Below the pieces are notes generated by a model. The model did no database searches and was not told the origin of the DNA. It saw only the letters and a list, made by a program, of their open reading frames with translations. This document shows positions 1-64,000 of a DNA stretch of 64,000 bases, in pieces. The position numbers were made by a program, and so were the translations under genes. Position 1 is the stretch's first letter; each line of letters begins with the position of its first letter. Location of the stretch: positions 1 through 64,000 of the IMG/VR virus record IMGVR_UViG_3300032401_000001; one strand, 5' to 3'. The DNA is from a virus.

Positions 1-256
1 CGCGGATGCTCAAAGGCCGAACCTCAAGGGTATTCGCACCGGACTCCACTACCTGAGCAAGGACCCGGACGAACAAGGTAATCGCACCGTCTGGGCACCG
101 GAGTATCCGTTGCCGGTGCTGCGGACACGTATTCGGGAAGAGATCGAAGCCTGCCTTACCCAAGCAGCAGAGACCGCCGCCATCGGTGAACCACGACCGT
201 GTTGGCGGTGCAAGTCGTGTGGCTACCAACCATCGTGCCCGGCCATGACGAAGTGA
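1..256 (+). CDS. C-terminal fragment of a PD-(D/E)XK (RecB/Cas4-like) exonuclease, 5'-truncated by the window edge
   Basis: Manual translation of frame 2 is open from base 2 to TGA 254-256 and ends ...PCWRCKSCGYQPSCPAMTK*. The C-x2-C-x2-C-x5-C tail resembles the Fe-S ligand tail of phage Cas4-like nucleases; it precedes the primase. Confidence 0.55.
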   Translation, partial: ADAQRPNLKGIRTGLHYLSKDPDEQGNRTVWAPEYPLPVLRTRIREEIEACLTQAAETAAIGEPRPCWRCKSCGYQPSCPAMTK

Positions 257-297
257 TACCGCTTCGCTAAGGGGGCACCTCCGCGCCAGGAGGGTGC

Positions 298-3200
298 ATG
301 CCTGGGAAGAAGAACACGGGGCCTACGGATCCGCAGACCCTGAAGAGGATCGGCGTCGCTTCGATCAAGCGCGTCTGGAACGACATCACGCCCGACCAGT
401 GGCTCGGCTACGTGAAGAACGCGGCTGGAGCGTACAACTGGGTGCGCAAGGGGCCGCGCATCATGGGCCTGTGCCCCTTCCACGACGAGAAGTCCCCGTC
501 GTTCACCATCGACTTCGAGAAGCACTACGCCAAGTGCTTCGGGTGCAAGGCGTTCTTCTGGAACCCCATCACCTTCGTGGCGGCGTTGAAGACCAAGGCC
601 GGCAAGGCGACGACCTACGTCGACGCCATGGTCGATCTGAAGGACACCTACGGGCTCAAGGATTTCCCCGCCAAGGTCATCAACGGGCTCAGCGTGCAGT
701 GGCGGCGCCGCACCATGAAGCGGCTGCTGCACCTGGTCAGCAACGCCGAGTTGTGCGCGGTGGCGCAGCTCTACGACCGGGTCGGCTACGACGCCGCGTC
801 GAGTGACCCGCGCTATGGCTACGCTGCGCGCACGGTGCGATACCTCGACTACCGTGGCATCCCGCGCTCGGCGCCGAACTGGTACGCCGAGCTGCCCATC
901 GGCATGCTGCTGCCGTCGATGGAGCTGGAGCAGCTCCTCAAGGACCGGGCCGAGAAGGAGAACCTCGACAAGGACCAGATGTGGGAGCTGGCCAAGGAGT
1001 ACCTCGACTCCTTCTTCACCAACCCCAGCTTGTGGCAGGGCGCGGTGCTGTACTTCACCGGCGACACGCCCGACCTCCCGAGCCACGTCAAGATCCGGGC
1101 GGTGCCGACGCTGCTGCCGAACGGCATCTTCAGCACCGAGGATGCCAAGCTGGTGCAGTGGGTCAAGGATGAGACCGAAGACCGCCGCGGCATGTTTGGG
1201 CTCTACGGCTGCCCGCCCTACGGGCGCCTGATCGATGCCCAGACGCAGAAGAGCTGCGTCGTCGTCGAGGGCGAGTTCGACATGCTCAGCATCGCGGCGC
1301 AGCAGTTCAACACCCTGCCGCTCAACATCGGCTTCGTCTGCTTCAGCGGCGGCGGCGGGGCCATCGACGGGCTCGACTACCTCAAGGAGTTCGGCTTCGA
1401 GATCGCCTACATCGTCGGCGACAACGATCCCGGCGGCAACGAGTTCGTGAAGAGCGTGCTGGAGAAGACCTTCCACCTGGGCCTGCGCATCTTCACCTGG
1501 CCGGCGGCGTTCACCATCCCGGGCCAGGACAAGATCGACCCGGACGACGCGATGAAGGCGTTCGGCCTCAACACCGTGCAGACGGCGCTGCGCGACCCGT
1601 CGAACTACCAGCTGCCCTACAAGTGGGCGGCCGAACGCGCCTTGTCGGAGATGGTCGGCATCGACCCGCTCGACGTCAGCCAGCTGACCAACCGCGCTTC
1701 CAAGTGGGGCGTCTACGTCCGCGATACGGCGGAGCAGCAGGCCTACGTCGAGGACATCCAGCGGGTCCACCGCACCGTCAACGTCGGCATGATCCTCAGC
1801 AAGATGGCCTCGACCGACGAGCACGAGGAGGCGTTCATCGAACGCATCCGCGGTGTGCTGGCAGCACGACTGTCGGTCCTCGACTGGCTACGTGAAGGCA
1901 ACAACTCGATGCTGCGGGTCTACGACCGCATCACCGATACTCTCTACGACCTGCCTCTCAACGAACCGAAGCGGCTGGCAGCACAGATTGCGGCGCTGTC
2001 TCGCGGCAAGGACATCTATCTCTTCATCCGCAACGAAGTCGGCGAACCCGCCTTCATCATGTCGTATGCCGAGAGCGTGGCCAAAGGCGAGGTCTTCTAT
2101 GCGGACCGTGTCCGCATGCTCGAGCCCTACGTGCAGTGGGCAGTTCAACGCCTCGCCAATGCGCTGCCGGGTACATCGCAAGTGAAGACCATCAGCGCGG
2201 GCACGCACGTCATCGATACGACCGACGAAGACGACAAGACGACCACGACCCTTTACGTGGTAAAGGGCATGAGTCTCTTCAAGGGAACCTACGAAGGCGA
2301 CAGCGACATCCCGCTGTGGCGGAAGTGCAACGGCCCGGCGGATGGCAACGTCGTCATCTACGCTGAGCACGGGCGGCGACCACTCGACGCCTATCCGCTG
2401 TACAAGGACGAGGACGACTTCAATCGGGTGCCCCGGTTGTCTTTCCGGGAGCTCTACGATCTGGTCTACCGGATCCTCAGCACCGGTTGGCGTTTCAAGC
2501 ACCACGAGAACACGGCGCACTTCATGGCCGCGTTCATCCTGCAAGGCTTCATTGCCGACGCCTTCGCCCGCCAACCTCTGCTCATGATCACGGCGGAGCA
2601 CAGCAGCGGTAAGACGTTCCTCGTCGGTGGTCTGATCGGACGTACCTCCAAACCCGCCATCAACATCGTTCAGCCGGCATTGTGGATGGACAACTACACC
2701 GTCGCCGGGGTGCGCCAGGCGATGAACAACTCGACAATCACGCTGTGCCTCGACGAGTTCGAGGACAAGGGCTTGGCGCACGACCCGAAGAGCCAGACGG
2801 TGCAGCGTTTGTCACAGCACTTCCGGGGACTGGCTAACGAAGCGGGCCGGACCATCCAAGGTAGCGTGAACGGACAGCCGGTCGAATACAGCGTGCATCA
2901 CCCCGTCTGGTTGGCCGGCATTCGCCAGACGCAGCTGCCGGAGGACCTCTCCCGCACCATCATGATCGAGATGGATCGGCAGGAGAATCGGCCCACTCCG
3001 GAGGTGCTCCTCCTAGAGGCCTTCGGTGCGCTCACCATTCGCAAGCTTCGTGAAGATGCGCCGTTGATCATGTGGCGCGAACTCCGGGCGCTGCGACGTA
3101 TCTACAACGACGTCGCTGAGCAGTACAAGTACGGCGCCGGTGTCGAGTTCAGCGACATCTCACGTAGCCGTGAGCACTACTACGGCGCGTTGGCGATCAT

Positions 3201-3903
3201 GAAGCACGCCGGCGTCGAGTACGACGTGCTCTTCCGCGACCACTTCCGGCTCAACCGGACCTACCTGTCGCGCATTGCACGTAGCTCGCTGAGCGGGGAC
3301 ATCCTCACGACCGTGCTATCAGTCCCTGCGGTGCGCATGCCCGACATGGGTGACACGGTGCAGCGAACGGTGGGATCGATCCTCAACAGTCCCACCCCGG
3401 AGAACCTCAATCGTACCGCTTCGGGCTGCTACTACGACAAGGAACTGGAAGCGATAGTCATCGACTTCGCGCTGGCGCGCTTCACGATCCTGAGCAGCGT
3501 TCAGGAGTACAGCCATCGGCCGGCAGATTGGCTGAAGGCCCATTCGGTGCGTAACCACTACTACATCAGCGACGAGACGCTGCGCCAGAGCGGAGCTCTG
3601 GATCGTCTCTTGCCCTACATGACACGCGGCAGCCGCATGGAAAACGTGGCCGCGTTCAAGGTGACCGAGTACCTCGACGACGCCGCGCAGTCCCGTACTC
3701 CGGGCAAGTTGAAAGGTATGGAGGACATCGACATGTCACAGGAGTACGCCGAGCAGTTGAAGACGGCCGTGTTCTCGAAGCCCGAAGACGTGCTGGGCAA
3801 GAAGGAAGCCGCGGGAGCGGGTACAAGCACGGGCGACGGCGCGTCTGACACCTCGACGCCACCGCCGAAGAAGGGTGTCAAGGATGACGATTTCAACTAC
3901 TAG
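298..3903 (+). CDS. DNA primase-helicase fusion (CHC2 zinc finger + TOPRIM + P-loop NTPase)
   Basis: 1201 aa. [11 protein letters not shown]...CFGC zinc-binding domain, TOPRIM motifs VVEGEFD and IVGDNDPGG, Walker A AEHSSGKT, Walker B CLDEFE. SD AGGAGG precedes the ATG. Confidence 0.85.
2251..2265. promoter_or_regulatory. Palindromic motif CTTTAC-GTG-GTAAAG (copy 1, inside the primase-helicase CDS)
   Basis: Read directly. Encoded with AT-rich codons CTT and GTA in a CDS that mostly uses G/C third positions. Confidence 0.55.
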
Positions 3904-6900
3904 GCCCGAAGTCAATGATCCGGCCCGGGCGGCGGGCAAGCCGGCGCACTGCAGCAGTTGTCCCTTCTACGCCTACGCCTACGTTCCCGACGCGAGCGAA
4001 CACGAAGCGCGTGTCTTGTTTGTCGGTGACCATCCGGCCATCGCTTCTCCTCACGGTGGCAACGCATTTCAGGACCGGGCGGGCATCGTGGTACGGATGG
4101 CACTCGGGCGGATTCGCGCGCGGTATTCGCGGCTACCCGATGGACCGGATCGACTCGACAAGCTGCGCATCTACTACACCTACGCGGTCCAGTGCATGAC
4201 GGACGACCGCGTACCGAAGGAAGTGACGGCGCACTGCCGCCACCGTCTCGAAGAGACCATCGTTCGCATCCAACCCGACATCATCGTCGCCTTCGGCGCG
4301 GATGCTGCGCGCAGCGTCTTGGGGCGCAGCAAGATGCGCTTCGATGACCTGCGCGGCACAGCGTCACTGCTTACGTTGCCGCGACATGAGAAATCCTTCA
4401 ACGTCTACGTCACCTACTCGCCCAAGGCGGTCCTGGCGCAGCAGGGGCTCTTCCGTGAACTGGAACGCGACCTGCAGAACGCATTTCTCCTCGCCGAAGG
4501 TCGGTTGGATCAACACCGGCATTCCGAAGAGTTCCTCCGGCAGCACTACCAGTTCCCGCACACGGTGGCTGAAGTGCAGGACCTCTGCGACGAGATCATC
4601 AACTACGCCAACGAAGGTGATCCGCCGGGTAAGCACATGATCTCGGTCGACACCGAGACGACTTCGTTGGAGCCTTACGCTCCGGACTTCCGCATCATCT
4701 GTATCTCGTTCGCCTGGGCAGAACTGAAGGCGACTTCGATCGTCCTCGATCATCCGCAGGCGTGGTGGTCGCCGGAAGAACTGGCGCAGGTGAAACAACA
4801 TGTGCAACGTGTGCTGGCCTGTCCGAAGCCGAAGGTGTTGCACAACGGCCAGTTCGACGTTCAAGGGATCTGTCACCACTACGGTTGGCCCCTCGAGAAC
4901 TTCGTGTGGGACACGATGGGCGCTGAGCACTTGCTCGAAGAGGACAAGCAAGGTGCGTATGGCCTCAAGATGCTCACCCGGGTTCGCCTACCTGCCTACG
5001 CAGGCTACGAGGACAAGGTGGCGGAGCTGCGCGAGACGCACGGCAGCATGACCCGCGCACAGGCCAACAAAGCGTTCCGCCGTGCCGTCGATCAGTACCA
5101 GCATGCGCTGGTGGAGTACACGACGCAGCAGACCGCCTACGAGCAGGAACGCGCCAGCTATGACGCTACGTTGTCGAAGTGGCGCGAGAAGTTCACGACC
5201 GAGAAAGCTCGGGCCGCGGCGGCGCGCAAGACCGGCGAGACCAACCGAGAATTGCGCCGCATACGGCAGTCGGTGTTAGACAAGAAGCCGAAGGCACCGT
5301 TGCGGCCGCATCCGCCGGAAGAACCCGTGCATCAGCTGCCTTTCGACTACACCATGATTCCACTGCCGCAGTTGGAGTTGTACGCGGCCGTTGACGCCGA
5401 TGTGACTCGCCAACACGTCCTTCATCAGCACAAGCGCCTGGACACGGAGTATGCCAACGACGTGACGCTGCGGGCGTCGCTACAAGCTGCGCCGCCGCCG
5501 GCACCAGTACGCCGACTCATGCGGGAGCACGTACTCCCCACGAGCCAGACACTGGCGGCGATGGAGTACACCGGTTTCCCGGTGGACTTGGGCTACCTGG
5601 AGGAACTCGACAAGAAGCTGGAGATCGTCGCTCGGGAAACCGAAGAGAAGATCTACCAGCTCGCGGGACAGCGCTTCGTTCTGGGAAACCCCCAGGAGGT
5701 CATCCGGATCATCTTCAACGACGGGTTCTACGAGGAAGGCGCCAAGGTTCGTGTTGATGCGGGCAGTGCGAAGATTGCCCGTACTCCGAAGGGACAGATC
5801 AAAGCTGACGAGAAGGCTCTGCTGTACGTGGCCAACACGTACAAGTACGACTTCCCTCGCCTCTTGGTACGGCATCGCAAAGCGTGCAAGGCGCGGTCAC
5901 CGTTCCTCACGAATGTGCGTGAGCACGCAGTCATCGATGGCCGTATGCACCCGAGTTTCCATCTCGTCGGGACGTGTACAGGACGGACCAGCTCTTCAGG
6001 TGAGAACATGCAGAACATCCCGAAGAAGCTGGCCGACGTCAACATCAAGAAGATCTTCATCCCGCTCGAAGGCCACGTGCTCTGTAACGTCGATGCGAAG
6101 GGCGCCGAGGTACGGCTCTTCGCCGCCTATTCGAACGACGCCGAGCTCATCAAGTCCATCAACGACGGTCTTGATACTCACTCCTACTTCACTGCGGAGG
6201 TCTACCCCGATCGCTTCACGTATGCCTACATCGAGCAGCAGCGACAGACGCTCGATGACATCGTCGACCGCAAGATCGAGCTCGCCAAGACTGGGTTGAA
6301 GCTGTCTGCGGAGGACGTCGCCGCGCTGGCCGTGGCTGAAGCCGTGGTCAAGCAGCGCACCAACACCAAGCGTGTCGTGTTCGGTACGCTCTACGGGGCG
6401 CAGGCTGCGAAGATTGCTGAGACTGCTGGTATCAGCAAGGACGAAGCCCAGAAGGTCATCGACGGCCTCTTCCGGCGGTATCCTTCGATCCCCGCCTACA
6501 TCCAGGCGACTGAGATTGAGGTCAAGGCGTTCCACAACATCTACACCTATACGGGGCGGAAGCGCCGGTTCCCGTTGGCGGATCGCCAATCCTTCGCTTC
6601 ACGCTGCTTTCGTCAAGCCGTCAACTTCAAGATCCAGTCGACCAGCAGTGACATCGTGCTGTGGGTCCTCAACCAAGTCTTTCCGGTCATCTCTCGTGAT
6701 CTGCGGGGCTTCTTCCACGCGACGGTACACGACAGTCTCGTCTTCAGCGTGCCGCCACAGTACGTCTCTCAGGTGCCCGAGGTGATGCGTGAGTACGGGA
6801 CGCGCCGTGTTGCCGAAGCTTGTCCTTGGCTCCCGGTGTCTTTCCTGTGGGACGTGGAAGTTGGACCGAGCTACGGTGAAACGGTTGACATCAAGAAGTA

Positions 6901-7024
6901 CCTCGAGAAACATCCACTGCCGGCACCCACTACCACCACAGGAGACCTCGATGAGCAAGGGGAAGACGAAGTCGTCACGGACGATGAGTTCCGATCCGAA
7001 ATCCAAGAAGTCGCCACTGAATGA
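3875..7024 (+). CDS. polA: Family A DNA polymerase with 3'-5' exonuclease and an N-terminal family-4 UDG-like domain
   Basis: ExoI SVDTETT, ExoII LHNGQFD, ExoIII YAAVDAD; motif [11 protein letters not shown], motif [12 protein letters not shown], motif C ATVHDS. N-terminus CSSCPF...LFVGDHP...[10 protein letters not shown]...TYSP is UDG4-like. Start may be ATG 3884. Confidence 0.93.
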
Positions 7025-7835
7025 AGCTGAGACCGTCGAAGCGGAGGTCGGCGGCCACAAGCTGGAGTTGATACGCTTCGTGATCGGTAAGCGTGGCGAG
7101 ACGCGTATCATGTCGAACGACGACTTGGCCAAGGTGCCGGCGGAGGCCATCATCAAGGTGGAAGCCGTGCCGCCGCCGCCGTTCCAGAAGCCAGAGCCAC
7201 TCGTACCGCCGCCGCTCAGCGAAGGCGTCGAACCCACGACGGAGTACACTGCGGCGGTTGAAGCACACGCCCAGTGGGAGACGGACAAGGCGGAGTGGGA
7301 GACGCTCCACCCAGTCGATGACAACTTCAAGCAGGTGTCGGTGTGGATGGGCGTCTATCAGATCGCCAAGGCGATGCTGGACGGCCAGGAGATGAAGGTC
7401 TTCCATACCGTACGAGGTCCGATCCTCGGACTGGTCACGAGCGAAGACCTCCACCGGGCCTACCTGCACAGCCCCTGCTTCATCGATCCGAACATCGAAC
7501 GCGGTCGGGTTCACTACCTCCCGATCGCTTTCGCGGGCTTCGAGTTCATCCTCTACAAGATGAACTGCATCGGCGAGTCGGTGCCGCAGCTGTCCGAGCT
7601 CATGGGTTACCCGGCGTTCATCGACGCCAACCGCCGTGGGTTCTACCAGTTCCGGATGCGCGCCGCCTACCACCACATCGAAGCTGATCTGCCGGAAGAC
7701 GCGCCGGTGCTGTCCGTCTCTACCGACGTGCGCGCACATCAAGAAGGACTTGTGCCTACGTCGGATTCCCGCGAAGAGCAGGTCATCGACAAGACACGCG
7801 CCATCAATGCCGCGCGTGCCACCCCTCAGTCGTAG
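6951..7835 (+). CDS. Hypothetical protein (Pro/acidic linker, possible Sm-like C-terminal domain)
   Basis: ATG 6951 follows SD AGGAG, inside ORF 6789..7835, and overlaps the pol 3' end. Coding-like composition. Confidence 0.65.
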   Translation: MSKGKTKSSRTMSSDPKSKKSPLNEAETVEAEVGGHKLELIRFVIGKRGETRIMSNDDLAKVPAEAIIKVEAVPPPPFQKPEPLVPPPLSEGVEPTTEYTAAVEAHAQWETDKAEWETLHPVDDNFKQVSVWMGVYQIAKAMLDGQEMKVFHTVRGPILGLVTSEDLHRAYLHSPCFIDPNIERGRVHYLPIAFAGFEFILYKMNCIGESVPQLSELMGYPAFIDANRRGFYQFRMRAAYHHIEADLPEDAPVLSVSTDVRAHQEGLVPTSDSREEQVIDKTRAINAARATPQS

Positions 7836-7883
7836 TGTAGTGTCGTAGCCACCGTGCACGGCATGCGATCCAGTACCGTCCTG

Positions 7884-7913
7884 AAAAGGCTGCCGGCGCC
7901 ACGCCGGCTTTTT
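7884..7913 (+). terminator. Possible intrinsic terminator of the polymerase operon (also the first hairpin of the ncRNA candidate)
   Basis: GCCGGC-GCCAC-GCCGGC stem followed by TTTTT, ~50 nt after the stop at 7835. Confidence 0.4.
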
Positions 7914-8039
7914 GGCCTGCGGTCTTCGACCGGATCGGATCCGATCGAACCGCTATCGCGAATTCCGCGCGAAATAGGCCGTCTTCACCGCCGGCGAGCT
8001 CCTCGACGTCATCTCGAGGCGGCCGCCGCGGCCCGCCGC

Positions 8040-8430
8040 AACGAAGTGGATCGCTTTCACCCAGAGCACTCGAAAGTGCTGGCGGCGTTACGTCGCCACT
8101 GCTGCGCTTTACTGCGTAAACCGACGAACTCGGCCTCGAGCTCCTCGGCGAAACGAAGTGGGATGCCATCGCTGACGATCACGTCCTCCGCCGGCGAAAA
8201 AGGCAAACGAAGTGGGCAGTGCACGGTAGATACGCCACACCCGGTCTAGTTAGTCCTGCAAAGGCCGCCGGTGCCACGCCGGCATTCAGGTCTGGTTCTC
8301 TGCGAGAACCCTGATCTGATCGGATCCGCCGCGACGAGCTACTCCACTCCTCGTGCAGTTCCCGCGGTTATCGAGACGCCGAACCACCTGCCGACCTCGA
8401 GGACCTGCCGCGTCGCTTCCAACGAAGTAG
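8040..8430 (+). repeat. Four dispersed AACGAAGT(G/A)G motifs
   Basis: Copies at 8040-8049, 8152-8161, 8206-8215 and 8421-8430. Confidence 0.8.
8107..8121. promoter_or_regulatory. Palindromic motif CTTTAC-TGC-GTAAAC (copy 2, inside the non-coding region)
   Basis: Read directly. Confidence 0.6.
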
Positions 8431-8667
8431 ACCGGTTTCTCAGTCCCTGGTAAAGAACTGCTGTTGGGAGAGGGTGTGACCCACCAGTGGCCCGACGACG
8501 CTACGTCGTCATCTGTGCAGCCAAGAGTTGCAGCGCGAGTACCGGAAGCACTTCCCTTCGAGAACTCGCTGCGGCGGCTTCGGTTTCCTTTCCGTGGCGC
8601 GAAGCCCCGGAAAGCAAACCTCGCCTTCTTGCAAGCTCTCGAAGGCGCGCACTATCGTAGCAGGGAC

Positions 8668-10218
8668 TCAACCAGTGAAAGTCAGGTCCATCAGCAGCAC
8701 CTTGGCGGCGAGCCAGCCGAAGAGCTGTGCGTGGAAGCAGTCATCCGGCTGGGTCGGCGCATGCCGCCAGACCTTCTTGCCGTTGACCGTGACCTCCTCG
8801 TAGATGTTGAGGATGTCGGTGATCGGTTCAAGCATGCAGCTGAGCCGGGGAAAGATGACGCCCTGGCGCTTCAGCACCATGAAGTAGTTGTCCATCAACG
8901 TGGTGCGGTCTGCGGTGTAGAACAACCCCTTCTCGTTCCAGGAAATCGTCCGGGCCTGAGCGCCGTACATCACCTGAGAGACGCGGTTCGACCCCAGACG
9001 CTGCGCCAAGAGATCGTTCGCCAGGTGGCCTTCACCACGATCACCGATCACCAGCTCGACGTGGTGAGCTTGCAAAGCTTCCGCCACGTCGTCGACGATG
9101 CTCACCGGACTGGTGATGGGATAGACGCGGTAGTAGAGCGTGCGCAACTGGTGGTTCTTGGTGACCGCCCAGATCCAGACGACGGTACGCGACACGCCTT
9201 CTGTACCACCGCCCGACCAGTCCACGCCGCCGACGACATGGCGGTACTCCATGTTGATGCCCGGCGAGGGTTGCCGGTAAATGTCGTAGTCCTCGCACAG
9301 CGCCTCGAGCTCCTGCTTCGAGATGATGCGCGCGCCGAGAGCATCGCTGATGCCCAGGACCTCGTTCTTGAACTTGGTGTCGCTGTAGCGCGCGAGCTTG
9401 GTCAGGATGCGCTGCCAGCGGTTGGGCTGCTCAGCGTTGCGCGGCAGGATGAGCTGGGGGATGTGGAAACCGGTCAGGGTTGCTTCCGGCTTGAAAGAGT
9501 ACCACTGTCCGTTACGCGGGTTCAGGGCGTGGTCGCACTTCACGCACACGGGACCAACCTTGCCCACCGCTTTCGCGTTATCGATGAAGCTGTAACGACC
9601 ACACCCATCGCACTTCATGATCCACTCGTTCTGAGTCGAGATGGACCAGAGGTACTCGATGGTGTTCTCCATGGTCTTGGGCGTGCCGGCGTACGTCTCG
9701 TAGCCGTACTCCGAGTTGCCCATACATTCGTTTATGACCGGGATAACCGGTTCATAGAGGATGTCTTGCACCTCGTCGTAGCAGCAACGGTCCGCGGTGT
9801 TGCCACGCGCGCGGTCAGGATCGTCGAGCGCGTAGGTGAACGAGATCTCGGAGCCATTGCGGAACATACGCAGCATGGTCCGTTGACTCAGCTCGGAAGC
9901 GTCGACCCAGTACTGCTTGATCAGTGGCGAGTAGAGACACACCTTGCCGACGCGGGTATTGGAGAACTTGCGGGTCTGCTCTTGCGACGGTGACACGTAC
10001 AAGCTGCGAAAATGACTGGTGCCGATGCCTTCGCTGATGAGGAAGTTGCACAGCGTCGTCGACTTCGCGACTTGCCGGCCCGACTTCAGCAGCATGCCTT
10101 GGTAGTTACCGTCGTAGATGGCGTGGTAGAAGGGGTAGTCCCCGAGCGAGAACGGTTGTCCATCCAGGTACAGCAGGTGCTGCGCCAAGTCCGAGCGCAG
10201 TTGTGGAGGAATATCCAT
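8668..10218 (-). CDS. terL: Terminase large subunit (GpA-like, with zinc finger)
   Basis: Walker A LLKSGRQVAKST, RARGNTAD, Walker B CYDEVQD, YAGTP coupling motif, CDGC...CVKC zinc finger, nuclease motif GGVDWSGGG, C-terminal PDDCFHA. Start ATG 10218 or GTG 10242. Confidence 0.88.
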   Translation of the reverse strand: MDIPPQLRSDLAQHLLYLDGQPFSLGDYPFYHAIYDGNYQGMLLKSGRQVAKSTTLCNFLISEGIGTSHFRSLYVSPSQEQTRKFSNTRVGKVCLYSPLIKQYWVDASELSQRTMLRMFRNGSEISFTYALDDPDRARGNTADRCCYDEVQDILYEPVIPVINECMGNSEYGYETYAGTPKTMENTIEYLWSISTQNEWIMKCDGCGRYSFIDNAKAVGKVGPVCVKCDHALNPRNGQWYSFKPEATLTGFHIPQLILPRNAEQPNRWQRILTKLARYSDTKFKNEVLGISDALGARIISKQELEALCEDYDIYRQPSPGINMEYRHVVGGVDWSGGGTEGVSRTVVWIWAVTKNHQLRTLYYRVYPITSPVSIVDDVAEALQAHHVELVIGDRGEGHLANDLLAQRLGSNRVSQVMYGAQARTISWNEKGLFYTADRTTLMDNYFMVLKRQGVIFPRLSCMLEPITDILNIYEEVTVNGKKVWRHAPTQPDDCFHAQLFGWLAAKVLLMDLTFTG

Positions 10219-10690
10219 GGGTTCCAAGACCCACGATACCAACTCCGTAAAGAAGCCGCAATGGGCAGGCGAAGTTCATCTCGACAAGCCCGCCGGCGTT
10301 GCCGAAGTTGCACGGCTCCTCGAAGCGCGTACGTATCCGGTGTTGGTCGAATTCTGTGCTCGCGGTACGCGCTTTACGGTGTGCCTCTTCGACGAGACGC
10401 TGGCCTGTGAGGTCGGACACCCCGACTGTCCAGATGGTTACACGTTCGTCGGGCTGTGGACGATGGGCACCAGCTGGGGCGGCTTCTATGCGTTCGATCT
10501 CAGCGGCTACATCACGCCAAGCTACCTCATGGAGAAGCTGCACATGCACAACCCCACGGACGCGGCTAACCTGGCCGCGTTCCTCATGGCTCTCGGACAC
10601 GGTGATGGCGCCGTGGCCTACCTCACCGACCACGTGAAGCTTTACCCAGGGCGCGATTATCTCGATGATCGCACCCCCGAGGAGAAGTGA
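10217..10690 (+). CDS. Hypothetical protein
   Basis: 157 aa; its stop overlaps the ATG of the AAA gene (GTGACGATG). Start is uncertain. Confidence 0.6.
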   Translation: MGSKTHDTNSVKKPQWAGEVHLDKPAGVAEVARLLEARTYPVLVEFCARGTRFTVCLFDETLACEVGHPDCPDGYTFVGLWTMGTSWGGFYAFDLSGYITPSYLMEKLHMHNPTDAANLAAFLMALGHGDGAVAYLTDHVKLYPGRDYLDDRTPEEK

Positions 10691-12138
10691 CGATGGCCAA
10701 GAAGTCCGACGAAAACGCCGAGGAGACGTTCTACCGCAAGCTCGGCATCCCTCTCTTTGGTCTGCAGGCGGCCATGGCCGCCATCGACGCCAACCGCGAC
10801 ACTGGCAACGTCATCTGCCTGGTGGGCGAGAGTGGCATCGGCAAGAGCCACATCGTCCGGCAGGTGTTCGCACGGCGCCGGCCGCGCAAGCCGTTCACCT
10901 GGAAGAACAAGGAGTGGACGACTTCGGTGCCGTTGCTGGCGTTCTACCTCCAGCATCTCCAGCCGGAGGACATCGCCGTGCCGTATCCGTCGCAAGCCAA
11001 GCAGAGCGACCTGCTGCAGCGCGCGACCCAGATGCAGCAGCTCGCGTTGTTCGTGCGTACGCAGGGCGATCACGACGAGTTCAAGGAAATCGCTCGGAGT
11101 CTCGAGTCACAGGTGCTCGAGACGGCGCGGACGATCGCACACCTCGACGAGCGTACGCGGCGCAACGGCACCATGGAGTTCCTCATCAACCGCGAGTTGT
11201 TCGACCTGCCGCCGGAGTGCGGACTCTTCTTCGACGAGTACAACCGCGGCGAGAAGGGCACGGTGAAGACGTTCTTCACGCTGATGGAGGACGGGCAGGT
11301 TCACGGCGTCGAGGTCATCAAGGCGGGCACGCAGATCATCGCGGCGATGAACCCCTCCGACGGCGCCTACTCGGTCAACGAGGCCGAGAAGGACCCCGCC
11401 ATCAAGCGCCGGCTGTGCTTCGTCGCAGTCACCTGCAACGTCGCGGGGTGGCTGTCCTACGCCCGGGGCAAGTTCCACTCGCACGTTGTCGACTACATCC
11501 AGGACAACAACGTCGCGCTCTACGATCCGAAGCTGCGCCTGGCGGGGAAGGTCTATCCGTCGCCCGCCACCTGGGAAAAGGTCAGCAAGCTGCTGAGCGC
11601 TGCGGAGGAGTCCGGCATCCTCGAAAACAGCGGCAGTGGTAGCAGTGGCAGTGGCATCAGCGACGCGCTGCAAGCCTGCATCTGCGGGCACGTCGGCGAG
11701 GTCACGGGTTCGCAGTTCTGCGAGTACATGAAGAACCGTGCCGTAGTCATCGCCACTGCCGACGTGCTCGGCAAGTACAGCGAGAAGAGCACCGTGCGCA
11801 AGAAGGTGCTGAAGCTGGTCGAGGACGCGCGGCACGACGTTCTCGGCGAGCTGTGCTCCAACGTGGCCACGATGCTGCTCGGCACCAAGCCTGGGCCGAA
11901 GGACGTGGCCCCGAAGCTGGCGCTGTTCCTCGGTGACCTGCCGTCGGACCTCGCGGTCTCGTTCATCGCCAGCAAGCTGCGTGCGGCGCAGGAGGGCATC
12001 AGCGACGTCTCGTCCTACCTGTCGGAACTCAGCAAGGAGCTGGCGAAGCAGCAGAGCTACCAGCGCCATATCCGCGGTATCACTGACGCGCTCCAGCAGG
12101 CCCAGAAGGAAGGCGGCGGGCCGGACCCGCTGGCATAG
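10687..12138 (+). CDS. MoxR-like AAA+ ATPase
   Basis: Walker A GESGIGKS, Walker B FFDEYNR, IIAAMNP, Arg-finger region DPAIKRR. ORF-track start is GTG 10687; ATG 10693 is an alternative. Confidence 0.85.
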   Translation: MTMAKKSDENAEETFYRKLGIPLFGLQAAMAAIDANRDTGNVICLVGESGIGKSHIVRQVFARRRPRKPFTWKNKEWTTSVPLLAFYLQHLQPEDIAVPYPSQAKQSDLLQRATQMQQLALFVRTQGDHDEFKEIARSLESQVLETARTIAHLDERTRRNGTMEFLINRELFDLPPECGLFFDEYNRGEKGTVKTFFTLMEDGQVHGVEVIKAGTQIIAAMNPSDGAYSVNEAEKDPAIKRRLCFVAVTCNVAGWLSYARGKFHSHVVDYIQDNNVALYDPKLRLAGKVYPSPATWEKVSKLLSAAEESGILENSGSGSSGSGISDALQACICGHVGEVTGSQFCEYMKNRAVVIATADVLGKYSEKSTVRKKVLKLVEDARHDVLGELCSNVATMLLGTKPGPKDVAPKLALFLGDLPSDLAVSFIASKLRAAQEGISDVSSYLSELSKELAKQQSYQRHIRGITDALQQAQKEGGGPDPLA

Positions 12139-12140
12139 CC

Positions 12141-12326
12141 ATGGACATCCGTGTTGAGAACCTTGCCCCGGATACCGACGTGATCTTGCTGCACGTCGGC
12201 GACGAGTGGAAGGTCTACATCGAACGTGACGAGTTTAGCACCGTTCACGTCTGCGTCGAAGACCTGAAAGACGGCAGCGAAACCCGTCTCGTCTTGGGGC
12301 AGGCAGGCGAAACGCAGAAGCTCTAG
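12141..12326 (+). CDS. Small hypothetical protein
   Basis: 61 aa starting 2 nt after the AAA stop; protein-like composition. Confidence 0.55.
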   Translation: MDIRVENLAPDTDVILLHVGDEWKVYIERDEFSTVHVCVEDLKDGSETRLVLGQAGETQKL

Positions 12327-13096
12327 CGCAGCTTCGCCAGGTCGGCGCGGTAGCGCTTCAACATCTCCTCGACGTGCAGCTCGACGCTTGCGAGACGTCC
12401 TAGCTGCACGTCGAGGGCGGTCTCACCGAGGCTGCGCTCCTCGAGCGCTTGCCTCTTCAGCGTCTTCCAGGCGGCGTCCACCTCGGCGACCGTGAGCCCA
12501 CTGCCATTCTTGTTGAACCGGTCGAGCTCACGCTGGGCGAAGTGGAGCAGGTCCGGCGCCCGCACGTAGCCGGCGCGGTGAAGCACGGTGGCGGCGTACA
12601 ACACCGGCTCGCGATCGAACTCGGGTTCTTCGTCACCGAGGTCGCGGTAGATCATCTCGGCTTCGAAGACGCCCCAGGCCATCTGCGCTGGCGTGGCTTC
12701 CTGCAACGCTTCTGGCAGGCTGACGAGCCCGTTGAAAGCCAGGACGGTGTTCTCGAAGGCGTGGACCTCCCACCAGAAGGCCGGCACGATTCCGAGGGTG
12801 ATCCCCGCCAGGATCTTGTCTCGGTTGACCACTGGCAGATCGACGCCGAGACGGTCCAGCGTCAGCCAGAGCGTCTCGGGTTCCCAGGCCCGGAAGCCTT
12901 CACCGCAGAGCAGCTCGAATGCTTGGAGGCAACCGCTGGCTGATGCGCCGGCATCCGCCAGCAGTTGCGCCGCATCGCGCCGCTGGACGCTCGCCGCCGC
13001 CGCGGTAGGTTTCGCCGCCGCGGTCTTCGCTGAGCGGCGCGGCGTCTGGGCCACCGCCAGCAGCTGGGCTTCAACCTGCGCGAGGCTCAGTGCCAC
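12323..13096 (-). CDS. Putative virion (head-associated) protein
   Basis: 257 aa, coupled to the upstream - strand gene (1-nt gap), on the structural strand. Function is inferred. Confidence 0.55.
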   Translation of the reverse strand: MALSLAQVEAQLLAVAQTPRRSAKTAAAKPTAAAASVQRRDAAQLLADAGASASGCLQAFELLCGEGFRAWEPETLWLTLDRLGVDLPVVNRDKILAGITLGIVPAFWWEVHAFENTVLAFNGLVSLPEALQEATPAQMAWGVFEAEMIYRDLGDEEPEFDREPVLYAATVLHRAGYVRAPDLLHFAQRELDRFNKNGSGLTVAEVDAAWKTLKRQALEERSLGETALDVQLGRLASVELHVEEMLKRYRADLAKLR

Positions 13097-13097
13097 G

Positions 13098-14114
13098 TCA
13101 CGGCACCTGGTGCTTGAGGATCAGCTTCAGGTCCAGCGGCAGGGTGTGGAGCACCTGGCCGAGCTTGGTGTGATCGATGCGTCCGCTGCCGTCAGTGATG
13201 TCGCGCAGCAGATCCTTGCCGACCACGTCTTCCCAGAACGTCGAGGGCAGCGCCGCCAGCTTGCTGAGCGTGACTTCGCGGCCTGCCAGATCGACCATCG
13301 GCTCGGCGAGCTTCGTGGTGTTGAAGATCGTCTGCACCGCGTCGGGGAGCTTGCGGTCGTAGAGGCGATCGAGGCCGGCTTCTTTGTCGAGGCGGGCGAG
13401 GGCGTCGGCCGCGGCGACCAGCTGGTCACGGTCTTGGATGAACTCACCCTTGCCGCGGAAGGCGCTCGCCAGCTTGACGTAAGCCTGCTGGAACAGCGGT
13501 TCCTTGGTGGCCATGCGCCGCGCTTCGATGAGGTCGGCCGCGACCTTGGTGGTGCAGACCGTCATGCCGGCCATGCGGTGCGTCATCGGTTCGAGCCCGA
13601 CGTTCAGGTCTCGCGCGACCTTCACCAAGTTGGTGAAGCCTTCGGCGCGGTCCTCCATAGACAGCCGGTCGTACTGCTGGATCAGCAGCTTCTCGGCGAC
13701 CTTGACGTCCGCGGCAGTCTTGACGCGCAGCCGGTGGTGTTGTGGCAGCAGGTAGACGGCCGTCGTCTCAGCGGCCGCCGTCTTCACCTGCTCGGCAGCC
13801 TGCGCTTCCTGGCGCGCCTGGACCACGACTCCGCGCACGTTGTAGATGTCCTGGGCGCGCTCGAGTTCCGCATCGACCTCCGCCGGCACCGCCGCCGTCT
13901 TCTCCCGGTACAGCGACGAGAGGACGGTGTTCTCCGCCGAGTCGATGGGGAACAGCCGGCGCGCCGGCCAGGCGAAGGCCGTGTCGGGCAGGTCAGCCGC
14001 GTGGGCTGGGTCCAGCTCCGCGCTCTTGACGAAGGCGGCGGCCGTGGGCCGGGCCTGCAGTAGATGGTACAGCGTACCGTAGGCCGGGTCGTGGTACTGG
14101 TCGCGGATGTCCAT
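13098..14114 (-). CDS. Putative head morphogenesis/internal protein rich in K-x-A motifs
   Basis: LPDTAFAWPARRLFPI segment resembles motifs in phage head-associated proteins; about 10 K-x-A motifs. SD AGGAG spacing favours ATG 14114 over 14120. Confidence 0.55.
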   Translation of the reverse strand: MDIRDQYHDPAYGTLYHLLQARPTAAAFVKSAELDPAHAADLPDTAFAWPARRLFPIDSAENTVLSSLYREKTAAVPAEVDAELERAQDIYNVRGVVVQARQEAQAAEQVKTAAAETTAVYLLPQHHRLRVKTAADVKVAEKLLIQQYDRLSMEDRAEGFTNLVKVARDLNVGLEPMTHRMAGMTVCTTKVAADLIEARRMATKEPLFQQAYVKLASAFRGKGEFIQDRDQLVAAADALARLDKEAGLDRLYDRKLPDAVQTIFNTTKLAEPMVDLAGREVTLSKLAALPSTFWEDVVGKDLLRDITDGSGRIDHTKLGQVLHTLPLDLKLILKHQVP

Positions 14115-14179
14115 GGCCATCTCCTGCGGCTATTCTCCGGTAAATTCACGATGGGTGCAAGAGGGAACCAAGGCAACCG

Positions 14180-15508
14180 ATGAATACGACACTGGAACAG
14201 GCTTTCACCTACCTCCTGTCGAGCCAGGTGCGCGACTACTGCGCGCGGGTCGTGAGTGCGTTGCATCGCATCGCCGTGCCTGGACTGGGCACACTGGGCG
14301 TCGGCATCAGCCGTGAAGGGCGGCCCTGCCTCTACTACGACCCCGACTACATCAAGAAGATCTCGCTGGCCAAGTTGCGCCTCATTTGCCGGCACGAGCT
14401 CATCCACCTCATCTGTGACCACCTGACGCGCTACCTCAACCTGTTGAGCACCGTCACCAGCGACACGGAGAAGCGGCGCTTCCATGCGGTGATGAACATC
14501 GCCGCGGATTGTGCGGATAACGAGCTCATCCGCAGCGAGAAGGAGTTCGACAAGTCGACGGAAGCGAAGTGCTTCTATGGTACGCCGGGGTCGAAGGAAC
14601 CCGAGGACAGTCCCTTCCTCACCCCGGACCAGTTCAACCTGCCGCGCAACCAACCCTACGAGGTCTACCAGATCGCCCTGCTCAAGCGGGTGAGGGTCGT
14701 GCACGTCACCGGGGGCCTGGGTGTCGAAGGTCTCGAGCAGGCATTCAAGGATGCCGCGGGGGGATCCCACGATCGCTGGACCAGCGAACTCGATGGAGCT
14801 ACCTCAGAGGAGCTGCAGGGCCTCGCCGATCGGATGCAGCAAGAAGCGAAGAACGTGGTCGAGAAGGCGCTCGAGGAGCACAACCGCGACGCCAAGAACC
14901 GGGGCACGATTCCGTCGGGCATCGACGAGCTGCTGAAGAAGTACCTGGCTCGGCCGACCATTCCCTGGCCCTCCTTGCTGCGCACGTTGGTCATGCGCAC
15001 CCGGCAAACCAAGCTGGCGCGGGGCATGGCCCGTCCCAACCGCCGTATGTTCGGCATCCCGCACGTGCTGCCCTTCCCCGGCCGTGCCCGTGATCGCCGC
15101 TTCTCGATCTACTTCGCGCTGGACACCTCGGGTTCGATGGGCACCGCAGAGCTGGAACGGGGCATCGCTGAGCTCGTTAACATCGTTCGGATGGAGAGCG
15201 ACGTGGCGCTCAACGTCATCTACTGCGACGCCGATCTGCAGACGGTCTACGACGTGAAGTCCGAGTCGGACATCGATCTCACCATCAAGGGGCGCGGCGG
15301 TACTGACTTCAATCCTGTCTTTGAACACGTGCAGCGTCACCTGCAGGGCGACAAGGGCTGCGACGTCCTGGTCTACTGCACGGATGGCTACGCCCCGGCG
15401 CCGGAGCCGGAGAACCGGATCCCGATCCCGGTGATCTGGCTGTACACCCCGAACCACTCGGTGCCGTGCCCGGATTACGGCATCCATCTCGTCATGGAGG
15501 ACGTCTGA
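14180..15508 (+). CDS. VWA-domain protein with N-terminal metallopeptidase-like domain (DUF2201-type)
   Basis: HELIH (HExxH) motif; MIDAS ALDTSGSMG, GRGGTDF and VYCTDG. This is the typical partner of MoxR ATPases. Confidence 0.88.
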   Translation: MNTTLEQAFTYLLSSQVRDYCARVVSALHRIAVPGLGTLGVGISREGRPCLYYDPDYIKKISLAKLRLICRHELIHLICDHLTRYLNLLSTVTSDTEKRRFHAVMNIAADCADNELIRSEKEFDKSTEAKCFYGTPGSKEPEDSPFLTPDQFNLPRNQPYEVYQIALLKRVRVVHVTGGLGVEGLEQAFKDAAGGSHDRWTSELDGATSEELQGLADRMQQEAKNVVEKALEEHNRDAKNRGTIPSGIDELLKKYLARPTIPWPSLLRTLVMRTRQTKLARGMARPNRRMFGIPHVLPFPGRARDRRFSIYFALDTSGSMGTAELERGIAELVNIVRMESDVALNVIYCDADLQTVYDVKSESDIDLTIKGRGGTDFNPVFEHVQRHLQGDKGCDVLVYCTDGYAPAPEPENRIPIPVIWLYTPNHSVPCPDYGIHLVMEDV

Positions 15509-16185
15509 TGGAGACGATCTTCAAGCTCCGCGTCTTGAAGTCTCTGGTCAAGAAGTTCCCCTTCGACATCGTGTACTTCTTCAGTGAAGCCCAGCGCACC
15601 ATCATGCCGAAGATCTTCCCCTGGTCGCTGTGCGTCATCGTCACCGACGAGCTGTGGGAGAAGGTGAAGAACCTGCAGGTCCAGTGTCACGAGCTGCGCC
15701 CTCACGCGAGTCCGCGGCAGCCGACGGTGCAGGGACGCATCATCGAAGCCCTGGTGCCGCGCACCGCGGCGGTCTTCATGCTCATCCCGGTGTTGCCGCT
15801 CACTCGGCGCGGGCTCCACAAGCCGCGCCTGGAGGGTCAGGAACGACAACGGTTGGCGCCTTACCTCATGGCCCCGCAGCACGCCGATCTGCGCCTGCAG
15901 AACACCGGCAACGCGCAAGAAGAGATCAGCGCGCCGAAGCTGCAGTTCGAAGGTTTCCTCGACGACCAGACGGTGCTCTACACGCCGCGGGGACCAGTGC
16001 GTCCGGTCTGTCTGCTGTGCCCGCGGCACATGTTCCACCTGCAGAACCTCTGTCACCTCGGTGGCAAGCACTGCTACGACGAGCTGGCGCTGTGGCAACC
16101 GGCGCCGCCCACGGAGACCAAGGATGTCGAGCTACAAGAGGACCATCCTCACGACGCTGGAGCTACCTCCAGCCCTACGCCCTGA
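15508..16185 (+). CDS. Hypothetical protein with a C-terminal 4-Cys cluster
   Basis: TGATG coupling to the VWA gene; CLLC-x10-C-x6-C motif at 16009-16074. Confidence 0.75.
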   Translation: METIFKLRVLKSLVKKFPFDIVYFFSEAQRTIMPKIFPWSLCVIVTDELWEKVKNLQVQCHELRPHASPRQPTVQGRIIEALVPRTAAVFMLIPVLPLTRRGLHKPRLEGQERQRLAPYLMAPQHADLRLQNTGNAQEEISAPKLQFEGFLDDQTVLYTPRGPVRPVCLLCPRHMFHLQNLCHLGGKHCYDELALWQPAPPTETKDVELQEDHPHDAGATSSPTP

Positions 16186-17257
16186 AGTTCCCTACGTCAT
16201 CGATGACTACGCCCTCGCCCTCTACCTCGGGGTGCGCTGCAAGACGCTGTGGTACTGCGTCGATCAGAAGGCGCACCTCTACAAGCGGTTCACCATTCCC
16301 AAGTCCGACGGGCGCGTCCGCGTCATCTACAATCCGAAGGACCGCCTGAAGCACCTGCAGCGGCGCGTCGACCTGCGCATCTTGCGCACCCTGCCTGTGC
16401 TCGACTGTGTCGGGGCCTACGTCGAAGGCCGCTCGTGCCGCGACAGCGCGGCGCGGCACGCTGGGCACCAGGTCCGCATCGCCATGGACCTGAAGGACTT
16501 CTTCCCGTCGCACACGCGCGCGCAGATCCGCCACTTCTTCAAGCAGACGGTCGGCTACTCGCACTTCGTCAGTGGGTTGCTGGCCGACCTGTGCACGGTC
16601 CAGGAGCGCCGCGCTCCGTTCCGGGGAAAGCCGCCCCGGCACGAAGCCGAAGAGGTGAAGTACCGCCACTTCGTGCCACAGGGCTCACCGGCTTCGCCGA
16701 TGCTGTGCAACTTGGTAGCCCAGGAGCGTCTTGACCGACCCGTATTGGCGGCCCTGGCCGGCACCGGGTGGGTCTACACCCGGTACTCCGACGACCTGTC
16801 GATCTCACATCCGGAACCGCGTAGTCGGCAGCAAGTCGACGAACTCATCGAAACCCTGCGGCGGCTGATTCTCCAGGCCGGCTACCGCACCAACCCGAAG
16901 AAGCTGAAGATCCAGCGATGCTGGCGTCGTCAGCAGATGCTCGGCATGGTCGTGAACGAACACCCCAACATCCCGGCGGACGTCTACCGGCGCTACCGCG
17001 CCATCATCCACAACTGCTTGCTGCGCGGCTTCGAGGAGAACGCCGTGCGGTACGGCTTCGATCCCGTCGAAGCGTTCGCCGACCACCTGCGCGGCAAAGT
17101 CGCCTACTTCATGCAGGTGAACCCGGCGCGCGCGGTGCACCTCAAGACCGAGCTGGAGCAGGCGATGGCGCAGCACGCGGCAGCGGTAGCAGCAGCCGCG
17201 GCTGCGGGCATCGCGGAGGGTGCCCGGGAGGACATCGATGACGGCGCCGCTTTCTGA
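16124..17257 (+). CDS. Retron-type reverse transcriptase
   Basis: YKRFTIPKSDGRVRVIYNP, LKHLQR, GAYVEGRS, region-X-like SAARH, MDLKDFFPS, VPQGSPASP, catalytic YTRYSDD, NPKK, region-Y-like MLGMVVN, RAIIHNC. SD GGAG 7 nt before ATG 16124. Confidence 0.9.
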   Translation: MSSYKRTILTTLELPPALRPEVPYVIDDYALALYLGVRCKTLWYCVDQKAHLYKRFTIPKSDGRVRVIYNPKDRLKHLQRRVDLRILRTLPVLDCVGAYVEGRSCRDSAARHAGHQVRIAMDLKDFFPSHTRAQIRHFFKQTVGYSHFVSGLLADLCTVQERRAPFRGKPPRHEAEEVKYRHFVPQGSPASPMLCNLVAQERLDRPVLAALAGTGWVYTRYSDDLSISHPEPRSRQQVDELIETLRRLILQAGYRTNPKKLKIQRCWRRQQMLGMVVNEHPNIPADVYRRYRAIIHNCLLRGFEENAVRYGFDPVEAFADHLRGKVAYFMQVNPARAVHLKTELEQAMAQHAAAVAAAAAAGIAEGAREDIDDGAAF

Positions 17258-18794
17258 GGAGAAGGCGGAGCTGATTCACTACCCCCGCGTCTTTACCACC
17301 TGCCAGCACGGCTTGCTCTTCGTGGACCGGGTCACTGGTCTTACCGGAGAAGACGTCGTGACCCTGATGCTGTCCGACGAGCTGCGGCAGCGGATGGGAC
17401 CGGCGTTCCTGGCGGTGCGACTGCGACATAGCCAGCCGCGCTACGCCGACGCGTCAGGGCCAGTAAAAGCCCCGACGCAGTACGCGGTGCTCTTCACGAC
17501 GAATGCCGCGCACCACCGGAGGGCTGAGTCGCCCGCCGGGAAGGGTGACTTCGTTTACTTCCGCATCGGCGACGCCGTGGTGAGTGCTCCGGTCGGTATC
17601 TTGCAGGACACCTGTTGGATGCTCAACAAAGCTCTGGGCTGTGACGGGTGTTCGTTACGGGGCGCCGAGTGTCTGTGGACGAACCTACCGGAGCAAGTGC
17701 AGGTGATCCGTCGGGCACCTCTGTCGAATGAATTGCTGCCAGTTCTGCGTAACGACAACATGGTCTGGACCGGGGCGTTGCGAGATTCGCAATCGACATA
17801 CCGCCAGCAACTCGCGCTGCACACTAACCCCGACGTCGACGATCTGAAATCTTGGAAATCGACCGTCGGGGGCTTCCTCTACATCCCCGAAGGCCTGACG
17901 CACGAAGACCCGCTCTACCCAGGGAATGGTCGACGACGCCATGCCTTTGATCAACCGGGCAGCCACTACTTCAATGATCTCGAGGACGCGCGGGCGAAGC
18001 TCAGCGAACGCAGCCGCGCGTCAGCCAAGACCCGCAACTTCATTCGTCTGCAATGCAAGCTGTGCTACTTCGGGAGCAAATGGGGACCGTGTGGTAAGTA
18101 CCGTGCGCGGAACTGCAATCACGGTAGCTGGACGGAGACGGGACTGGTCAACTACACCCTCGAGTGTGCCCGGCGTCATCTGCACGAGAGCAAAACCTCA
18201 CTGACGCTGAATCAGATTTGGGCCATCGCGCACGTCTGTGGCATCTCCTTCGCGCACAAAGACGATCGCACCGGACGAATTGCTGAGTTCGTGGTGCAGC
18301 GTGTTGGTGGCGCCTACAGCGGAGGTACGGGACCACGCGAAGAGCATCCGGCTATCTTCGTCTCGCGTACTGCGCGCGATGCACGCCGTGAGTTGCCAGC
18401 CCTGCAGTTCCTATCCCTCAACCAGCTGAAGAAGTTCCTCCCGGACGTCATCCGCCAGAAGCTTGAAGCCATACCCCCGATGGCGACGGCGGAAGACCGC
18501 CGCCGACTAGCGTTGTGGTTGCACCTCTCAGTGACTTCCCACGGCAAGAGCTACTCGTTCTACTTCGAATCGAAGCATAGCGGTGGTTTCAGCTGGGCAC
18601 AGCCCAAGGTGGGGACGGTGCAGCTACACCTAGGACACGTGACGGTGCGCCTCTGGTTGGCGAAGTTCGAACGAGACCACGACTTCAGTACCTTCCAGAA
18701 GATCCTTGATCACCACGAACGGCTGCCGTACTTCGACATCGGTGCCGCGGAGGATGCACCGCAGGGGTTGCCGTTCCACGGGAACGTACGCTAG
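17238..18794 (+). CDS. Hypothetical protein with Cys clusters; candidate RT partner or effector
   Basis: ATG after GGAGG, overlapping the RT stop by 20 nt; CDGC and CKLC-x8-C-x7-C motifs. Confidence 0.75.
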   Translation: MTAPLSEEKAELIHYPRVFTTCQHGLLFVDRVTGLTGEDVVTLMLSDELRQRMGPAFLAVRLRHSQPRYADASGPVKAPTQYAVLFTTNAAHHRRAESPAGKGDFVYFRIGDAVVSAPVGILQDTCWMLNKALGCDGCSLRGAECLWTNLPEQVQVIRRAPLSNELLPVLRNDNMVWTGALRDSQSTYRQQLALHTNPDVDDLKSWKSTVGGFLYIPEGLTHEDPLYPGNGRRRHAFDQPGSHYFNDLEDARAKLSERSRASAKTRNFIRLQCKLCYFGSKWGPCGKYRARNCNHGSWTETGLVNYTLECARRHLHESKTSLTLNQIWAIAHVCGISFAHKDDRTGRIAEFVVQRVGGAYSGGTGPREEHPAIFVSRTARDARRELPALQFLSLNQLKKFLPDVIRQKLEAIPPMATAEDRRRLALWLHLSVTSHGKSYSFYFESKHSGGFSWAQPKVGTVQLHLGHVTVRLWLAKFERDHDFSTFQKILDHHERLPYFDIGAAEDAPQGLPFHGNVR

Positions 18795-19801
18795 GAGACG
18801 CCGGCGGGGATGTCGGTGAGTGGGTCGAAGGAAGGCTTGAGGCTGCGTACGGCGGCCAGGTTGGCTTCGGTGGCCGCTTGCGCCGCCGCATAGGCCGCCT
18901 TGGCATCTTCGTAAGTCGTACGTGCCGAAGCGACGTTGGTGTCGGCAGTGGCTCTGGTAGTCTTGGCCGTATTGAGCTCAGCTTCACGTGCGTTGCAGAA
19001 GGGTGCGCAGTCCGGCGCGTTCGACAAAGCGGTGTTGGCTACGGCCTCCGCGTTGTCGTAGATCTCTTCGAGCGTCGTCGGACTGCCACCCTTGAGTGGT
19101 GTCCCGATACGATAGGCGTGAGCCGCGGTGTAGAACGTATTCATCGCGGTGACGAAAGCATCGACTTCTGCCTGTGCTACAAGACAGTCGTCGTAGATTC
19201 CCTGAGCTTGCGTGACGGCGGTCTGTGCCAACGCCGCTGCCGCTACGGCCGCGTCGTAGGCGGCTTTGGCCGTGTCGACGGTCAGCTTCGCGGTAACTTC
19301 CGTCTGCACCGCAGTGACGTACGACTGCACCAACGCTGTGTAGGCGTCCTGGGTGTAGCGTGGGTGATCGATTACGTCGATCGGTTTGACCGAACCATCG
19401 GCGAGGAACTGGTTGAGGTACGTCTGCCAGTCAGTCACCAGTTCGTCGAGACGCGTCTTGAGCACGTCTTGCGCGGCGACGGCAGTGGCCAGGTCGGTGT
19501 AGATGAACGTGGCCAGATTGATGCGGTAGTACGCGGTGTCGGGTTCAGGGATGAGCAGCAGTGCAGTGGGACGATCAACAGACAACCCGTCACCGATGGG
19601 CGGAACCGGACCCAGATCGGCTACCGTAGCGACTCGTGCGAACGTGTCGGTCTTGGGATCTTCGCGGTCCACCACCATCATCACGAACAGACTTTTGTCA
19701 GGCAGGTCGCCGGCGTCCGTGACTTCCGCCCGGATCTCGTACTGCAGCGTACCGCTGCTGGTGCGTGCCTGGCGGGTCTGCTGGGAGACGGTGAAGGACA
19801 T
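18791..19801 (-). CDS. Putative virion structural protein (Ala/Thr-rich, C-terminal coiled coil)
   Basis: 336 aa, structural strand, SD GGGAG. Confidence 0.6.
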   Translation of the reverse strand: MSFTVSQQTRQARTSSGTLQYEIRAEVTDAGDLPDKSLFVMMVVDREDPKTDTFARVATVADLGPVPPIGDGLSVDRPTALLLIPEPDTAYYRINLATFIYTDLATAVAAQDVLKTRLDELVTDWQTYLNQFLADGSVKPIDVIDHPRYTQDAYTALVQSYVTAVQTEVTAKLTVDTAKAAYDAAVAAAALAQTAVTQAQGIYDDCLVAQAEVDAFVTAMNTFYTAAHAYRIGTPLKGGSPTTLEEIYDNAEAVANTALSNAPDCAPFCNAREAELNTAKTTRATADTNVASARTTYEDAKAAYAAAQAATEANLAAVRSLKPSFDPLTDIPAGVS

Positions 19802-19811
19802 GCTGTGCTCC

Positions 19812-19826
19812 CTTTACGACGTAAAG
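19812..19826. promoter_or_regulatory. Palindromic motif CTTTAC-GAC-GTAAAG (copy 3)
   Basis: Overlaps the TAA of 19814..20191 and sits just before the SD of 18791..19801. Confidence 0.6.
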
Positions 19827-20191
19827 ACGTAGGTAGTCGTCGACGGGAACGCATCGGCAACTTCAGCTGTTGCGGGCGCCAAGTATGCCAGTTGCTGACG
19901 GACCACGGCAGCGAAGTGCAGAGCTTCGTCGAGAGCGGTGAAGTCACGCGTCGCATCTGATCGACGGTAGAAGTCGAGTCCAGCATCGATGGCTGCGTTG
20001 CGGTCCTCGGGGAAGTTGGCGAGGTCGAGTGGCGAAGCGATGTGACTGTACTCGTCGGGGTCCACATCGTTGACGAAGAGTGCCAGCGTGAGATTCTCAG
20101 TGGCACTGATCTGATTGGCGACCCGGTATTTCGGTGTGCCCTGGTCGTCGATGATCGACTGTACCTGCGACAGCGTGATGCTGACGTTCAT
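19814..20191 (-). CDS. Putative virion structural protein
   Basis: 125 aa; its N-terminal pattern resembles the flanking paralog-like genes (xTLxQ...YRV...ITxxxxL...LFV). Confidence 0.6.
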   Translation of the reverse strand: MNVSITLSQVQSIIDDQGTPKYRVANQISATENLTLALFVNDVDPDEYSHIASPLDLANFPEDRNAAIDAGLDFYRRSDATRDFTALDEALHFAAVVRQQLAYLAPATAEVADAFPSTTTYVFTS

Positions 20192-20892
20192 GGGTACGTG
20201 TACTCCGAGAAGCCCCCGAAGGGTGGTGGGGTGGTCGCCGCTGCCGTAGCTACTGAGTGGACCCCGGTATCGACAGCCTGAGCGTGTGCTTCAGCTTGCG
20301 CCGCGATGTCGAACAAAGACGTTAGATGCCGTCGGAGGAACTTGCCGGTGACGTCGTTGCGGGCGCGCGTGTAGCCCGTCGTACCACTGCCCTTGGTGAC
20401 GGTCTCGAGACTGTTCTTCAGCGTCCAGGCCAGACCGGCGCGAGCGTCGGGGAAGGCCTTCCATAGCGGCGTGGCGAAGTCGATGACGACGTAGGGCACG
20501 CTGCCGATGCCCGTCATGTTGAGGCTGAAACGGAAACCCGAGGGTGGTCCCGCCGTGCGCGCCAGGAAGAGGCTCTCCCACTCCGGTAAGGCACTGGTGA
20601 CGATGAGAATGTCCCCCGTCACCGGAGCTGGACTGAGACCCGAGAAGTCAACTGCGGGATCGGCGAAACGCGTCAGCGGGTTTTCGCCGTAGGGCGCCAC
20701 TTCACCGCCGTAGCGTGCCAGGTCGTCGAGCGTGGCGATGTTGTTGTAGAGCTCTTCCCAGGGGTCAAGCCCTTGTTCCATGACGAAGAGCGGGTACAGA
20801 GGATCCGGAGTGGCTGATGTGATCCGCGACACGACGCGGAACTTGTCGGTCAGGACTGTCTTCTCTTGCTTCAGCGTAACCGCGACCGACAT
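20188..20892 (-). CDS. Putative virion structural protein
   Basis: ATG 20892 follows SD AGGAG. The upstream extension in the ORF track overlaps RuvC and is rejected. Confidence 0.6.
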   Translation of the reverse strand: MSVAVTLKQEKTVLTDKFRVVSRITSATPDPLYPLFVMEQGLDPWEELYNNIATLDDLARYGGEVAPYGENPLTRFADPAVDFSGLSPAPVTGDILIVTSALPEWESLFLARTAGPPSGFRFSLNMTGIGSVPYVVIDFATPLWKAFPDARAGLAWTLKNSLETVTKGSGTTGYTRARNDVTGKFLRRHLTSLFDIAAQAEAHAQAVDTGVHSVATAAATTPPPFGGFSEYTYP

Positions 20893-20964
20893 CTTCAGCT
20901 CCTGTTGGATCGCGTAAAGAGAATGGCGTTGACGTCGACGTCTCTGTGACTCGATACTACCCTG

Positions 20965-21558
20965 GTGTCTTGCGCAAGGGAAGCCTGGACCTACGTGGGG
21001 GTGGATCAGTCCTTGCGCAAGATCGGGGTCTGCGTGTTGCGCGGCAACCAACCGGTTCTGTTGAAGCGTCTCGCGCCACCAGCTGACCTACGTGGGCCGG
21101 AACGCCTCGCGGCGCTGCGTGACTTGCTGCAACACACGCTGGCGCCCTGGGGTGGTGAAGTTGAAACCGCCGCCATGGAAGCGCAGTCGCTGGGTTCGAT
21201 CGGCGACATCGATCAGCTGGGGCAGGTCAACGGCGTTGTTCAGGTGGTCCTCAAGGACCTCTTCCCGACGGCCACCGTTCACTGTGTACCACCGGCGGTG
21301 CTCAAGAAGTTCGTGAGCGGCCGCTCCGGTGCTGACAAAGGTGAGATGATGCGCGCCAGCGCGGAGCGCTGGGGCTTTGACTTCACCCAGTACGGTGATG
21401 ACGTGTGCGACGCACATGGGCTCGCCCGGCTGGCCCAGGAATGCACCGAACACGCCTCGACCAAGCGCCACGAAGTCGAGGCCGCCGCGACCGTTCTGCG
21501 CCGTCAAGAAGGTCGACCGCGACGGACCCGACTCCGCCTGTTCCCCCGCACCATCTGA
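20965..21558 (+). CDS. ruvC: RuvC-like Holliday junction resolvase
   Basis: YVGVDQSLRKIG, AMEAQS, LKKFVSGRSGADK, DDVCDAHGLA. Confidence 0.82.
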   Translation: MSCAREAWTYVGVDQSLRKIGVCVLRGNQPVLLKRLAPPADLRGPERLAALRDLLQHTLAPWGGEVETAAMEAQSLGSIGDIDQLGQVNGVVQVVLKDLFPTATVHCVPPAVLKKFVSGRSGADKGEMMRASAERWGFDFTQYGDDVCDAHGLARLAQECTEHASTKRHEVEAAATVLRRQEGRPRRTRLRLFPRTI

Positions 21559-21581
21559 CCGCCTGGAAGGAGAAGGACTTC

Positions 21582-24311
21582 ATGGAGAACACCGTTCCCT
21601 ACGGCTTGTCCGTCGTCGAGAAGCGTCTGCCACTACCGAGCGAACAAGAGCCAGAGGGGGTCAGTATCCAGCGCGGGTTGACTTACAGCGCGTCCTTCTG
21701 CCCCGAGCAACAAGATCCGTTCGACATGGTGGAGTGGCGCACGGTGGACGTGGTCCTGACCGGGAAAGATGGCGCAGTGGTCTTCGAGCAGCTCGGCGTC
21801 GAAGCACCGATGGGCTGGTCAGACCGCGCAGTACTCATCGCAGCGCAGAAGTACTTTCGTGGCCGGCTGGGAACACCAGAACGTGAAGTCAGCGTACGTC
21901 AGCTGATCCGCCGCGTGGTCGATACCATCCGGGACTGGGCGGTCCAGCAGGCGTACTTCACCACCAGCGAAGATGTACAACGGTTCCGCAACGACCTGAC
22001 CTACCTGCTGCTGACACAGCGCGGGGCTTTCAATTCGCCGGTGTGGTTCAATCTCGGTGTCGAAGATCGTGAACCTCAGATCGCGGCCTGTTTCATCCAG
22101 GGCGTGACAGACGATCTGAGCTCCATCGCCCAGCTGCAAGCCAACGAGACGGGCATCTTCAAGCTGGGTTCGGGAGCTGGCGTCAATCTCTCGAGCCTGC
22201 GCTCTTCAAAGGAACCTCTCAGTGGTGGTGGTCGCGCCTCGGGACCCGTCTCCTTCATGCGGGGACTCGACGCCTGGGGTGGCGTCATCAAGAGCGGCGG
22301 GACTACCCGGCGCGCCGCGGCCATGCGCATCCTCGACGCGGATCACCCCGACATCCTCGAATTCATCGACAGCAAGCTGCTCGAGGAGCGGAAAGCCCAG
22401 GTGTTGATGGCGGCGGGATACCCCGTCGATCTCAACGATCCCAACGGGGCCTACGCTTCGGTCGCTTTCCAGAATGCGAATCACACGGTGCGCGTCGACG
22501 ACGAGTTCATGTCGCTCGTCGAAGAGGCGCTGAATGATCCTGACGGGGAGTACCTGTGGGATCTCATCTCGCGTACCACTGGTGAAGTGGTTGAACGGGT
22601 ACCGGTGCTGAAGATCTTCAGGCGCCTGAGCGAAGCCGCGCATGCCTGCGGTGACCCCGGCATACAGTTCGACACCACGATCAACGCGTGGCACACCTGT
22701 CCCAGCGACGCCCGCATCGGCGCTTCGAATCCGTGCGGCGAGTTCATGTTCATCGATGACTCCGCGTGCAACCTCGCTTCGCTGAACCTGATGAAGTTCC
22801 GCAAAGAAGATGACACCTTCGATCACGTCGCCTTCGGTCACGCGGTTCAAGCCTTCATCATCGCGCAGGACATCATGGTGGAGCCGGCGTTCTACCCGAC
22901 GGCCAAGATCACCGAGAACAGTCACCGTTATCGGCCGCTCGGGTTGGGCTATGCCAACCTCGGCGCTTACCTCATGTCGATCGGGGTACCTTACGATAGC
23001 GACACTGGACGGCGCGTCGCCGCAGAGGTCACCTCGTTGATGACGGCGACGGCGTACGTCACCTCCGCGCAGCTGGCGGCGGTCCACGGATCCTACGAAG
23101 CGTTCGCACGCAATCGAGCGTCACACCTCGAAGTCATCGATCGTCACCTACGGGCCGCACAGGAACACGGCTTCGAATCCACCATGCACTGGTCGCAAGC
23201 CGCGAGCTGGGGCGACGAGTACGGCTTCCGCAACGCCCAGGTGACGCTGTTGGCGCCCACCGGTACCATCGGTTTCCTCATGGATTGCCAAACCACCGGC
23301 GTCGAACCGGAGGCCTGCCTCTACAAGGAGAAGAAGCTCGTCGGTGGTGGCATCATCGTCCTGGAGAACGATGACGTCGGCCAGGCCCTCACGGCCCTGC
23401 ACTACTCCGCGGCGGTTCAAGCCAAGGTTTTGACCTGGCTGAACGAGCACAAGAACCTGGATCACTGCTCGCACCTAGCCTCCAAGCACCTGCCGGTGTT
23501 CGACTGTGCCATGGCTGCGACCCCAAGTGGCCGGACACTGAACCTCGACGCCCACCTGCGCATGACCGCCGCGGTACAGCCTTTCCTCTCCGGATCGATC
23601 TCGAAGACCATGAACATCCCCGCCGCGACCACGGTGGAACAAGTCGGTCAGGCGTTCCTCGAGGCCTGGAAGCTGGGACTCAAGGCCGTAACCGTCTACC
23701 GAGACGGGTCCAAGCTGGAGCAGCCGTTGACCACGGGCGCCGCCAATTCCGCGACGGTGCTGCAGTCGACGACCCGGATGCGCAAGCTCAAGGAGCATCA
23801 GAAGAACGCCCACCGCATCCGCTTCGAGTTCGGTGGCATCAAGGGCTACGTGATGGTGACGCCGTTCGAAGACACCGGCATGCCGGGTGAGATCTTCATC
23901 GAACTGGCCAAAGAAGGTTCAACCGTCAGCGGTCTGGTTAAGGGCTGGGCCATCGCCTTCTCCCAATGTCTCCAGGCCGATGTGCCGCTCGAGAAGCTGA
24001 TCGATAGCTTCGCCTACACCAAGTTCGCGCCGTCGGGCTTCTGCAGTGACCCGGAGATCGGCTACGCGCACAGCATCTACGATGCAGTGGTGCGCAAGCT
24101 CGCGGCGATCTTCCTGAAACATCCGGTGACCAACGGTCACGGCACGCCGAAGGAAGAATTATCCGATGCGCCGAACCATGAACTGCGTCCCGCCACGAAG
24201 GGCGGCATCGGCGCCAATCCGCCCTGCCCGGTCTGTGGTGCCATCACGGTGCACAGCGGCGCCAACTGCCACAAGTGCCCCACCTGCGGCTACGCCGCGG
24301 GCTGCGGCTGA
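21582..24311 (+). CDS. nrdJ: Class II (B12-dependent) ribonucleotide reductase with TSCPD and C-terminal zinc ribbon
   Basis: FNSPVWFN, QIAACF, KSGGTTRRAA, NPCGEF, LGLGYANLG, TLLAPTGTI, YRDGSK, CPVC...CPTC. ATG 21582 follows AAGGA. Confidence 0.93.
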   Translation: MENTVPYGLSVVEKRLPLPSEQEPEGVSIQRGLTYSASFCPEQQDPFDMVEWRTVDVVLTGKDGAVVFEQLGVEAPMGWSDRAVLIAAQKYFRGRLGTPEREVSVRQLIRRVVDTIRDWAVQQAYFTTSEDVQRFRNDLTYLLLTQRGAFNSPVWFNLGVEDREPQIAACFIQGVTDDLSSIAQLQANETGIFKLGSGAGVNLSSLRSSKEPLSGGGRASGPVSFMRGLDAWGGVIKSGGTTRRAAAMRILDADHPDILEFIDSKLLEERKAQVLMAAGYPVDLNDPNGAYASVAFQNANHTVRVDDEFMSLVEEALNDPDGEYLWDLISRTTGEVVERVPVLKIFRRLSEAAHACGDPGIQFDTTINAWHTCPSDARIGASNPCGEFMFIDDSACNLASLNLMKFRKEDDTFDHVAFGHAVQAFIIAQDIMVEPAFYPTAKITENSHRYRPLGLGYANLGAYLMSIGVPYDSDTGRRVAAEVTSLMTATAYVTSAQLAAVHGSYEAFARNRASHLEVIDRHLRAAQEHGFESTMHWSQAASWGDEYGFRNAQVTLLAPTGTIGFLMDCQTTGVEPEACLYKEKKLVGGGIIVLENDDVGQALTALHYSAAVQAKVLTWLNEHKNLDHCSHLASKHLPVFDCAMAATPSGRTLNLDAHLRMTAAVQPFLSGSISKTMNIPAATTVEQVGQAFLEAWKLGLKAVTVYRDGSKLEQPLTTGAANSATVLQSTTRMRKLKEHQKNAHRIRFEFGGIKGYVMVTPFEDTGMPGEIFIELAKEGSTVSGLVKGWAIAFSQCLQADVPLEKLIDSFAYTKFAPSGFCSDPEIGYAHSIYDAVVRKLAAIFLKHPVTNGHGTPKEELSDAPNHELRPATKGGIGANPPCPVCGAITVHSGANCHKCPTCGYAAGCG

Positions 24312-24318
24312 GGAAACC

Positions 24319-24546
24319 ATGGCCAAGGACTACAACTACGCCGATTGCAGCAACTGTCGCAAATCCATCCCGATGGGCCAAGCATCACAGACGCTCATCA
24401 CGCGTCGCGGTGAAGATATCGTCGCGGCCATCTGCGTCGAGTGCCAGCAATCCGCCAAGAAGATTCAGATCACCTTTCGCCGCATCGGGGAATACGCCAA
24501 CGGTCCTCATTGGGAGTACTACCAGATGTTCCCGGTTGAGACCTAG
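24319..24546 (+). CDS. Small zinc-finger protein
   Basis: CSNC...CVEC; SD GAGG before ATG 24319. Confidence 0.65.
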   Translation: MAKDYNYADCSNCRKSIPMGQASQTLITRRGEDIVAAICVECQQSAKKIQITFRRIGEYANGPHWEYYQMFPVET

Positions 24547-24578
24547 GTGACGATGAGATAAGCTCGTCAACTAGGATA

Positions 24579-24615
24579 GGGGCGTTGGCGAGACTGATCG
24601 TCGCGCCCCTTTTTT
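24579..24615 (+). terminator. Rho-independent terminator ending the ruvC-nrdJ operon
   Basis: GGGGCG...CGCCCC stem with an inner GGCGA/TCGTC helix, then T6. A second hairpin lies at about 24542-24575. Confidence 0.7.
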
Positions 24616-24630
24616 CTTTACCTCGTAAAG
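24616..24630. promoter_or_regulatory. Palindromic motif CTTTAC-CTC-GTAAAG (copy 4)
   Basis: Fills the gap between the terminator U-tract and the GGAGG SD of the lysis cluster. Confidence 0.65.
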
Positions 24631-24641
24631 GGAGGTTGACC

Positions 24642-25088
24642 ATGCGTCCGATTCGCAAGCTCGCCCTGCTGCTCATCGTTCCGATCTTCTGCCTCACCAT
24701 CTCCTCCTGCTGCGTCTTCCGTGGCGACTGCAAGAGCAAGCCGGGCCAGATCGCCACCCTGGTGGTGGACTGCGCCATCGAGGCTGTCAAGACCCAAGCC
24801 GTCGAGCTGCTGCCGGCCGTCATCGCCATCATCACCAGCGGCGGCACCAACTGGATGGTGCTGCTCGACACGCTCAAGGGAATGGGCATCGATGCCCTGG
24901 CGTGCGCTCTGCAGCAGACCGGCCAAGAAGTCCAGAATCTGAGCGCCAAGCCCGGCGCCGTCGACACCCACTACCTCATCAAGATGAAGACTACGCCGAC
25001 TGATGCCCAAGCCCGCATCAACAAGTACCTCAGCGAGGTCAAGAGCGTCGACGGCAAGAAGCTCTACCGCATCGAGTTCAAGAAGTAG
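24642..25088 (+). CDS. Putative lipoprotein/secreted protein of the lysis cluster
   Basis: Basic N-terminus, hydrophobic stretch and lipobox-like ISSC; SD GGAGG. Confidence 0.6.
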   Translation: MRPIRKLALLLIVPIFCLTISSCCVFRGDCKSKPGQIATLVVDCAIEAVKTQAVELLPAVIAIITSGGTNWMVLLDTLKGMGIDALACALQQTGQEVQNLSAKPGAVDTHYLIKMKTTPTDAQARINKYLSEVKSVDGKKLYRIEFKK

Positions 25089-25097
25089 AGGACGGCC

Positions 25098-25856
25098 ATG
25101 ACGCACAACCTCACGGGCTGGAAGAAGGACCGGAGAGACCTCCGCGACCAGGAGTTCAAGCCGGGCTTCATGGCTCGGTTCGGCATGCCACGAGAGGCTG
25201 ACCTCTCGAAGAGCAAGCTGCCCCGCATCGAGGACCAGGGCAACCTGGGCTCATGCACCTGTAACGCCGGCACCTCGGCGGTGGAGTACGTGGCCATCAA
25301 GCTGGGCAAGCCCGTCACCGAACTCAGCCGCCTCTTCCTCTACTACGCCGTCCGCCACTGGACCGAGAAGGTGAGTGGAGATGTCGGCGCCCAGAACCGC
25401 GACGTGGTGAAGACCCTGGCCAAGTTCGGGGTCTGCCACGAGGCGACCTGGCCGTACAAGGTCGAGGACTTCGAGAAGCCGCCACAGCCCAAGCAGATCA
25501 CAGAAGCCAAGCAACACGTCATCACGCAGTACTGGCGCTGCCCCAGCCTGTACTCGATCAAGGTCTGCCTGGCGCAGGGCTTCCCGCTGCTCGGGGGCTT
25601 CACCTGCCCCGAGAGCCTCGAGAGCGAGGAGACGAGCCGGACCGGCATCGTCAAGTACCCTGCGCCCGGTGAGGGCTACGTCGGTGGTCACGCCGTCCTC
25701 TTCGTCGGCTACAGCGACACCACCAAGCTCCTCAAGTTCGAGAACAGCTGGGGCCAGGCGTGGGGCGACAAGGGCTTCGGCTACCTCCCGTACAAGTACG
25801 TCGAGACCTGGCTGGCCGACGACTTCTGGACGGTTCGTATGGCGACAGGCGTGTGA
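25098..25856 (+). CDS. Papain-family (C1) cysteine peptidase
   Basis: DQGNLGSC (Gln/Cys), GGHAVLFVGY (His), ENSWGQAWGDKGFGY (Asn). Confidence 0.92.
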   Translation: MTHNLTGWKKDRRDLRDQEFKPGFMARFGMPREADLSKSKLPRIEDQGNLGSCTCNAGTSAVEYVAIKLGKPVTELSRLFLYYAVRHWTEKVSGDVGAQNRDVVKTLAKFGVCHEATWPYKVEDFEKPPQPKQITEAKQHVITQYWRCPSLYSIKVCLAQGFPLLGGFTCPESLESEETSRTGIVKYPAPGEGYVGGHAVLFVGYSDTTKLLKFENSWGQAWGDKGFGYLPYKYVETWLADDFWTVRMATGV

Positions 25857-25857
25857 C

Positions 25858-26868
25858 ATGAGCTGGCTCGATACGTCATACCTCACCGACTCCCACAAGC
25901 GGGCTGAGCTGCTGAACGACGCCGATCTTTCGCAGGAGCAGCTCAACACCGCCACCACCCAGAATCTCTACTGGTGGCAGAGCCTCGCAGATGACTGGGT
26001 CGGCGACCAAGTCTCGAAGTTCTCAGTCGAGTCGGCGCAGTTCGCCGAGGACATCCGGCAGTGGCAGCTCTCCAACACCGGGTTCGAGCCAGACGGCATC
26101 TGCGGTCCAAAGACCAACCAAGCCATCAAGGCTGACGTTTTCGAGGCGCCGCCCGGCAAGGACTACTTCCTCATCAATGGCATCAAGGTCGACAGCGAAG
26201 GGCTCCGAGTGGTGACCCCGGATGAGCCCGGCGCCCTCGTCTTCGACCAGGGCTTCTACGACGCCCCCCTGCTCGATCCCGACCTGTTCGTGGTGCACTG
26301 GGACGGCTGCATGGATTCGCACCAGTGCTTCGACGTCCTGCGCTCACGGAAGCTCTCGGTCCTCTTCATGGAGGACTGCGACGCCACCATCTGGCAGGGG
26401 GTCGACCCTGGCCACGCCACCTGCTGGCACGCCGGTCGCGTCAACCGGCGCGCTTGGGGGGTCGAGATCGCCAACCCAGTCCTACCCGAGCGCAACAAGC
26501 GCTGCCAGCCGCCGCGGCCGCTCACTAAGATGTTCGTGCGCGGTGACACGCACGAGGTCCTAGACTTCTATCCGGTTCAGCTCCAGGGTCTGGTTAAACT
26601 GCTGGACTGGGTCTGCGACTACACCAAGTTGCCGAGGCGGCTCCCCGCCTACAAGGGCAAGCTCGGGGACTTCGGCCCACCCGAGATCTGGAAGAGCGTG
26701 GCCAACAGCTACTTCCCCCCGACCGGCGACAAGTGGAACGTGGGCGGCTTCAAGGGCATCTGCGGTCACTACCACCAGGACAACAATAAGTGCGACCCGG
26801 GGATGTACCAGGTCTGGCAGTACGTCCTCGAGAACCTGCCTGGCTGCCAGGTTGTCGAGGTGGCATGA
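25858..26868 (+). CDS. N-acetylmuramoyl-L-alanine amidase endolysin with a peptidoglycan-binding module
   Basis: PG-binding-like WQ...DGICGPKT; amidase_2 motifs VVHWD, WHAG, GVEIAN, GH...KCDPG. Confidence 0.8.
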   Translation: MSWLDTSYLTDSHKRAELLNDADLSQEQLNTATTQNLYWWQSLADDWVGDQVSKFSVESAQFAEDIRQWQLSNTGFEPDGICGPKTNQAIKADVFEAPPGKDYFLINGIKVDSEGLRVVTPDEPGALVFDQGFYDAPLLDPDLFVVHWDGCMDSHQCFDVLRSRKLSVLFMEDCDATIWQGVDPGHATCWHAGRVNRRAWGVEIANPVLPERNKRCQPPRPLTKMFVRGDTHEVLDFYPVQLQGLVKLLDWVCDYTKLPRRLPAYKGKLGDFGPPEIWKSVANSYFPPTGDKWNVGGFKGICGHYHQDNNKCDPGMYQVWQYVLENLPGCQVVEVA

Positions 26869-27152
26869 AAGTCACCGCTGCACGGCGTCTCGGATTGACT
26901 CCCGCCTTCCTGCGCATCGCGCACTACTACCTCTGCCTGGGTTACGGCACCTACCGCCCGCTGAACCATCCCCACTACGATCGGGTCGTTGTACGTCCGC
27001 TCTACGAATTCATGGAGAACCCGGCGATCCCCGGCGAGTATGCCGGGGGTACAATCGTTGAGTTCTTCTTCGGCGTACGCCGAGTGAAGTTCGTGGAGTT
27101 CCGCTGTCAGGTAGTGGGCGGCGGGGGCGAGAGCGTGGCGCAGCCTGTCTAA
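26865..27152 (+). CDS. Hypothetical protein
   Basis: ATGA overlap with the amidase stop; 95 aa. Confidence 0.65.
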   Translation: MKVTAARRLGLTPAFLRIAHYYLCLGYGTYRPLNHPHYDRVVVRPLYEFMENPAIPGEYAGGTIVEFFFGVRRVKFVEFRCQVVGGGGESVAQPV

Positions 27153-27460
27153 GACTCAGGGTAGATCTGACCTCGTCGTGGGCAATAGACCCACAACGTC
27201 TCTCCCGTCGTAGGATCGATCAACGTCAAGCGACAGGTATACGGCATCACCGTGGTGAAGGTGATGACGCCGTTGGCGACGGTGTAGTCGACGTCTCGTG
27301 CCCAGATACGTCCACAGCCCGGACCACCGCTGCCCACCAGCACGAGAAAGTTGTTGGGCAGGCCACCAAGCAACGTGATAGCTTTGGCGCCGTCGGCTTC
27401 AGGTGTACAGACGGCGGCGTCGGTCTGTTGAACCCATCCACCAGGTAGTGTGACCTGCAT
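27149..27460 (-). CDS. Small tail-associated protein
   Basis: 103 aa, beta-rich (DYTVANGVITFT), downstream of the fibre gene. Confidence 0.55.
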   Translation of the reverse strand: MQVTLPGGWVQQTDAAVCTPEADGAKAITLLGGLPNNFLVLVGSGGPGCGRIWARDVDYTVANGVITFTTVMPYTCRLTLIDPTTGETLWVYCPRRGQIYPES

Positions 27461-27469
27461 GTCTCACCT

Positions 27470-29869
27470 CTAGGTTGCGCTGCGGAATGCGTGGAAGTTG
27501 CCGGGTGCGCTGACCTTGCCCTTGGCGGTCAACGAGAAGAGTACGTGGTCACCACGACCGTACGAAGAGATGATCACAAGTAGCGTGTCACCGTACGACA
27601 CATCGTAGGTGAAGACAGTCGGCAAATTGGCGCCAGCGCCCAGGAACGTGGTGAGATCAGTGTCGTATGGACCCCCCGAAGGGTAGTCCGTAGTCGCGCC
27701 GATTTGTACGATTGTGCGCGAACCACCGTGGTTGTGCGTGATCTTGTAGGCGCGGAAGTTGAAGGGGAAGCTCGGGATGTGGTAGCTGTCGGTACAGCGC
27801 CAACGCATCGCTAGCTCGGTCAGCTTGAATCCCTTGGGCAGCACAGCTTCGACATTCCAGACGACCAGTCCGTCGATGTTGCCCCAGGGATTCAACACTC
27901 CGTAGGTCGGACCCGTCGCCCAGTACGCGCGCCAGCCGTAATCACCGCTGGCCAGATAGTCATCGCTGTAACCCGCCAGCAGCGGGATTGGAATGACGAC
28001 TTCTTCGTCGGCATCGAGCGTGAAATTCTTGCCCGTGACACCAGGACCAGTAGCTGAGATTCCTCGCACTCCGGCACCAGTGCCGACACCTTGGCCTTCG
28101 ACGCCGACGCCGTCACTCGAGCCACCCGTCCCCTTGACGCCGATGGCACCTGCGGTTGCACCACCAGTACCGTTGACGCCCTTGCCGCTGCCTGCACCTT
28201 GACCGACGAGGCCGTTGCCGTTGCCTTGACCGCCACCGTAGACGCCACCACCGTTGGTGGGTCCACCCAGCCCATAGACTCCGAAGTCACTGCCCGCGCC
28301 GCTGCCTTCTACGCCGCGGCCACTGGTGGCGCCGCCTTGGCCGACGACCCCGCGACCGGTATCGCCGCCTTGGCCGAAGACACCGACGCCGACTCCGTCA
28401 CCCACGCCAGAGACACCACCGCCGCCCCCACCCGAAGCCGCGGTGCCTTGAACACCGACACCAGCCCCGGCGCCCTCGCCGGAAACACCCATGCCGTTGG
28501 GACCACCACCGACACCGCGTACGCCAGCGCCGCCCCCTGTGCCCGTACCGAGAACGCCGAGGCCAGAGGTAGCACCACCCGTACCGTGAACACCGTCGCC
28601 CGTGAGGCCACCCGTACCCTTGACGCCTTCGTTCGCCCCTTCACCCGTCGCGGTGACGCCCCGGTGCCCTGTCGAGGCGACGAACGCTTGCCCGCCGTTG
28701 AGGATGGCCTCGAAGATGTCGTCGATGTTGTCGAGCGCCTGTTGCACCGTTGCCGGTGGTACATGGGCGCCGGGCGCCGCGTTCAGGCGCGTCCAACCCG
28801 CGACGCTGATGAGTGAGCTGCTGCCCCCGACGAGGTGGGCGCTGTCCCACCACAGCGTGGCAGCAGTTGTCCGGGTGATGCGCGAACCATCGACGAAGAT
28901 GATGGTGTTGTCGTCGACGCACTTGCAGATCGGCACGCAGTTCGGGATCTTCTCCGGCTCACGTCGCGTGTTGAACAACGATGTGGCGGGGATCTGATAG
29001 TTGCTGTTCTCGGGGGTGCTCTGCAGCCGACCACCCTGCGTAGCCAGGTCGATGAGATCGTCGTACCAGATCGCGAGGGTGTCGCCCTTTCGCAACGGAT
29101 TGTCCACATGCGCAGCGAAGAACGTGGCGAACACCGCGGCAGTGATGACGTGGAGGAGCCCTGGGGCGCCACCGCGGAGGAAACGCACCGACCAATCGGA
29201 GCCCCACTCGGCGGTGCTGAACTTCGACGCCGGGTTCGTGTTGGTGCCACTGGCCAGTGACGCGACGACCAGCTTGTTGGCGCTGGTGTGCCCGTTGACC
29301 GCGTCGATGACTTCCTGACAGGTCGTGGTGCCGTAGTTGATGGTGACGTAGATATTGTTCGGCTGTCCGGCGGCACCTTGCACGGCGACAGAGAGCGCGC
29401 CGGTGTGCACGATCTCCACCGAGATCATGTCGGCTTCTGCAGCGATGTCGGGATCCGCACCCGGGTCCTGCCACTGCTTGTACTTCGACTCGAACTTGAT
29501 GATGTCGACCGAACCGATCAGCACCGAGGCTTTCGTCGACACGGTGTAGGGCGACGCATCGGCACCGGGCGTGGCGAACGGCCGGACCTCGAGATCCGCC
29601 GTGGTTGTGAAGACGCCGGTGTAGGTCGGCTTGGCCCCGCCGAACGTGAACGTTCCGCCGCCCACCAGCAAGACCTGCTGCAAGTCGCGCAGGACGAGGT
29701 GCTCGCGCAAGGTCTGCCGCAACAGGTCACTGCGGCTGCGGGTGTTCTCTACCGGCCGCCGAAGAACGCCTTGTCCCGCGGGTTCGCCGTCGAGGTAGGG
29801 CTGAATGGCGGTGGCTTCCGGTTCACCGGTGTCGCTGCTGTTGCGGAAGTCGATGTCGTTGTAGAGCAT
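27470..29869 (-). CDS. Tail fibre/spike-like protein with Gly-rich GVxGxG repeat region
   Basis: 799 aa; long GVxGxG repeat tract; follows the baseplate genes. Confidence 0.65.
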   Translation of the reverse strand: MLYNDIDFRNSSDTGEPEATAIQPYLDGEPAGQGVLRRPVENTRSRSDLLRQTLREHLVLRDLQQVLLVGGGTFTFGGAKPTYTGVFTTTADLEVRPFATPGADASPYTVSTKASVLIGSVDIIKFESKYKQWQDPGADPDIAAEADMISVEIVHTGALSVAVQGAAGQPNNIYVTINYGTTTCQEVIDAVNGHTSANKLVVASLASGTNTNPASKFSTAEWGSDWSVRFLRGGAPGLLHVITAAVFATFFAAHVDNPLRKGDTLAIWYDDLIDLATQGGRLQSTPENSNYQIPATSLFNTRREPEKIPNCVPICKCVDDNTIIFVDGSRITRTTAATLWWDSAHLVGGSSSLISVAGWTRLNAAPGAHVPPATVQQALDNIDDIFEAILNGGQAFVASTGHRGVTATGEGANEGVKGTGGLTGDGVHGTGGATSGLGVLGTGTGGGAGVRGVGGGPNGMGVSGEGAGAGVGVQGTAASGGGGGGVSGVGDGVGVGVFGQGGDTGRGVVGQGGATSGRGVEGSGAGSDFGVYGLGGPTNGGGVYGGGQGNGNGLVGQGAGSGKGVNGTGGATAGAIGVKGTGGSSDGVGVEGQGVGTGAGVRGISATGPGVTGKNFTLDADEEVVIPIPLLAGYSDDYLASGDYGWRAYWATGPTYGVLNPWGNIDGLVVWNVEAVLPKGFKLTELAMRWRCTDSYHIPSFPFNFRAYKITHNHGGSRTIVQIGATTDYPSGGPYDTDLTTFLGAGANLPTVFTYDVSYGDTLLVIISSYGRGDHVLFSLTAKGKVSAPGNFHAFRSAT
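28032..28660 (-). repeat. Protein-level tandem GVxGxG repeats (roughly 18-20 units, period ~11-12 aa)
   Basis: e.g. GVKGTGG, GVHGTGG, GVLGTGT, GVRGVGG, GVSGEGA, GVFGQGG, GVEGSGA, GVYGLGG. Confidence 0.85.
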
Positions 29870-29882
29870 TGTTCGCCCTTTT

Positions 29883-29897
29883 CTTTACGCGGTAAAC
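29883..29897. promoter_or_regulatory. Palindromic motif CTTTAC-GCG-GTAAAC (copy 5)
   Basis: Overlaps the stop of 29885..30421; the first half lies ~27 nt before the fibre ATG on the - strand. Confidence 0.6.
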
Positions 29898-30421
29898 TGC
29901 ATCGTCCAGCCGTACTCCAGCTGGAGCGCAGAGGTCTTCTCGTACGCCGGATGCACCTGGCGAGAGAACATCTTGAGGGTGCCACCCACGTCGGCACTCC
30001 ACAGGGTGCTCTGCGTGAAGACACCGGCCTCACGCAGGGTGTAGCCGTTGGCATCACCGCTACCGAGGGTTGCTTGTAGTGTGATCTCACCGGTGATGCC
30101 GTTGACCTTCTTGTCGTCGGTCAACTGTTTGCGTGCCGTCGAAACCTCAGCCAGCAGATCGGTGTCGTAGCGCGTTGGGACCGTGCCGCTGGTACCGAAC
30201 CGCATCGAACCCCAGGAGTACTCCGCGGGCGCCGGGTCTGCGGCCGGCGTGCGCTGCGCCAAGAGCGAGCGCACGATGTTGCTGGCGTCGTAGACGATGG
30301 TGTTCCGCTTGTGGAACGTCCAGACGACGTTGCCGGTGCGGACGTCGATGGCGTGGATGGTCAGCGTACCGATGATCTTCAAGCTTGACCGGAAGTTCAG
30401 CGAACGCGCACGAGTCCGCAT
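29885..30421 (-). CDS. Tail collar/baseplate-fibre junction protein
   Basis: NTIV...MRFGTSGT...DTDL...EAGVF...MFSRQVHPAYEK pattern typical of phage tail-collar proteins. Confidence 0.7.
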   Translation of the reverse strand: MRTRARSLNFRSSLKIIGTLTIHAIDVRTGNVVWTFHKRNTIVYDASNIVRSLLAQRTPAADPAPAEYSWGSMRFGTSGTVPTRYDTDLLAEVSTARKQLTDDKKVNGITGEITLQATLGSGDANGYTLREAGVFTQSTLWSADVGGTLKMFSRQVHPAYEKTSALQLEYGWTMQFTA

Positions 30422-30457
30422 GTCAGCGCTCCTGGATGAGGATGCTACCACAGAAGA

Positions 30458-33400
30458 TCATGGGGCTGGAACTACTGCGATCTGTAGGGGTTGCTCGGTC
30501 AACACTGGCGTCTTCACGTCACCGTAGAGCTCAGCTCCAAGGTTACCGAACCAGAGCTCTTGACCCCCGATCATGTAGGGGGTGTCACCGTTGGCCGGAT
30601 CGGCACTGGCCGCCGGTGTGATGGTCCAGTAGCTGTAGTCGATGGTGTAGACGCCAATGGGCCAGACCGTGATCGGAGTGACCACTCCGGTGAGATAGTT
30701 CACAGTGTAATCGGTGTCTTCCAGGATCGGCGCCCCGGGGCAGACGACGCGTTGCAGCGTCAGGTGGTCATGCACGAGCGCTACGGGCGCTGGAACAGTG
30801 GCGCCGTCTGCGGTCAACAGGGCCTGGCTCAGCAGTGCCGTTTCGTGGCGGAAACTGTCACCGATGTTCCACTGGCCTCCGATGAGCAGCGGGCGCTCTG
30901 GACCTACGGGCGCTGGTTCTAGCAATGCGAGGTCACCAGCAAGGACTAATGCCTGTTCGCTCATCTGCATGACATCGACAAAGTGGCTAGCCGGTTCGAC
31001 GTAGACCAGCGTGTAGCCGGGCTTGGCGATCAACACCAGGTCACGCAAGTCGTTGATGAAGTCCGCCGGGAAGAGCACCGAGAGCGCAGCGTCGAAGTAC
31101 ACGTAGAAGAGGTTTCGCTTGATGTACTTGTCGACGACCACGTTGACCATCTTGCGCCGCAGCGCCGGTGCCGCGACGTACACACCGACGCCACCAAGCG
31201 AAGGCGCGAATGGGAACGCCAGTGCCGTGCCCGAAGACCACCCTCCCGCTACGGCCCAGGGCGGTACTACACCATCATCATCGGCACCGATGAAGAACCC
31301 GGGATCACCGATGTGTGGGTCGTCGATCTGTCCGATGGTGTTCTCGTAGAGCACTGGCACGGTGGTGCGGCGCGCTGTGGATTCGCCCGGCATCAGTGCC
31401 TGTGGGACGATGATGCTGTCCCACCACAAGGCGTCCTCCGTCCAATCGACAACCTGGAACAGCTCGGTGAAAGCCTCGAAGGACAAGAAGGAGATCGCGG
31501 AGCTGGTGCCGGGCACGTAGGCACTGATGTCGCTACGGATGGGCGTTCCCGCAGGGAACAGGTAGTGCGCCAGGTTGCCGTCGGGACGGTGCGTGGTGAT
31601 GCGTGCATGCGCGGGATCATCGAGAATCGTTCCCGCGGCCTCGTAGGACACCAGCGTTTCGTCGTCGTCACGCGCTACCGGCAACGCGCAGATGACGTTG
31701 AGCGCCGATTCGACGCGCTCGAGCGTCGGTCCCAGCAAGTAGAGCTGGAAAACGCCGCGGATGAACTGCCGGTAAGCTTCGCTCGAAGCTTGGAATCGGC
31801 CGATGAGATAGCCGAAATTGTCGTAGAGACGGAACAGATCTATCTGCGCGTCGGGGACCCAGAAAGCGATCTCAGCGACGTCAGCTTCGGTTTCGTCGGG
31901 GTACAACGCCGCCGTGGCTGATGTAGTTTCAGCGACGACTTCCTGCAGCCAACCGTAGCTCGCCAGGTTGAGCGCACGACCGTTGGCGCGCCGCACATGC
32001 AGAGTGCCACTGCCGGCGTCAAGCAGATCGATGGCAGTACCACCGACGGTTTCAGCAACGCGGAACATGTTGAGCGCCGCATCGCGCACGTATTTCGTTC
32101 CTGCGGTGAGCCCCTGCGGCAGGACACGCGGCGTCCAGAAGACGACATCGTTGGTGTCACTGAAGCCGTGCCCCGCGGCCGTCAGGAGATCAGTGGTGGG
32201 GTCCGCTGTGCAGATCTTGTCTGTGGCATCGAGACCCCAGAGACCCGCGAGACGCCCCAGCTGCAGCAAGACTCCTGCTTCGTAGTCGACGGTGTAGTCT
32301 TCACCAAGACGCGGTTCGTGAACTCCGCCCGTGTCGGCATCGCCGACGCTGCCGGCCAACCGTACACTGCTACGCACCACCCGGGTGTGCACCAGTGCGG
32401 TCTGATAGCCGTCGTGAACCCGCCAGGAGAGCGTGCCGTTGTTGGCGTCGGGGTACCCGAACAGTTGATCCAGTACCAAGTGCCTATTCGAACCACCCAC
32501 CTTGCGGATGCGATACGTGCCGCTGTTCGTGACAACGTTGACTTGCACGGTTACGCCCGTTTCGGGCGTGAAGGGACTGTCATCGAGTACGACGCTGTTG
32601 CCGTCGGCGGCGATGGATTGAATGAAGTAGGTGCCCATCTGGGTCCCGGTGGTGATGGTCACTTGACCACCAGCTGATGCGCGTGCAAACGGTTGCTGCA
32701 TCCCGGCCGTGCGCGTCAGCGTATTGCCATACCCCAGATCCGCAGTACAGGTGATCGTGGCCCCGCCGGAGATCGTCACGAAGCGTTGTCGGTCACTGCT
32801 GGGATCGAACGCGGCGCCGGCATCGAAGAGACATGGACCCAACAGTACGTCGTTGATCAGCTGACCGGTGGCTCCGATCTTGGGCGTACCGGTTTCGGTG
32901 AAGAGGACCGGTTCTTCAACGACGTCGGCTTCGGCCGGCTGCCGCAAGATGACGTAGTCCCGCACCAACCGGGGCGTGATGCCGTCCTGGGTACCGTATA
33001 CGGTGAGCGTGCCGGTGCCGGCGCTGGTGATGTCGAGTGCGACGCCACCTGCATTGGCCGCCAACTTGAAATCGCTGCCGGTCAGTTCGCGCACGTAGTA
33101 GTAGCGACCGGCGATCAACCCACCCGGCATCGTTCCCGTCGTGGTCAACAACACGCGTGTGTCGACAGAGAAACCGTGCGTGGCGAGTGTAACGCGATCG
33201 GTGAGAGGGTCTGCGGTGGCTGTTCGGCCGGCGTCGCTCAGCTGCGGCCCGGTGCCACTGGAAAGCGGGGTCTGCGCAGACAGGTAGCAGCGTTCGTGTC
33301 GTACCAGGGCGATGTTGTAGTCGACAGGCGTCGTGGGCACCGCACTCTGGTCGAGCACCCGCAGAATGTCGCCTTTGCGTATACCCAGGCCGATGGGCCA

Positions 33401-34201
33401 ATCTGCGATCCAAGAACCCTGCTCTGAATCGCGCAATCGGCGGGCGGCATCATCGAAGCTGCCACCCATCGCGACCGTCAGAACGCGCTTGGCGAAGCCC
33501 GGCACAGTGGTGAATTCCGAGTCGAGCAGCGTCGCCTGCAGAAACCCGGTGTTGGGGTCTGGCAACGTGATGTTGCCGGCCAACAGCACGGCTTGCGCGT
33601 CGATGACTTCAGCAACCCGGTACGTCTGGTTGTTGCCAACGGCACTGTTGAGGAGGCGTACCCAGTGACCGGGCTTGGCGTCGGTGAACGGGGTACCTTC
33701 GGTCACGTAGCAGCGTGTCAGCGCACCCGTGCCGTAGGTCAACAACGAAGCTGCGGTGCTAGTCCCAAGTACGCGGCTGACGCTGCCAGTGGGATCCACG
33801 GCTAGCTGCAGCTCGTAGTTCCCAGCGTCAAGATCGTAGTCAGTACTGGGCACCAACGCGGCCGTGGGCTCAAAGACCTTGTTCTGCAGCACCGCAATTG
33901 CCGTGATGGCTTCTGGCAGTACGTAGACGTAGCGAGAAGCACCGGGATTGGTGGCTTCTCGAAACGTCACACGGTCTTCGCGAATGGTCAGGAGCTTGAA
34001 CAGCTCCTTGCGAAAGAGGGGTACGTCTTGTACCGAGATGCCGAGGAACGATTGCAGGATGTCGAAGTACGCCTGTGCCAGCTGAATCTCAGAGGCGTTG
34101 AACAACCCTTCCAGCGTCGGCGTATCAGCGAAGAAACGGGTCCAGAAGTCGCTGAGTCCGCGCAGCAGCGAGGTCGAACGATCGTCGAGCGACGTGGGCA
34201 T
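30458..34201 (-). CDS. Large baseplate wedge/tail protein
   Basis: 1247 aa downstream of the baseplate J-like gene; contains a duplicated ~70 aa module. Confidence 0.65.
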   Translation of the reverse strand: MPTSLDDRSTSLLRGLSDFWTRFFADTPTLEGLFNASEIQLAQAYFDILQSFLGISVQDVPLFRKELFKLLTIREDRVTFREATNPGASRYVYVLPEAITAIAVLQNKVFEPTAALVPSTDYDLDAGNYELQLAVDPTGSVSRVLGTSTAASLLTYGTGALTRCYVTEGTPFTDAKPGHWVRLLNSAVGNNQTYRVAEVIDAQAVLLAGNITLPDPNTGFLQATLLDSEFTTVPGFAKRVLTVAMGGSFDDAARRLRDSEQGSWIADWPIGLGIRKGDILRVLDQSAVPTTPVDYNIALVRHERCYLSAQTPLSSGTGPQLSDAGRTATADPLTDRVTLATHGFSVDTRVLLTTTGTMPGGLIAGRYYYVRELTGSDFKLAANAGGVALDITSAGTGTLTVYGTQDGITPRLVRDYVILRQPAEADVVEEPVLFTETGTPKIGATGQLINDVLLGPCLFDAGAAFDPSSDRQRFVTISGGATITCTADLGYGNTLTRTAGMQQPFARASAGGQVTITTGTQMGTYFIQSIAADGNSVVLDDSPFTPETGVTVQVNVVTNSGTYRIRKVGGSNRHLVLDQLFGYPDANNGTLSWRVHDGYQTALVHTRVVRSSVRLAGSVGDADTGGVHEPRLGEDYTVDYEAGVLLQLGRLAGLWGLDATDKICTADPTTDLLTAAGHGFSDTNDVVFWTPRVLPQGLTAGTKYVRDAALNMFRVAETVGGTAIDLLDAGSGTLHVRRANGRALNLASYGWLQEVVAETTSATAALYPDETEADVAEIAFWVPDAQIDLFRLYDNFGYLIGRFQASSEAYRQFIRGVFQLYLLGPTLERVESALNVICALPVARDDDETLVSYEAAGTILDDPAHARITTHRPDGNLAHYLFPAGTPIRSDISAYVPGTSSAISFLSFEAFTELFQVVDWTEDALWWDSIIVPQALMPGESTARRTTVPVLYENTIGQIDDPHIGDPGFFIGADDDGVVPPWAVAGGWSSGTALAFPFAPSLGGVGVYVAAPALRRKMVNVVVDKYIKRNLFYVYFDAALSVLFPADFINDLRDLVLIAKPGYTLVYVEPASHFVDVMQMSEQALVLAGDLALLEPAPVGPERPLLIGGQWNIGDSFRHETALLSQALLTADGATVPAPVALVHDHLTLQRVVCPGAPILEDTDYTVNYLTGVVTPITVWPIGVYTIDYSYWTITPAASADPANGDTPYMIGGQELWFGNLGAELYGDVKTPVLTEQPLQIAVVPAP

Positions 34202-36234
34202 CAGGTGCGCTCCTGCACAACGATGTCATCCTCGACAGCGCAGTAGCAGGCCACGGTGTCACTGAGTCCATACTCGAGTGGATTCAACAACCCCTCGATC
34301 AGGTCGTCCGGGGCAGCTTGCAGTGCCCGCAGCTTGGTGACGTCGCTGGGAAGCTCGACCTTCTCTGCCGTCGTGAACACGATCACGCGACCGTCGGGAA
34401 CGTAGACTTCGTAGTCGATGGTGAAGGGGTAGACCTGTCCGATGACGGTGGGATACAGCGCGCGCAGTTGCGTCGAGATGACCGAGACGTCGATGACTTC
34501 GGTGGGCGGGAATCGATTGATGAACTCCGTCAGTGCGCGACTGGCCTCGACGACATCGACGGTGACGTTCGGATCTGCGTTCCGGAGACGGGAGAACTCG
34601 ACGATGAACTTCAAGTACAGCGGGTGGTAGCCCTTCACCAACGGCGACGCCGCGGCGATCTTCTCCCGTCGATTCACCACGCGGTAGTCGAGCGTGTCGA
34701 AGATGGCGAGCGTGTCGTAGGTGACCTTGATGCTCTTGCCATCGTACTTGCCGAGGTCTTCGACTGGCCCCGCCAGGATTTCCATGAAGCTCCGGGCCGA
34801 CTGGTGATTGGCGGGCTCGTGAACGATCAGCTTGTACTGATTGTCCGGCGCCACTTGTTCCGTCGGGGTATCGTTGAGACGCACGTTCAGGTGCACTAGA
34901 CCATCGGTGGGGTCTGCATCGGGGTCAGTCGAATCCAGGACGGCGACATCCTTGATGCGGTAGACTGGCCCGCCCGGCAGCGTGACCCGCCCCGAGGCCT
35001 GCCAACGCCGGGACGTCTCGCCAGTCAATTGTTGGCCGACGACATCCTGGTAGTCGGGCATCATCTGTCCCACTGACCAGGTCACGTAGTTCAGTTGCTC
35101 ATCGGTGGGCACCGGGAACGGGGTCCGTTCACTGATGAGCATCTGTGCGTTTTGCACTTCGCGGATGATGAAGTCGCGAGCACTGATGGGCAGCCCAGCC
35201 CAGACCCGCAGCACCATGCCCGCGGTCATGGTTTTGCCAGTCACCGGGTCAGGGTCGGTGAACTTGTGCCCCGTCGGGTCGTTGACGGGGTCGTAGGGCG
35301 CGTAGGTGAGGTCGCGGAAGATGTTGGCGACGTTGTCGGGACGCTGAAACTTGCCACCGACGGTGCCGGTGAAGGACGTCTCCATCAAGCTGGTGGCAAC
35401 GAAGATGTCCTGGCAACCACCGGTGTGGACATCGATGCCGTTCGTGGCCTCGCGTTCACGGTCACGGATCATCTCGACGTCGCCCATGCCGATGAGCGAC
35501 AACGCGGTGATCTCGACGTACTCGTCCTTGAGGACGACGTCACAGGACCGCGCGTTGATCAGGTTGCGCGTTGCGATGACCGTGCCACTACGGTCGATGA
35601 GATCCGCCGTAGTCTCGATGTCCTTGCCCCCGGTGGCGCGGGTGAGCGTCTCGATTTGCGTGACGTAGGGGCTGAAGTTGTCGAAAGACGAGAAGCGGCC
35701 CGGTTCGATGTTGAACCCGGTGCCGGTGGTCTGTGCGACGAGTGGCACTTTGAACTGGTAACCGATGACGATGCCGCTGGAATCGAAGAGTGCCGTCAGC
35801 TGCTCGGCGGGGATGTTCAAGTCCCCGCCCCCATTGTCGAGGAGAAACGGCAGGTCTGAGCTCTTGTAGAACCGGGTGGTCCGCTTGATGGTGAGATCAG
35901 CGCGCTGGGTGGCAAGGCCGTAGCTCATGATGCGCGCATAGCCACCGCCCCGGCGCCCGATGAACCAGTTCGCGGCCCACGCATCGACGGCGTCGTCGGT
36001 AGCCGTCGGGTCGTCGCTAGTGTCGACCTCGAGGATCGTCTTGATGCTCTGGCGAATGTCGATCTGCCGCCCCGTCTCGCGCATCAACGCTACGGTGCCG
36101 GCCACCGCCTTCACCGCCAGATCGCGCAATGCCGCGCCATCGGAGTAGTCGCCTTCGGGAACGGCGTCGTCCAAGTACTCCTTGATGAACGTTTCCGCGT
36201 CCCGTACATCCTGTGCATTCACCGTCGTCGACAT
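34201..36234 (-). CDS. Baseplate J-like wedge protein
   Basis: DYSDGAALRDLAV, AANWFIGRRGG, GTGFNI, TGGKDIETTADLIDR pattern; position in the baseplate cluster. Confidence 0.75.
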   Translation of the reverse strand: MSTTVNAQDVRDAETFIKEYLDDAVPEGDYSDGAALRDLAVKAVAGTVALMRETGRQIDIRQSIKTILEVDTSDDPTATDDAVDAWAANWFIGRRGGGYARIMSYGLATQRADLTIKRTTRFYKSSDLPFLLDNGGGDLNIPAEQLTALFDSSGIVIGYQFKVPLVAQTTGTGFNIEPGRFSSFDNFSPYVTQIETLTRATGGKDIETTADLIDRSGTVIATRNLINARSCDVVLKDEYVEITALSLIGMGDVEMIRDREREATNGIDVHTGGCQDIFVATSLMETSFTGTVGGKFQRPDNVANIFRDLTYAPYDPVNDPTGHKFTDPDPVTGKTMTAGMVLRVWAGLPISARDFIIREVQNAQMLISERTPFPVPTDEQLNYVTWSVGQMMPDYQDVVGQQLTGETSRRWQASGRVTLPGGPVYRIKDVAVLDSTDPDADPTDGLVHLNVRLNDTPTEQVAPDNQYKLIVHEPANHQSARSFMEILAGPVEDLGKYDGKSIKVTYDTLAIFDTLDYRVVNRREKIAAASPLVKGYHPLYLKFIVEFSRLRNADPNVTVDVVEASRALTEFINRFPPTEVIDVSVISTQLRALYPTVIGQVYPFTIDYEVYVPDGRVIVFTTAEKVELPSDVTKLRALQAAPDDLIEGLLNPLEYGLSDTVACYCAVEDDIVVQERT

Positions 36235-36243
36235 GGAAGTCCT

Positions 36244-36696
36244 CTAGGCGGCGTCGGCCAGGTCCGGCAACCGGATCACCATCTCTTGGCCGGCGGCGTT
36301 GCTGATGCGCACCCACGCATCAAAGCCGTCAGCACCATTCGCTTCGAACCGCTCCAGCGTTGCCGTGAGCAGTTGCTCATCGAGATCTGGCGGCGCCAGT
36401 TGTTGAACGGCGAAGATCTGTTCGTTGCAGTCCTGAATCGAGAGCATGACGATGTCGCGTACGTCGGTCATCGAAGTGACGTTGGCCCCGATGAGGCTAG
36501 GAAAATTGGTGCCGTCATCGAGACGCAGTGGGTCGCTGCCCTTCGTCGTGAGGAAGCGCTTCAGCCACTGGATCACCAGCTTGTAGGGACCGCGCACCGC
36601 GATCGTGCGGCTGAAGCCGAAGACCAATGACGAGAAGCCCGTCATGTGTTCTTCGACCTTCCCCTGTAGATAGATGTCGTAGGTCGCCATTGTCAC
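36244..36696 (-). CDS. Baseplate wedge protein (gp25-like/sheath initiator)
   Basis: GPYKLVIQWLKRFLTTKGSDP...GT pattern; directly upstream of the J-like gene. Confidence 0.65.
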   Translation of the reverse strand: MTMATYDIYLQGKVEEHMTGFSSLVFGFSRTIAVRGPYKLVIQWLKRFLTTKGSDPLRLDDGTNFPSLIGANVTSMTDVRDIVMLSIQDCNEQIFAVQQLAPPDLDEQLLTATLERFEANGADGFDAWVRISNAAGQEMVIRLPDLADAA

Positions 36697-37832
36697 GGCT
36701 CCCAGAGACCAGTCTTCTCGTTGAAGACCATGATAGTCCCCCCGGGGGCGAGGAGACCAGTGAGTTCCGCGGCGTTGGCTAACCGAATGGTGTTGGCGTT
36801 CTGTTGCATCTGCTGATTCTTGACGTCGACACCGGCTTGTGCGGCGCCCTTGAACTTGTCCTGCCGCGTCTCTTGAACTGCGTTACCGGCCCGTGACCAA
36901 CCCGCACCGTGAGCCTTGAAAGCTTCGAGGATCGCGCCTTGGCCACTGTTGTTCACCTGTGCGATGGCCTGCGCGATCATCGCTTGGGTTTCAGAGACGA
37001 GTACTTTGCCCGCCAACACGGCGTCACGACGACGTTCCCAGACACAAGCATCGAGGCCACGTACTGCTAATGACCAGACACCTTGCTCATTGGTTCGGAT
37101 CTGCTTCTTGGTGGTAGTCTTGCCTTCGGCGTTTACGTACGGGGCCACTGTTACGTAGGCCGCCATGCGTGCGACGCCTGGCGCCATGAGGTTGGGCAAG
37201 GTCATCTTGCCCTGGAATTTCTTCAAGCAGCGAATGATCGTCCCTGCGAGACCGTTCTTCTGAGATTCGCCGCGATCATCTCCAGTCTCAATGAACCGTT
37301 GTACGTTCTTCATCGTGCCCGGCCCCATCGCATGGGCGCCGTATTGCAGCCACGTGTAGAGGACCAAGTCCTTCAACACGTTCTTGTCGGCCATCACCAG
37401 GTACTTATGGACGTCGCGGAACTCCGACATGACGACCGGAGTCGCTTGTACCGGGTCAAGGGCTTGGCTCTTGTTCAACCCGTGCCACTTGCCACCCTTG
37501 TCCCACTTGGCCTTCATCTGCCACATGCCGATGTCGTACTCATCTCCCGCAGGTCCGGTGCGGCGGGTGGCTTGGCGGTCCGCTTGGAAACCTGACTCAC
37601 GACGACAAATCGCCATGCAACAGCCGAACGGAACATAGTCGCGGTACTGATCGATGAGCTTGGCCGCGTACTGTGCACGCTTCCACAACGACGAATCGCT
37701 AGTCGTCAGCGCGATGTTGCGGTAAACGACTTGGTTCTGCAGAAAGGAATTCTGGTATTCCTTCGCATATTGCTGCACGGCCGTCGTCGCTGACGGTGGG
37801 GAGTTCGTGATGGGTACCGGCGGTGCCGACAT
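36693..37832 (-). CDS. Virion-associated lytic transglycosylase (SLT/lysozyme-like)
   Basis: AICRRESGF (catalytic Glu) and YDIGMWQM; lies in the baseplate cluster. Confidence 0.7.
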   Translation of the reverse strand: MSAPPVPITNSPPSATTAVQQYAKEYQNSFLQNQVVYRNIALTTSDSSLWKRAQYAAKLIDQYRDYVPFGCCMAICRRESGFQADRQATRRTGPAGDEYDIGMWQMKAKWDKGGKWHGLNKSQALDPVQATPVVMSEFRDVHKYLVMADKNVLKDLVLYTWLQYGAHAMGPGTMKNVQRFIETGDDRGESQKNGLAGTIIRCLKKFQGKMTLPNLMAPGVARMAAYVTVAPYVNAEGKTTTKKQIRTNEQGVWSLAVRGLDACVWERRRDAVLAGKVLVSETQAMIAQAIAQVNNSGQGAILEAFKAHGAGWSRAGNAVQETRQDKFKGAAQAGVDVKNQQMQQNANTIRLANAAELTGLLAPGGTIMVFNEKTGLWEP

Positions 37833-37833
37833 C

Positions 37834-38547
37834 TCAGTGTTGTGCCTGCTGGAAGAGCGTCAGCAACTTGCGCTTCTGGTACGACAGCTGCCCCTGCGTG
37901 AGATCGAACTTCTGCATGATCTCCTGGTTCGAGAGGACGTCCTTGCCGCCGTAGCCGGTGATGTGTTCGAAGAGCCGCTGCTGATGCGGTGACATGTCGT
38001 GGTACACGAAGCCGACCAGCGGGTTCTGTGTGTCAGCGACCGGGAAGGTAGCGGGATTGAATTCGCCGGAGGCCAGCAGCTCACGGCGACCGTAGGCCCG
38101 CTGGAACTCCGTGATGCGCTGCTCAGGCCAGCCCAGGTGATCGGAGAGCTCCGACGCGGTCGGGTCGCGCCCGAGCTCGTCCTTCAAGCGCCCCTGCGCG
38201 GCGTGGAAACTCACCATGCCGATGGCCTTGTGCTCGGGTAGGCGTGCTGCCTGGGCATGGCTGTAGGTCAAGCGGGACAGCTTCTGCAAACGGTTGGTGA
38301 CGTGGGTCGCTAGCGCCGTGCCCATGCGCGGGTTGTAGTCCTGGAGCGCCTCGACGGCGAGTACTTTGGCGTGGGTCTCCAGTAGATCACGGGAAAGCAT
38401 CCCCGACCAGCGCCCTACCTGCTGACCGATGAGTGGCTGCAGCTGGTTCAACACCGCTTGCAGGTCGGCGCCAGACCGGCTCTTCTGCCACTGCTGCCAC
38501 AGGCGCAGGTCTTCGGCCTTGCGGCCGCTCACTTCGCCAAGGTCCAT
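37834..38547 (-). CDS. Phage sigma-70 family sigma factor
   Basis: Region-2-like LAVEALQDYNPRMGTALATHV, region-3 ELGRDPTASELSDHLGW, C-terminal region-4-like HTH. Confidence 0.82.
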   Translation of the reverse strand: MDLGEVSGRKAEDLRLWQQWQKSRSGADLQAVLNQLQPLIGQQVGRWSGMLSRDLLETHAKVLAVEALQDYNPRMGTALATHVTNRLQKLSRLTYSHAQAARLPEHKAIGMVSFHAAQGRLKDELGRDPTASELSDHLGWPEQRITEFQRAYGRRELLASGEFNPATFPVADTQNPLVGFVYHDMSPHQQRLFEHITGYGGKDVLSNQEIMQKFDLTQGQLSYQKRKLLTLFQQAQH

Positions 38548-38573
38548 GCTCCGAGTTTACTGCAACTGAAGGG

Positions 38574-41516
38574 TCAGCGGGAGAGCTTGTACGTGGAGTA
38601 GATCTTCGCCCGGTGCGCCAGGAGGATGCCGTCCCATTGGGCGCGGAGCACCGGGAACGTGAGGGGTACGCCTTCGCCGGCAGTCTCGTTCTTGACCACA
38701 GCCCCCGCCGGCGGGACCTTCTCACCGGTCTGTGAGGACGTTCCGGCGCCACCCATGGGCGTGGTCGGGCTATCCGGAGGCAGGTTCTGCTGAGCGGCAG
38801 TGGCTACGTCGGCCGGCGTTGCTCCTTTGAGGTAGCGGATGCGAGTGTAGTAGCGCGCGGAGGGGATTCCACCGCCGTTCTGATACGCGAACTCGTCATT
38901 GGCACCTTCACGCACGCCGCCGATGAAAGAGACGTACTCGTCTAGCGTACAAATGGGACGCGAACCGTAGTTCATCCCCGCGTCGAAGCTGTCGAAGAGC
39001 GGTTCGAGGCCGGGTGTAGGGGTGAGCTCACGTTGCGCGGCCCCTGCCAGATTGTGGAACGTCAGCGGTGGCGCTACGATGGCCGCATCGACTTCGGCCA
39101 TCAGTGTCTTCACAGCTTCTTTGAGAGTCAAGAAGCCTTGCGACGACGCTTCGTAGAAGTCCGTGACCGCTTGACCCAGTGCGGGACGGTACAGCGACGC
39201 CGCTATCTTCTCGATCTGATCCAGGGCGTTCAGTGGACCGCGCAGCTCGGAGAACGCCTTCTTGATGCTCTCTGGGTCGAGCTGCAGACTGCCGGTGCGC
39301 GCCTTGGCCATCACCTCGAGCGTCACATCATTGTTCAACGGCGCCAGCGCCGCTTTCTGCGTGGTCAGTGCTGCGCGCTGTTCACGCAACGTCTCTTCAT
39401 TCGTGCCTTCGATCTTGATGGGCTCGATGGTGCCGTCCGGCTTGACGAATGCCAGCAGGTCACGAATACGGCACACCGAAGGGTAGGCGCGTGGCGCCGG
39501 CTGGGCGCGTGAACCTTCGGCGCTGCTCTCGGTACGTCGCCACAGCAAGCGCTGGTAGAACTGATCGGCGCGCCACTCGTGCTGCAGGATGTCGCGGATT
39601 TCGGGAATAGGCTCGGGTGGCGCAGCCGCCGTGGCGAGATTTTTGCGGTCCGGGTTCTGCGGTTGGTCCATCTCGTTGGCAACGTCCGTCAGGAACTCGT
39701 AGATCGTGCGTCCGTAGCTGAAGCTCAGCGAGGTCGCTGCGGACCCGGCCGAAATGGCGTGGGTGACCGCCATGAGATAGCCCACGAGATGCAGCCGCGA
39801 TTGGAAATCGTCGAACGCCACCAACGGGAATCCGGGAACGGGGTAGGGATCAAAGCCGCTGATCTCGATGACGCCGTTCCGCTTCTCGTAGCGCTGCCGG
39901 AAGTACTCGTGCTGAGCGTACAACCGGTAGAGGTCCTTCTCGGTGAGTGACGTCTCGCCTTTAGGCGGCGTGACAGTCTTGGAATCAGGGGTGCCTAGAC
40001 CCTCGGGGCCAAGCGGCTCATTCTGGATCTGCGCTTGGAAATAGAAGAGCCACGGGGGCGCCGCGGCCACTGCAGTGACTGGTCCTTTGAAGAACTCCTC
40101 GGGGTAGAGCAGGATGTTCTTCCCCGTCAGGAACGGATCCTTGACGATGCGCGCCTGCAACCGCTTGTCGATCGCTGGCGGGTAACCGACGGTCACCGCA
40201 TTGACCAACAGACTCTCCGGCTTATCGGTTCCGCCAGCGACCCCCGCCAGCTCGTGGTCTTCGACGTAGAGGCGCGTCGGCTGAGTCGCGTAGCTCTCCT
40301 GGTAGGAGAGCTGATGCACCATCGACGGAAAGATGACGTTGCACACCGGAGCCAGCGAGAAGAGACACTGCGGCTTGACGAAGTAGTTGGTCAAGCGCCC
40401 GGGCTCCATGGGGGTCATGAAGTACGGTGCGGAGAATGCGTTGGGCAGTCCCTGTGCCTTCGAGTTGGCGGCTTGTGCAGCGGCGGCGCCAGTGAGTGGT
40501 TGTCCCAAGAAGTTCTTCGGGGTCGGTCCAGGACCTAGAATCTCTCCGTTCAGGCCAGTCTTGACGTACGCCGGCGTCGGCAGCATGGCCAACTCCAGCT
40601 GCATGATGTCGAGGATCTGCTTGATCATCCCAAAGATGGCCACCTTGGACGCCTCGGCCGCCATCTGATCGCGGAGTGCCTTGACCGCGAAGTTCGAACG
40701 CACTGCGCGCAGGATGGGTGCCAAGCCCACCGGTTGGACTGACTTGGGGGTCGGCGTCTGATTGCCGACGGTGTCACAGACTTCTTCGAGGAAGGGCAGC
40801 GCCACGAACTTGTTGTGGAACTGGTTGCGGCGAATCCAGCGCACGAAGAAGTTGATCGCCGGCAGTGACCGCAGCTTGTCAGGGATCTTCGGTGACGTCA
40901 GTGCCCGGATGAAGTTGTAGATCAGGTCGTAGGGTCGCGTGATGATCTGTTCCTGCGCGGTCTTGTCGTTGCCGACTTCCGGGAGCAGCCCGCGGCAGAA
41001 GAGTGCGTAGGGGAAGGTCGCCACGGCTTGGGTGATCAGCGAACCGTCTTTGCCGGTCTCCTGCACCCCTTCAACGATGCCGGCCACCGTACTCATGTAG
41101 TAGAGGAAGAGCTGCGTGTAGAGTGCGATGTCAGCCACACAATCAATGACGATGCTCCGGCCGAGCGCGGTGTTACTGTAGCCCCAGCCGACGATCTCCC
41201 CTTCGAAGAGCATGCGCCAGGTGGGCTTCTCCGGTTCGAGGTACTCGTCCAGGTAGAAGAGCACCACCGGAACGCGGTCTTCGGCGCCTAGGCGCTGCAG
41301 GAGAGGATCCGGGAAGAGAGTGACGCGGCACTCGGGGATCTTCCAGACGCCGTAGCTCACCGTGGCTGAGGTGATGGGGATCTCGATGCCCGCGATGTAG
41401 AAGAGCAACGGTGCACGGTGCGGCATGTTGCTGGAGAAGACCGCGCGGATGCCCGCCGACTTACCGCTGCGATAGGTGAGCGGGTCGTACTTCTCTTGAC
41501 CGGGGAAGGCCGCCAT
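38574..41516 (-). CDS. Baseplate hub/tail protein
   Basis: 980 aa; FYIAGIEIP, LFEGEIVG, FDPYPVPGFP, YLMAVTH pattern of hub proteins; position. Confidence 0.65.
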   Translation of the reverse strand: MAAFPGQEKYDPLTYRSGKSAGIRAVFSSNMPHRAPLLFYIAGIEIPITSATVSYGVWKIPECRVTLFPDPLLQRLGAEDRVPVVLFYLDEYLEPEKPTWRMLFEGEIVGWGYSNTALGRSIVIDCVADIALYTQLFLYYMSTVAGIVEGVQETGKDGSLITQAVATFPYALFCRGLLPEVGNDKTAQEQIITRPYDLIYNFIRALTSPKIPDKLRSLPAINFFVRWIRRNQFHNKFVALPFLEEVCDTVGNQTPTPKSVQPVGLAPILRAVRSNFAVKALRDQMAAEASKVAIFGMIKQILDIMQLELAMLPTPAYVKTGLNGEILGPGPTPKNFLGQPLTGAAAAQAANSKAQGLPNAFSAPYFMTPMEPGRLTNYFVKPQCLFSLAPVCNVIFPSMVHQLSYQESYATQPTRLYVEDHELAGVAGGTDKPESLLVNAVTVGYPPAIDKRLQARIVKDPFLTGKNILLYPEEFFKGPVTAVAAAPPWLFYFQAQIQNEPLGPEGLGTPDSKTVTPPKGETSLTEKDLYRLYAQHEYFRQRYEKRNGVIEISGFDPYPVPGFPLVAFDDFQSRLHLVGYLMAVTHAISAGSAATSLSFSYGRTIYEFLTDVANEMDQPQNPDRKNLATAAAPPEPIPEIRDILQHEWRADQFYQRLLWRRTESSAEGSRAQPAPRAYPSVCRIRDLLAFVKPDGTIEPIKIEGTNEETLREQRAALTTQKAALAPLNNDVTLEVMAKARTGSLQLDPESIKKAFSELRGPLNALDQIEKIAASLYRPALGQAVTDFYEASSQGFLTLKEAVKTLMAEVDAAIVAPPLTFHNLAGAAQRELTPTPGLEPLFDSFDAGMNYGSRPICTLDEYVSFIGGVREGANDEFAYQNGGGIPSARYYTRIRYLKGATPADVATAAQQNLPPDSPTTPMGGAGTSSQTGEKVPPAGAVVKNETAGEGVPLTFPVLRAQWDGILLAHRAKIYSTYKLSR

Positions 41517-41525
41517 GGTCCTAGC

Positions 41526-42293
41526 CTACCCCGCAAGCACGCCGGTCTCGAGCACTTTCGCAAGACAGACGGCCAGGCAGCTCATCGGTACTCGCAGGTT
41601 GGGGTCATCGATGTCGTAGCGGCGGAGCAAATCGGCGTGCATCGCGGGCAGCCCCAGCGTTTGCAGCTCTCCGATGACCGCCGTCAACAAACCGGGTTTA
41701 CCGCGTAAAGCAGTGTCGATGACGAGGTTCGAACGCTGCCGGCACAGGTGGACAGCTGCCTCGATGGACGTGGGTGTTGGCACCAACGTGCGCAGTACTG
41801 GTGCCAAGTCGTTGCTGTGTGCGCGCAGGAACAACCAGCGTACGGCGCGGTTCACCTGGGGTCGATCGATGGCTAGATCGAGCAGCAGGGTACGGAGCTG
41901 ATCGGTGCTGCGCAGCGTTGAATCCCAGTGATCGTAGGGCAGCAGCAGCGACTGTTCGAAGCTGTTGGGAGGACCGACGAAACAAGTCGGGTCTTCGTCA
42001 ACCCACAAGGTCCAGCGCGCGGCGCTGTCACTGAAGACGCCGAAGGTCAACTGCGCCGCATAAGGCCACGCTATCGGCGGCGAAACCTCGTACCGGTAGC
42101 TGCTACCGCCCAAGCTCGTCCGCATGACCGTATAGCCACCGCGAGCTGTTTCGTCGAAGTAGATGACGACGTCATTGATGCTGATGAGCACAGCCGACAG
42201 GAGCGGTGCGCCGGTCAGTGTGAACTTGACGGCCTGCGTCGGTGCTGTCAGGTGGTCAGGTACCGGATCGTAATCGGAAACCACGGCAGGCAC
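41526..42293 (-). CDS. Hypothetical protein in the tail operon
   Basis: 255 aa with tight spacing to both neighbours. Confidence 0.65.
   Translation of the reverse strand: MPAVVSDYDPVPDHLTAPTQAVKFTLTGAPLLSAVLISINDVVIYFDETARGGYTVMRTSLGGSSYRYEVSPPIAWPYAAQLTFGVFSDSAARWTLWVDEDPTCFVGPPNSFEQSLLLPYDHWDSTLRSTDQLRTLLLDLAIDRPQVNRAVRWLFLRAHSNDLAPVLRTLVPTPTSIEAAVHLCRQRSNLVIDTALRGKPGLLTAVIGELQTLGLPAMHADLLRRYDIDDPNLRVPMSCLAVCLAKVLETGVLAG
41696..41710. promoter_or_regulatory. Palindromic motif GTTTAC-CGC-GTAAAG (copy 6, intragenic)
   Basis: Requires a TTA Leu codon in a GC-rich gene; ~180 nt upstream of the hub gene start. Confidence 0.55.
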
Positions 42294-42296
42294 GTA

Positions 42297-43262
42297 TCAT
42301 CCCCTGTCCATTGGTCTAGTTCCACCACGTACCGACGGTGGTGCCATCGTCGTGCTGGGATTCAAAGGTGGCTGAGTGCGCTCCTGCAGCGTTTTCTGCG
42401 GCGTTGTGGGTGGTGGCGCGGCTGATGTCGTCGGCGTCGGTGCCGTTGATGTTGCTGCGGGTTGAGCGGCGGGCTTCTCGGGCGCCGGCGCCGCCACCTG
42501 CAACTTCTTGGTGTCCGGCGTCGCAGCTGATGCCAACCCGTAGGGGCCACCGTCAGTGAACGGCGTCTTCAGCTTGCAGGGCGTACCCGCCGCCGGCGTG
42601 TAGATGACGTACTGCATCGGAATGAACTGGAACTGGAACGTCGCCATCATCTGCGTCTGGGCACTCAGTCCCTGGTTGTGCATGATGAACACACCCGAGA
42701 CGATGACGCTGTCGTAGCGCAGTCGTGCCAGCTTGCGCCGGCGCGCCAACTGCGTGCTGCGCAGGATGTCACGGTACATCCGCAGCATCCAGACGCGCTG
42801 GTCATCTTGGTAGGTGTTGAGGAGGACGCCACTGTAGGAGAACGTCGGAGCCCTTTGCCCGAAGGTGTAGACGACGAAGTTGTCACTGAGGGACTCGACG
42901 ACTTGGACCTTCTCTTGAAAGGATTCCTGAACGTCCGTCAGCAGAAAGTCGATGAAACCGGTGCCACCGGCGGCGCCTTTGGCCGCGCCACACAGCACCT
43001 GCGCCAGCTGCCGCGATTCTGGTGGGCAAGACTTGACGAAGTTGAGGCGTTCTTGAGCTGTACCGATGTCGATGTAGAGCCGCGCCATCGTCTCGCGGTA
43101 CTCAGCGTCGCGCGGCCCCTTGTTGATGGCGTACTTCGGGGTAGCTCCCGGATAGTCGGAGAAGACTCCGAGGACGGTCTGTGGGCCGTTCTCATCGATG
43201 TAAGGCGGTGACCCGAAGGTTTCGAAATCCCAACCACCCGGGATGATGCCAGGAAGACCCAT
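42297..43262 (-). CDS. Tail tube initiator-like protein
   Basis: FLLTDVQESFQEKVQVVE...YTFGQR...YSGVLLN pattern, downstream of the tape measure gene. Confidence 0.6.
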   Translation of the reverse strand: MGLPGIIPGGWDFETFGSPPYIDENGPQTVLGVFSDYPGATPKYAINKGPRDAEYRETMARLYIDIGTAQERLNFVKSCPPESRQLAQVLCGAAKGAAGGTGFIDFLLTDVQESFQEKVQVVESLSDNFVVYTFGQRAPTFSYSGVLLNTYQDDQRVWMLRMYRDILRSTQLARRRKLARLRYDSVIVSGVFIMHNQGLSAQTQMMATFQFQFIPMQYVIYTPAAGTPCKLKTPFTDGGPYGLASAATPDTKKLQVAAPAPEKPAAQPAATSTAPTPTTSAAPPPTTPQKTLQERTQPPLNPSTTMAPPSVRGGTRPMDRG

Positions 43263-43263
43263 C

Positions 43264-43473
43264 CTACTGCTCCTGCGGCGTGTCGCCGAGCTCGATCACT
43301 ATCTCGCCGGTGTTGTAGACCACGGCGAACGCTAGCTTGTAGAGCGACGGCAAAGCGAGATCAGCGTCTTGCCGTCGCCGCAGGTTGTTCATGATGTTGT
43401 CGTTGGCCAGGCGCAGCAAGCTCCGCGGCGTCGGCATCGTGAGCTGGCGAGTCGGTTGGTTGGCCATCATCAA
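43264..43473 (-). CDS. Small hypothetical protein
   Basis: 69 aa, coupled to the tape measure stop. Confidence 0.5.
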   Translation of the reverse strand: MMMANQPTRQLTMPTPRSLLRLANDNIMNNLRRRQDADLALPSLYKLAFAVVYNTGEIVIELGDTPQEQ

Positions 43474-46400
43474 TCCTTCGTCGCTCGACCCACCGTGTGC
43501 GCTACGGCTGAAGAGCGCAAGTACTCCGAAGTCTTGCGGAGGTCTTCCGTCGCCGCGCGGAATTCCTTTACGTCACGGCCACTGAGACCAGCTGCGCGTC
43601 CCGCCTCATCGCCGAACTTCTCCAGCTTGTCGGCTTGTTTGCGCGCCGCACGTTCACCGGCTCCACCAACGCCCTTACCACCGACACCTTCGCCACCGGC
43701 CTCGAATCCGCGTCGAACCAACTCAGCGCGTTTTTTCGGATCCTTCTCCGCTTCTTCTACGATAGCGGCTCGATCGTTGCCGGTCTCTGCCGCGATGACA
43801 TCCGCACCCTTCTGCAACGCCATGGCAGTGCGCACGCCCTCACTATCGCCTCTCACCTTCTGGGTCGCAGCAACTTGCGCTTCGCTACTCAGTCCCGCCA
43901 TCGTCTGGCCGAACTGGCGCAGTGCTTGTTGGATCTCAGGATCACCGGGTCTATTCTCCGGTTTACGCGCGTCTTTCCGCAGTCGGTCGTACTCACCCGG
44001 TTTGCCGGCGAGACGCGCTTTCACGGCGTCGCGAAGCTTCGTCGCGTTTTCGCTGTCACCTTTAGCGTCGAGCGCCTCTGCGGACGCCAGTAGCATGAGG
44101 TTGTCATCCTCGGTGCGGATGGCGAATTCTTCGAAGCCCTTCACACCCTTCTCTGAGATCCGTGTCGCCCGTCCTATCACAGCACCGATGACGGCGCCTA
44201 CAGGTCCCGCAGCTAAGAGACCGGCAACGGCACCGGTACCGGTAGCCGTACCAGTTTCACCAAGGAATGTGCGCGTCTTTTCAGCCTGCTCTTCTGCTTG
44301 TTTCTGAGCTTCCTCGAGATTGCGGGCTCGCTTGCCGGTATACGCTTCTTGCGTCGTAGTCAGAGCCCCCTTGGCGGCAGCCCCGCCTTCGTGTCCCAGG
44401 CGCCCCATGACGACCTCACGAGCACCCTGATCCCATTGCTTCGCCGCGGCGTCAGCATCGACACCTTCGCGACTCGCTGCAGCGATGAAATGCTTCTTGG
44501 CTTCTTCGTCACTCAGGGTCTTCGCGCGGCCCGCGAATGGAATGACGGCGCCCAAGCCTTGAACTTGCGCCAACTCCTGTCGTTTCGCCAGCGTACCGCT
44601 CATGCGGTCCACGATGGATTGCATCGTATCGGCGTTCACTTCACCGCCACCACCACCACCACCCCGTTGTGCCGCGTTGAGAGCTTCGATCTGGGCTTGT
44701 TGCGCGCGGGCCATTTCACCTTCGCCCATGCCCATGCCCTTGGAGATGCCAGCACCGAGCTTGGTCACATCCTCAGCTTCACGCCGCAGCTGTTGGGCAA
44801 AGGTTTCACCGCCCTTGATCTTTTCAATAGCCCTGCCCGCTGTGCTGATGCCACCGCCCATCATGAAGCGATCGGCACCACCGGCACCAAACATGTTGGC
44901 GGCCCAGGGCGCGTATTCGGCAACTTGGCCCCACGTGCCACCACGGGCACGCGCCCACTGAGCAACGTTGGATTCGCGCGCTGCGGATGCTTCTGGAAGA
45001 ATGGCCGTACCGACGCCTACCATCGCAGCTTTACCTAAACCACCACCAAAGGCCATCGGCAGAATGTCTTTCGCGCCACCGTACATCGAAGACAGTTCTT
45101 CCCAAGCCGTAAGCGGCGTGTCACCGCGGGTCGGACGCAGCCCTCCCGCAGCACCGCGGGCACGTTCCCAACCCTTGTCGGTGAGCATGTTCCGTTCAAG
45201 GACGCGTTGAGTTTCGCGATTCTCGACAGACAAGCGCTCTGAGGGACGTACAATCTGCGCACCTGTGGTAGTGCGATCACTTCCCGTCCACCACGACGCG
45301 ACGTCGGTACGCAGACCGCGGTACATCTCCCCGAGGCCACCACCGACACGCCCGAGTTTCTCCCCAGCTTCATAGACGGGCCGGAACATCTCGCGCCGGG
45401 TCGCGGCGGCACCGGCGTCGATGACGTTCTGCCGCCGTTCCATCTCCTCTTGGCGCATGCGGGGGATGTCGGCACGAACTTGCTGGGCCGCCGCCCGCCA
45501 GACATCGCGGTTCCCCGCCATGAGCTCGAGGTCGCGCGCCTGCTGCGCTCCCATCCCCAGCTGTTGCAGTGCACTGCCGAGACCGATGTTGCCGCCAAAC
45601 TCGCGCTGTACGTTCATGCCTTGCCGGATGAGCATCATCTGCATGCCCATCGGCCCCAGGCGGCGTCCCATCTCGTCGGCCAGTTCCCGCTGCCGCGAGG
45701 TGAACTCTGAGATCACGCGCTCTTGTGAAACTCCGCCCATCTGGGCCAGCCGCGAGATGTTCGTCGCGGCTCCGGACGCTTGTTGCGACAGCGAAGCGCG
45801 GCCGGACTGCACGTCTTCCAGGCGTTCCTGATCGATCGTCAACTCACCCTTAGCCCCGCGGGTCAGCATCGACATGAGCGGGTAGCGCATGTTGAGCATC
45901 GCCGCCTGGCCTTCCATCATCGTCTGGGCCAGACCCTGGCGACCACCGGCGAGCGCGAGTTGCTGCGGGGTGTAGGTGCCGACGGCTTCAGCTTGCCGGG
46001 CCATGCCGTAGGCGCCCATGCCGGCCTGTGCTCCCAGCCCAGCGGTGAGCCCCGCTTGCTGGAACATCATGCCGCCGTGCCGGCCCGCCGTTTCCATCAG
46101 CGCCTGGGGGGTGGTGCCCGCCATGCGCGAGAAGAGCTGCGCGTTGCGCGCCGCGACCATGGTCTCAGGAACCGAAAGACCCATCGCCCGCATGCTGGCC
46201 ATCGATTGCATGGCCTGCTGTACGTCGGGACTCTCGACGATCATCATGAACTGGCGTACCGCCCGGGCGATGTTGCGCACCTGGCCGGAGATCTGCTCAC
46301 CCGACTGCGCCATGTCCATCATGCCGCGTTGACCAGCGATGTTCGTGATGCGCATCACGTCGCGCATGTTGAACTCGCTCATCTCGCCGCCTTCGACCAT

Positions 46401-47384
46401 CTTCTGCATCTGCCCCGCCGTTTGCACGGCGGCGCGCTGGGTCAGGCCCCGTCCCAGCGGGTGCAACTGTGGACCCGTGACCACGAACTGCCGGGTCATC
46501 TCTTCGAGTTGCTGGCCGTAGGCGCGTTGCCGAACCATCGGGTCAATCGCCGCTTCACCGATGCGCGTCAAACCCAGCGGCTCAGCCCCGAGTGCCCCGG
46601 CTACGCCACCGCCAAAGAATCCCAGTGCGGCCCCGCGCGCACCTCCCATACGAGCGCCCAGAGCTGCACCACCCAGCGCGCCGGGAACCGACCCCGCCAA
46701 CGTCGGGGTCACCGCCATCGCCTGGGCGAAGGCGCGGTTCCCCATGGTCTCCTGCTGCATCTGCTCACGGAACCATGGTTCACCGAAGCGACCACCTGGT
46801 GCCGGACCACCGAAGACCTGTGGCAGCATGCCACCCAGCTGGGGTCCGCCGGGGAAGAGCGGCATGTACGGCTGCGGGATGAACGGCGCCGGCATGGGCG
46901 CGTTGAAGCCCACGGGTGGCACCTGGGGCTGCATCAGCGCGCCCGGAGCAAAGAGCTGGTTCGCCGGTAAGCCGGGGCGGTACATCGCCATCGCCGCCGG
47001 GGTCTGGTAGATGGGGCTGGGAATACCACCGGGACCCGGTAGGCCCATGGTAGGTGTGCCTCCCGCTTGGGTCTGCGCCATGTACTGCGCGATCTGTGCG
47101 GGCAGGTAGTTCTGCTGGATCTGCTGTAGACGCTGGGAGAAGTCGACGGCGAACTGGTTCTGGACCTGGCTATGCTGGTGGGCGGCCTGTACCTGGGTCT
47201 GCATCTGCGCCGCCATCTCTGCGGCGACCTGCCCCGGGTGCTTGGTCTGCGGTTGCTGGAAAGCTTGTGCTACCGGTCCGCCGAATCCTTGAGCACCGCC
47301 GGACGTAGGCAGCAGCCCGACCTGGGCGGCCATGCTGTTGAACCCGGTGATGATCTCGCGCAGGTTCTGGGTCGCGTCGGCCAC
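43470..47384 (-). CDS. Tail tape measure protein
   Basis: 1304 aa, Ala/Gly/Met/Gln-rich and helical, directly downstream of the chaperone pair. Confidence 0.8.
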   Translation of the reverse strand: MADATQNLREIITGFNSMAAQVGLLPTSGGAQGFGGPVAQAFQQPQTKHPGQVAAEMAAQMQTQVQAAHQHSQVQNQFAVDFSQRLQQIQQNYLPAQIAQYMAQTQAGGTPTMGLPGPGGIPSPIYQTPAAMAMYRPGLPANQLFAPGALMQPQVPPVGFNAPMPAPFIPQPYMPLFPGGPQLGGMLPQVFGGPAPGGRFGEPWFREQMQQETMGNRAFAQAMAVTPTLAGSVPGALGGAALGARMGGARGAALGFFGGGVAGALGAEPLGLTRIGEAAIDPMVRQRAYGQQLEEMTRQFVVTGPQLHPLGRGLTQRAAVQTAGQMQKMVEGGEMSEFNMRDVMRITNIAGQRGMMDMAQSGEQISGQVRNIARAVRQFMMIVESPDVQQAMQSMASMRAMGLSVPETMVAARNAQLFSRMAGTTPQALMETAGRHGGMMFQQAGLTAGLGAQAGMGAYGMARQAEAVGTYTPQQLALAGGRQGLAQTMMEGQAAMLNMRYPLMSMLTRGAKGELTIDQERLEDVQSGRASLSQQASGAATNISRLAQMGGVSQERVISEFTSRQRELADEMGRRLGPMGMQMMLIRQGMNVQREFGGNIGLGSALQQLGMGAQQARDLELMAGNRDVWRAAAQQVRADIPRMRQEEMERRQNVIDAGAAATRREMFRPVYEAGEKLGRVGGGLGEMYRGLRTDVASWWTGSDRTTTGAQIVRPSERLSVENRETQRVLERNMLTDKGWERARGAAGGLRPTRGDTPLTAWEELSSMYGGAKDILPMAFGGGLGKAAMVGVGTAILPEASAARESNVAQWARARGGTWGQVAEYAPWAANMFGAGGADRFMMGGGISTAGRAIEKIKGGETFAQQLRREAEDVTKLGAGISKGMGMGEGEMARAQQAQIEALNAAQRGGGGGGGEVNADTMQSIVDRMSGTLAKRQELAQVQGLGAVIPFAGRAKTLSDEEAKKHFIAAASREGVDADAAAKQWDQGAREVVMGRLGHEGGAAAKGALTTTQEAYTGKRARNLEEAQKQAEEQAEKTRTFLGETGTATGTGAVAGLLAAGPVGAVIGAVIGRATRISEKGVKGFEEFAIRTEDDNLMLLASAEALDAKGDSENATKLRDAVKARLAGKPGEYDRLRKDARKPENRPGDPEIQQALRQFGQTMAGLSSEAQVAATQKVRGDSEGVRTAMALQKGADVIAAETGNDRAAIVEEAEKDPKKRAELVRRGFEAGGEGVGGKGVGGAGERAARKQADKLEKFGDEAGRAAGLSGRDVKEFRAATEDLRKTSEYLRSSAVAHTVGRATKD

Positions 47385-47387
47385 TGT

Positions 47388-47858
47388 CTATTCATCCTTG
47401 TGCCAGGGCTTGTCGATCCCCTTGCGGGCGGCGGTACGGCGTGCGGCAAGACGTTGTTCGAAGACTGCTGCACGTCGCTGCTGTTCCGTATTGTCCTCCT
47501 CCTCACTGAAGGAAGCAACCCGCTCGAGCAGGCGCGCATCCCGCATCGCTACTTCTCGTCGCAGCTTCGACTCGCGCTGTAGGTCTTGCAAGCGGCGTTC
47601 GATCTCCTCCGGGTTGAAGATGGTCCCGAAGATGGCCAGTGCGAGCTCCTCCTCCAACCGGCTAACAAAGGCGGCCCCGGCACCGCGCAGCAGCCCAGTG
47701 AGCATACGTCCGGTGTGCACCGTCGTGTAGTACGACGCGATGCGTTCACGCTCGAGCGTCTCCTGCAAGATGCGATCTTGGACCGAGCCACGAGGCGGCA
47801 GCGAGAGACCCCGAGCGCGGAGGGACGCCCGTGCATAGCCCCGCGGCTGGGCTAGAAA
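47388..47858 (-). CDS. Tail assembly chaperone C-terminal (GT-like) extension, probably reached by -1 frameshift
   Basis: The frame is open upstream of the annotated TTG 47768 back into the upstream gene's last codons: FLAQPRGYARASLRARGLSLPPRGSVQDRILQE... Confidence 0.65.
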   Translation of the reverse strand, partial: FLAQPRGYARASLRARGLSLPPRGSVQDRILQETLERERIASYYTTVHTGRMLTGLLRGAGAAFVSRLEEELALAIFGTIFNPEEIERRLQDLQRESKLRREVAMRDARLLERVASFSEEEDNTEQQRRAAVFEQRLAARRTAARKGIDKPWHKDE

Positions 47859-48541
47859 TGCTCGGCGACTCCTTCACGCATGATCGCCAAGACGAGCCGA
47901 TCGAACTCGGCCAGCTTGACACTGATCTTGGCGAAGAGCGCGCTGGGCATGCGTTCGACGTAGTGCAGCCGTTCGTCGAACAGCTTGTGCGAGGCCTTCT
48001 CTTCCGTGTCAGCGGTGCTGAACGAGAAGCGCCGACCGTTGGGACCGTTGATGGCGGCGAGCGAAGCCGCGACGTTGTAGCGGATGATGATCTCCTGCTG
48101 CACGTCCTGGTAGATCGGTTGCTGAGCCTGCAGAGCGGCGTGGAGGCGCAACGTATCGAGATGCGCGCGGGTGCGGAAGATCACGCTGGTCCGCTTCGTC
48201 AGCGGGTACTCCTCCTCGTGGTAACCCTTCATCAGCAGATCGTCGATGATCTCCGCCGCTTTCGACTGCTCAATCTTCTGCTCCTCGAGGAACTTGGCGT
48301 AGTCCCGCACCGGCAACAGCGCCTGGCTCATGTCCTCGTACAGCGACAGGCGGCCCTTCGCTTCTTGTTCCTGCTTCGCCGCCTCGGGCGGCAGCTGCGT
48401 CGTGTCGTCGGTGGTCTTCTCGGTGGTTGCAGTGGTGGTGGCGGCAGGTGGCGTTGGTGGCGTTGCCGCGGTGGTCTTGTCACCGGGACGCACGAAGTCG
48501 CCGAGCTTGGGACGTGCTGATGTGGGTTCTGACGTGGTCAT
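47852..48541 (-). CDS. Tail assembly chaperone (G-like)
   Basis: 229 aa two ORFs upstream of the tape measure gene; ends GAG CAT TTC TAG. Confidence 0.7.
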   Translation of the reverse strand: MTTSEPTSARPKLGDFVRPGDKTTAATPPTPPAATTTATTEKTTDDTTQLPPEAAKQEQEAKGRLSLYEDMSQALLPVRDYAKFLEEQKIEQSKAAEIIDDLLMKGYHEEEYPLTKRTSVIFRTRAHLDTLRLHAALQAQQPIYQDVQQEIIIRYNVAASLAAINGPNGRRFSFSTADTEEKASHKLFDERLHYVERMPSALFAKISVKLAEFDRLVLAIMREGVAEHF

Positions 48542-48597
48542 GTTTGTATGCGTCCTCCGTTTTGTGGTATGAGCTTAGGTGTCGCGGTCCTTCGTAT

Positions 48598-48612
48598 CTT
48601 TACGGCGTAAAG
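48598..48612. promoter_or_regulatory. Palindromic motif CTTTAC-GGC-GTAAAG (copy 7)
   Basis: Near the centre of the divergent gap between the tail operon (-) and the SLT gene (+). Confidence 0.65.
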
Positions 48613-48678
48613 TAGCCGTCTTCGATAGCAACAACAGACGACACTTACACCCCACAAGGTAAGGGGGACCGAGGACGA

Positions 48679-49257
48679 ATGCAACAGCTCATCGAACTGC
48701 TGTTTATCCTGCTGCGCCTATGGGCACCGTTGCCGACGGCAACTATCCCGGCTGAACCGCTCGAACAACGGGCCTTCCGCCTCACCCAGAACGATCGCTA
48801 CGACCCGCTCATCCTAGTCGCCGCGCAAGAATGGAAGATCGATCCCTTCCTCTTTAAGGGGTTGCTCTTCGCTGAGTCCGGCTTCAAGCCACAGAAGATC
48901 AACCGACTCGGTGCTGCGGGGATCGCTCAGCTGACGGGGGGTGGACGTACCGGTGTCCGCAATGTGCGCTGCATGCGTGGCTTGTGCCGATCTTTCACGT
49001 TGCAAGACGCGCTCAATCCAGAGACTGCGATCCCGGCGGCCGCAGAGTTGCTCGCGTATCTGCGTCGCACCTGTGGTGAAGACCGCATGCTCTCCGCCTA
49101 CAATACAGGCAACTGCAAAGCTCGAGTTCGCGTCTTCGTCAGGGTGGTGACGCAACACACGAACCGATTTCGTACCCTCGGTGGTTTGCCGCCGCTATCG
49201 CTACCACCGACGCGTCCTTCTCGTCTACTTGCCCAGCAGAACCCCCCGAACAGCTGA
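48679..49257 (+). CDS. Lytic transglycosylase (SLT domain) with hydrophobic N-terminus
   Basis: YDPLI...AAQEWKIDP...AESGF...GAAGIAQL...AAAELLAYL...LSAYNTG. Confidence 0.85.
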   Translation: MQQLIELLFILLRLWAPLPTATIPAEPLEQRAFRLTQNDRYDPLILVAAQEWKIDPFLFKGLLFAESGFKPQKINRLGAAGIAQLTGGGRTGVRNVRCMRGLCRSFTLQDALNPETAIPAAAELLAYLRRTCGEDRMLSAYNTGNCKARVRVFVRVVTQHTNRFRTLGGLPPLSLPPTRPSRLLAQQNPPNS

Positions 49258-49268
49258 AGGAGCTCCTC

Positions 49269-49529
49269 ATGGCCAATGGTTCTCGCCCAGGTCCGCGCCT
49301 GGTAGCGCACGTCTCTGACGACTCTCTGTTGGTAGTCCAGCGCGGCGTCACCACCATCTGTGACAAGCGGCACACCGACGTGCCACGTTCCATCACGTTT
49401 CTGCCGGCCAACCAGAAAGGCCGACTCCGGCACGTCTGCGCTGGCTGCGCCTACAAGCAGGGCTACGCTGATGCGCTCGCCGCGGCCCGCGACAATCCCG
49501 ACCTGCTCAAAGAGGAGGACGGCGAATGA
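49269..49529 (+). CDS. Hypothetical protein (possible zinc-binding)
   Basis: SD AGGAG; ICDKRH...HVCAGC. Confidence 0.65.
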   Translation: MANGSRPGPRLVAHVSDDSLLVVQRGVTTICDKRHTDVPRSITFLPANQKGRLRHVCAGCAYKQGYADALAAARDNPDLLKEEDGE

Positions 49530-49780
49530 AGCTCGAGGAGATCATCGACATCGCCGACGCGGCCTATCCCGATGACTTCGTGCGGCAGTACTTCAACGAA
49601 CCCGAGAAGAACCACGGCGACAGCCTGGCACGTTTCATCGCCTTTGAGATCATCGAGACCTTCGATGAAGATGGCACCGACGAAAACCAGCTCGCGCAGG
49701 CCATCCACGCCATCGCCAACGGCCGCGATGAGCTGGATCGCGTTCTCGACGCCCTCGGTGCGAAGGCGCGCGATCTGTGA
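49526..49780 (+). CDS. Acidic hypothetical protein
   Basis: ATGA coupling; 84 aa. Confidence 0.65.
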   Translation: MKLEEIIDIADAAYPDDFVRQYFNEPEKNHGDSLARFIAFEIIETFDEDGTDENQLAQAIHAIANGRDELDRVLDALGAKARDL

Positions 49781-50352
49781 ACGAGCTGCGTTACTGCACC
49801 CTCTGCGCCTTGCACGAGCAGCGCAAACACGTCGCCCTCGGTCGGGGCAACGTCCAGAGCCAATTCATGGTCGTCGGCGAGACGCCCGGCAAAGATGAAG
49901 ATGAACAGGGCTTGGCACTTGTCGGGCGCCCGGGGCGCTTGCTGGATGCGCTGCTCATCGCGGCCCAGATTCCGCCGCCGGCGACATTCATCATGAACAC
50001 GGTGCAGTGCGTTCGTCGCGACCCGGACAACTCGCAGAAGATTCTCCCACCAGATGAGCTCGCGACGAAGACCTGTCCCTGGTTGGATCGGCGTCTTCGT
50101 GAACATCCCCCGCTCGTGGTCGTAGCTCTAGGTCGGTACAGCATCGGCTGGTTCAAGGGCTACACCTGGGACACCACCAAGAAACTGCGGGTGAAGAACG
50201 AAGTGAACCGCGTCTTTGTGCATACCCAGGGTTTCACCGTCGTTTCGGCCTACCATCCGACCTACGCCACGCAGCACGGCGCCTGGGCGGCGCGCAGCCT
50301 GCTGCATGGGCTCGAAGTGGCGCGGAAGTGCTATCTCACTCTTCGTAGTTGA
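49777..50352 (+). CDS. udg: Family 4 uracil-DNA glycosylase
   Basis: CTLC, VVGETPGKDEDEQG, NTVQC, C, VVVALG, YHPTY; Fe-S Cys and catalytic His retained. Confidence 0.88.
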   Translation: MNELRYCTLCALHEQRKHVALGRGNVQSQFMVVGETPGKDEDEQGLALVGRPGRLLDALLIAAQIPPPATFIMNTVQCVRRDPDNSQKILPPDELATKTCPWLDRRLREHPPLVVVALGRYSIGWFKGYTWDTTKKLRVKNEVNRVFVHTQGFTVVSAYHPTYATQHGAWAARSLLHGLEVARKCYLTLRS

Positions 50353-52469
50353 TTTCCTCCCGTTGCTCATGGCATAAACAACACCAGGAGCTTCTCGTGA
50401 AGTGTACTTGCGGCTATGAAACCCCCGCTGAGCTGGCAGCCCAGAACGAAGGGCGCTGCGCCAGTTGTGGTGGCCCTGTCGAACCTGATCCCATCGAACT
50501 TCTTAGCTGTCCAGCTCTCGGTCTCGTCGAAGAGATTCGTGCCGGGCAGGTCGAGTACGCCCGGGCGTTCGTCGAGATGTTGGATACCCCGGGCAACGCC
50601 TGCGGCGTGTTCCAGGCGGGCTGTGGCATCGGCAAGACGTTCGCCTACGGCGTGCCCGCCGTGCTGCGCCCCACGCGTGTCGTCATCGCTACGGGCAAGA
50701 AGAGCCTGCAGGACCAGCTGGCCAAGAAGGACCTGCCGTTCATGCAGCAGGTCTTCGGACGTCCCAAGCACTTCGTGACCATGAAGGGGAAGAGCAACTA
50801 CGTTTGTCGCTGGATGCTCGAGAAGAACGAAGGACTCTTCCGCGCACAGGGGCAGATGAAGTTGCACGCTGCCTTGACGACGTGGGCCGCGGATACGACA
50901 CACGCCGGTGACCTGGACACCTTTCCAGGCCAGCTGGAGTTCCCCGCGTCGACCTGCACCGCAGACGAGTGCGTGAAGTGCAGCTACGGGGACAAGGGGC
51001 TATGCGGCTATCGGCGCCGGCGCGCTGAACTGCCGGGTGCCGACGTGGTCATCATCAACCACGCCCTGCTCGGCTACGTGCTGCGCTACGGCGCCACCGT
51101 CATCGGTCCGTTCACCATCCTCATTGTCGATGAAGCGCACGTCGCGCCCGGCTTCATCCGCAACGCCTTCTCGCAGGATCTCAGCGAGACCTGGCTGCGC
51201 CACTACATCAACCGGCTGCAGCGCGACGCCATCCTGCACTTCACCGATGCAGCCCGTGACGCCATCGAAGACCGCTGGGCTGCGCTGTTCGCCCAGCTAC
51301 CGACGACGAAGATGCTGCCGGTCGGAGTCCTGGGCGCGGCTGGACACGCCGCCGTGACCGACCTGGAGACGGTGAAGGCCAAGGTTCATGACTACCTAGC
51401 TTCGCGCTGGGGTCACGAAACCGAGGATGGTGAAGTCGACCTCGAAACCATCCAACTCGAACTGCTCAACGAGCGTGACCGGGGCAATGCAGCGCCGCTG
51501 CGGGACTTCTACGCCGTTACCAAGCAGCTCGACAAGCTGCTCGAGAAGCGGCAGACCATCCTCGATACCTACGAAACTGACGACAACTACATCCTCTCGC
51601 AAGAAGACACGAACACCGGGCGCAAGCGCGTCCTGCGGCAACCGGTGAACCTGGCACCGATCACGGGTCCCAAGTTCGCCGGCATCAACAAGGTCCTGTT
51701 CACCAGTGCCACGCTCAGTGCCGAGACTCTAGCGGCGGAGCTGGGACTGCAACCCCGGCACGTGCTGAGCGTACCGTCACCGTTCCCCTACCAGCGCTCG
51801 CTGGTGTACCTGCCGAAGCATCTGCCTCGGCCCGATGACCCCAAGTGGCACAACGCCATCGCTGACGAAGTCGTACAGCTGGTACGCGCCTCGGGGGGCA
51901 ACGCCTTGGTGCTCTTCTCGTCCATGAACGATCTGCGGGAGATTCGCCGCATCGTCGACACCGAGTACGAGCTCGAGTACCCGCTGCTCGCGCAAGGTGA
52001 TGGGCGCCGTGCCCCGGAAGTCTTCGACGAATTCATGCACACTGAACGTGCGGTGCTCTTCGGTTCGAAGTCGTTCTTTGAGGGCATCGATGTCCAGGGC
52101 GAGAAGCTGTCCCTGGTCATCATCCCCAAGTTGCCGTTCCCCTCGCCGGATGACCCGCTGACCAAGGCCAAGAGTGAGCGACTGGGGAGCGGCTGGTTCG
52201 CCGGGTGGAGCTACCCGCAGATGCAGCAAGACGTCCAGCAAGCCGCGGGGCGGCTGATACGTACCCGGGATGACCGGGGCGTAGTGGCCATCCTCGACGT
52301 ACGCATCTGGGTCGGGGGCAACCGTGAGATCGATCCACAGGACATCGGCACGAAGAAGCTGTGGCGCGGCTACGGCTATCAGCTAGTGAAGTCGCTGCCC
52401 TTTCCCAACTGGTCGCCGCGACGCGAGTTGGTGTTCGAGTACTTCAAGATGCTGCGAGCAGCGGCATAG
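50349..52469 (+). CDS. dinG: DinG/YoaA-family Fe-S DNA helicase with N-terminal zinc ribbon
   Basis: QAGCGIGKT, MKGKSNYVC, IINHALL, IVDEAH, FTSATL, FFEGIDVQG, KLPFP, QAAGRLIR. Confidence 0.9.
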   Translation: MISSRCSWHKQHQELLVKCTCGYETPAELAAQNEGRCASCGGPVEPDPIELLSCPALGLVEEIRAGQVEYARAFVEMLDTPGNACGVFQAGCGIGKTFAYGVPAVLRPTRVVIATGKKSLQDQLAKKDLPFMQQVFGRPKHFVTMKGKSNYVCRWMLEKNEGLFRAQGQMKLHAALTTWAADTTHAGDLDTFPGQLEFPASTCTADECVKCSYGDKGLCGYRRRRAELPGADVVIINHALLGYVLRYGATVIGPFTILIVDEAHVAPGFIRNAFSQDLSETWLRHYINRLQRDAILHFTDAARDAIEDRWAALFAQLPTTKMLPVGVLGAAGHAAVTDLETVKAKVHDYLASRWGHETEDGEVDLETIQLELLNERDRGNAAPLRDFYAVTKQLDKLLEKRQTILDTYETDDNYILSQEDTNTGRKRVLRQPVNLAPITGPKFAGINKVLFTSATLSAETLAAELGLQPRHVLSVPSPFPYQRSLVYLPKHLPRPDDPKWHNAIADEVVQLVRASGGNALVLFSSMNDLREIRRIVDTEYELEYPLLAQGDGRRAPEVFDEFMHTERAVLFGSKSFFEGIDVQGEKLSLVIIPKLPFPSPDDPLTKAKSERLGSGWFAGWSYPQMQQDVQQAAGRLIRTRDDRGVVAILDVRIWVGGNREIDPQDIGTKKLWRGYGYQLVKSLPFPNWSPRRELVFEYFKMLRAAA

Positions 52470-52475
52470 GTACGC

Positions 52476-52946
52476 ATGGACTACAAGAAGCGCGCTTGGA
52501 ATGCCGCTTGGGCAGCCTATCGCCTCTGGGCGAAAGGTCTGCGCAAGCTCCGCCTGCAACGGGGCTGGAGTCAACGACAGGTGGCCGTACAGATGATCTG
52601 CTCACGGTCGCAGTACGCGGCGATCGAGTATGGCCACAGCCTGGCGACCTACGCTCAGCTCTACCAGTTGGCGCTGGCGTTCAAGCTGACGCTTCCTAAA
52701 CTACTTTCTATCGCACCTGTGCGCTTCCCGCCGGTGCTAGTCCGTCTGGCCAAGGAGAGAGCAATGCCACGTCCGAAGGGTTCCCGCGTCATCGTCTGCA
52801 ACTCCTGCCACGCACGCCTCGTGGGCATGCCTGGTGACCGCCGCAGCTGTTGTGGGCGGAGCTACAAGATCCCCGCGAAGCCGGCGGCGGCGGCGAAGAA
52901 GCCGCTGAAGAAGCCGGTGTCGAAGAAGCGGGGGAAGAGCGCGTAG
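52476..52946 (+). CDS. XRE-family HTH protein with C-terminal Cys motif and Lys-rich tail
   Basis: LRKLRLQRGWSQRQVA...SRSQYAAIEYG; CNSC...CC; KKP-rich end. Confidence 0.75.
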   Translation: MDYKKRAWNAAWAAYRLWAKGLRKLRLQRGWSQRQVAVQMICSRSQYAAIEYGHSLATYAQLYQLALAFKLTLPKLLSIAPVRFPPVLVRLAKERAMPRPKGSRVIVCNSCHARLVGMPGDRRSCCGRSYKIPAKPAAAAKKPLKKPVSKKRGKSA

Positions 52947-53617
52947 TGGATCTGCCGCGCTTCATCATCGGCGTCGACGAAGCGGGCTATGGTTGCATCG
53001 CTGGCCCGCTCGTCGCCGCCGCCGTAGCTTTCAGCGACGGTCAGGAACGACCGACGGTTACTACGCCCAAAGGGCGCCTGATACCCGTGAAAGATTCGAA
53101 GAAGCTGTCGGACGAGCTCCTCGCGCCCATGGCACAGGTGGTGGCCGGTGTCTGCTGCGGCTACGAAATCCAGCGCGTCGCAGCCCCGACCATCGATGAG
53201 CAGGGACCAGAACAGGCGAAGTTCCAGGCGTTGCAGATGGTGACCAAACGTTTACTGGAGCGCCTACGGTTCTTGTACAGCGCTACGGTCACCTACCGGG
53301 TCATCGTCGATGGCCACGTTCGGTTCGGCGGGTGCGGCTTCGAGTATGACGCAATCCCACGCGCTGACATCACCGTCTGGCAAGTCAGCGCCGCGTCGGT
53401 GTTGGCCAAGAGTGCTCAGCTCGAAGCTATTCGACAGGTGCATCAAGAGTTTCCCAACTACGGCTTCGATAAGCATCACGGCTACCCCACGGAGACGCAC
53501 CTGACGGCCTTGCGTCGCTTCGGCGTGACGCCATATCATCGGCGCAGCTACGGGCCGGTCTCCGCCATCTTGTCCTGTCGCCGCAAGACGGTGGGAGGAG
53601 GTTGGGAATGGGACTGA
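52946..53617 (+). CDS. rnhB: Ribonuclease HII
   Basis: IGVDEAGYGCIAGPLV, KDSKKL, IVDG, VSAASVLAK, HHGYPT, HRRSY. GTG start at 52946. Confidence 0.9.
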   Translation: MDLPRFIIGVDEAGYGCIAGPLVAAAVAFSDGQERPTVTTPKGRLIPVKDSKKLSDELLAPMAQVVAGVCCGYEIQRVAAPTIDEQGPEQAKFQALQMVTKRLLERLRFLYSATVTYRVIVDGHVRFGGCGFEYDAIPRADITVWQVSAASVLAKSAQLEAIRQVHQEFPNYGFDKHHGYPTETHLTALRRFGVTPYHRRSYGPVSAILSCRRKTVGGGWEWD

Positions 53618-53865
53618 CGCCCGCCGAAGAGCAGCTAGTCCAGAAGCGCGTTCCGGATGACATCTGTGCCCGCTGTCGCCGCAAGTTCCGTATCGGTGAC
53701 CGGGTCATGGGAGCGTACATTCTGATCGACCCCCACGCTCACAATCCGCATCGCATCACCGAACGCGGAATCATGTTGGGAACGGACCTGGAGTTCGTTC
53801 ACGTCGATTGCGAAGACCCTCAGCTCACAGGTCGCCGAGCAGCGAAGCTCATCATCCCGGGGTAA
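53608..53865 (+). CDS. Small zinc-finger protein
   Basis: CARC...HVDC. Confidence 0.65.
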   Translation: MGLTPAEEQLVQKRVPDDICARCRRKFRIGDRVMGAYILIDPHAHNPHRITERGIMLGTDLEFVHVDCEDPQLTGRRAAKLIIPG

Positions 53866-53867
53866 GC

Positions 53868-54356
53868 ATGGCGCGGAAAGCGAAATTGAAAATTCCGCCG
53901 GGACAACAGGACCCGTGGAAGCGACGTCCCGTTCAGGAAGAATCCGTCGATACTGACGAAAGCGTCATCGGCACGCCTTCCAGTGATCATCCCCTCGACC
54001 AAGACCTGAAGCAGGCGATGCCGTTTGTCCTGCGCGCGCCGGGGCAGGACTACACCTTGTTGGTGCTTGACGCCATCGACACTGAAGCCGCCGTGCACGT
54101 GTTGCTACGCGTGGCCCAGAATCCAGCGGTTGACCAGGTGCTCCGCGAAGCCGGCTTCACCCAGGCGACGCGGGCTGAAGCCAGGCCACTTGGCTTCGTG
54201 CTGTTGGATACGGAACGCGTCCTGTGGTGCGCTACGGCGCAGAGTTCAGCCGATGGTTTTCGCCGCTTGGTGCAAGCCCTACTCCAGGAATGTCGACGAG
54301 ACCGCCTCTTCAAAGACCGGCTCGCCGAACTAGGACTGCGACCGTTGCTTCCGTGA
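53868..54356 (+). CDS. Hypothetical protein
   Basis: ATG 2 nt after the previous stop; internal duplicated helix pattern. Confidence 0.6.
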   Translation: MARKAKLKIPPGQQDPWKRRPVQEESVDTDESVIGTPSSDHPLDQDLKQAMPFVLRAPGQDYTLLVLDAIDTEAAVHVLLRVAQNPAVDQVLREAGFTQATRAEARPLGFVLLDTERVLWCATAQSSADGFRRLVQALLQECRRDRLFKDRLAELGLRPLLP

Positions 54357-54396
54357 CCTGAGCCGTCCATCATGCAACTGAACCAAGGAGTCTTCG

Positions 54397-54684
54397 ATGA
54401 ACAACACGCCGTGTGGCCGTTGTACCTTCTACGATCCGCTGCTGGGCTCCAATGGAAAGGACACCGAGATGGGCTGGTGTGCAAAACGCTCGGTCTATCC
54501 GTTCCAGGAGGGACCGGGGCAGGTCTTTCCGCTGGGAGTCGAACGCGTAGCGCCGAAGGCACTGGCGAAGCCGTTCATCGTCAAGAAGGGACAGGTTGTG
54601 AACGCATGCTCGTTCGTTCGCCCGACCAACGAAGACCTGGTGGCGCGGAAGCGCACCCAGCAGAAGCTGCCTACACCTGGGTAG
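54397..54684 (+). CDS. Small Cys-rich protein
   Basis: SD AGGAG; CGRC...WC...C. Confidence 0.7.
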   Translation: MNNTPCGRCTFYDPLLGSNGKDTEMGWCAKRSVYPFQEGPGQVFPLGVERVAPKALAKPFIVKKGQVVNACSFVRPTNEDLVARKRTQQKLPTPG

Positions 54685-54707
54685 GGCTACGTTTCCCCGC
54701 GCGTCCC

Positions 54708-55130
54708 TTGACGGACTTCGAACTCGAAGTCCTGAGTCCGCACTGTGAGACTTGCGGGTTGCCGGCGGCAATGGTCGAGTATCAACGTCCGTTCAATGAC
54801 GCTAGCGAAGCGGCCGCGACGGACCAGCGTCTACATGAAGTTGAAACGGGACTGCTGAAGTTCTACTGCGCCTACCACGCACCGTTCGCAGTGTCCGTTG
54901 AAGTTCGACAACGCGCTGAAGATGCTCTGCTGCGCGCCTTGAGTACGTCCGTGAGCTGCGCTAAGCGTGGTGATCACCGCTACGCTTCCGTGTGTGTCCA
55001 TTACATGCGGCGGTGTGTGAAGCGCTGCCAACCCATCGTCAATCTCCTGCGCGGCATCAACTGGGATACTGCTCAACAGAGCGTACAAGACGCGTGGAAA
55101 CGGCGTGAAGCCGCAAAGAGGACTCCATGA
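54708..55130 (+). CDS. Hypothetical zinc-finger protein
   Basis: TTG start proposed inside ORF 54372..55130; CETC...YCAYH. Confidence 0.5.
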   Translation: MTDFELEVLSPHCETCGLPAAMVEYQRPFNDASEAAATDQRLHEVETGLLKFYCAYHAPFAVSVEVRQRAEDALLRALSTSVSCAKRGDHRYASVCVHYMRRCVKRCQPIVNLLRGINWDTAQQSVQDAWKRREAAKRTP

Positions 55131-55726
55131 CCACGAAGCTGCCCACGATGGACGATCTGACCAAGAACTTCTTGGGGGTCAACAAGAACTCAGAAGCGAA
55201 GGTCATAGCGGGCCAGACGGCCAATCCAGAACGTCAGCAGGCGCTCTACGAACAAGAGCTGGCGCACGAGGCCTGCGAGTTCGGCGACATTCTCGTCAAC
55301 TACGTCGGCGCGCACGTCGACGTGCCGCTGGCGCATCGGGCCTTCGGCGTCGCTCTCGGCGTTCTCAACCTGCGCAGCGAGTACCCCAACGGCGGAGAGC
55401 AGTTCGACGAACTGGCGGACCTGGGTGGCGAAGACCTGCAGATCGAGACCAAGAAGAAGGTGCCGGTCGTGGCACCCGTGGTGGCAGCTACCGCCACCGT
55501 TCGGCTCGACGACGCCAGTATCCGCGCCGCCGCGCCCTTCGCTGAAGTCTTCGTGCGCTACGTGACCATGAAGAAGCACCAGCTCGGGCTCAGCAATCCG
55601 CAGACGTCCTACGCACTGGGACGGACCTTCCACAACCTGCGGGTCTGCTTCCCACCGGAGGATGGTGGTCCCGCCGCCTTCGATCAGTACGCGAAGCAGG
55701 CGGGGGAGTACTTCAACCGTGGCTGA
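55127..55726 (+). CDS. Hypothetical protein with an internal repeat
   Basis: The two halves share a FxxxxVxYVxxxxxxxxLxxxxxxxALGxxxxNLRxxYP/FP pattern; SD GAGGA. Confidence 0.7.
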   Translation: MTTKLPTMDDLTKNFLGVNKNSEAKVIAGQTANPERQQALYEQELAHEACEFGDILVNYVGAHVDVPLAHRAFGVALGVLNLRSEYPNGGEQFDELADLGGEDLQIETKKKVPVVAPVVAATATVRLDDASIRAAAPFAEVFVRYVTMKKHQLGLSNPQTSYALGRTFHNLRVCFPPEDGGPAAFDQYAKQAGEYFNRG

Positions 55727-55952
55727 AGATCTCACGGGGAAGGTGCTACAAGCCCTGGCGAGTGGCGGTTCCGCCAGTACGGCCGGGGTCTACGCTCGCG
55801 TCTTTCCGCCACCGATCTACGCCACGTTCCAGCGAGAGACTCAGCGACTCGCTGAGGTTCATCGCACGCTCATGACGCTCAAGAGCCAGCACCGGGTCTG
55901 GAGCGACGACGGTCATCAATGGCGAATCACCGAACGCGGGAGGCGCGTATGA
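55719..55952 (+). CDS. Small winged-helix-like protein
   Basis: GTG start overlapping the previous stop; ends WRITERGRRV. Confidence 0.55.
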   Translation: MAEDLTGKVLQALASGGSASTAGVYARVFPPPIYATFQRETQRLAEVHRTLMTLKSQHRVWSDDGHQWRITERGRRV

Positions 55953-56206
55953 CGAAGATCGTGAAGGTCGTGAAGGTCGTGAAGCATCGCATCGAGATCT
56001 ACGAAGTCGAGAGCAACAACGACGACTTCTCGAACGCTGGCGCACTGGCCATCGTCCAGGCGCGCATGAAGGCCGGTATGCCCCTCGGGCTCACCAAGGA
56101 TGAGGAGGTGATCGTCAACTTCGACGTCGAAGGCCAGCTCTACGACAAGGACGGTCAGCCCGTCGCCGAGAACCTCTCGACGAAGACGAAGACGGGGAAG
56201 AAGTAG
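55949..56206 (+). CDS. Hypothetical protein
   Basis: ATGA coupling; SD GGAGG. Confidence 0.65.
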   Translation: MTKIVKVVKVVKHRIEIYEVESNNDDFSNAGALAIVQARMKAGMPLGLTKDEEVIVNFDVEGQLYDKDGQPVAENLSTKTKTGKK

Positions 56207-56208
56207 CC

Positions 56209-56985
56209 GTGCTGCTCGGCATCCTCGGCGAAGCGGGTACCGGTAAGGATGAGGTCGCCCGGATTCTGGTACAAGAGGGGCGTAGCTACATCGTCGCCTT
56301 CGCCGACCCGATGAAGATCTACGCTCGCTGGATGTTCGGCTGGGATCCTGAAGTCCTGTGGGGCGCCAGTGCCCGGCGCGCCGAGCTCGACGAGCGCTTC
56401 AAGTTCCCGAAGTGCCCTACGTGTGGTCGTACTGAAGGCATTCGTGATCCAGATGGCGTCGACGTCGGTGCCGCGACTTGGCGAGTCTGCGCTTTCTGCA
56501 AGACCGCGACGCCATTCGAGCAGGTCATGGTTCCAGTCTCGCCGCGCTACGTGCTGCAACACCTGGGCGACTGGGCGCGCCGCTTCCGCGCCGACGCCTA
56601 CGTGGCGTTTGCGCTGCAGCGCGCCGCAGCTGTGCAGGAGTACCGCACCACACTGGCCGACCCGCTGGCAGTCGTGTTGCCGCCGGTGATCATGGATCAA
56701 CGCTGGCGACGGCGATCACTTGACAACGCGCCCCTCCACGTCGTCATCAACGACGTGCGCATGAAGAACGAGATCGCCGGTATCCACGACGCGGGTGGGC
56801 GCGTCTACCGCGTGAAGCGAAAGCACGCCATGGCCGTGCTGGCCCCCGGCATCCCCAATCACCAGTCCGAGCTGGAGCAGCGCACCGTCCCGGATGACGC
56901 CGTCGACGGCATCATCGACAACAACGGCACCCTCGAAGACTTGCGCGGTGTCATTCACGACCTGCTGGATGGCCTCGAGCACTGA
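56209..56985 (+). CDS. Deoxynucleoside monophosphate kinase (T4 gp1-like) with a zinc-ribbon insertion
   Basis: GILGEAGTGKD, AFADPMK, LQHLGDW, INDVRMKNE, HQSE, IDNNGTLEDL. Confidence 0.85.
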   Translation: MLLGILGEAGTGKDEVARILVQEGRSYIVAFADPMKIYARWMFGWDPEVLWGASARRAELDERFKFPKCPTCGRTEGIRDPDGVDVGAATWRVCAFCKTATPFEQVMVPVSPRYVLQHLGDWARRFRADAYVAFALQRAAAVQEYRTTLADPLAVVLPPVIMDQRWRRRSLDNAPLHVVINDVRMKNEIAGIHDAGGRVYRVKRKHAMAVLAPGIPNHQSELEQRTVPDDAVDGIIDNNGTLEDLRGVIHDLLDGLEH

Positions 56986-57003
56986 CACAGAAAGGACTCC
57001 TTC

Positions 57004-57675
57004 ATGACCCAGCGCTACTTGCTCGTCGACACGGAGACCACCGGGCTTGACCCCAACCGGCACGCCTGTCTCGAAATCGGAGCCGCAGTCCTCGACGACA
57101 AGTTCGAGCTGGTGCCCGAGGCCGTCTTTCACAGCTACATCCGCCCCGGGCCGAGCGCCATCATCGACGGCACCGCCATCCAGATCAACGGTCACGGCTG
57201 GGCCGTGGACGCAACTTCGGCGACCTACCTGGCCGCGCCGCAACCCCATGAAGCCTGGAAGCACTTCTTCGACTGGCTCGCCCAGCACTTCGCTGAAGAC
57301 GGGATTCCGAAGCAGATCATCCCGGTGGGCTGGAACGTCGGCTTCGACGTAGGCTTTCTTCGACGGCTGTGGTGCGAGTATCTGATGACGTTGTCGCTGA
57401 AGCTCAACGTCCAGAAATGGACGCAGTTGCGCGACCATCCGCTGAAGGGCCACGGCTGGCCCATGCACTACCACATCATCGATCTCATCGGCGTGTGCCG
57501 CTACCTCGACGTTCGCGCCGGGCGCAGCCGCAAAGGCTACAAGCTCAGCGCCATCGCCGACGAAGTCTTGACGTCGGCTACCCGCGATGAGCTGCACCTG
57601 AAGTTCGGTGCGGCGCACACGGCCCTCGCCGACGCCTACATGGCACTGCACGTCGTCCGCGCTCTCGAAGCCTAG
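57004..57675 (+). CDS. DEDDh 3'-5' exonuclease (DnaQ-like)
   Basis: LVDTETTGLDP, GWNVGFD, IDL, HTALADA. Confidence 0.88.
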   Translation: MTQRYLLVDTETTGLDPNRHACLEIGAAVLDDKFELVPEAVFHSYIRPGPSAIIDGTAIQINGHGWAVDATSATYLAAPQPHEAWKHFFDWLAQHFAEDGIPKQIIPVGWNVGFDVGFLRRLWCEYLMTLSLKLNVQKWTQLRDHPLKGHGWPMHYHIIDLIGVCRYLDVRAGRSRKGYKLSAIADEVLTSATRDELHLKFGAAHTALADAYMALHVVRALEA

Positions 57676-57702
57676 TTCACCTCCCCTACAACAGGAGTCA
57701 CC

Positions 57703-58260
57703 ATGGTCACCAGCTACGGCTACGTGCCGGCAGCGGGGTACCGGGTACGTCGTGACGCGCCACGTACCCGTGACCTGCGCCAAGCCCTGCGTAGTCGCAA
57801 GGGCGAATGCAAGAACGGCAACCACCGTACGGAAATCGACGATCCCATCGTACCCGTGCCGGGCTATCCCGACCTGCAGAAGTGCGAGGGCTGTGAGCTG
57901 CTGTTGAAGTGCAACTCCAGCGGCGTGGCGGGACCCCCCTGGCAATCGAGCCGTGATCGTGAAGCACCCGACAACCAGCCACTCGAGTACTACCGCTGCT
58001 TGCGCGAGACCAAGCGCATCCGTTTCTATTTTCACGGCACCTGTTGTGTCGAGCTGGACATCAAGGCGCAGCTAGTGACCGACCACTCGACCTACGGCTG
58101 GTCCGTGTCGACAGGCCGCGCTATCCGGTGGTACCTCGAAGCTCTCGACGACGAGAACTACATCGGTTCGCGCGATCGCGTCTACGAGCTCATCAAGCTC
58201 TTCCGTAAGCACGGCCGCGGCAGCTACTTCGACGACGCGCCGTGGTACCCCACCTCCTGA
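57703..58260 (+). CDS. Hypothetical protein
   Basis: SD AGGAG; 185 aa. Confidence 0.65.
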   Translation: MVTSYGYVPAAGYRVRRDAPRTRDLRQALRSRKGECKNGNHRTEIDDPIVPVPGYPDLQKCEGCELLLKCNSSGVAGPPWQSSRDREAPDNQPLEYYRCLRETKRIRFYFHGTCCVELDIKAQLVTDHSTYGWSVSTGRAIRWYLEALDDENYIGSRDRVYELIKLFRKHGRGSYFDDAPWYPTS

Positions 58261-58270
58261 AGGAGTTGCT

Positions 58271-58675
58271 GTGCCCCTCACCAAAGAGAAGATCAACGAC
58301 ATCTGGCACGCCGGCTATTGCCGCCAGACCGTGGCGGTTGCGCAGAAGACCGATGATAACCCTGCCGGCGCCCGCCAGCGGCTTCACTACCTGCAGCTGC
58401 ACATCATCAACGAGCGTTGCGAAGATTGTGACTTCGCCAACCGGCTCAAGGCGCTCGAGGCAGTCGTGGCACAGCGCATGGGCGCCAAGGCATACGCTCT
58501 GTTCTTGCACGGCGGCGACATCACCAAGATGAACGAAGATGACCCGCACGCCAAGCGTCTCTACGAGAAGACGTTGGTGCAGGTTCTCGACGGGGCCATC
58601 ACCGCCGGCGTCATTCCGGAGCGCATGCGCGACTGGATGACCACCGTCGCAGAGCGGAAGGATTTCGAACCATGA
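58271..58675 (+). CDS. Hypothetical protein
   Basis: SD AGGAG, GTG start; 134 aa. Confidence 0.7.
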   Translation: MPLTKEKINDIWHAGYCRQTVAVAQKTDDNPAGARQRLHYLQLHIINERCEDCDFANRLKALEAVVAQRMGAKAYALFLHGGDITKMNEDDPHAKRLYEKTLVQVLDGAITAGVIPERMRDWMTTVAERKDFEP

Positions 58676-59619
58676 GCGAAGATCACCTCGGCAAGTTCGT
58701 CGGGTCCAAGGCTGGGCAAGCGCTGTTGCAGGACATCCACAAGATTGCTGACGCGGCGGCGCGCTGGGCCATCACTCAACCCCGTGTCGTCTCCAGCGAA
58801 GAGTTCGCCGCCTGGGCGGCCAAGCAAGCAACCACTGCGCCCGTGGCGCCTGAGTTGCCGTCCTACCTCGATGACGTCGCCAAGCAGCATGCGGCGCTCC
58901 TGCAGAAGGAAGGCGAGCCCCTGGTACAAGAGGGCGAGAAGCCCACCTGGTGGTTCCCTCGGGTCTACCGCCCCTACATCGAAGCCTATGCGTTCCGCCG
59001 GGCCGACGATGGGTTCTATCGCTTCGAGGCCATCCTCCTGGGTGAGAGTCCGGAGGCCCTCCGTTCCGTCACCATCGTCGGTGATTGCGACAACGACACC
59101 TACTACTTCGGGGGCAAGAATTCACGCCTGGCGATGGCTCACCTGCTCGGTCACAGCGATACCAACTACCTGCTGTCGAAGGGCAGTGTGAAGCAGGTCT
59201 TCACGGCAGCGCGTGCGTCTGACGACTTCACGGCTTTCTGCGAGTCCAACGCGTGCGATCTCGAGAAGTCCGTCGCTCAACTCAAGCAGGACCACGCAGC
59301 TCATGAGGGCGAGGATCGTGCCGCTGAGCTCGCCGATGAACTGAAGCCCCTCGAGCAGGATGTTGAATCCTGGCGCGCCCTCGGTGACGAAGTCGGTTCT
59401 GCCATTCGGAACTGCGCCGAAGGTCTCAGTACGATGTACGACATCCTCGACAGCGCTCTCGAAGCAGAAGAGTGCTACGCACGTCTCCGCGAGTTCATCC
59501 CTGATCGGTGCGACTGCACCTGGGGCGACGACTACGACGACATGACCTACAGCCGCGTGAAGCAGTTGCGCTGGTTCGGGCTGTGGTTGGAGAAGCACCT
59601 CACCGAAGGAGGCGCGTGA
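58672..59619 (+). CDS. Hypothetical acidic protein
   Basis: ATGA coupling; 315 aa. Confidence 0.7.
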   Translation: MSEDHLGKFVGSKAGQALLQDIHKIADAAARWAITQPRVVSSEEFAAWAAKQATTAPVAPELPSYLDDVAKQHAALLQKEGEPLVQEGEKPTWWFPRVYRPYIEAYAFRRADDGFYRFEAILLGESPEALRSVTIVGDCDNDTYYFGGKNSRLAMAHLLGHSDTNYLLSKGSVKQVFTAARASDDFTAFCESNACDLEKSVAQLKQDHAAHEGEDRAAELADELKPLEQDVESWRALGDEVGSAIRNCAEGLSTMYDILDSALEAEECYARLREFIPDRCDCTWGDDYDDMTYSRVKQLRWFGLWLEKHLTEGGA

Positions 59620-59924
59620 TGGCTCTGCTCATCACCAGCACTGGCGAAGAACGCGAAGTGAAAGGCTCCAGCAAAGGTGGCAAGTTCGAGCTGCCTCAGC
59701 TCTACCAGCTCATCGAAACCGACATGGTGCAGATGGTGCCCGTGAAGGTCACGCACAACGGCGTCAACTACAACGAGGTCTGGTGCGACGAAGAGGGCAA
59801 GCTGAAGGCCAAGCCCATCAACGCCAAGGCCACACGGCTGGCAAAGACCAGCCTCTTCGAAGGCGACATGCTCGTCGGCACCGTACTGTTCATGCGCACC
59901 CGCAAAGAGGGGGGTTCCCGGTGA
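59619..59924 (+). CDS. DUF3846-like protein
   Basis: LPQLYQLI...VQMV...WCDEEGKLKAKPINAKAT...LVGTVLF. Confidence 0.75.
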   Translation: MALLITSTGEEREVKGSSKGGKFELPQLYQLIETDMVQMVPVKVTHNGVNYNEVWCDEEGKLKAKPINAKATRLAKTSLFEGDMLVGTVLFMRTRKEGGSR

Positions 59925-60151
59925 AGACCAGGATCATCATCAGAGGCATGTCCATCAACGGGGTTCAGTTGCTGCTGCTGGACGACAAGGGTCAGGAGTT
60001 GAAGCGGCTCTGTCCGCATTGCGGCGCCAAGAAGGCCATCTCAGAGTTCGGTCTGCGCAGCATGACTGCCCGGCCGGGCAATGCTCCGGTCGTGCGCCTG
60101 CAGCCGTGGTGCACCCCTTGCCGCAGCGACGAACGTCGCACGGCACGATGA
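59921..60151 (+). CDS. Small zinc-finger protein
   Basis: CPHCGAKKAISEF...WCTPC. Confidence 0.65.
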   Translation: MKTRIIIRGMSINGVQLLLLDDKGQELKRLCPHCGAKKAISEFGLRSMTARPGNAPVVRLQPWCTPCRSDERRTAR

Positions 60152-60429
60152 GCATGTCTGCCCGGGACGTGCTGCGCGTACTGCAGCTGCGCTTCGGTGA
60201 GTACGATGCCAAGCTGCGTGCCCGCGCCATCTTCGAACAGCTCTCGGGTGCCCTGCTGCACATCGCTACGCTCGAGAGCGTCGCGGTGCTGTTGGCACTC
60301 CACGAGCTCATCCGCGAAGCTATCCATCGCAACCCGATGCTGCGGCCCTACGCGCTGTATCTCGAGAAGCTGGTCACGTACGTCGAGAAGCGACTCGAGG
60401 AACGCCTGGCTGCAACGAGGACACCGTGA
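60148..60429 (+). CDS. Hypothetical protein
   Basis: ATGA coupling; 93 aa, helical. Confidence 0.6.
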   Translation: MSMSARDVLRVLQLRFGEYDAKLRARAIFEQLSGALLHIATLESVAVLLALHELIREAIHRNPMLRPYALYLEKLVTYVEKRLEERLAATRTP

Positions 60430-61055
60430 CCCAGGTCATGACCAGCAACGACGGTGAGTCGCAGATCCGGGGCGACCCCGGTCACTCGTCGTACTTCCAG
60501 GGCGGCTATCGGTCCTATGGTCGCTACCAGTGGAACTGCAAGTACCACGATTGGGGTTTCGCGGGCGAAGAGGGCAGCTTCGAGGATGAGGTCGAAGGCG
60601 CCCGCCGGTTCTTCTTCGGGGAGTACATCCGCGACAAGCATGGCCGCAAGGGCGGCTACGAGGCGCTGCCCGCCATCATCGGTCGCAAGCCCTTCGACGA
60701 AGGCGGTGCGCTGATCGACTCCGGCTTCTCCGGTCGGTCCGGAGGTTGGTTCGTCGTCGACGAAGACCTCACCGATGAAGAGCTTGAGAAGCTCGACACG
60801 TACATCAAAGAGATGATGGACGACGGACTCAAGCTGTACCTCAAAGATGAGCGCGCCTTCCGGCAGCAAGAAAAGGCCGACGCTGAAGCTGAAGCACGTG
60901 AACGTCGGTGGAAAGTCCTCAGTGACAAGCGCCTACAGCGCATCGCGGCACAGCTGCGCAAGATCGCCGGCGCGGACTTCTCGCTCATCGTCCATGGCGT
61001 CGATGTCGTCAAGACACTCGAAGAGACGCTGACGGAACCAGAGAAGAGCTTATGA
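60426..61055 (+). CDS. Hypothetical protein
   Basis: 209 aa; GTGA coupling. Confidence 0.7.
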   Translation: MTQVMTSNDGESQIRGDPGHSSYFQGGYRSYGRYQWNCKYHDWGFAGEEGSFEDEVEGARRFFFGEYIRDKHGRKGGYEALPAIIGRKPFDEGGALIDSGFSGRSGGWFVVDEDLTDEELEKLDTYIKEMMDDGLKLYLKDERAFRQQEKADAEAEARERRWKVLSDKRLQRIAAQLRKIAGADFSLIVHGVDVVKTLEETLTEPEKSL

Positions 61056-61062
61056 TAAGCCC

Positions 61063-61344
61063 ATGGGTTGCCTGCACGACGGAAGCGAATCTCACGTGAG
61101 GTTACACCTCATCCGGGAAGAGTCGTCACTGCTGGAAGCCTCTGAAACGCTCTCACCACCGGAGCCGCGGCGGGTTCGCTGCGTCTTGTGGATTCTCATC
61201 GGCGTCGCTGTGCTGCTACTCGGCGGCAGCGTTCTCTCAACGCTGTGCACCGCTCGGCAGCACGTGCTGGGCGTCGTGGCTACGGTAGTGATCTGGCTGC
61301 AGGCGTTCTCCTGCTTCGTACGTGCCTACCGCAATACGCACTGA
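61063..61344 (+). CDS. Small membrane protein (two hydrophobic segments)
   Basis: VLWILIGVAVLLLGGSVL and VLGVVATVVIWLQAFSCFV. Confidence 0.6.
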   Translation: MGCLHDGSESHVRLHLIREESSLLEASETLSPPEPRRVRCVLWILIGVAVLLLGGSVLSTLCTARQHVLGVVATVVIWLQAFSCFVRAYRNTH

Positions 61345-61367
61345 TTCCCCGTTGCACGAGGAGTCCC

Positions 61368-61859
61368 ATGCCCAAGTCGAAGGAAGTCCTTCGCCTGGCG
61401 ATCCCGAAGACTGTCCAGCTCCCGATGAAGGGCCGGAAGTTGACGGAGGAGGACCAGGCGATCATCGCCAATCGCTACCAGCTCAACGATACCTACATGA
61501 CCATCAAGAAGGAGCTGGGCTGCAACGTGGCGCGCATCGCTGAAGTCGCGCAGCTCTACAAGCTGCCCCCGCGTAACCCGGGCAAGATGGGCAAGCGGCG
61601 CCGCAAAAACGACTGTGCCCAGCCGCCGAATGCCAAGGCTACCGCGGCACGGGCCAACGCCGCGCTGCAAGCGACGGCCGCCGCGCCACCGATGCTGCAC
61701 CCCTACACCTCCATCCAGCGGCTCACCGCCGAGTACCTCGGGCAGATGCAGGGGCTTCTGCACAACGAGCTCGTACGCGTCACCATCACCAAAGATGCGG
61801 CGGGCCAGGTCGAGCTGACCTACGACCTGGTGGAGCGGCATCGCCAGAAGTGGCCCTAG
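61368..61859 (+). CDS. Putative HTH DNA-binding protein
   Basis: SD AGGAG; IIANRYQLNDTYMTIKKELGCNVARIAEVA is HTH-like. Confidence 0.6.
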   Translation: MPKSKEVLRLAIPKTVQLPMKGRKLTEEDQAIIANRYQLNDTYMTIKKELGCNVARIAEVAQLYKLPPRNPGKMGKRRRKNDCAQPPNAKATAARANAALQATAAAPPMLHPYTSIQRLTAEYLGQMQGLLHNELVRVTITKDAAGQVELTYDLVERHRQKWP

Positions 61860-61868
61860 GAGGGCACC

Positions 61869-62303
61869 ATGATCGACGTTCGGCTGAAGCAAGTCGTCTC
61901 CGCGTCGTTCAACAAGAGCTGTCACACGCAGCTCGAAGAGTTCCGTCGCGCCAACAAGGGCAACAACGATCTCGTCGATGGCTTCAAGCAAGGCGAAGCT
62001 GTCATGTTCCTCTCGCTCGGCGAGAACCAGCTGCGCTTCTGCTACAAGCCCATCGAGGCCGAGCGCGGCGAGCTGCTCGGCTCAGCCGAGTGCTGGATGC
62101 CGGATCACGTCCACACCAGCTACTTCTGGCTGCAGATCCGCCTGAGCGGCCGCTGGAACCCGCTCATGCTGGCCAACATCGCCAAGCGCGCCGGCATCCA
62201 CCTCGTCGGTCTCAAGCACTTCGAGGAGTACTACGAACACCTCCTCACCGAAGACCGCATCACCAAGCGGGAGGTGAAGGAGAAACGGCGCAAGTCCGGC
62301 TAG
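61869..62303 (+). CDS. Hypothetical protein
   Basis: SD GGAGG; 144 aa. Confidence 0.7.
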   Translation: MIDVRLKQVVSASFNKSCHTQLEEFRRANKGNNDLVDGFKQGEAVMFLSLGENQLRFCYKPIEAERGELLGSAECWMPDHVHTSYFWLQIRLSGRWNPLMLANIAKRAGIHLVGLKHFEEYYEHLLTEDRITKREVKEKRRKSG

Positions 62304-62304
62304 G

Positions 62305-62319
62305 CTTTACCGCGTAAAG
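62305..62319. promoter_or_regulatory. Palindromic motif CTTTAC-CGC-GTAAAG (copy 8)
   Basis: Intergenic, directly before the SD (AAAGGA) of 62334..63152. Confidence 0.65.
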
Positions 62320-62333
62320 AAAGGAAGACGACG

Positions 62334-63152
62334 ATGCCGATGAGCCGCGCCGAGGCCATCTGTGCCTGCCGCAACACCATCGAGGTCATCGAGGCGCTCG
62401 ACGAGATTCTGCCCGCGGAATACGGCACTTCGGTGCACGACCGCACCAAGTCGACCCTCGAGTACATCATGAAGACGCCGCAGTACCCCACCGTCACCGA
62501 GAAGATGGACACCGCCATCCGCAATATCTGGACGGGGCTGCAGAAGTGGAACCGCAAGGGGCAGGCCAACGCGGATCTCTTCTACGGACTGGCGGATGTC
62601 ATCGGTGAACTGTCGCACCCGGCTCCGACTGCGGAACCCGACGAAGAGGCGGCCGGCATGGCCGCCGAGGCGAACCCCGAGTCCACGGCGGACTTCGAAG
62701 CGACAGCACGAGAGATGCTCGGTGAGCTGAGCGAGGCTGACAAACAGCGCCTGGCGGCCATGCGCGCAGGAGTGCAGCGACATACCACTGCTGCGCCAGT
62801 GCCGCCGCCAACTGCATCGAAGTTCATGGATCCGCCGGCGGGTTACATGGACGCGCAGGCGCGTCGCTCCGCCCCGCCGAGCGACTTCGGACTGATTGCG
62901 AAGTTCCTCCAGCTTGCCGCCAAGGCGCGCGAGAACGTCATCGCGATCATCCGCAGTCGTTACCGCGAGCGGGGCGTCAACGTGCTGGACCTCGACAAGA
63001 TCAAGCACGGGGACCTCACGCCCGTGCTGCGCTTGACCACGTCCGAGCGCACCCGCCAGTGCTTGGAGGCCGCCTACACTGCGGGCTACATCGCCGGCGC
63101 CAAGTCCACCATCGAAGAGCTCGAAGAACAGGTACGGAAGAACGGGTCATGA
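62334..63152 (+). CDS. Hypothetical protein
   Basis: 272 aa. Confidence 0.7.
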   Translation: MPMSRAEAICACRNTIEVIEALDEILPAEYGTSVHDRTKSTLEYIMKTPQYPTVTEKMDTAIRNIWTGLQKWNRKGQANADLFYGLADVIGELSHPAPTAEPDEEAAGMAAEANPESTADFEATAREMLGELSEADKQRLAAMRAGVQRHTTAAPVPPPTASKFMDPPAGYMDAQARRSAPPSDFGLIAKFLQLAAKARENVIAIIRSRYRERGVNVLDLDKIKHGDLTPVLRLTTSERTRQCLEAAYTAGYIAGAKSTIEELEEQVRKNGS

Positions 63153-64000
63153 ACCGAATCACGCCGAACGTGATGGGCGTCACTTGGCTCACAGCTACGA
63201 CCAAAGATCGTGGTGACATCCCACTTGAACCGCTGCTCTACGTCGGCCTCGAGCATAAGGAGCCCACCCTGGCCGAGGCAATCGCGTATCTGCCGCGCTA
63301 CCTGCGCCTCATCTGGCCGGGCGGGGTCTATCAGGTACTCGATGCGCATACGCAGCAGCAGGTCTTCGTGCGCGACTCTCCGGTCGACCCGGCGTCGCAT
63401 GAGACCTTTCGGCGCCTGACTCACCACTGGGGCTGGTGGTTCATGCGGCTGGTCTGGTCCGATCGCCAGAAGCAGATGTTCTTCTCGGACTTCCAGATCA
63501 TGCAGGTCGGCGGCAAGGTGTTTCCGCTCCAATCATCCATCGAAACTGCGCTCAACGACCTGAACCTGTCGCGGCAAGCGTTGCACCAGCACCTGACAGC
63601 GGCGTTGCAGTATCCACCTGACGAGGCGCGCGACGAAGTTGCGACGGAACAGATCGAGAAGTACGAAGCTCTCGTCGGACCGCTTCCGGCGCATCTCTCA
63701 ACGTTGTCAGCGCCACCAGGTACGCAGGTAGTAGTCGATCGCCGGAAGTTTCTCGATGGTGAGCTGCGTCAAGCCGACATCACTGACGCGATGTGGGCTA
63801 CGCAGGGCAAGCCGCGGTTCGACCGGGTCATTGCCAAGCCCGACAAGGTCATCAAGGAAAAGCGCGACAAACAGCCCTGCGAGCGCTGTGGCAAAGATGG
63901 GCCGCGCTACCACTACTCGGTGAAGATCGGTGGTAACACGCGCAACGTGTGCATGGACTGCGCCGATGAGCTTGGAGCATCGGAGGTGTTCAAGGAGAAG
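63149..64000 (+). CDS. Hypothetical protein with C-terminal CxxC pairs, 3'-truncated by the window edge
   Basis: Manual translation from ATG 63149 (ATGA overlap) is open to the end: MNRITPNV...PCERC...VCMDC... Confidence 0.7.
   Translation, partial: MNRITPNVMGVTWLTATTKDRGDIPLEPLLYVGLEHKEPTLAEAIAYLPRYLRLIWPGGVYQVLDAHTQQQVFVRDSPVDPASHETFRRLTHHWGWWFMRLVWSDRQKQMFFSDFQIMQVGGKVFPLQSSIETALNDLNLSRQALHQHLTAALQYPPDEARDEVATEQIEKYEALVGPLPAHLSTLSAPPGTQVVVDRRKFLDGELRQADITDAMWATQGKPRFDRVIAKPDKVIKEKRDKQPCERCGKDGPRYHYSVKIGGNTRNVCMDCADELGASEVFKEK

Follow-up and report, generated by a model that had tools for sequence, protein, structure and literature searches.

An evenly spaced palindrome in a ~198-kb phage genome as a candidate loading site for a phage-encoded ParB-family protein

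Palindromic sites in the window and the whole genome

The DNA analysed here comes from an uncultured sediment phage with a genome of 197,792 bp (~198 kb; referred to as G000), of which positions 1-64,000 constitute what we call the window. Genes for a primase, a UDG-PolA protein, the large terminase and a sigma-like factor lie in this stretch, and the palindrome TTTAC-N3-GTAAA occurs in it eight times, each copy with S flanks on both sides. All eight start positions given in the initial annotation proved exact, and the copies are located as follows.

2251..2265, exact match, inside the primase gene 298-3903 (+)
8107..8121, exact match with outer bases C/C, between the UDG-PolA gene (end 7024) and the large terminase gene 8668-10218 (-)
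19812..19826, exact match, between two minus-strand genes, of which 18791-19801 starts 11 nt downstream
24616..24630, exact match, immediately 3' of a GC-rich hairpin with a T-run and 12 nt upstream of the ATG at 24642
29883..29897, exact match with outer bases C/C, between 29885-30421 and 27470-29869, both on the minus strand; the latter starts 14 nt downstream
41696..41710, exact match with outer bases G/G, inside gene 41526-42284 (-)
48598..48612, exact match, near the middle of a divergent intergenic region
62305..62319, exact match, 2 nt past the stop codon of 61869-62303, with an ATG 15 nt further on at 62334

The two clear intragenic copies had been noted for their AT-rich codons, and these codons are rare: the primase copy reads CTT TAC GTG GTA AAG (LYVVK), with CTT and GTA in the core beginning at 2252, and the copy at 41696 reads GCT TTA CGC GGT AAA in the frame of its gene, with TTA and AAA in the core beginning at 41697. 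Across G000, TTA accounts for 0.5% and CTT for 3.5% of Leu codons, GTA for 7.4% of Val codons and AAA for 12.5% of Lys codons. Only a weak 41-aa open reading frame in the gene calls overlaps the copy at 8107, and gene 19814-20191, the upstream neighbor of the copy at 19812, terminates within the palindrome. The copy at 48598 is flanked by the starts of 47852-48541 (-), at a distance of 57 nt, and of 48679-49257 (+), at 67 nt; the latter encodes an SLT transglycosylase (Pfam SLT match). The initial annotation had further remarked that TTTAC often lies close before a start codon, which is borne out by the cores at 19813, 24617, 29884 and 62306, where the palindrome ends 11-15 nt ahead of the start, and that the outermost bases are non-complementary in three copies, which is the case at 8107, 29883 and 41696.

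The palindrome was absent from all 100 dinucleotide-preserving shuffles of the window. In the whole genome we counted 23 perfect palindromes against ~0.03 predicted from base composition, a value in line with the earlier estimate of ~0.01 copies per 64 kb. One-mismatch variants are absent from the window and number only one in the genome, and the symmetrized consensus of the sites is sTTTAC(s)N(s)GTAAAs. An over-represented short palindrome (13-16 bp) is the kind of site at which ParB clamps load, and G000 contains one. Isolated half-sites, several of which had been singled out initially, do exist at the named places, but as a class they are not enriched (54 observed versus ~145 expected from base composition) and add nothing, so that we rejected them as meaningful elements. 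A megablast search with 20 kb of the genome against cultured phage records returned no match.

Spacing along the chromosome and selection on the DNA

The 23 copies in G000 are distributed far more evenly along the whole chromosome than expected by chance. Taken as a circle, the genome has no gap larger than 13,707 bp between copies, and the coefficient of variation (CV) of the spacing is 0.385; none of 200,000 uniform random placements was as even, and with 18 of the 23 sites restricted to intergenic DNA at most 1 in 100,000 was. A relaxed form of the word, TTTAC-N3-GTA, is ~12- to 19-fold enriched in the complete related genomes G011, G013, G015 and G030, where these relaxed sites are also evenly spaced (P(CV) <=5e-5 for each); G011 alone has 64 of them with a largest gap of 5,973 bp. 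In a further relative, G016, there are 28 relaxed sites versus ~2.2 expected (~13-fold), and even spacing is not clear. The same word is at chance level in G005, G010 and G017.

The palindromes are under selection at the DNA level. The palindrome is retained in relatives of 51-60% GC, partly at matching positions. The primase copy is kept at its matching position in G001, G002, G003 and G030, i.e., in five genomes including G000, by means of the CTT and GTA codons, while the G015 primase has GTC there and no palindrome at the matching position. In the relatives the second half-site is relaxed, as is tolerated by dimeric binders. One-sided relaxed variants show no preferred orientation with respect to gene direction (43 same, 63 opposite).

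The position of the sites relative to genes differs between genomes: 60-75% of the copies are intragenic in the relatives, and 15-20 of the 23 copies in G000 are intergenic, several of them 11-31 nt upstream of start codons. Base composition predicts an intergenic share of 15% and isolated half-sites already reach 35%; the excess in G000 can be explained by the places at which a 63% GC genome tolerates an AT-rich word, and we rejected it as evidence for promoters. The copies 11-31 nt before start codons could conceivably have a local regulatory role as well. As the grid is kept against codon usage and across a wide range of GC content, it appears that coverage of the genome matters for infection.

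A partner-less ParB-family protein as the likely reader

Outside the window, at 193,953-195,062, the phage carries a complete gene for a ParB-family protein. Its product matches the Pfam models ParB_N (E 2e-17) and HTH_ParB (E 3e-11), and its GERRLRAA box, a CTP-binding element, and its ENxQxE..P.EEA box align to Spo0J and Noc. The top Foldseek matches of the fold are structures of ParB, Noc and KorB. An N-terminal CTP-binding domain with a GxxRxxA box and a helix-turn-helix (HTH) are therefore encoded on the same replicon as the sites. The protein begins with a disordered, charged tail of 60-70 residues, and its C-terminal domain gave no match to the Pfam ParB C-terminal model. A homodimer is predicted for the last 70 residues, with a score of 0.81 versus 0.01 for the best of three controls; between runs, 79% or more of the contacts recur, and the pLDDT of the partner is 83 or higher. 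For comparison, 20 of 30 proteins whose solved structures are pairs of one chain attained the same mark, as did 1 of 23 single-chain structures; these counts hold only roughly because our own alignment was used. According to this prediction, C-terminal dimerization would close the clamp.

The phage encodes no recognizable ParA (no PF13614 or PF01656 match in its genome), and the ParA-binding peptide [LFI]G[KR]G[LFI] is absent from all nine ParBs that we compared. With neither the ATPase nor its binding peptide found, and since there is no ParA in the phage, the array is not a classical segregation system. The nine ParBs share 23-44% identity, and the few invariant columns include the recognition-helix residues G211, S214 and Q215. 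Within the database clade, 37 of 49 recognition helices have SQ and one has FQ, the remaining 11 being unmatched by the search pattern; cellular ParBs mostly have AN at this position. In several relatives the catalytic Glu of the GERR box is replaced (GYRR, GHRR, GRRR), which suggests that CTP hydrolysis may not be universal in the clade.

The distribution of the gene follows that of the palindrome. Among 22 IMG/VR contigs of at least 30 kb, collected by one 14-mer instance of the palindrome, a full-length ParB homolog occurs in all five motif-rich complete genomes, and the 15 single-hit contigs all lack one. Both ParB and the motif are missing from G010, and G017, a 172-kb contig from the 14-mer set that served as negative control, has no enrichment and no ParB match. 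G016 has ParB, but only six perfect sites, and its spacing is uneven. In G005, a divergent ParB-like gene lies in the same gene neighborhood; its recognition helix reads INARL instead of ISQRL, and the genome has a different dispersed palindrome, TAGC-N6-GCTA, in 30 copies versus ~2 expected. The co-occurrence is confounded by shared ancestry, as all motif-rich genomes belong to one clade of ~180- to 200-kb phages. Twenty G000 proteins share the same presence/absence pattern, ParB being the only one with a recognizable sequence-specific DNA-binding domain. Searches of viral contigs with a single ParB or with a four-row alignment returned no genomes beyond those already compared. With regard to a possible autoregulation, one copy of the palindrome precedes the opening gene of the parB-containing operon (192338) by 31 nt, but G001 and G002 have no copy at the matching place. 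Classical parS sites cluster close to their parB gene; those of the phage do not.

Taken with the invariant recognition helix and the divergent pair in G005, this co-occurrence leads us to infer that ParB binds specifically at the palindromes, which probably are the loading sites of the phage's own partner-less ParB-family clamp. By analogy with ParB, Noc and KorB, a ParB dimer would recognize sTTTAC-N3-GTAAAs through its HTH domains, bind CTP and close as a ring around the DNA, and the ring would then slide off, freeing the site for the next dimer; CTP use and sliding are assigned to the phage protein by the same analogy. No point of the genome is more than ~7 kb from a site, so that clamps moving out from the 23 sites could reach all of it. 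The initial annotation had listed a parS/matS-like DNA-organizing site next to a promoter, a sigma-factor site and an HTH-regulator site; the organizing site, with the ParB encoded outside the window as its likely reader, fits the evidence best, and the other options found no support.

Such coverage could serve gene silencing or timing at a distance, as for KorB, or the compaction or organization of replicating DNA, or a self-marking of phage DNA. It is tempting to speculate, as a tentative proposal that we consider more doubtful than the assignment of the sites themselves, that this clade of ParA-less ~180- to 200-kb phages tiles its chromosome so that a ParB-CTP clamp coats the entire genome as a chromatin-like or self-marking layer, which would organize, silence or shield the replicating DNA and not segregate it.

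The closest parallel is KorB of the IncP plasmid RK2, a ParB-family CTPase with an HTH that loads at OB, slides and acts at a distance, and that works with the ParA-type IncC and the clamp-locking KorA (PMC11790492). The operator described in the KorB literature is TTTAGC-S-GCTAAA. By our own comparison, OB and the phage site are both 13-bp palindromes with the same outer bases (TTTA...TAAA), and both are dispersed over a whole replicon, some copies beside promoters and some far from any. They differ in the inner half-site (AC in the phage, AGC in OB), and the phage, a much different replicon in being a large virus, has no ParA, no identified KorA-like partner and a ParB tail not matched by the Pfam C-terminal model. 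RK2 has about a dozen OB sites on 60 kb; even spacing has not been reported for them, unlike the phage sites. Noc of Bacillus subtilis is likewise a partner-less ParB paralog with many palindromic sites (NBS) over most of the chromosome and a CTP-dependent clamp architecture, and its structures are among the best structural matches (7nfu, 7ol9, 6y93). Whereas the phage protein begins with a disordered charged tail, Noc carries a helix at its N-terminus that targets it to the membrane, and it blocks cell division; its recognition helix has AN where the phage ParB has SQ. Escherichia coli matS is a 13-bp palindrome of 5-N3-5 layout, about two dozen copies of which organize a chromosome region, so that form and copy number resemble those of the phage site; its reader MatP, however, is a ribbon-helix-helix protein, and matS is confined to one macrodomain whereas the phage sites tile the replicon. 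We rejected matS/MatP itself, as no PF06303 match was found in the phage genome.

ParB-fold proteins lacking ParA are common on mobile elements and phages according to the accessible parts of two papers (PMC12704722, PMC13229309), in which parts we found no genome-wide site array. We also found no description in the literature of an evenly spaced layout of ParB-type sites in a phage. The known roles of ParB-CTP clamps are in the segregation of chromosomes and plasmids (ParB), in nucleoid occlusion (Noc) and in the silencing of plasmid genes (KorB), and a phage whose spacing of clamp-loading sites brings its entire 198-kb genome within reach of a clamp would, if the assignment is correct, add a viral use of the ParB-CTP switch and offer a testable case of genome-wide organization in a phage. 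Coverage may control the timing of expression, compaction before packaging, or the discrimination of viral from host DNA. The site and the ParB form a small, self-contained pair that lends itself readily to testing in a laboratory strain, although the phage is uncultured.

Alternative readings of the palindrome

An operator of another dimeric DNA-binding protein of the phage, of unrecognized fold, is the alternative that survives best, although we regard it as unlikely. A global repressor or activator acting by gene starts, in a layout like that of the cluster A mycobacteriophage stoperators, would fit the intergenic position of most G000 copies and the short distances of several to start codons; a TATAAG word has one copy at about -36, a TATACT word is followed by another after ~20 nt, and the 19 other clade-specific proteins with ParB's presence/absence pattern, mostly without a known fold or Pfam hits, leave room for such a reader. 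However, the distances from copies to promoter-like words vary, most copies are intragenic in the relatives, the intergenic excess in G000 is about what is usual for AT-rich words, and operators are not expected to be evenly spaced. Stoperators are asymmetric, follow the direction of transcription and are recognized by a temperate phage's immunity repressor (L5 gp71). As with the phage palindrome, a single 13-bp word recurs two to three dozen times, often where genes of the same direction are separated by short gaps, whereas the phage word is symmetric, has no orientation preference and is often intragenic in relatives; to our knowledge stoperators have not been reported as evenly spaced. An asymmetric site oriented with transcription was not found here. 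Of the two HTH regulators proposed initially as readers, the one at 52476, the only Xre-type HTH in the window, had no match in G011 or among the partial contigs G001-G003, and the protein at 61368 has no detectable HTH; neither candidate was sustained.

Still less probable is a site for a DNA enzyme acting at regular intervals, such as a nicking or cutting endonuclease, a recombination hot-spot factor or a base modifier. The perfection of all 23 G000 copies, with almost no degenerate variants, recalls enzyme-like stringency, and even spacing would suit interval processing or modification. Against this, the relaxed second half-site in relatives counts against an enzyme site, nicks at a palindrome would hit both strands and break the DNA, and no candidate enzyme was found. 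Phage ParB-like proteins are known activators of thymine dioxygenases, and in the accessible part of that report the activator ParBs have no DNA-binding domain (PMC13229309). We rejected this system because a search of the genome for a Tet/JBP dioxygenase gene gave no PF12851 match at E <=1 and the phage ParB carries an HTH.

Binding by a host protein, ParB/Noc-like or another regulator, that the phage exploits has a slim probability. Phages do borrow host DNA-binding proteins, and the absence of a phage-encoded MatP says nothing about the host; yet this word persists across phages of 51-63% GC, whose hosts probably differ, and it tracks the presence of a phage gene.

The main idea of the initial annotation, in which the phage sigma factor (37834-38547) would recognize the palindrome as a late promoter or operator, is in our assessment slimmer again. 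The phage has two sigma-like genes, several copies lie immediately upstream of ribosome-binding sites, and the copy at 24616 directly follows a terminator-like hairpin. Sigma promoters are, however, asymmetric and directional, with a fixed orientation and distance, and this was not found: the palindrome is strict, its one-sided variants have no preferred direction, and copies occur within genes at a conserved position, most of those in the relatives being intragenic. Both sigma genes are also present in relatives without the motif, and other -10-like words, ccTATA[AC]T and cggTATAAGa, mark intergenic DNA elsewhere in the genome. One metatranscriptome run, examined together with three DNA runs, yielded only short contigs of a 90-95% relative, a form of data that does not reveal where transcripts begin.

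An mRNA hairpin, for instance a processing or translation-control site, has a close to negligible probability: a 5- to 6-bp stem with a 3-nt loop could form just upstream of several ribosome-binding sites, but the stem is weak and does not form consistently (in the window, the best fold is not the hairpin for three of the eight copies, and only one z-score is beyond -2), the sequence is strictly identical without compensatory changes, relaxed variants have no strand preference, and the unpaired outer bases of three copies favor a DNA site over an RNA stem, as the initial annotation had argued.

Copy number and spacing of the palindrome

A pattern search of the window for TTTAC-N3-GTAAA recovered all eight copies listed by the initial annotation, each with S flanks, and none of 100 dinucleotide-preserving shuffles of the window yielded any match. 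A mismatch-tolerant search of the window found no one-mismatch variants, and permitting two mismatches added only four matches, which is chance level. The complete record from which the window provides the first 64 kb (G000; 197,792 bp, 63% GC, rated complete) contains 23 perfect palindromes against ~0.03 expected, and a single one-mismatch variant against ~0.3 expected. Its plus strand has 44 TTTAC and 56 GTAAA words, 23 of each within palindromes, although base composition predicts ~73 of each. The isolated half-sites that had been pointed out upstream of genes exist, but as a class they fall below expectation and carry no significance.

With the genome taken as circular, gaps between neighbouring palindromes range from 2.2 to 13.7 kb with a CV of 0.385, and 200,000 uniform random placements included no arrangement equally even, whether judged by largest gap or by CV. 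Under a stricter null, in which 18 of the 23 sites were drawn from real intergenic gaps, at most 1 in 100,000 placements matched the observed evenness; thus the grid is no by-product of gene layout. The palindrome noted in the window is confirmed, and it is stronger than first described, being genome-wide, evenly spaced and conserved.

Genes were called using a codon-usage model trained on the long ORFs of G000 itself. Fifteen palindromes are clearly intergenic, another five touch doubtful short ORFs or gene ends, and three are clearly intragenic:

2252, palindrome within a gene
41697, palindrome within a gene
164125, palindrome within a gene

The intragenic copies use very rare codons (CTT, 3.5% of Leu; TTA, 0.5% of Leu; GTA, 7.4% of Val; AAA, 12.5% of Lys), which bears out the AT-rich codon usage remarked on for the two in the window. 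Several intergenic copies occupy very short gaps between genes of the same direction, 11-31 nt upstream of the next start codon, and the copy at 48599 sits about midway between two divergent genes. From base composition, just 15% of copies should be intergenic; isolated half-sites, however, are already 35% intergenic, so a mostly intergenic word of two half-sites in a GC-rich genome needs no promoter function. One copy adjoins a further element:

24570-24615, + strand, GC-rich hairpin followed by six T's, terminator-like, abutting the palindrome at 24617 that precedes the gene at 24642-25088

Another copy lies 11 nt from the start of a 336-aa protein (18791-19801, - strand) whose match to KfrA_N, a DNA-binding domain of the kor region of RK2, is sub-threshold and does not reach the Pfam cut-off (E 2.7e-4).

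Conservation in related phages

Related uncultured phage contigs were reached via the large terminase. The word is retained in contigs whose terminase is 65-70% identical, with 6 copies in 69 kb (G001), 17 in 86 kb (G002), 17 in 96 kb (G003) and 4 in 25 kb (G008). At 49% identity, G004 and G005 have one palindrome each, a chance copy, and the palindrome search of G009 and G010 (31% identity) gave none. Scanning IMG/VR with one 14-mer instance of the palindrome recovered four complete genomes, 179-194 kb long and bearing 21-28 copies each (G011, G013, G015 and G030), another complete genome with 6 copies (G016), and many single-hit contigs that served as controls. Among the relatives, 60-75% of copies are intragenic. 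A copy in the primase gene, where LYxV(K/N)G is encoded as CTT TAC nnn GTA AAn, occurs at the matching position in G000, G001, G002, G003 and G030; the primase of G015 has no palindrome there and its valine codon is GTC. The initial annotation had made conservation in related phages part of its test, and the word is indeed retained, partly at matching positions, down to 51% GC (51-59% in G001-G003, compared with 63% in G000).

G011 and G016 have a relaxed form of the second half-site, the word becoming TTTAC-N3-GTA(nn). This relaxed word is ~12-19-fold enriched and evenly spaced in G011, G013, G015 and G030 (P(CV) ≤5e-5 each), and in G011 there are 64 relaxed sites, about one every 2.8 kb and never more than 5,973 bp apart. 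G016 has 28 relaxed sites against ~2.2 expected, with only marginal evenness (P(CV) 0.04, P(largest gap) 0.62). In G005, G010 and G017 the relaxed word is at chance level (CV 0.7-1.3).

A phage ParB as the candidate reader of the palindrome

On balance we favour the palindromes being a loading-site array for the phage's own partner-less ParB clamp, at which ParB would bind and slide. Of the options in the initial annotation, the DNA-organising one, a parS/matS-like site, agrees best with these results. A genome search of G000 found no MatP. The relevant genes (L054:13953-17036) are given below; parB lies immediately before the primase/polymerase module on the circular map:

193,953-195,062, + strand, parB, the one gene matched by a Pfam ParB_N search of the genome
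195059-196036, - strand, sigma-70-like gene with Pfam regions 2 and 4

ParB has ParB_N and HTH_ParB domains, two conserved boxes (one of them GERRLRAA) that align with Spo0J and Noc, and a charged, disordered N-terminal tail; its modelled core resembles ParB, Noc and KorB structures. The C-terminal 70 residues form a three-helix domain unmatched by the Pfam ParB C-terminal model. Using our own alignment, this domain was predicted to homodimerize with a score of 0.81 (best control 0.01; contact agreement at least 79%, pLDDT at least 83). Of the proteins solved as one-chain pairs, 20 of 30 attain that mark, as does 1 of 23 single-chain proteins; given the alignment used, these counts are approximate. 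A genome search of G000 found no ParA-type ATPase, and the ParA-binding peptide is absent from all nine homologous ParBs.

A full-length ParB homologue is present in all five motif-rich complete genomes of the 14-mer scan and in none of 15 single-hit contigs. G001-G003 also encode one; G010 has none and G017 does not match the phage ParB profile. When 250 G000 proteins were filtered for presence in at least four of the five motif-rich complete genomes and absence from three motif-free ones, 20 remained, among which ParB is the sole protein with a recognisable sequence-specific DNA-binding domain; the other 19 are mostly of unfamiliar fold. As all motif-rich genomes belong to one clade, this co-occurrence is no independent evidence. 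As in G000, parB and a sigma-70-like gene are arranged tail-to-tail in G001, G002, G011, G013, G015, G016 and G030.

Nine ParBs with 23-44% identity share 15 invariant columns; these take in residues of the CTP box and, within the recognition helix, G211, S214 and Q215. The phage clade scores at least 243 bits in the protein database, a sharp break from cellular ParBs at 200 bits at most. The recognition position reads SQ in 37 of the 49 clade members listed, compared with mostly AN in cellular ParBs; 11 of the remaining 12 were unmatched by the search pattern and one reads FQ. Most clade members replace the Glu of the GERR box (GHRR in 28 of 49; also GYRR, GWRR and GFRR) and keep both arginines, the most divergent ParBs being those of G011 (GRRR) and G016 (GHRR). 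Because this Glu is catalytic, CTP hydrolysis may vary across the clade.

The 40.7% GC genome G005 (L031-L038) has a divergent ParB-like gene (56818-57948) in the same neighbourhood, likewise tail-to-tail with a sigma-70-like gene, with the box EGNRR and the recognition helix INARL as opposed to ISQRL. It lacks the TTTAC word and carries a dispersed palindrome, TAGC-N6-GCTA, 30 times against ~2 expected. Four TTAGC-N6-GCTAA copies fall inside 600 bp of its intergenic DNA (127230-127833).

The nearest known system is KorB, a ParB-family CTPase that loads at the 13-bp palindrome OB on RK2, slides and silences promoters at a distance (PMC11790492). The KorB literature contains the operator sequence TTTAGC-S-GCTAAA, and by our own comparison OB has the same length and the same outer bases as the phage palindrome. 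The closest partner-less system is Noc and its NBS sites. A 2025 survey describes orphan ParB-fold proteins as common in phages (PMC12704722). In the literature we found no description of a phage carrying a genome-wide array of sites at even spacing.

Promoter, RNA and other protein readings

The initial annotation had also proposed a late promoter read by the phage sigma factor (37834-38547). Any element acting as a promoter, as a stoperator-like roadblock or at the RNA level should follow the direction of transcription. One-sided variants, however, run 43 times in the direction of the local gene and 63 times against it, a bias that is not significant. Separate -10-like words, cggTATAAGa and ccTATA[AC]T, recur upstream of genes in G000 intergenic DNA outside the window, the window's own intergenic DNA having none, at variable distances from palindromes; these are probably the actual promoters, in two classes. 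Examples are:

84521, 115181, 124277, 184190, + strand, intergenic -10-like words
122183, 126054, 127545, 133853, 139367, 157186, 179668, 184149, - strand, intergenic -10-like words

RNA folding of the eight window copies gave weak, inconsistent stems, three lacking the hairpin as best fold. The orientation result, the weak stems and the separate -10-like words together argue against both the promoter and the RNA hairpin reading.

As for other reader proteins, relatives without the motif likewise carry the two sigma-like genes (37834-38547 and 195059-196036). The two regulators suggested earlier fare no better: the Xre-type HTH of 52476 was not found in G011 or the partial contigs G001-G003, and no HTH is detectable in the 61368 protein. 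Activation of a thymine dioxygenase, reported for phage ParB-like proteins in a 2026 paper (PMC13229309), was rejected, since a genome search of G000 found no Tet/JBP gene and the known activators have no DNA-binding domain.

Around the sigma-like gene at 37834-38547, the region 27470-47384 (- strand) encodes large proteins of 799, 1247, 677, 980 and 1304 aa, together with shorter ones of 379 and 321 aa nearby, all without a Pfam match. At 3884-7024 (+ strand), a 1046-aa protein carries a uracil-DNA-glycosylase-superfamily domain fused N-terminally to a 3'-5' exonuclease and family A polymerase.
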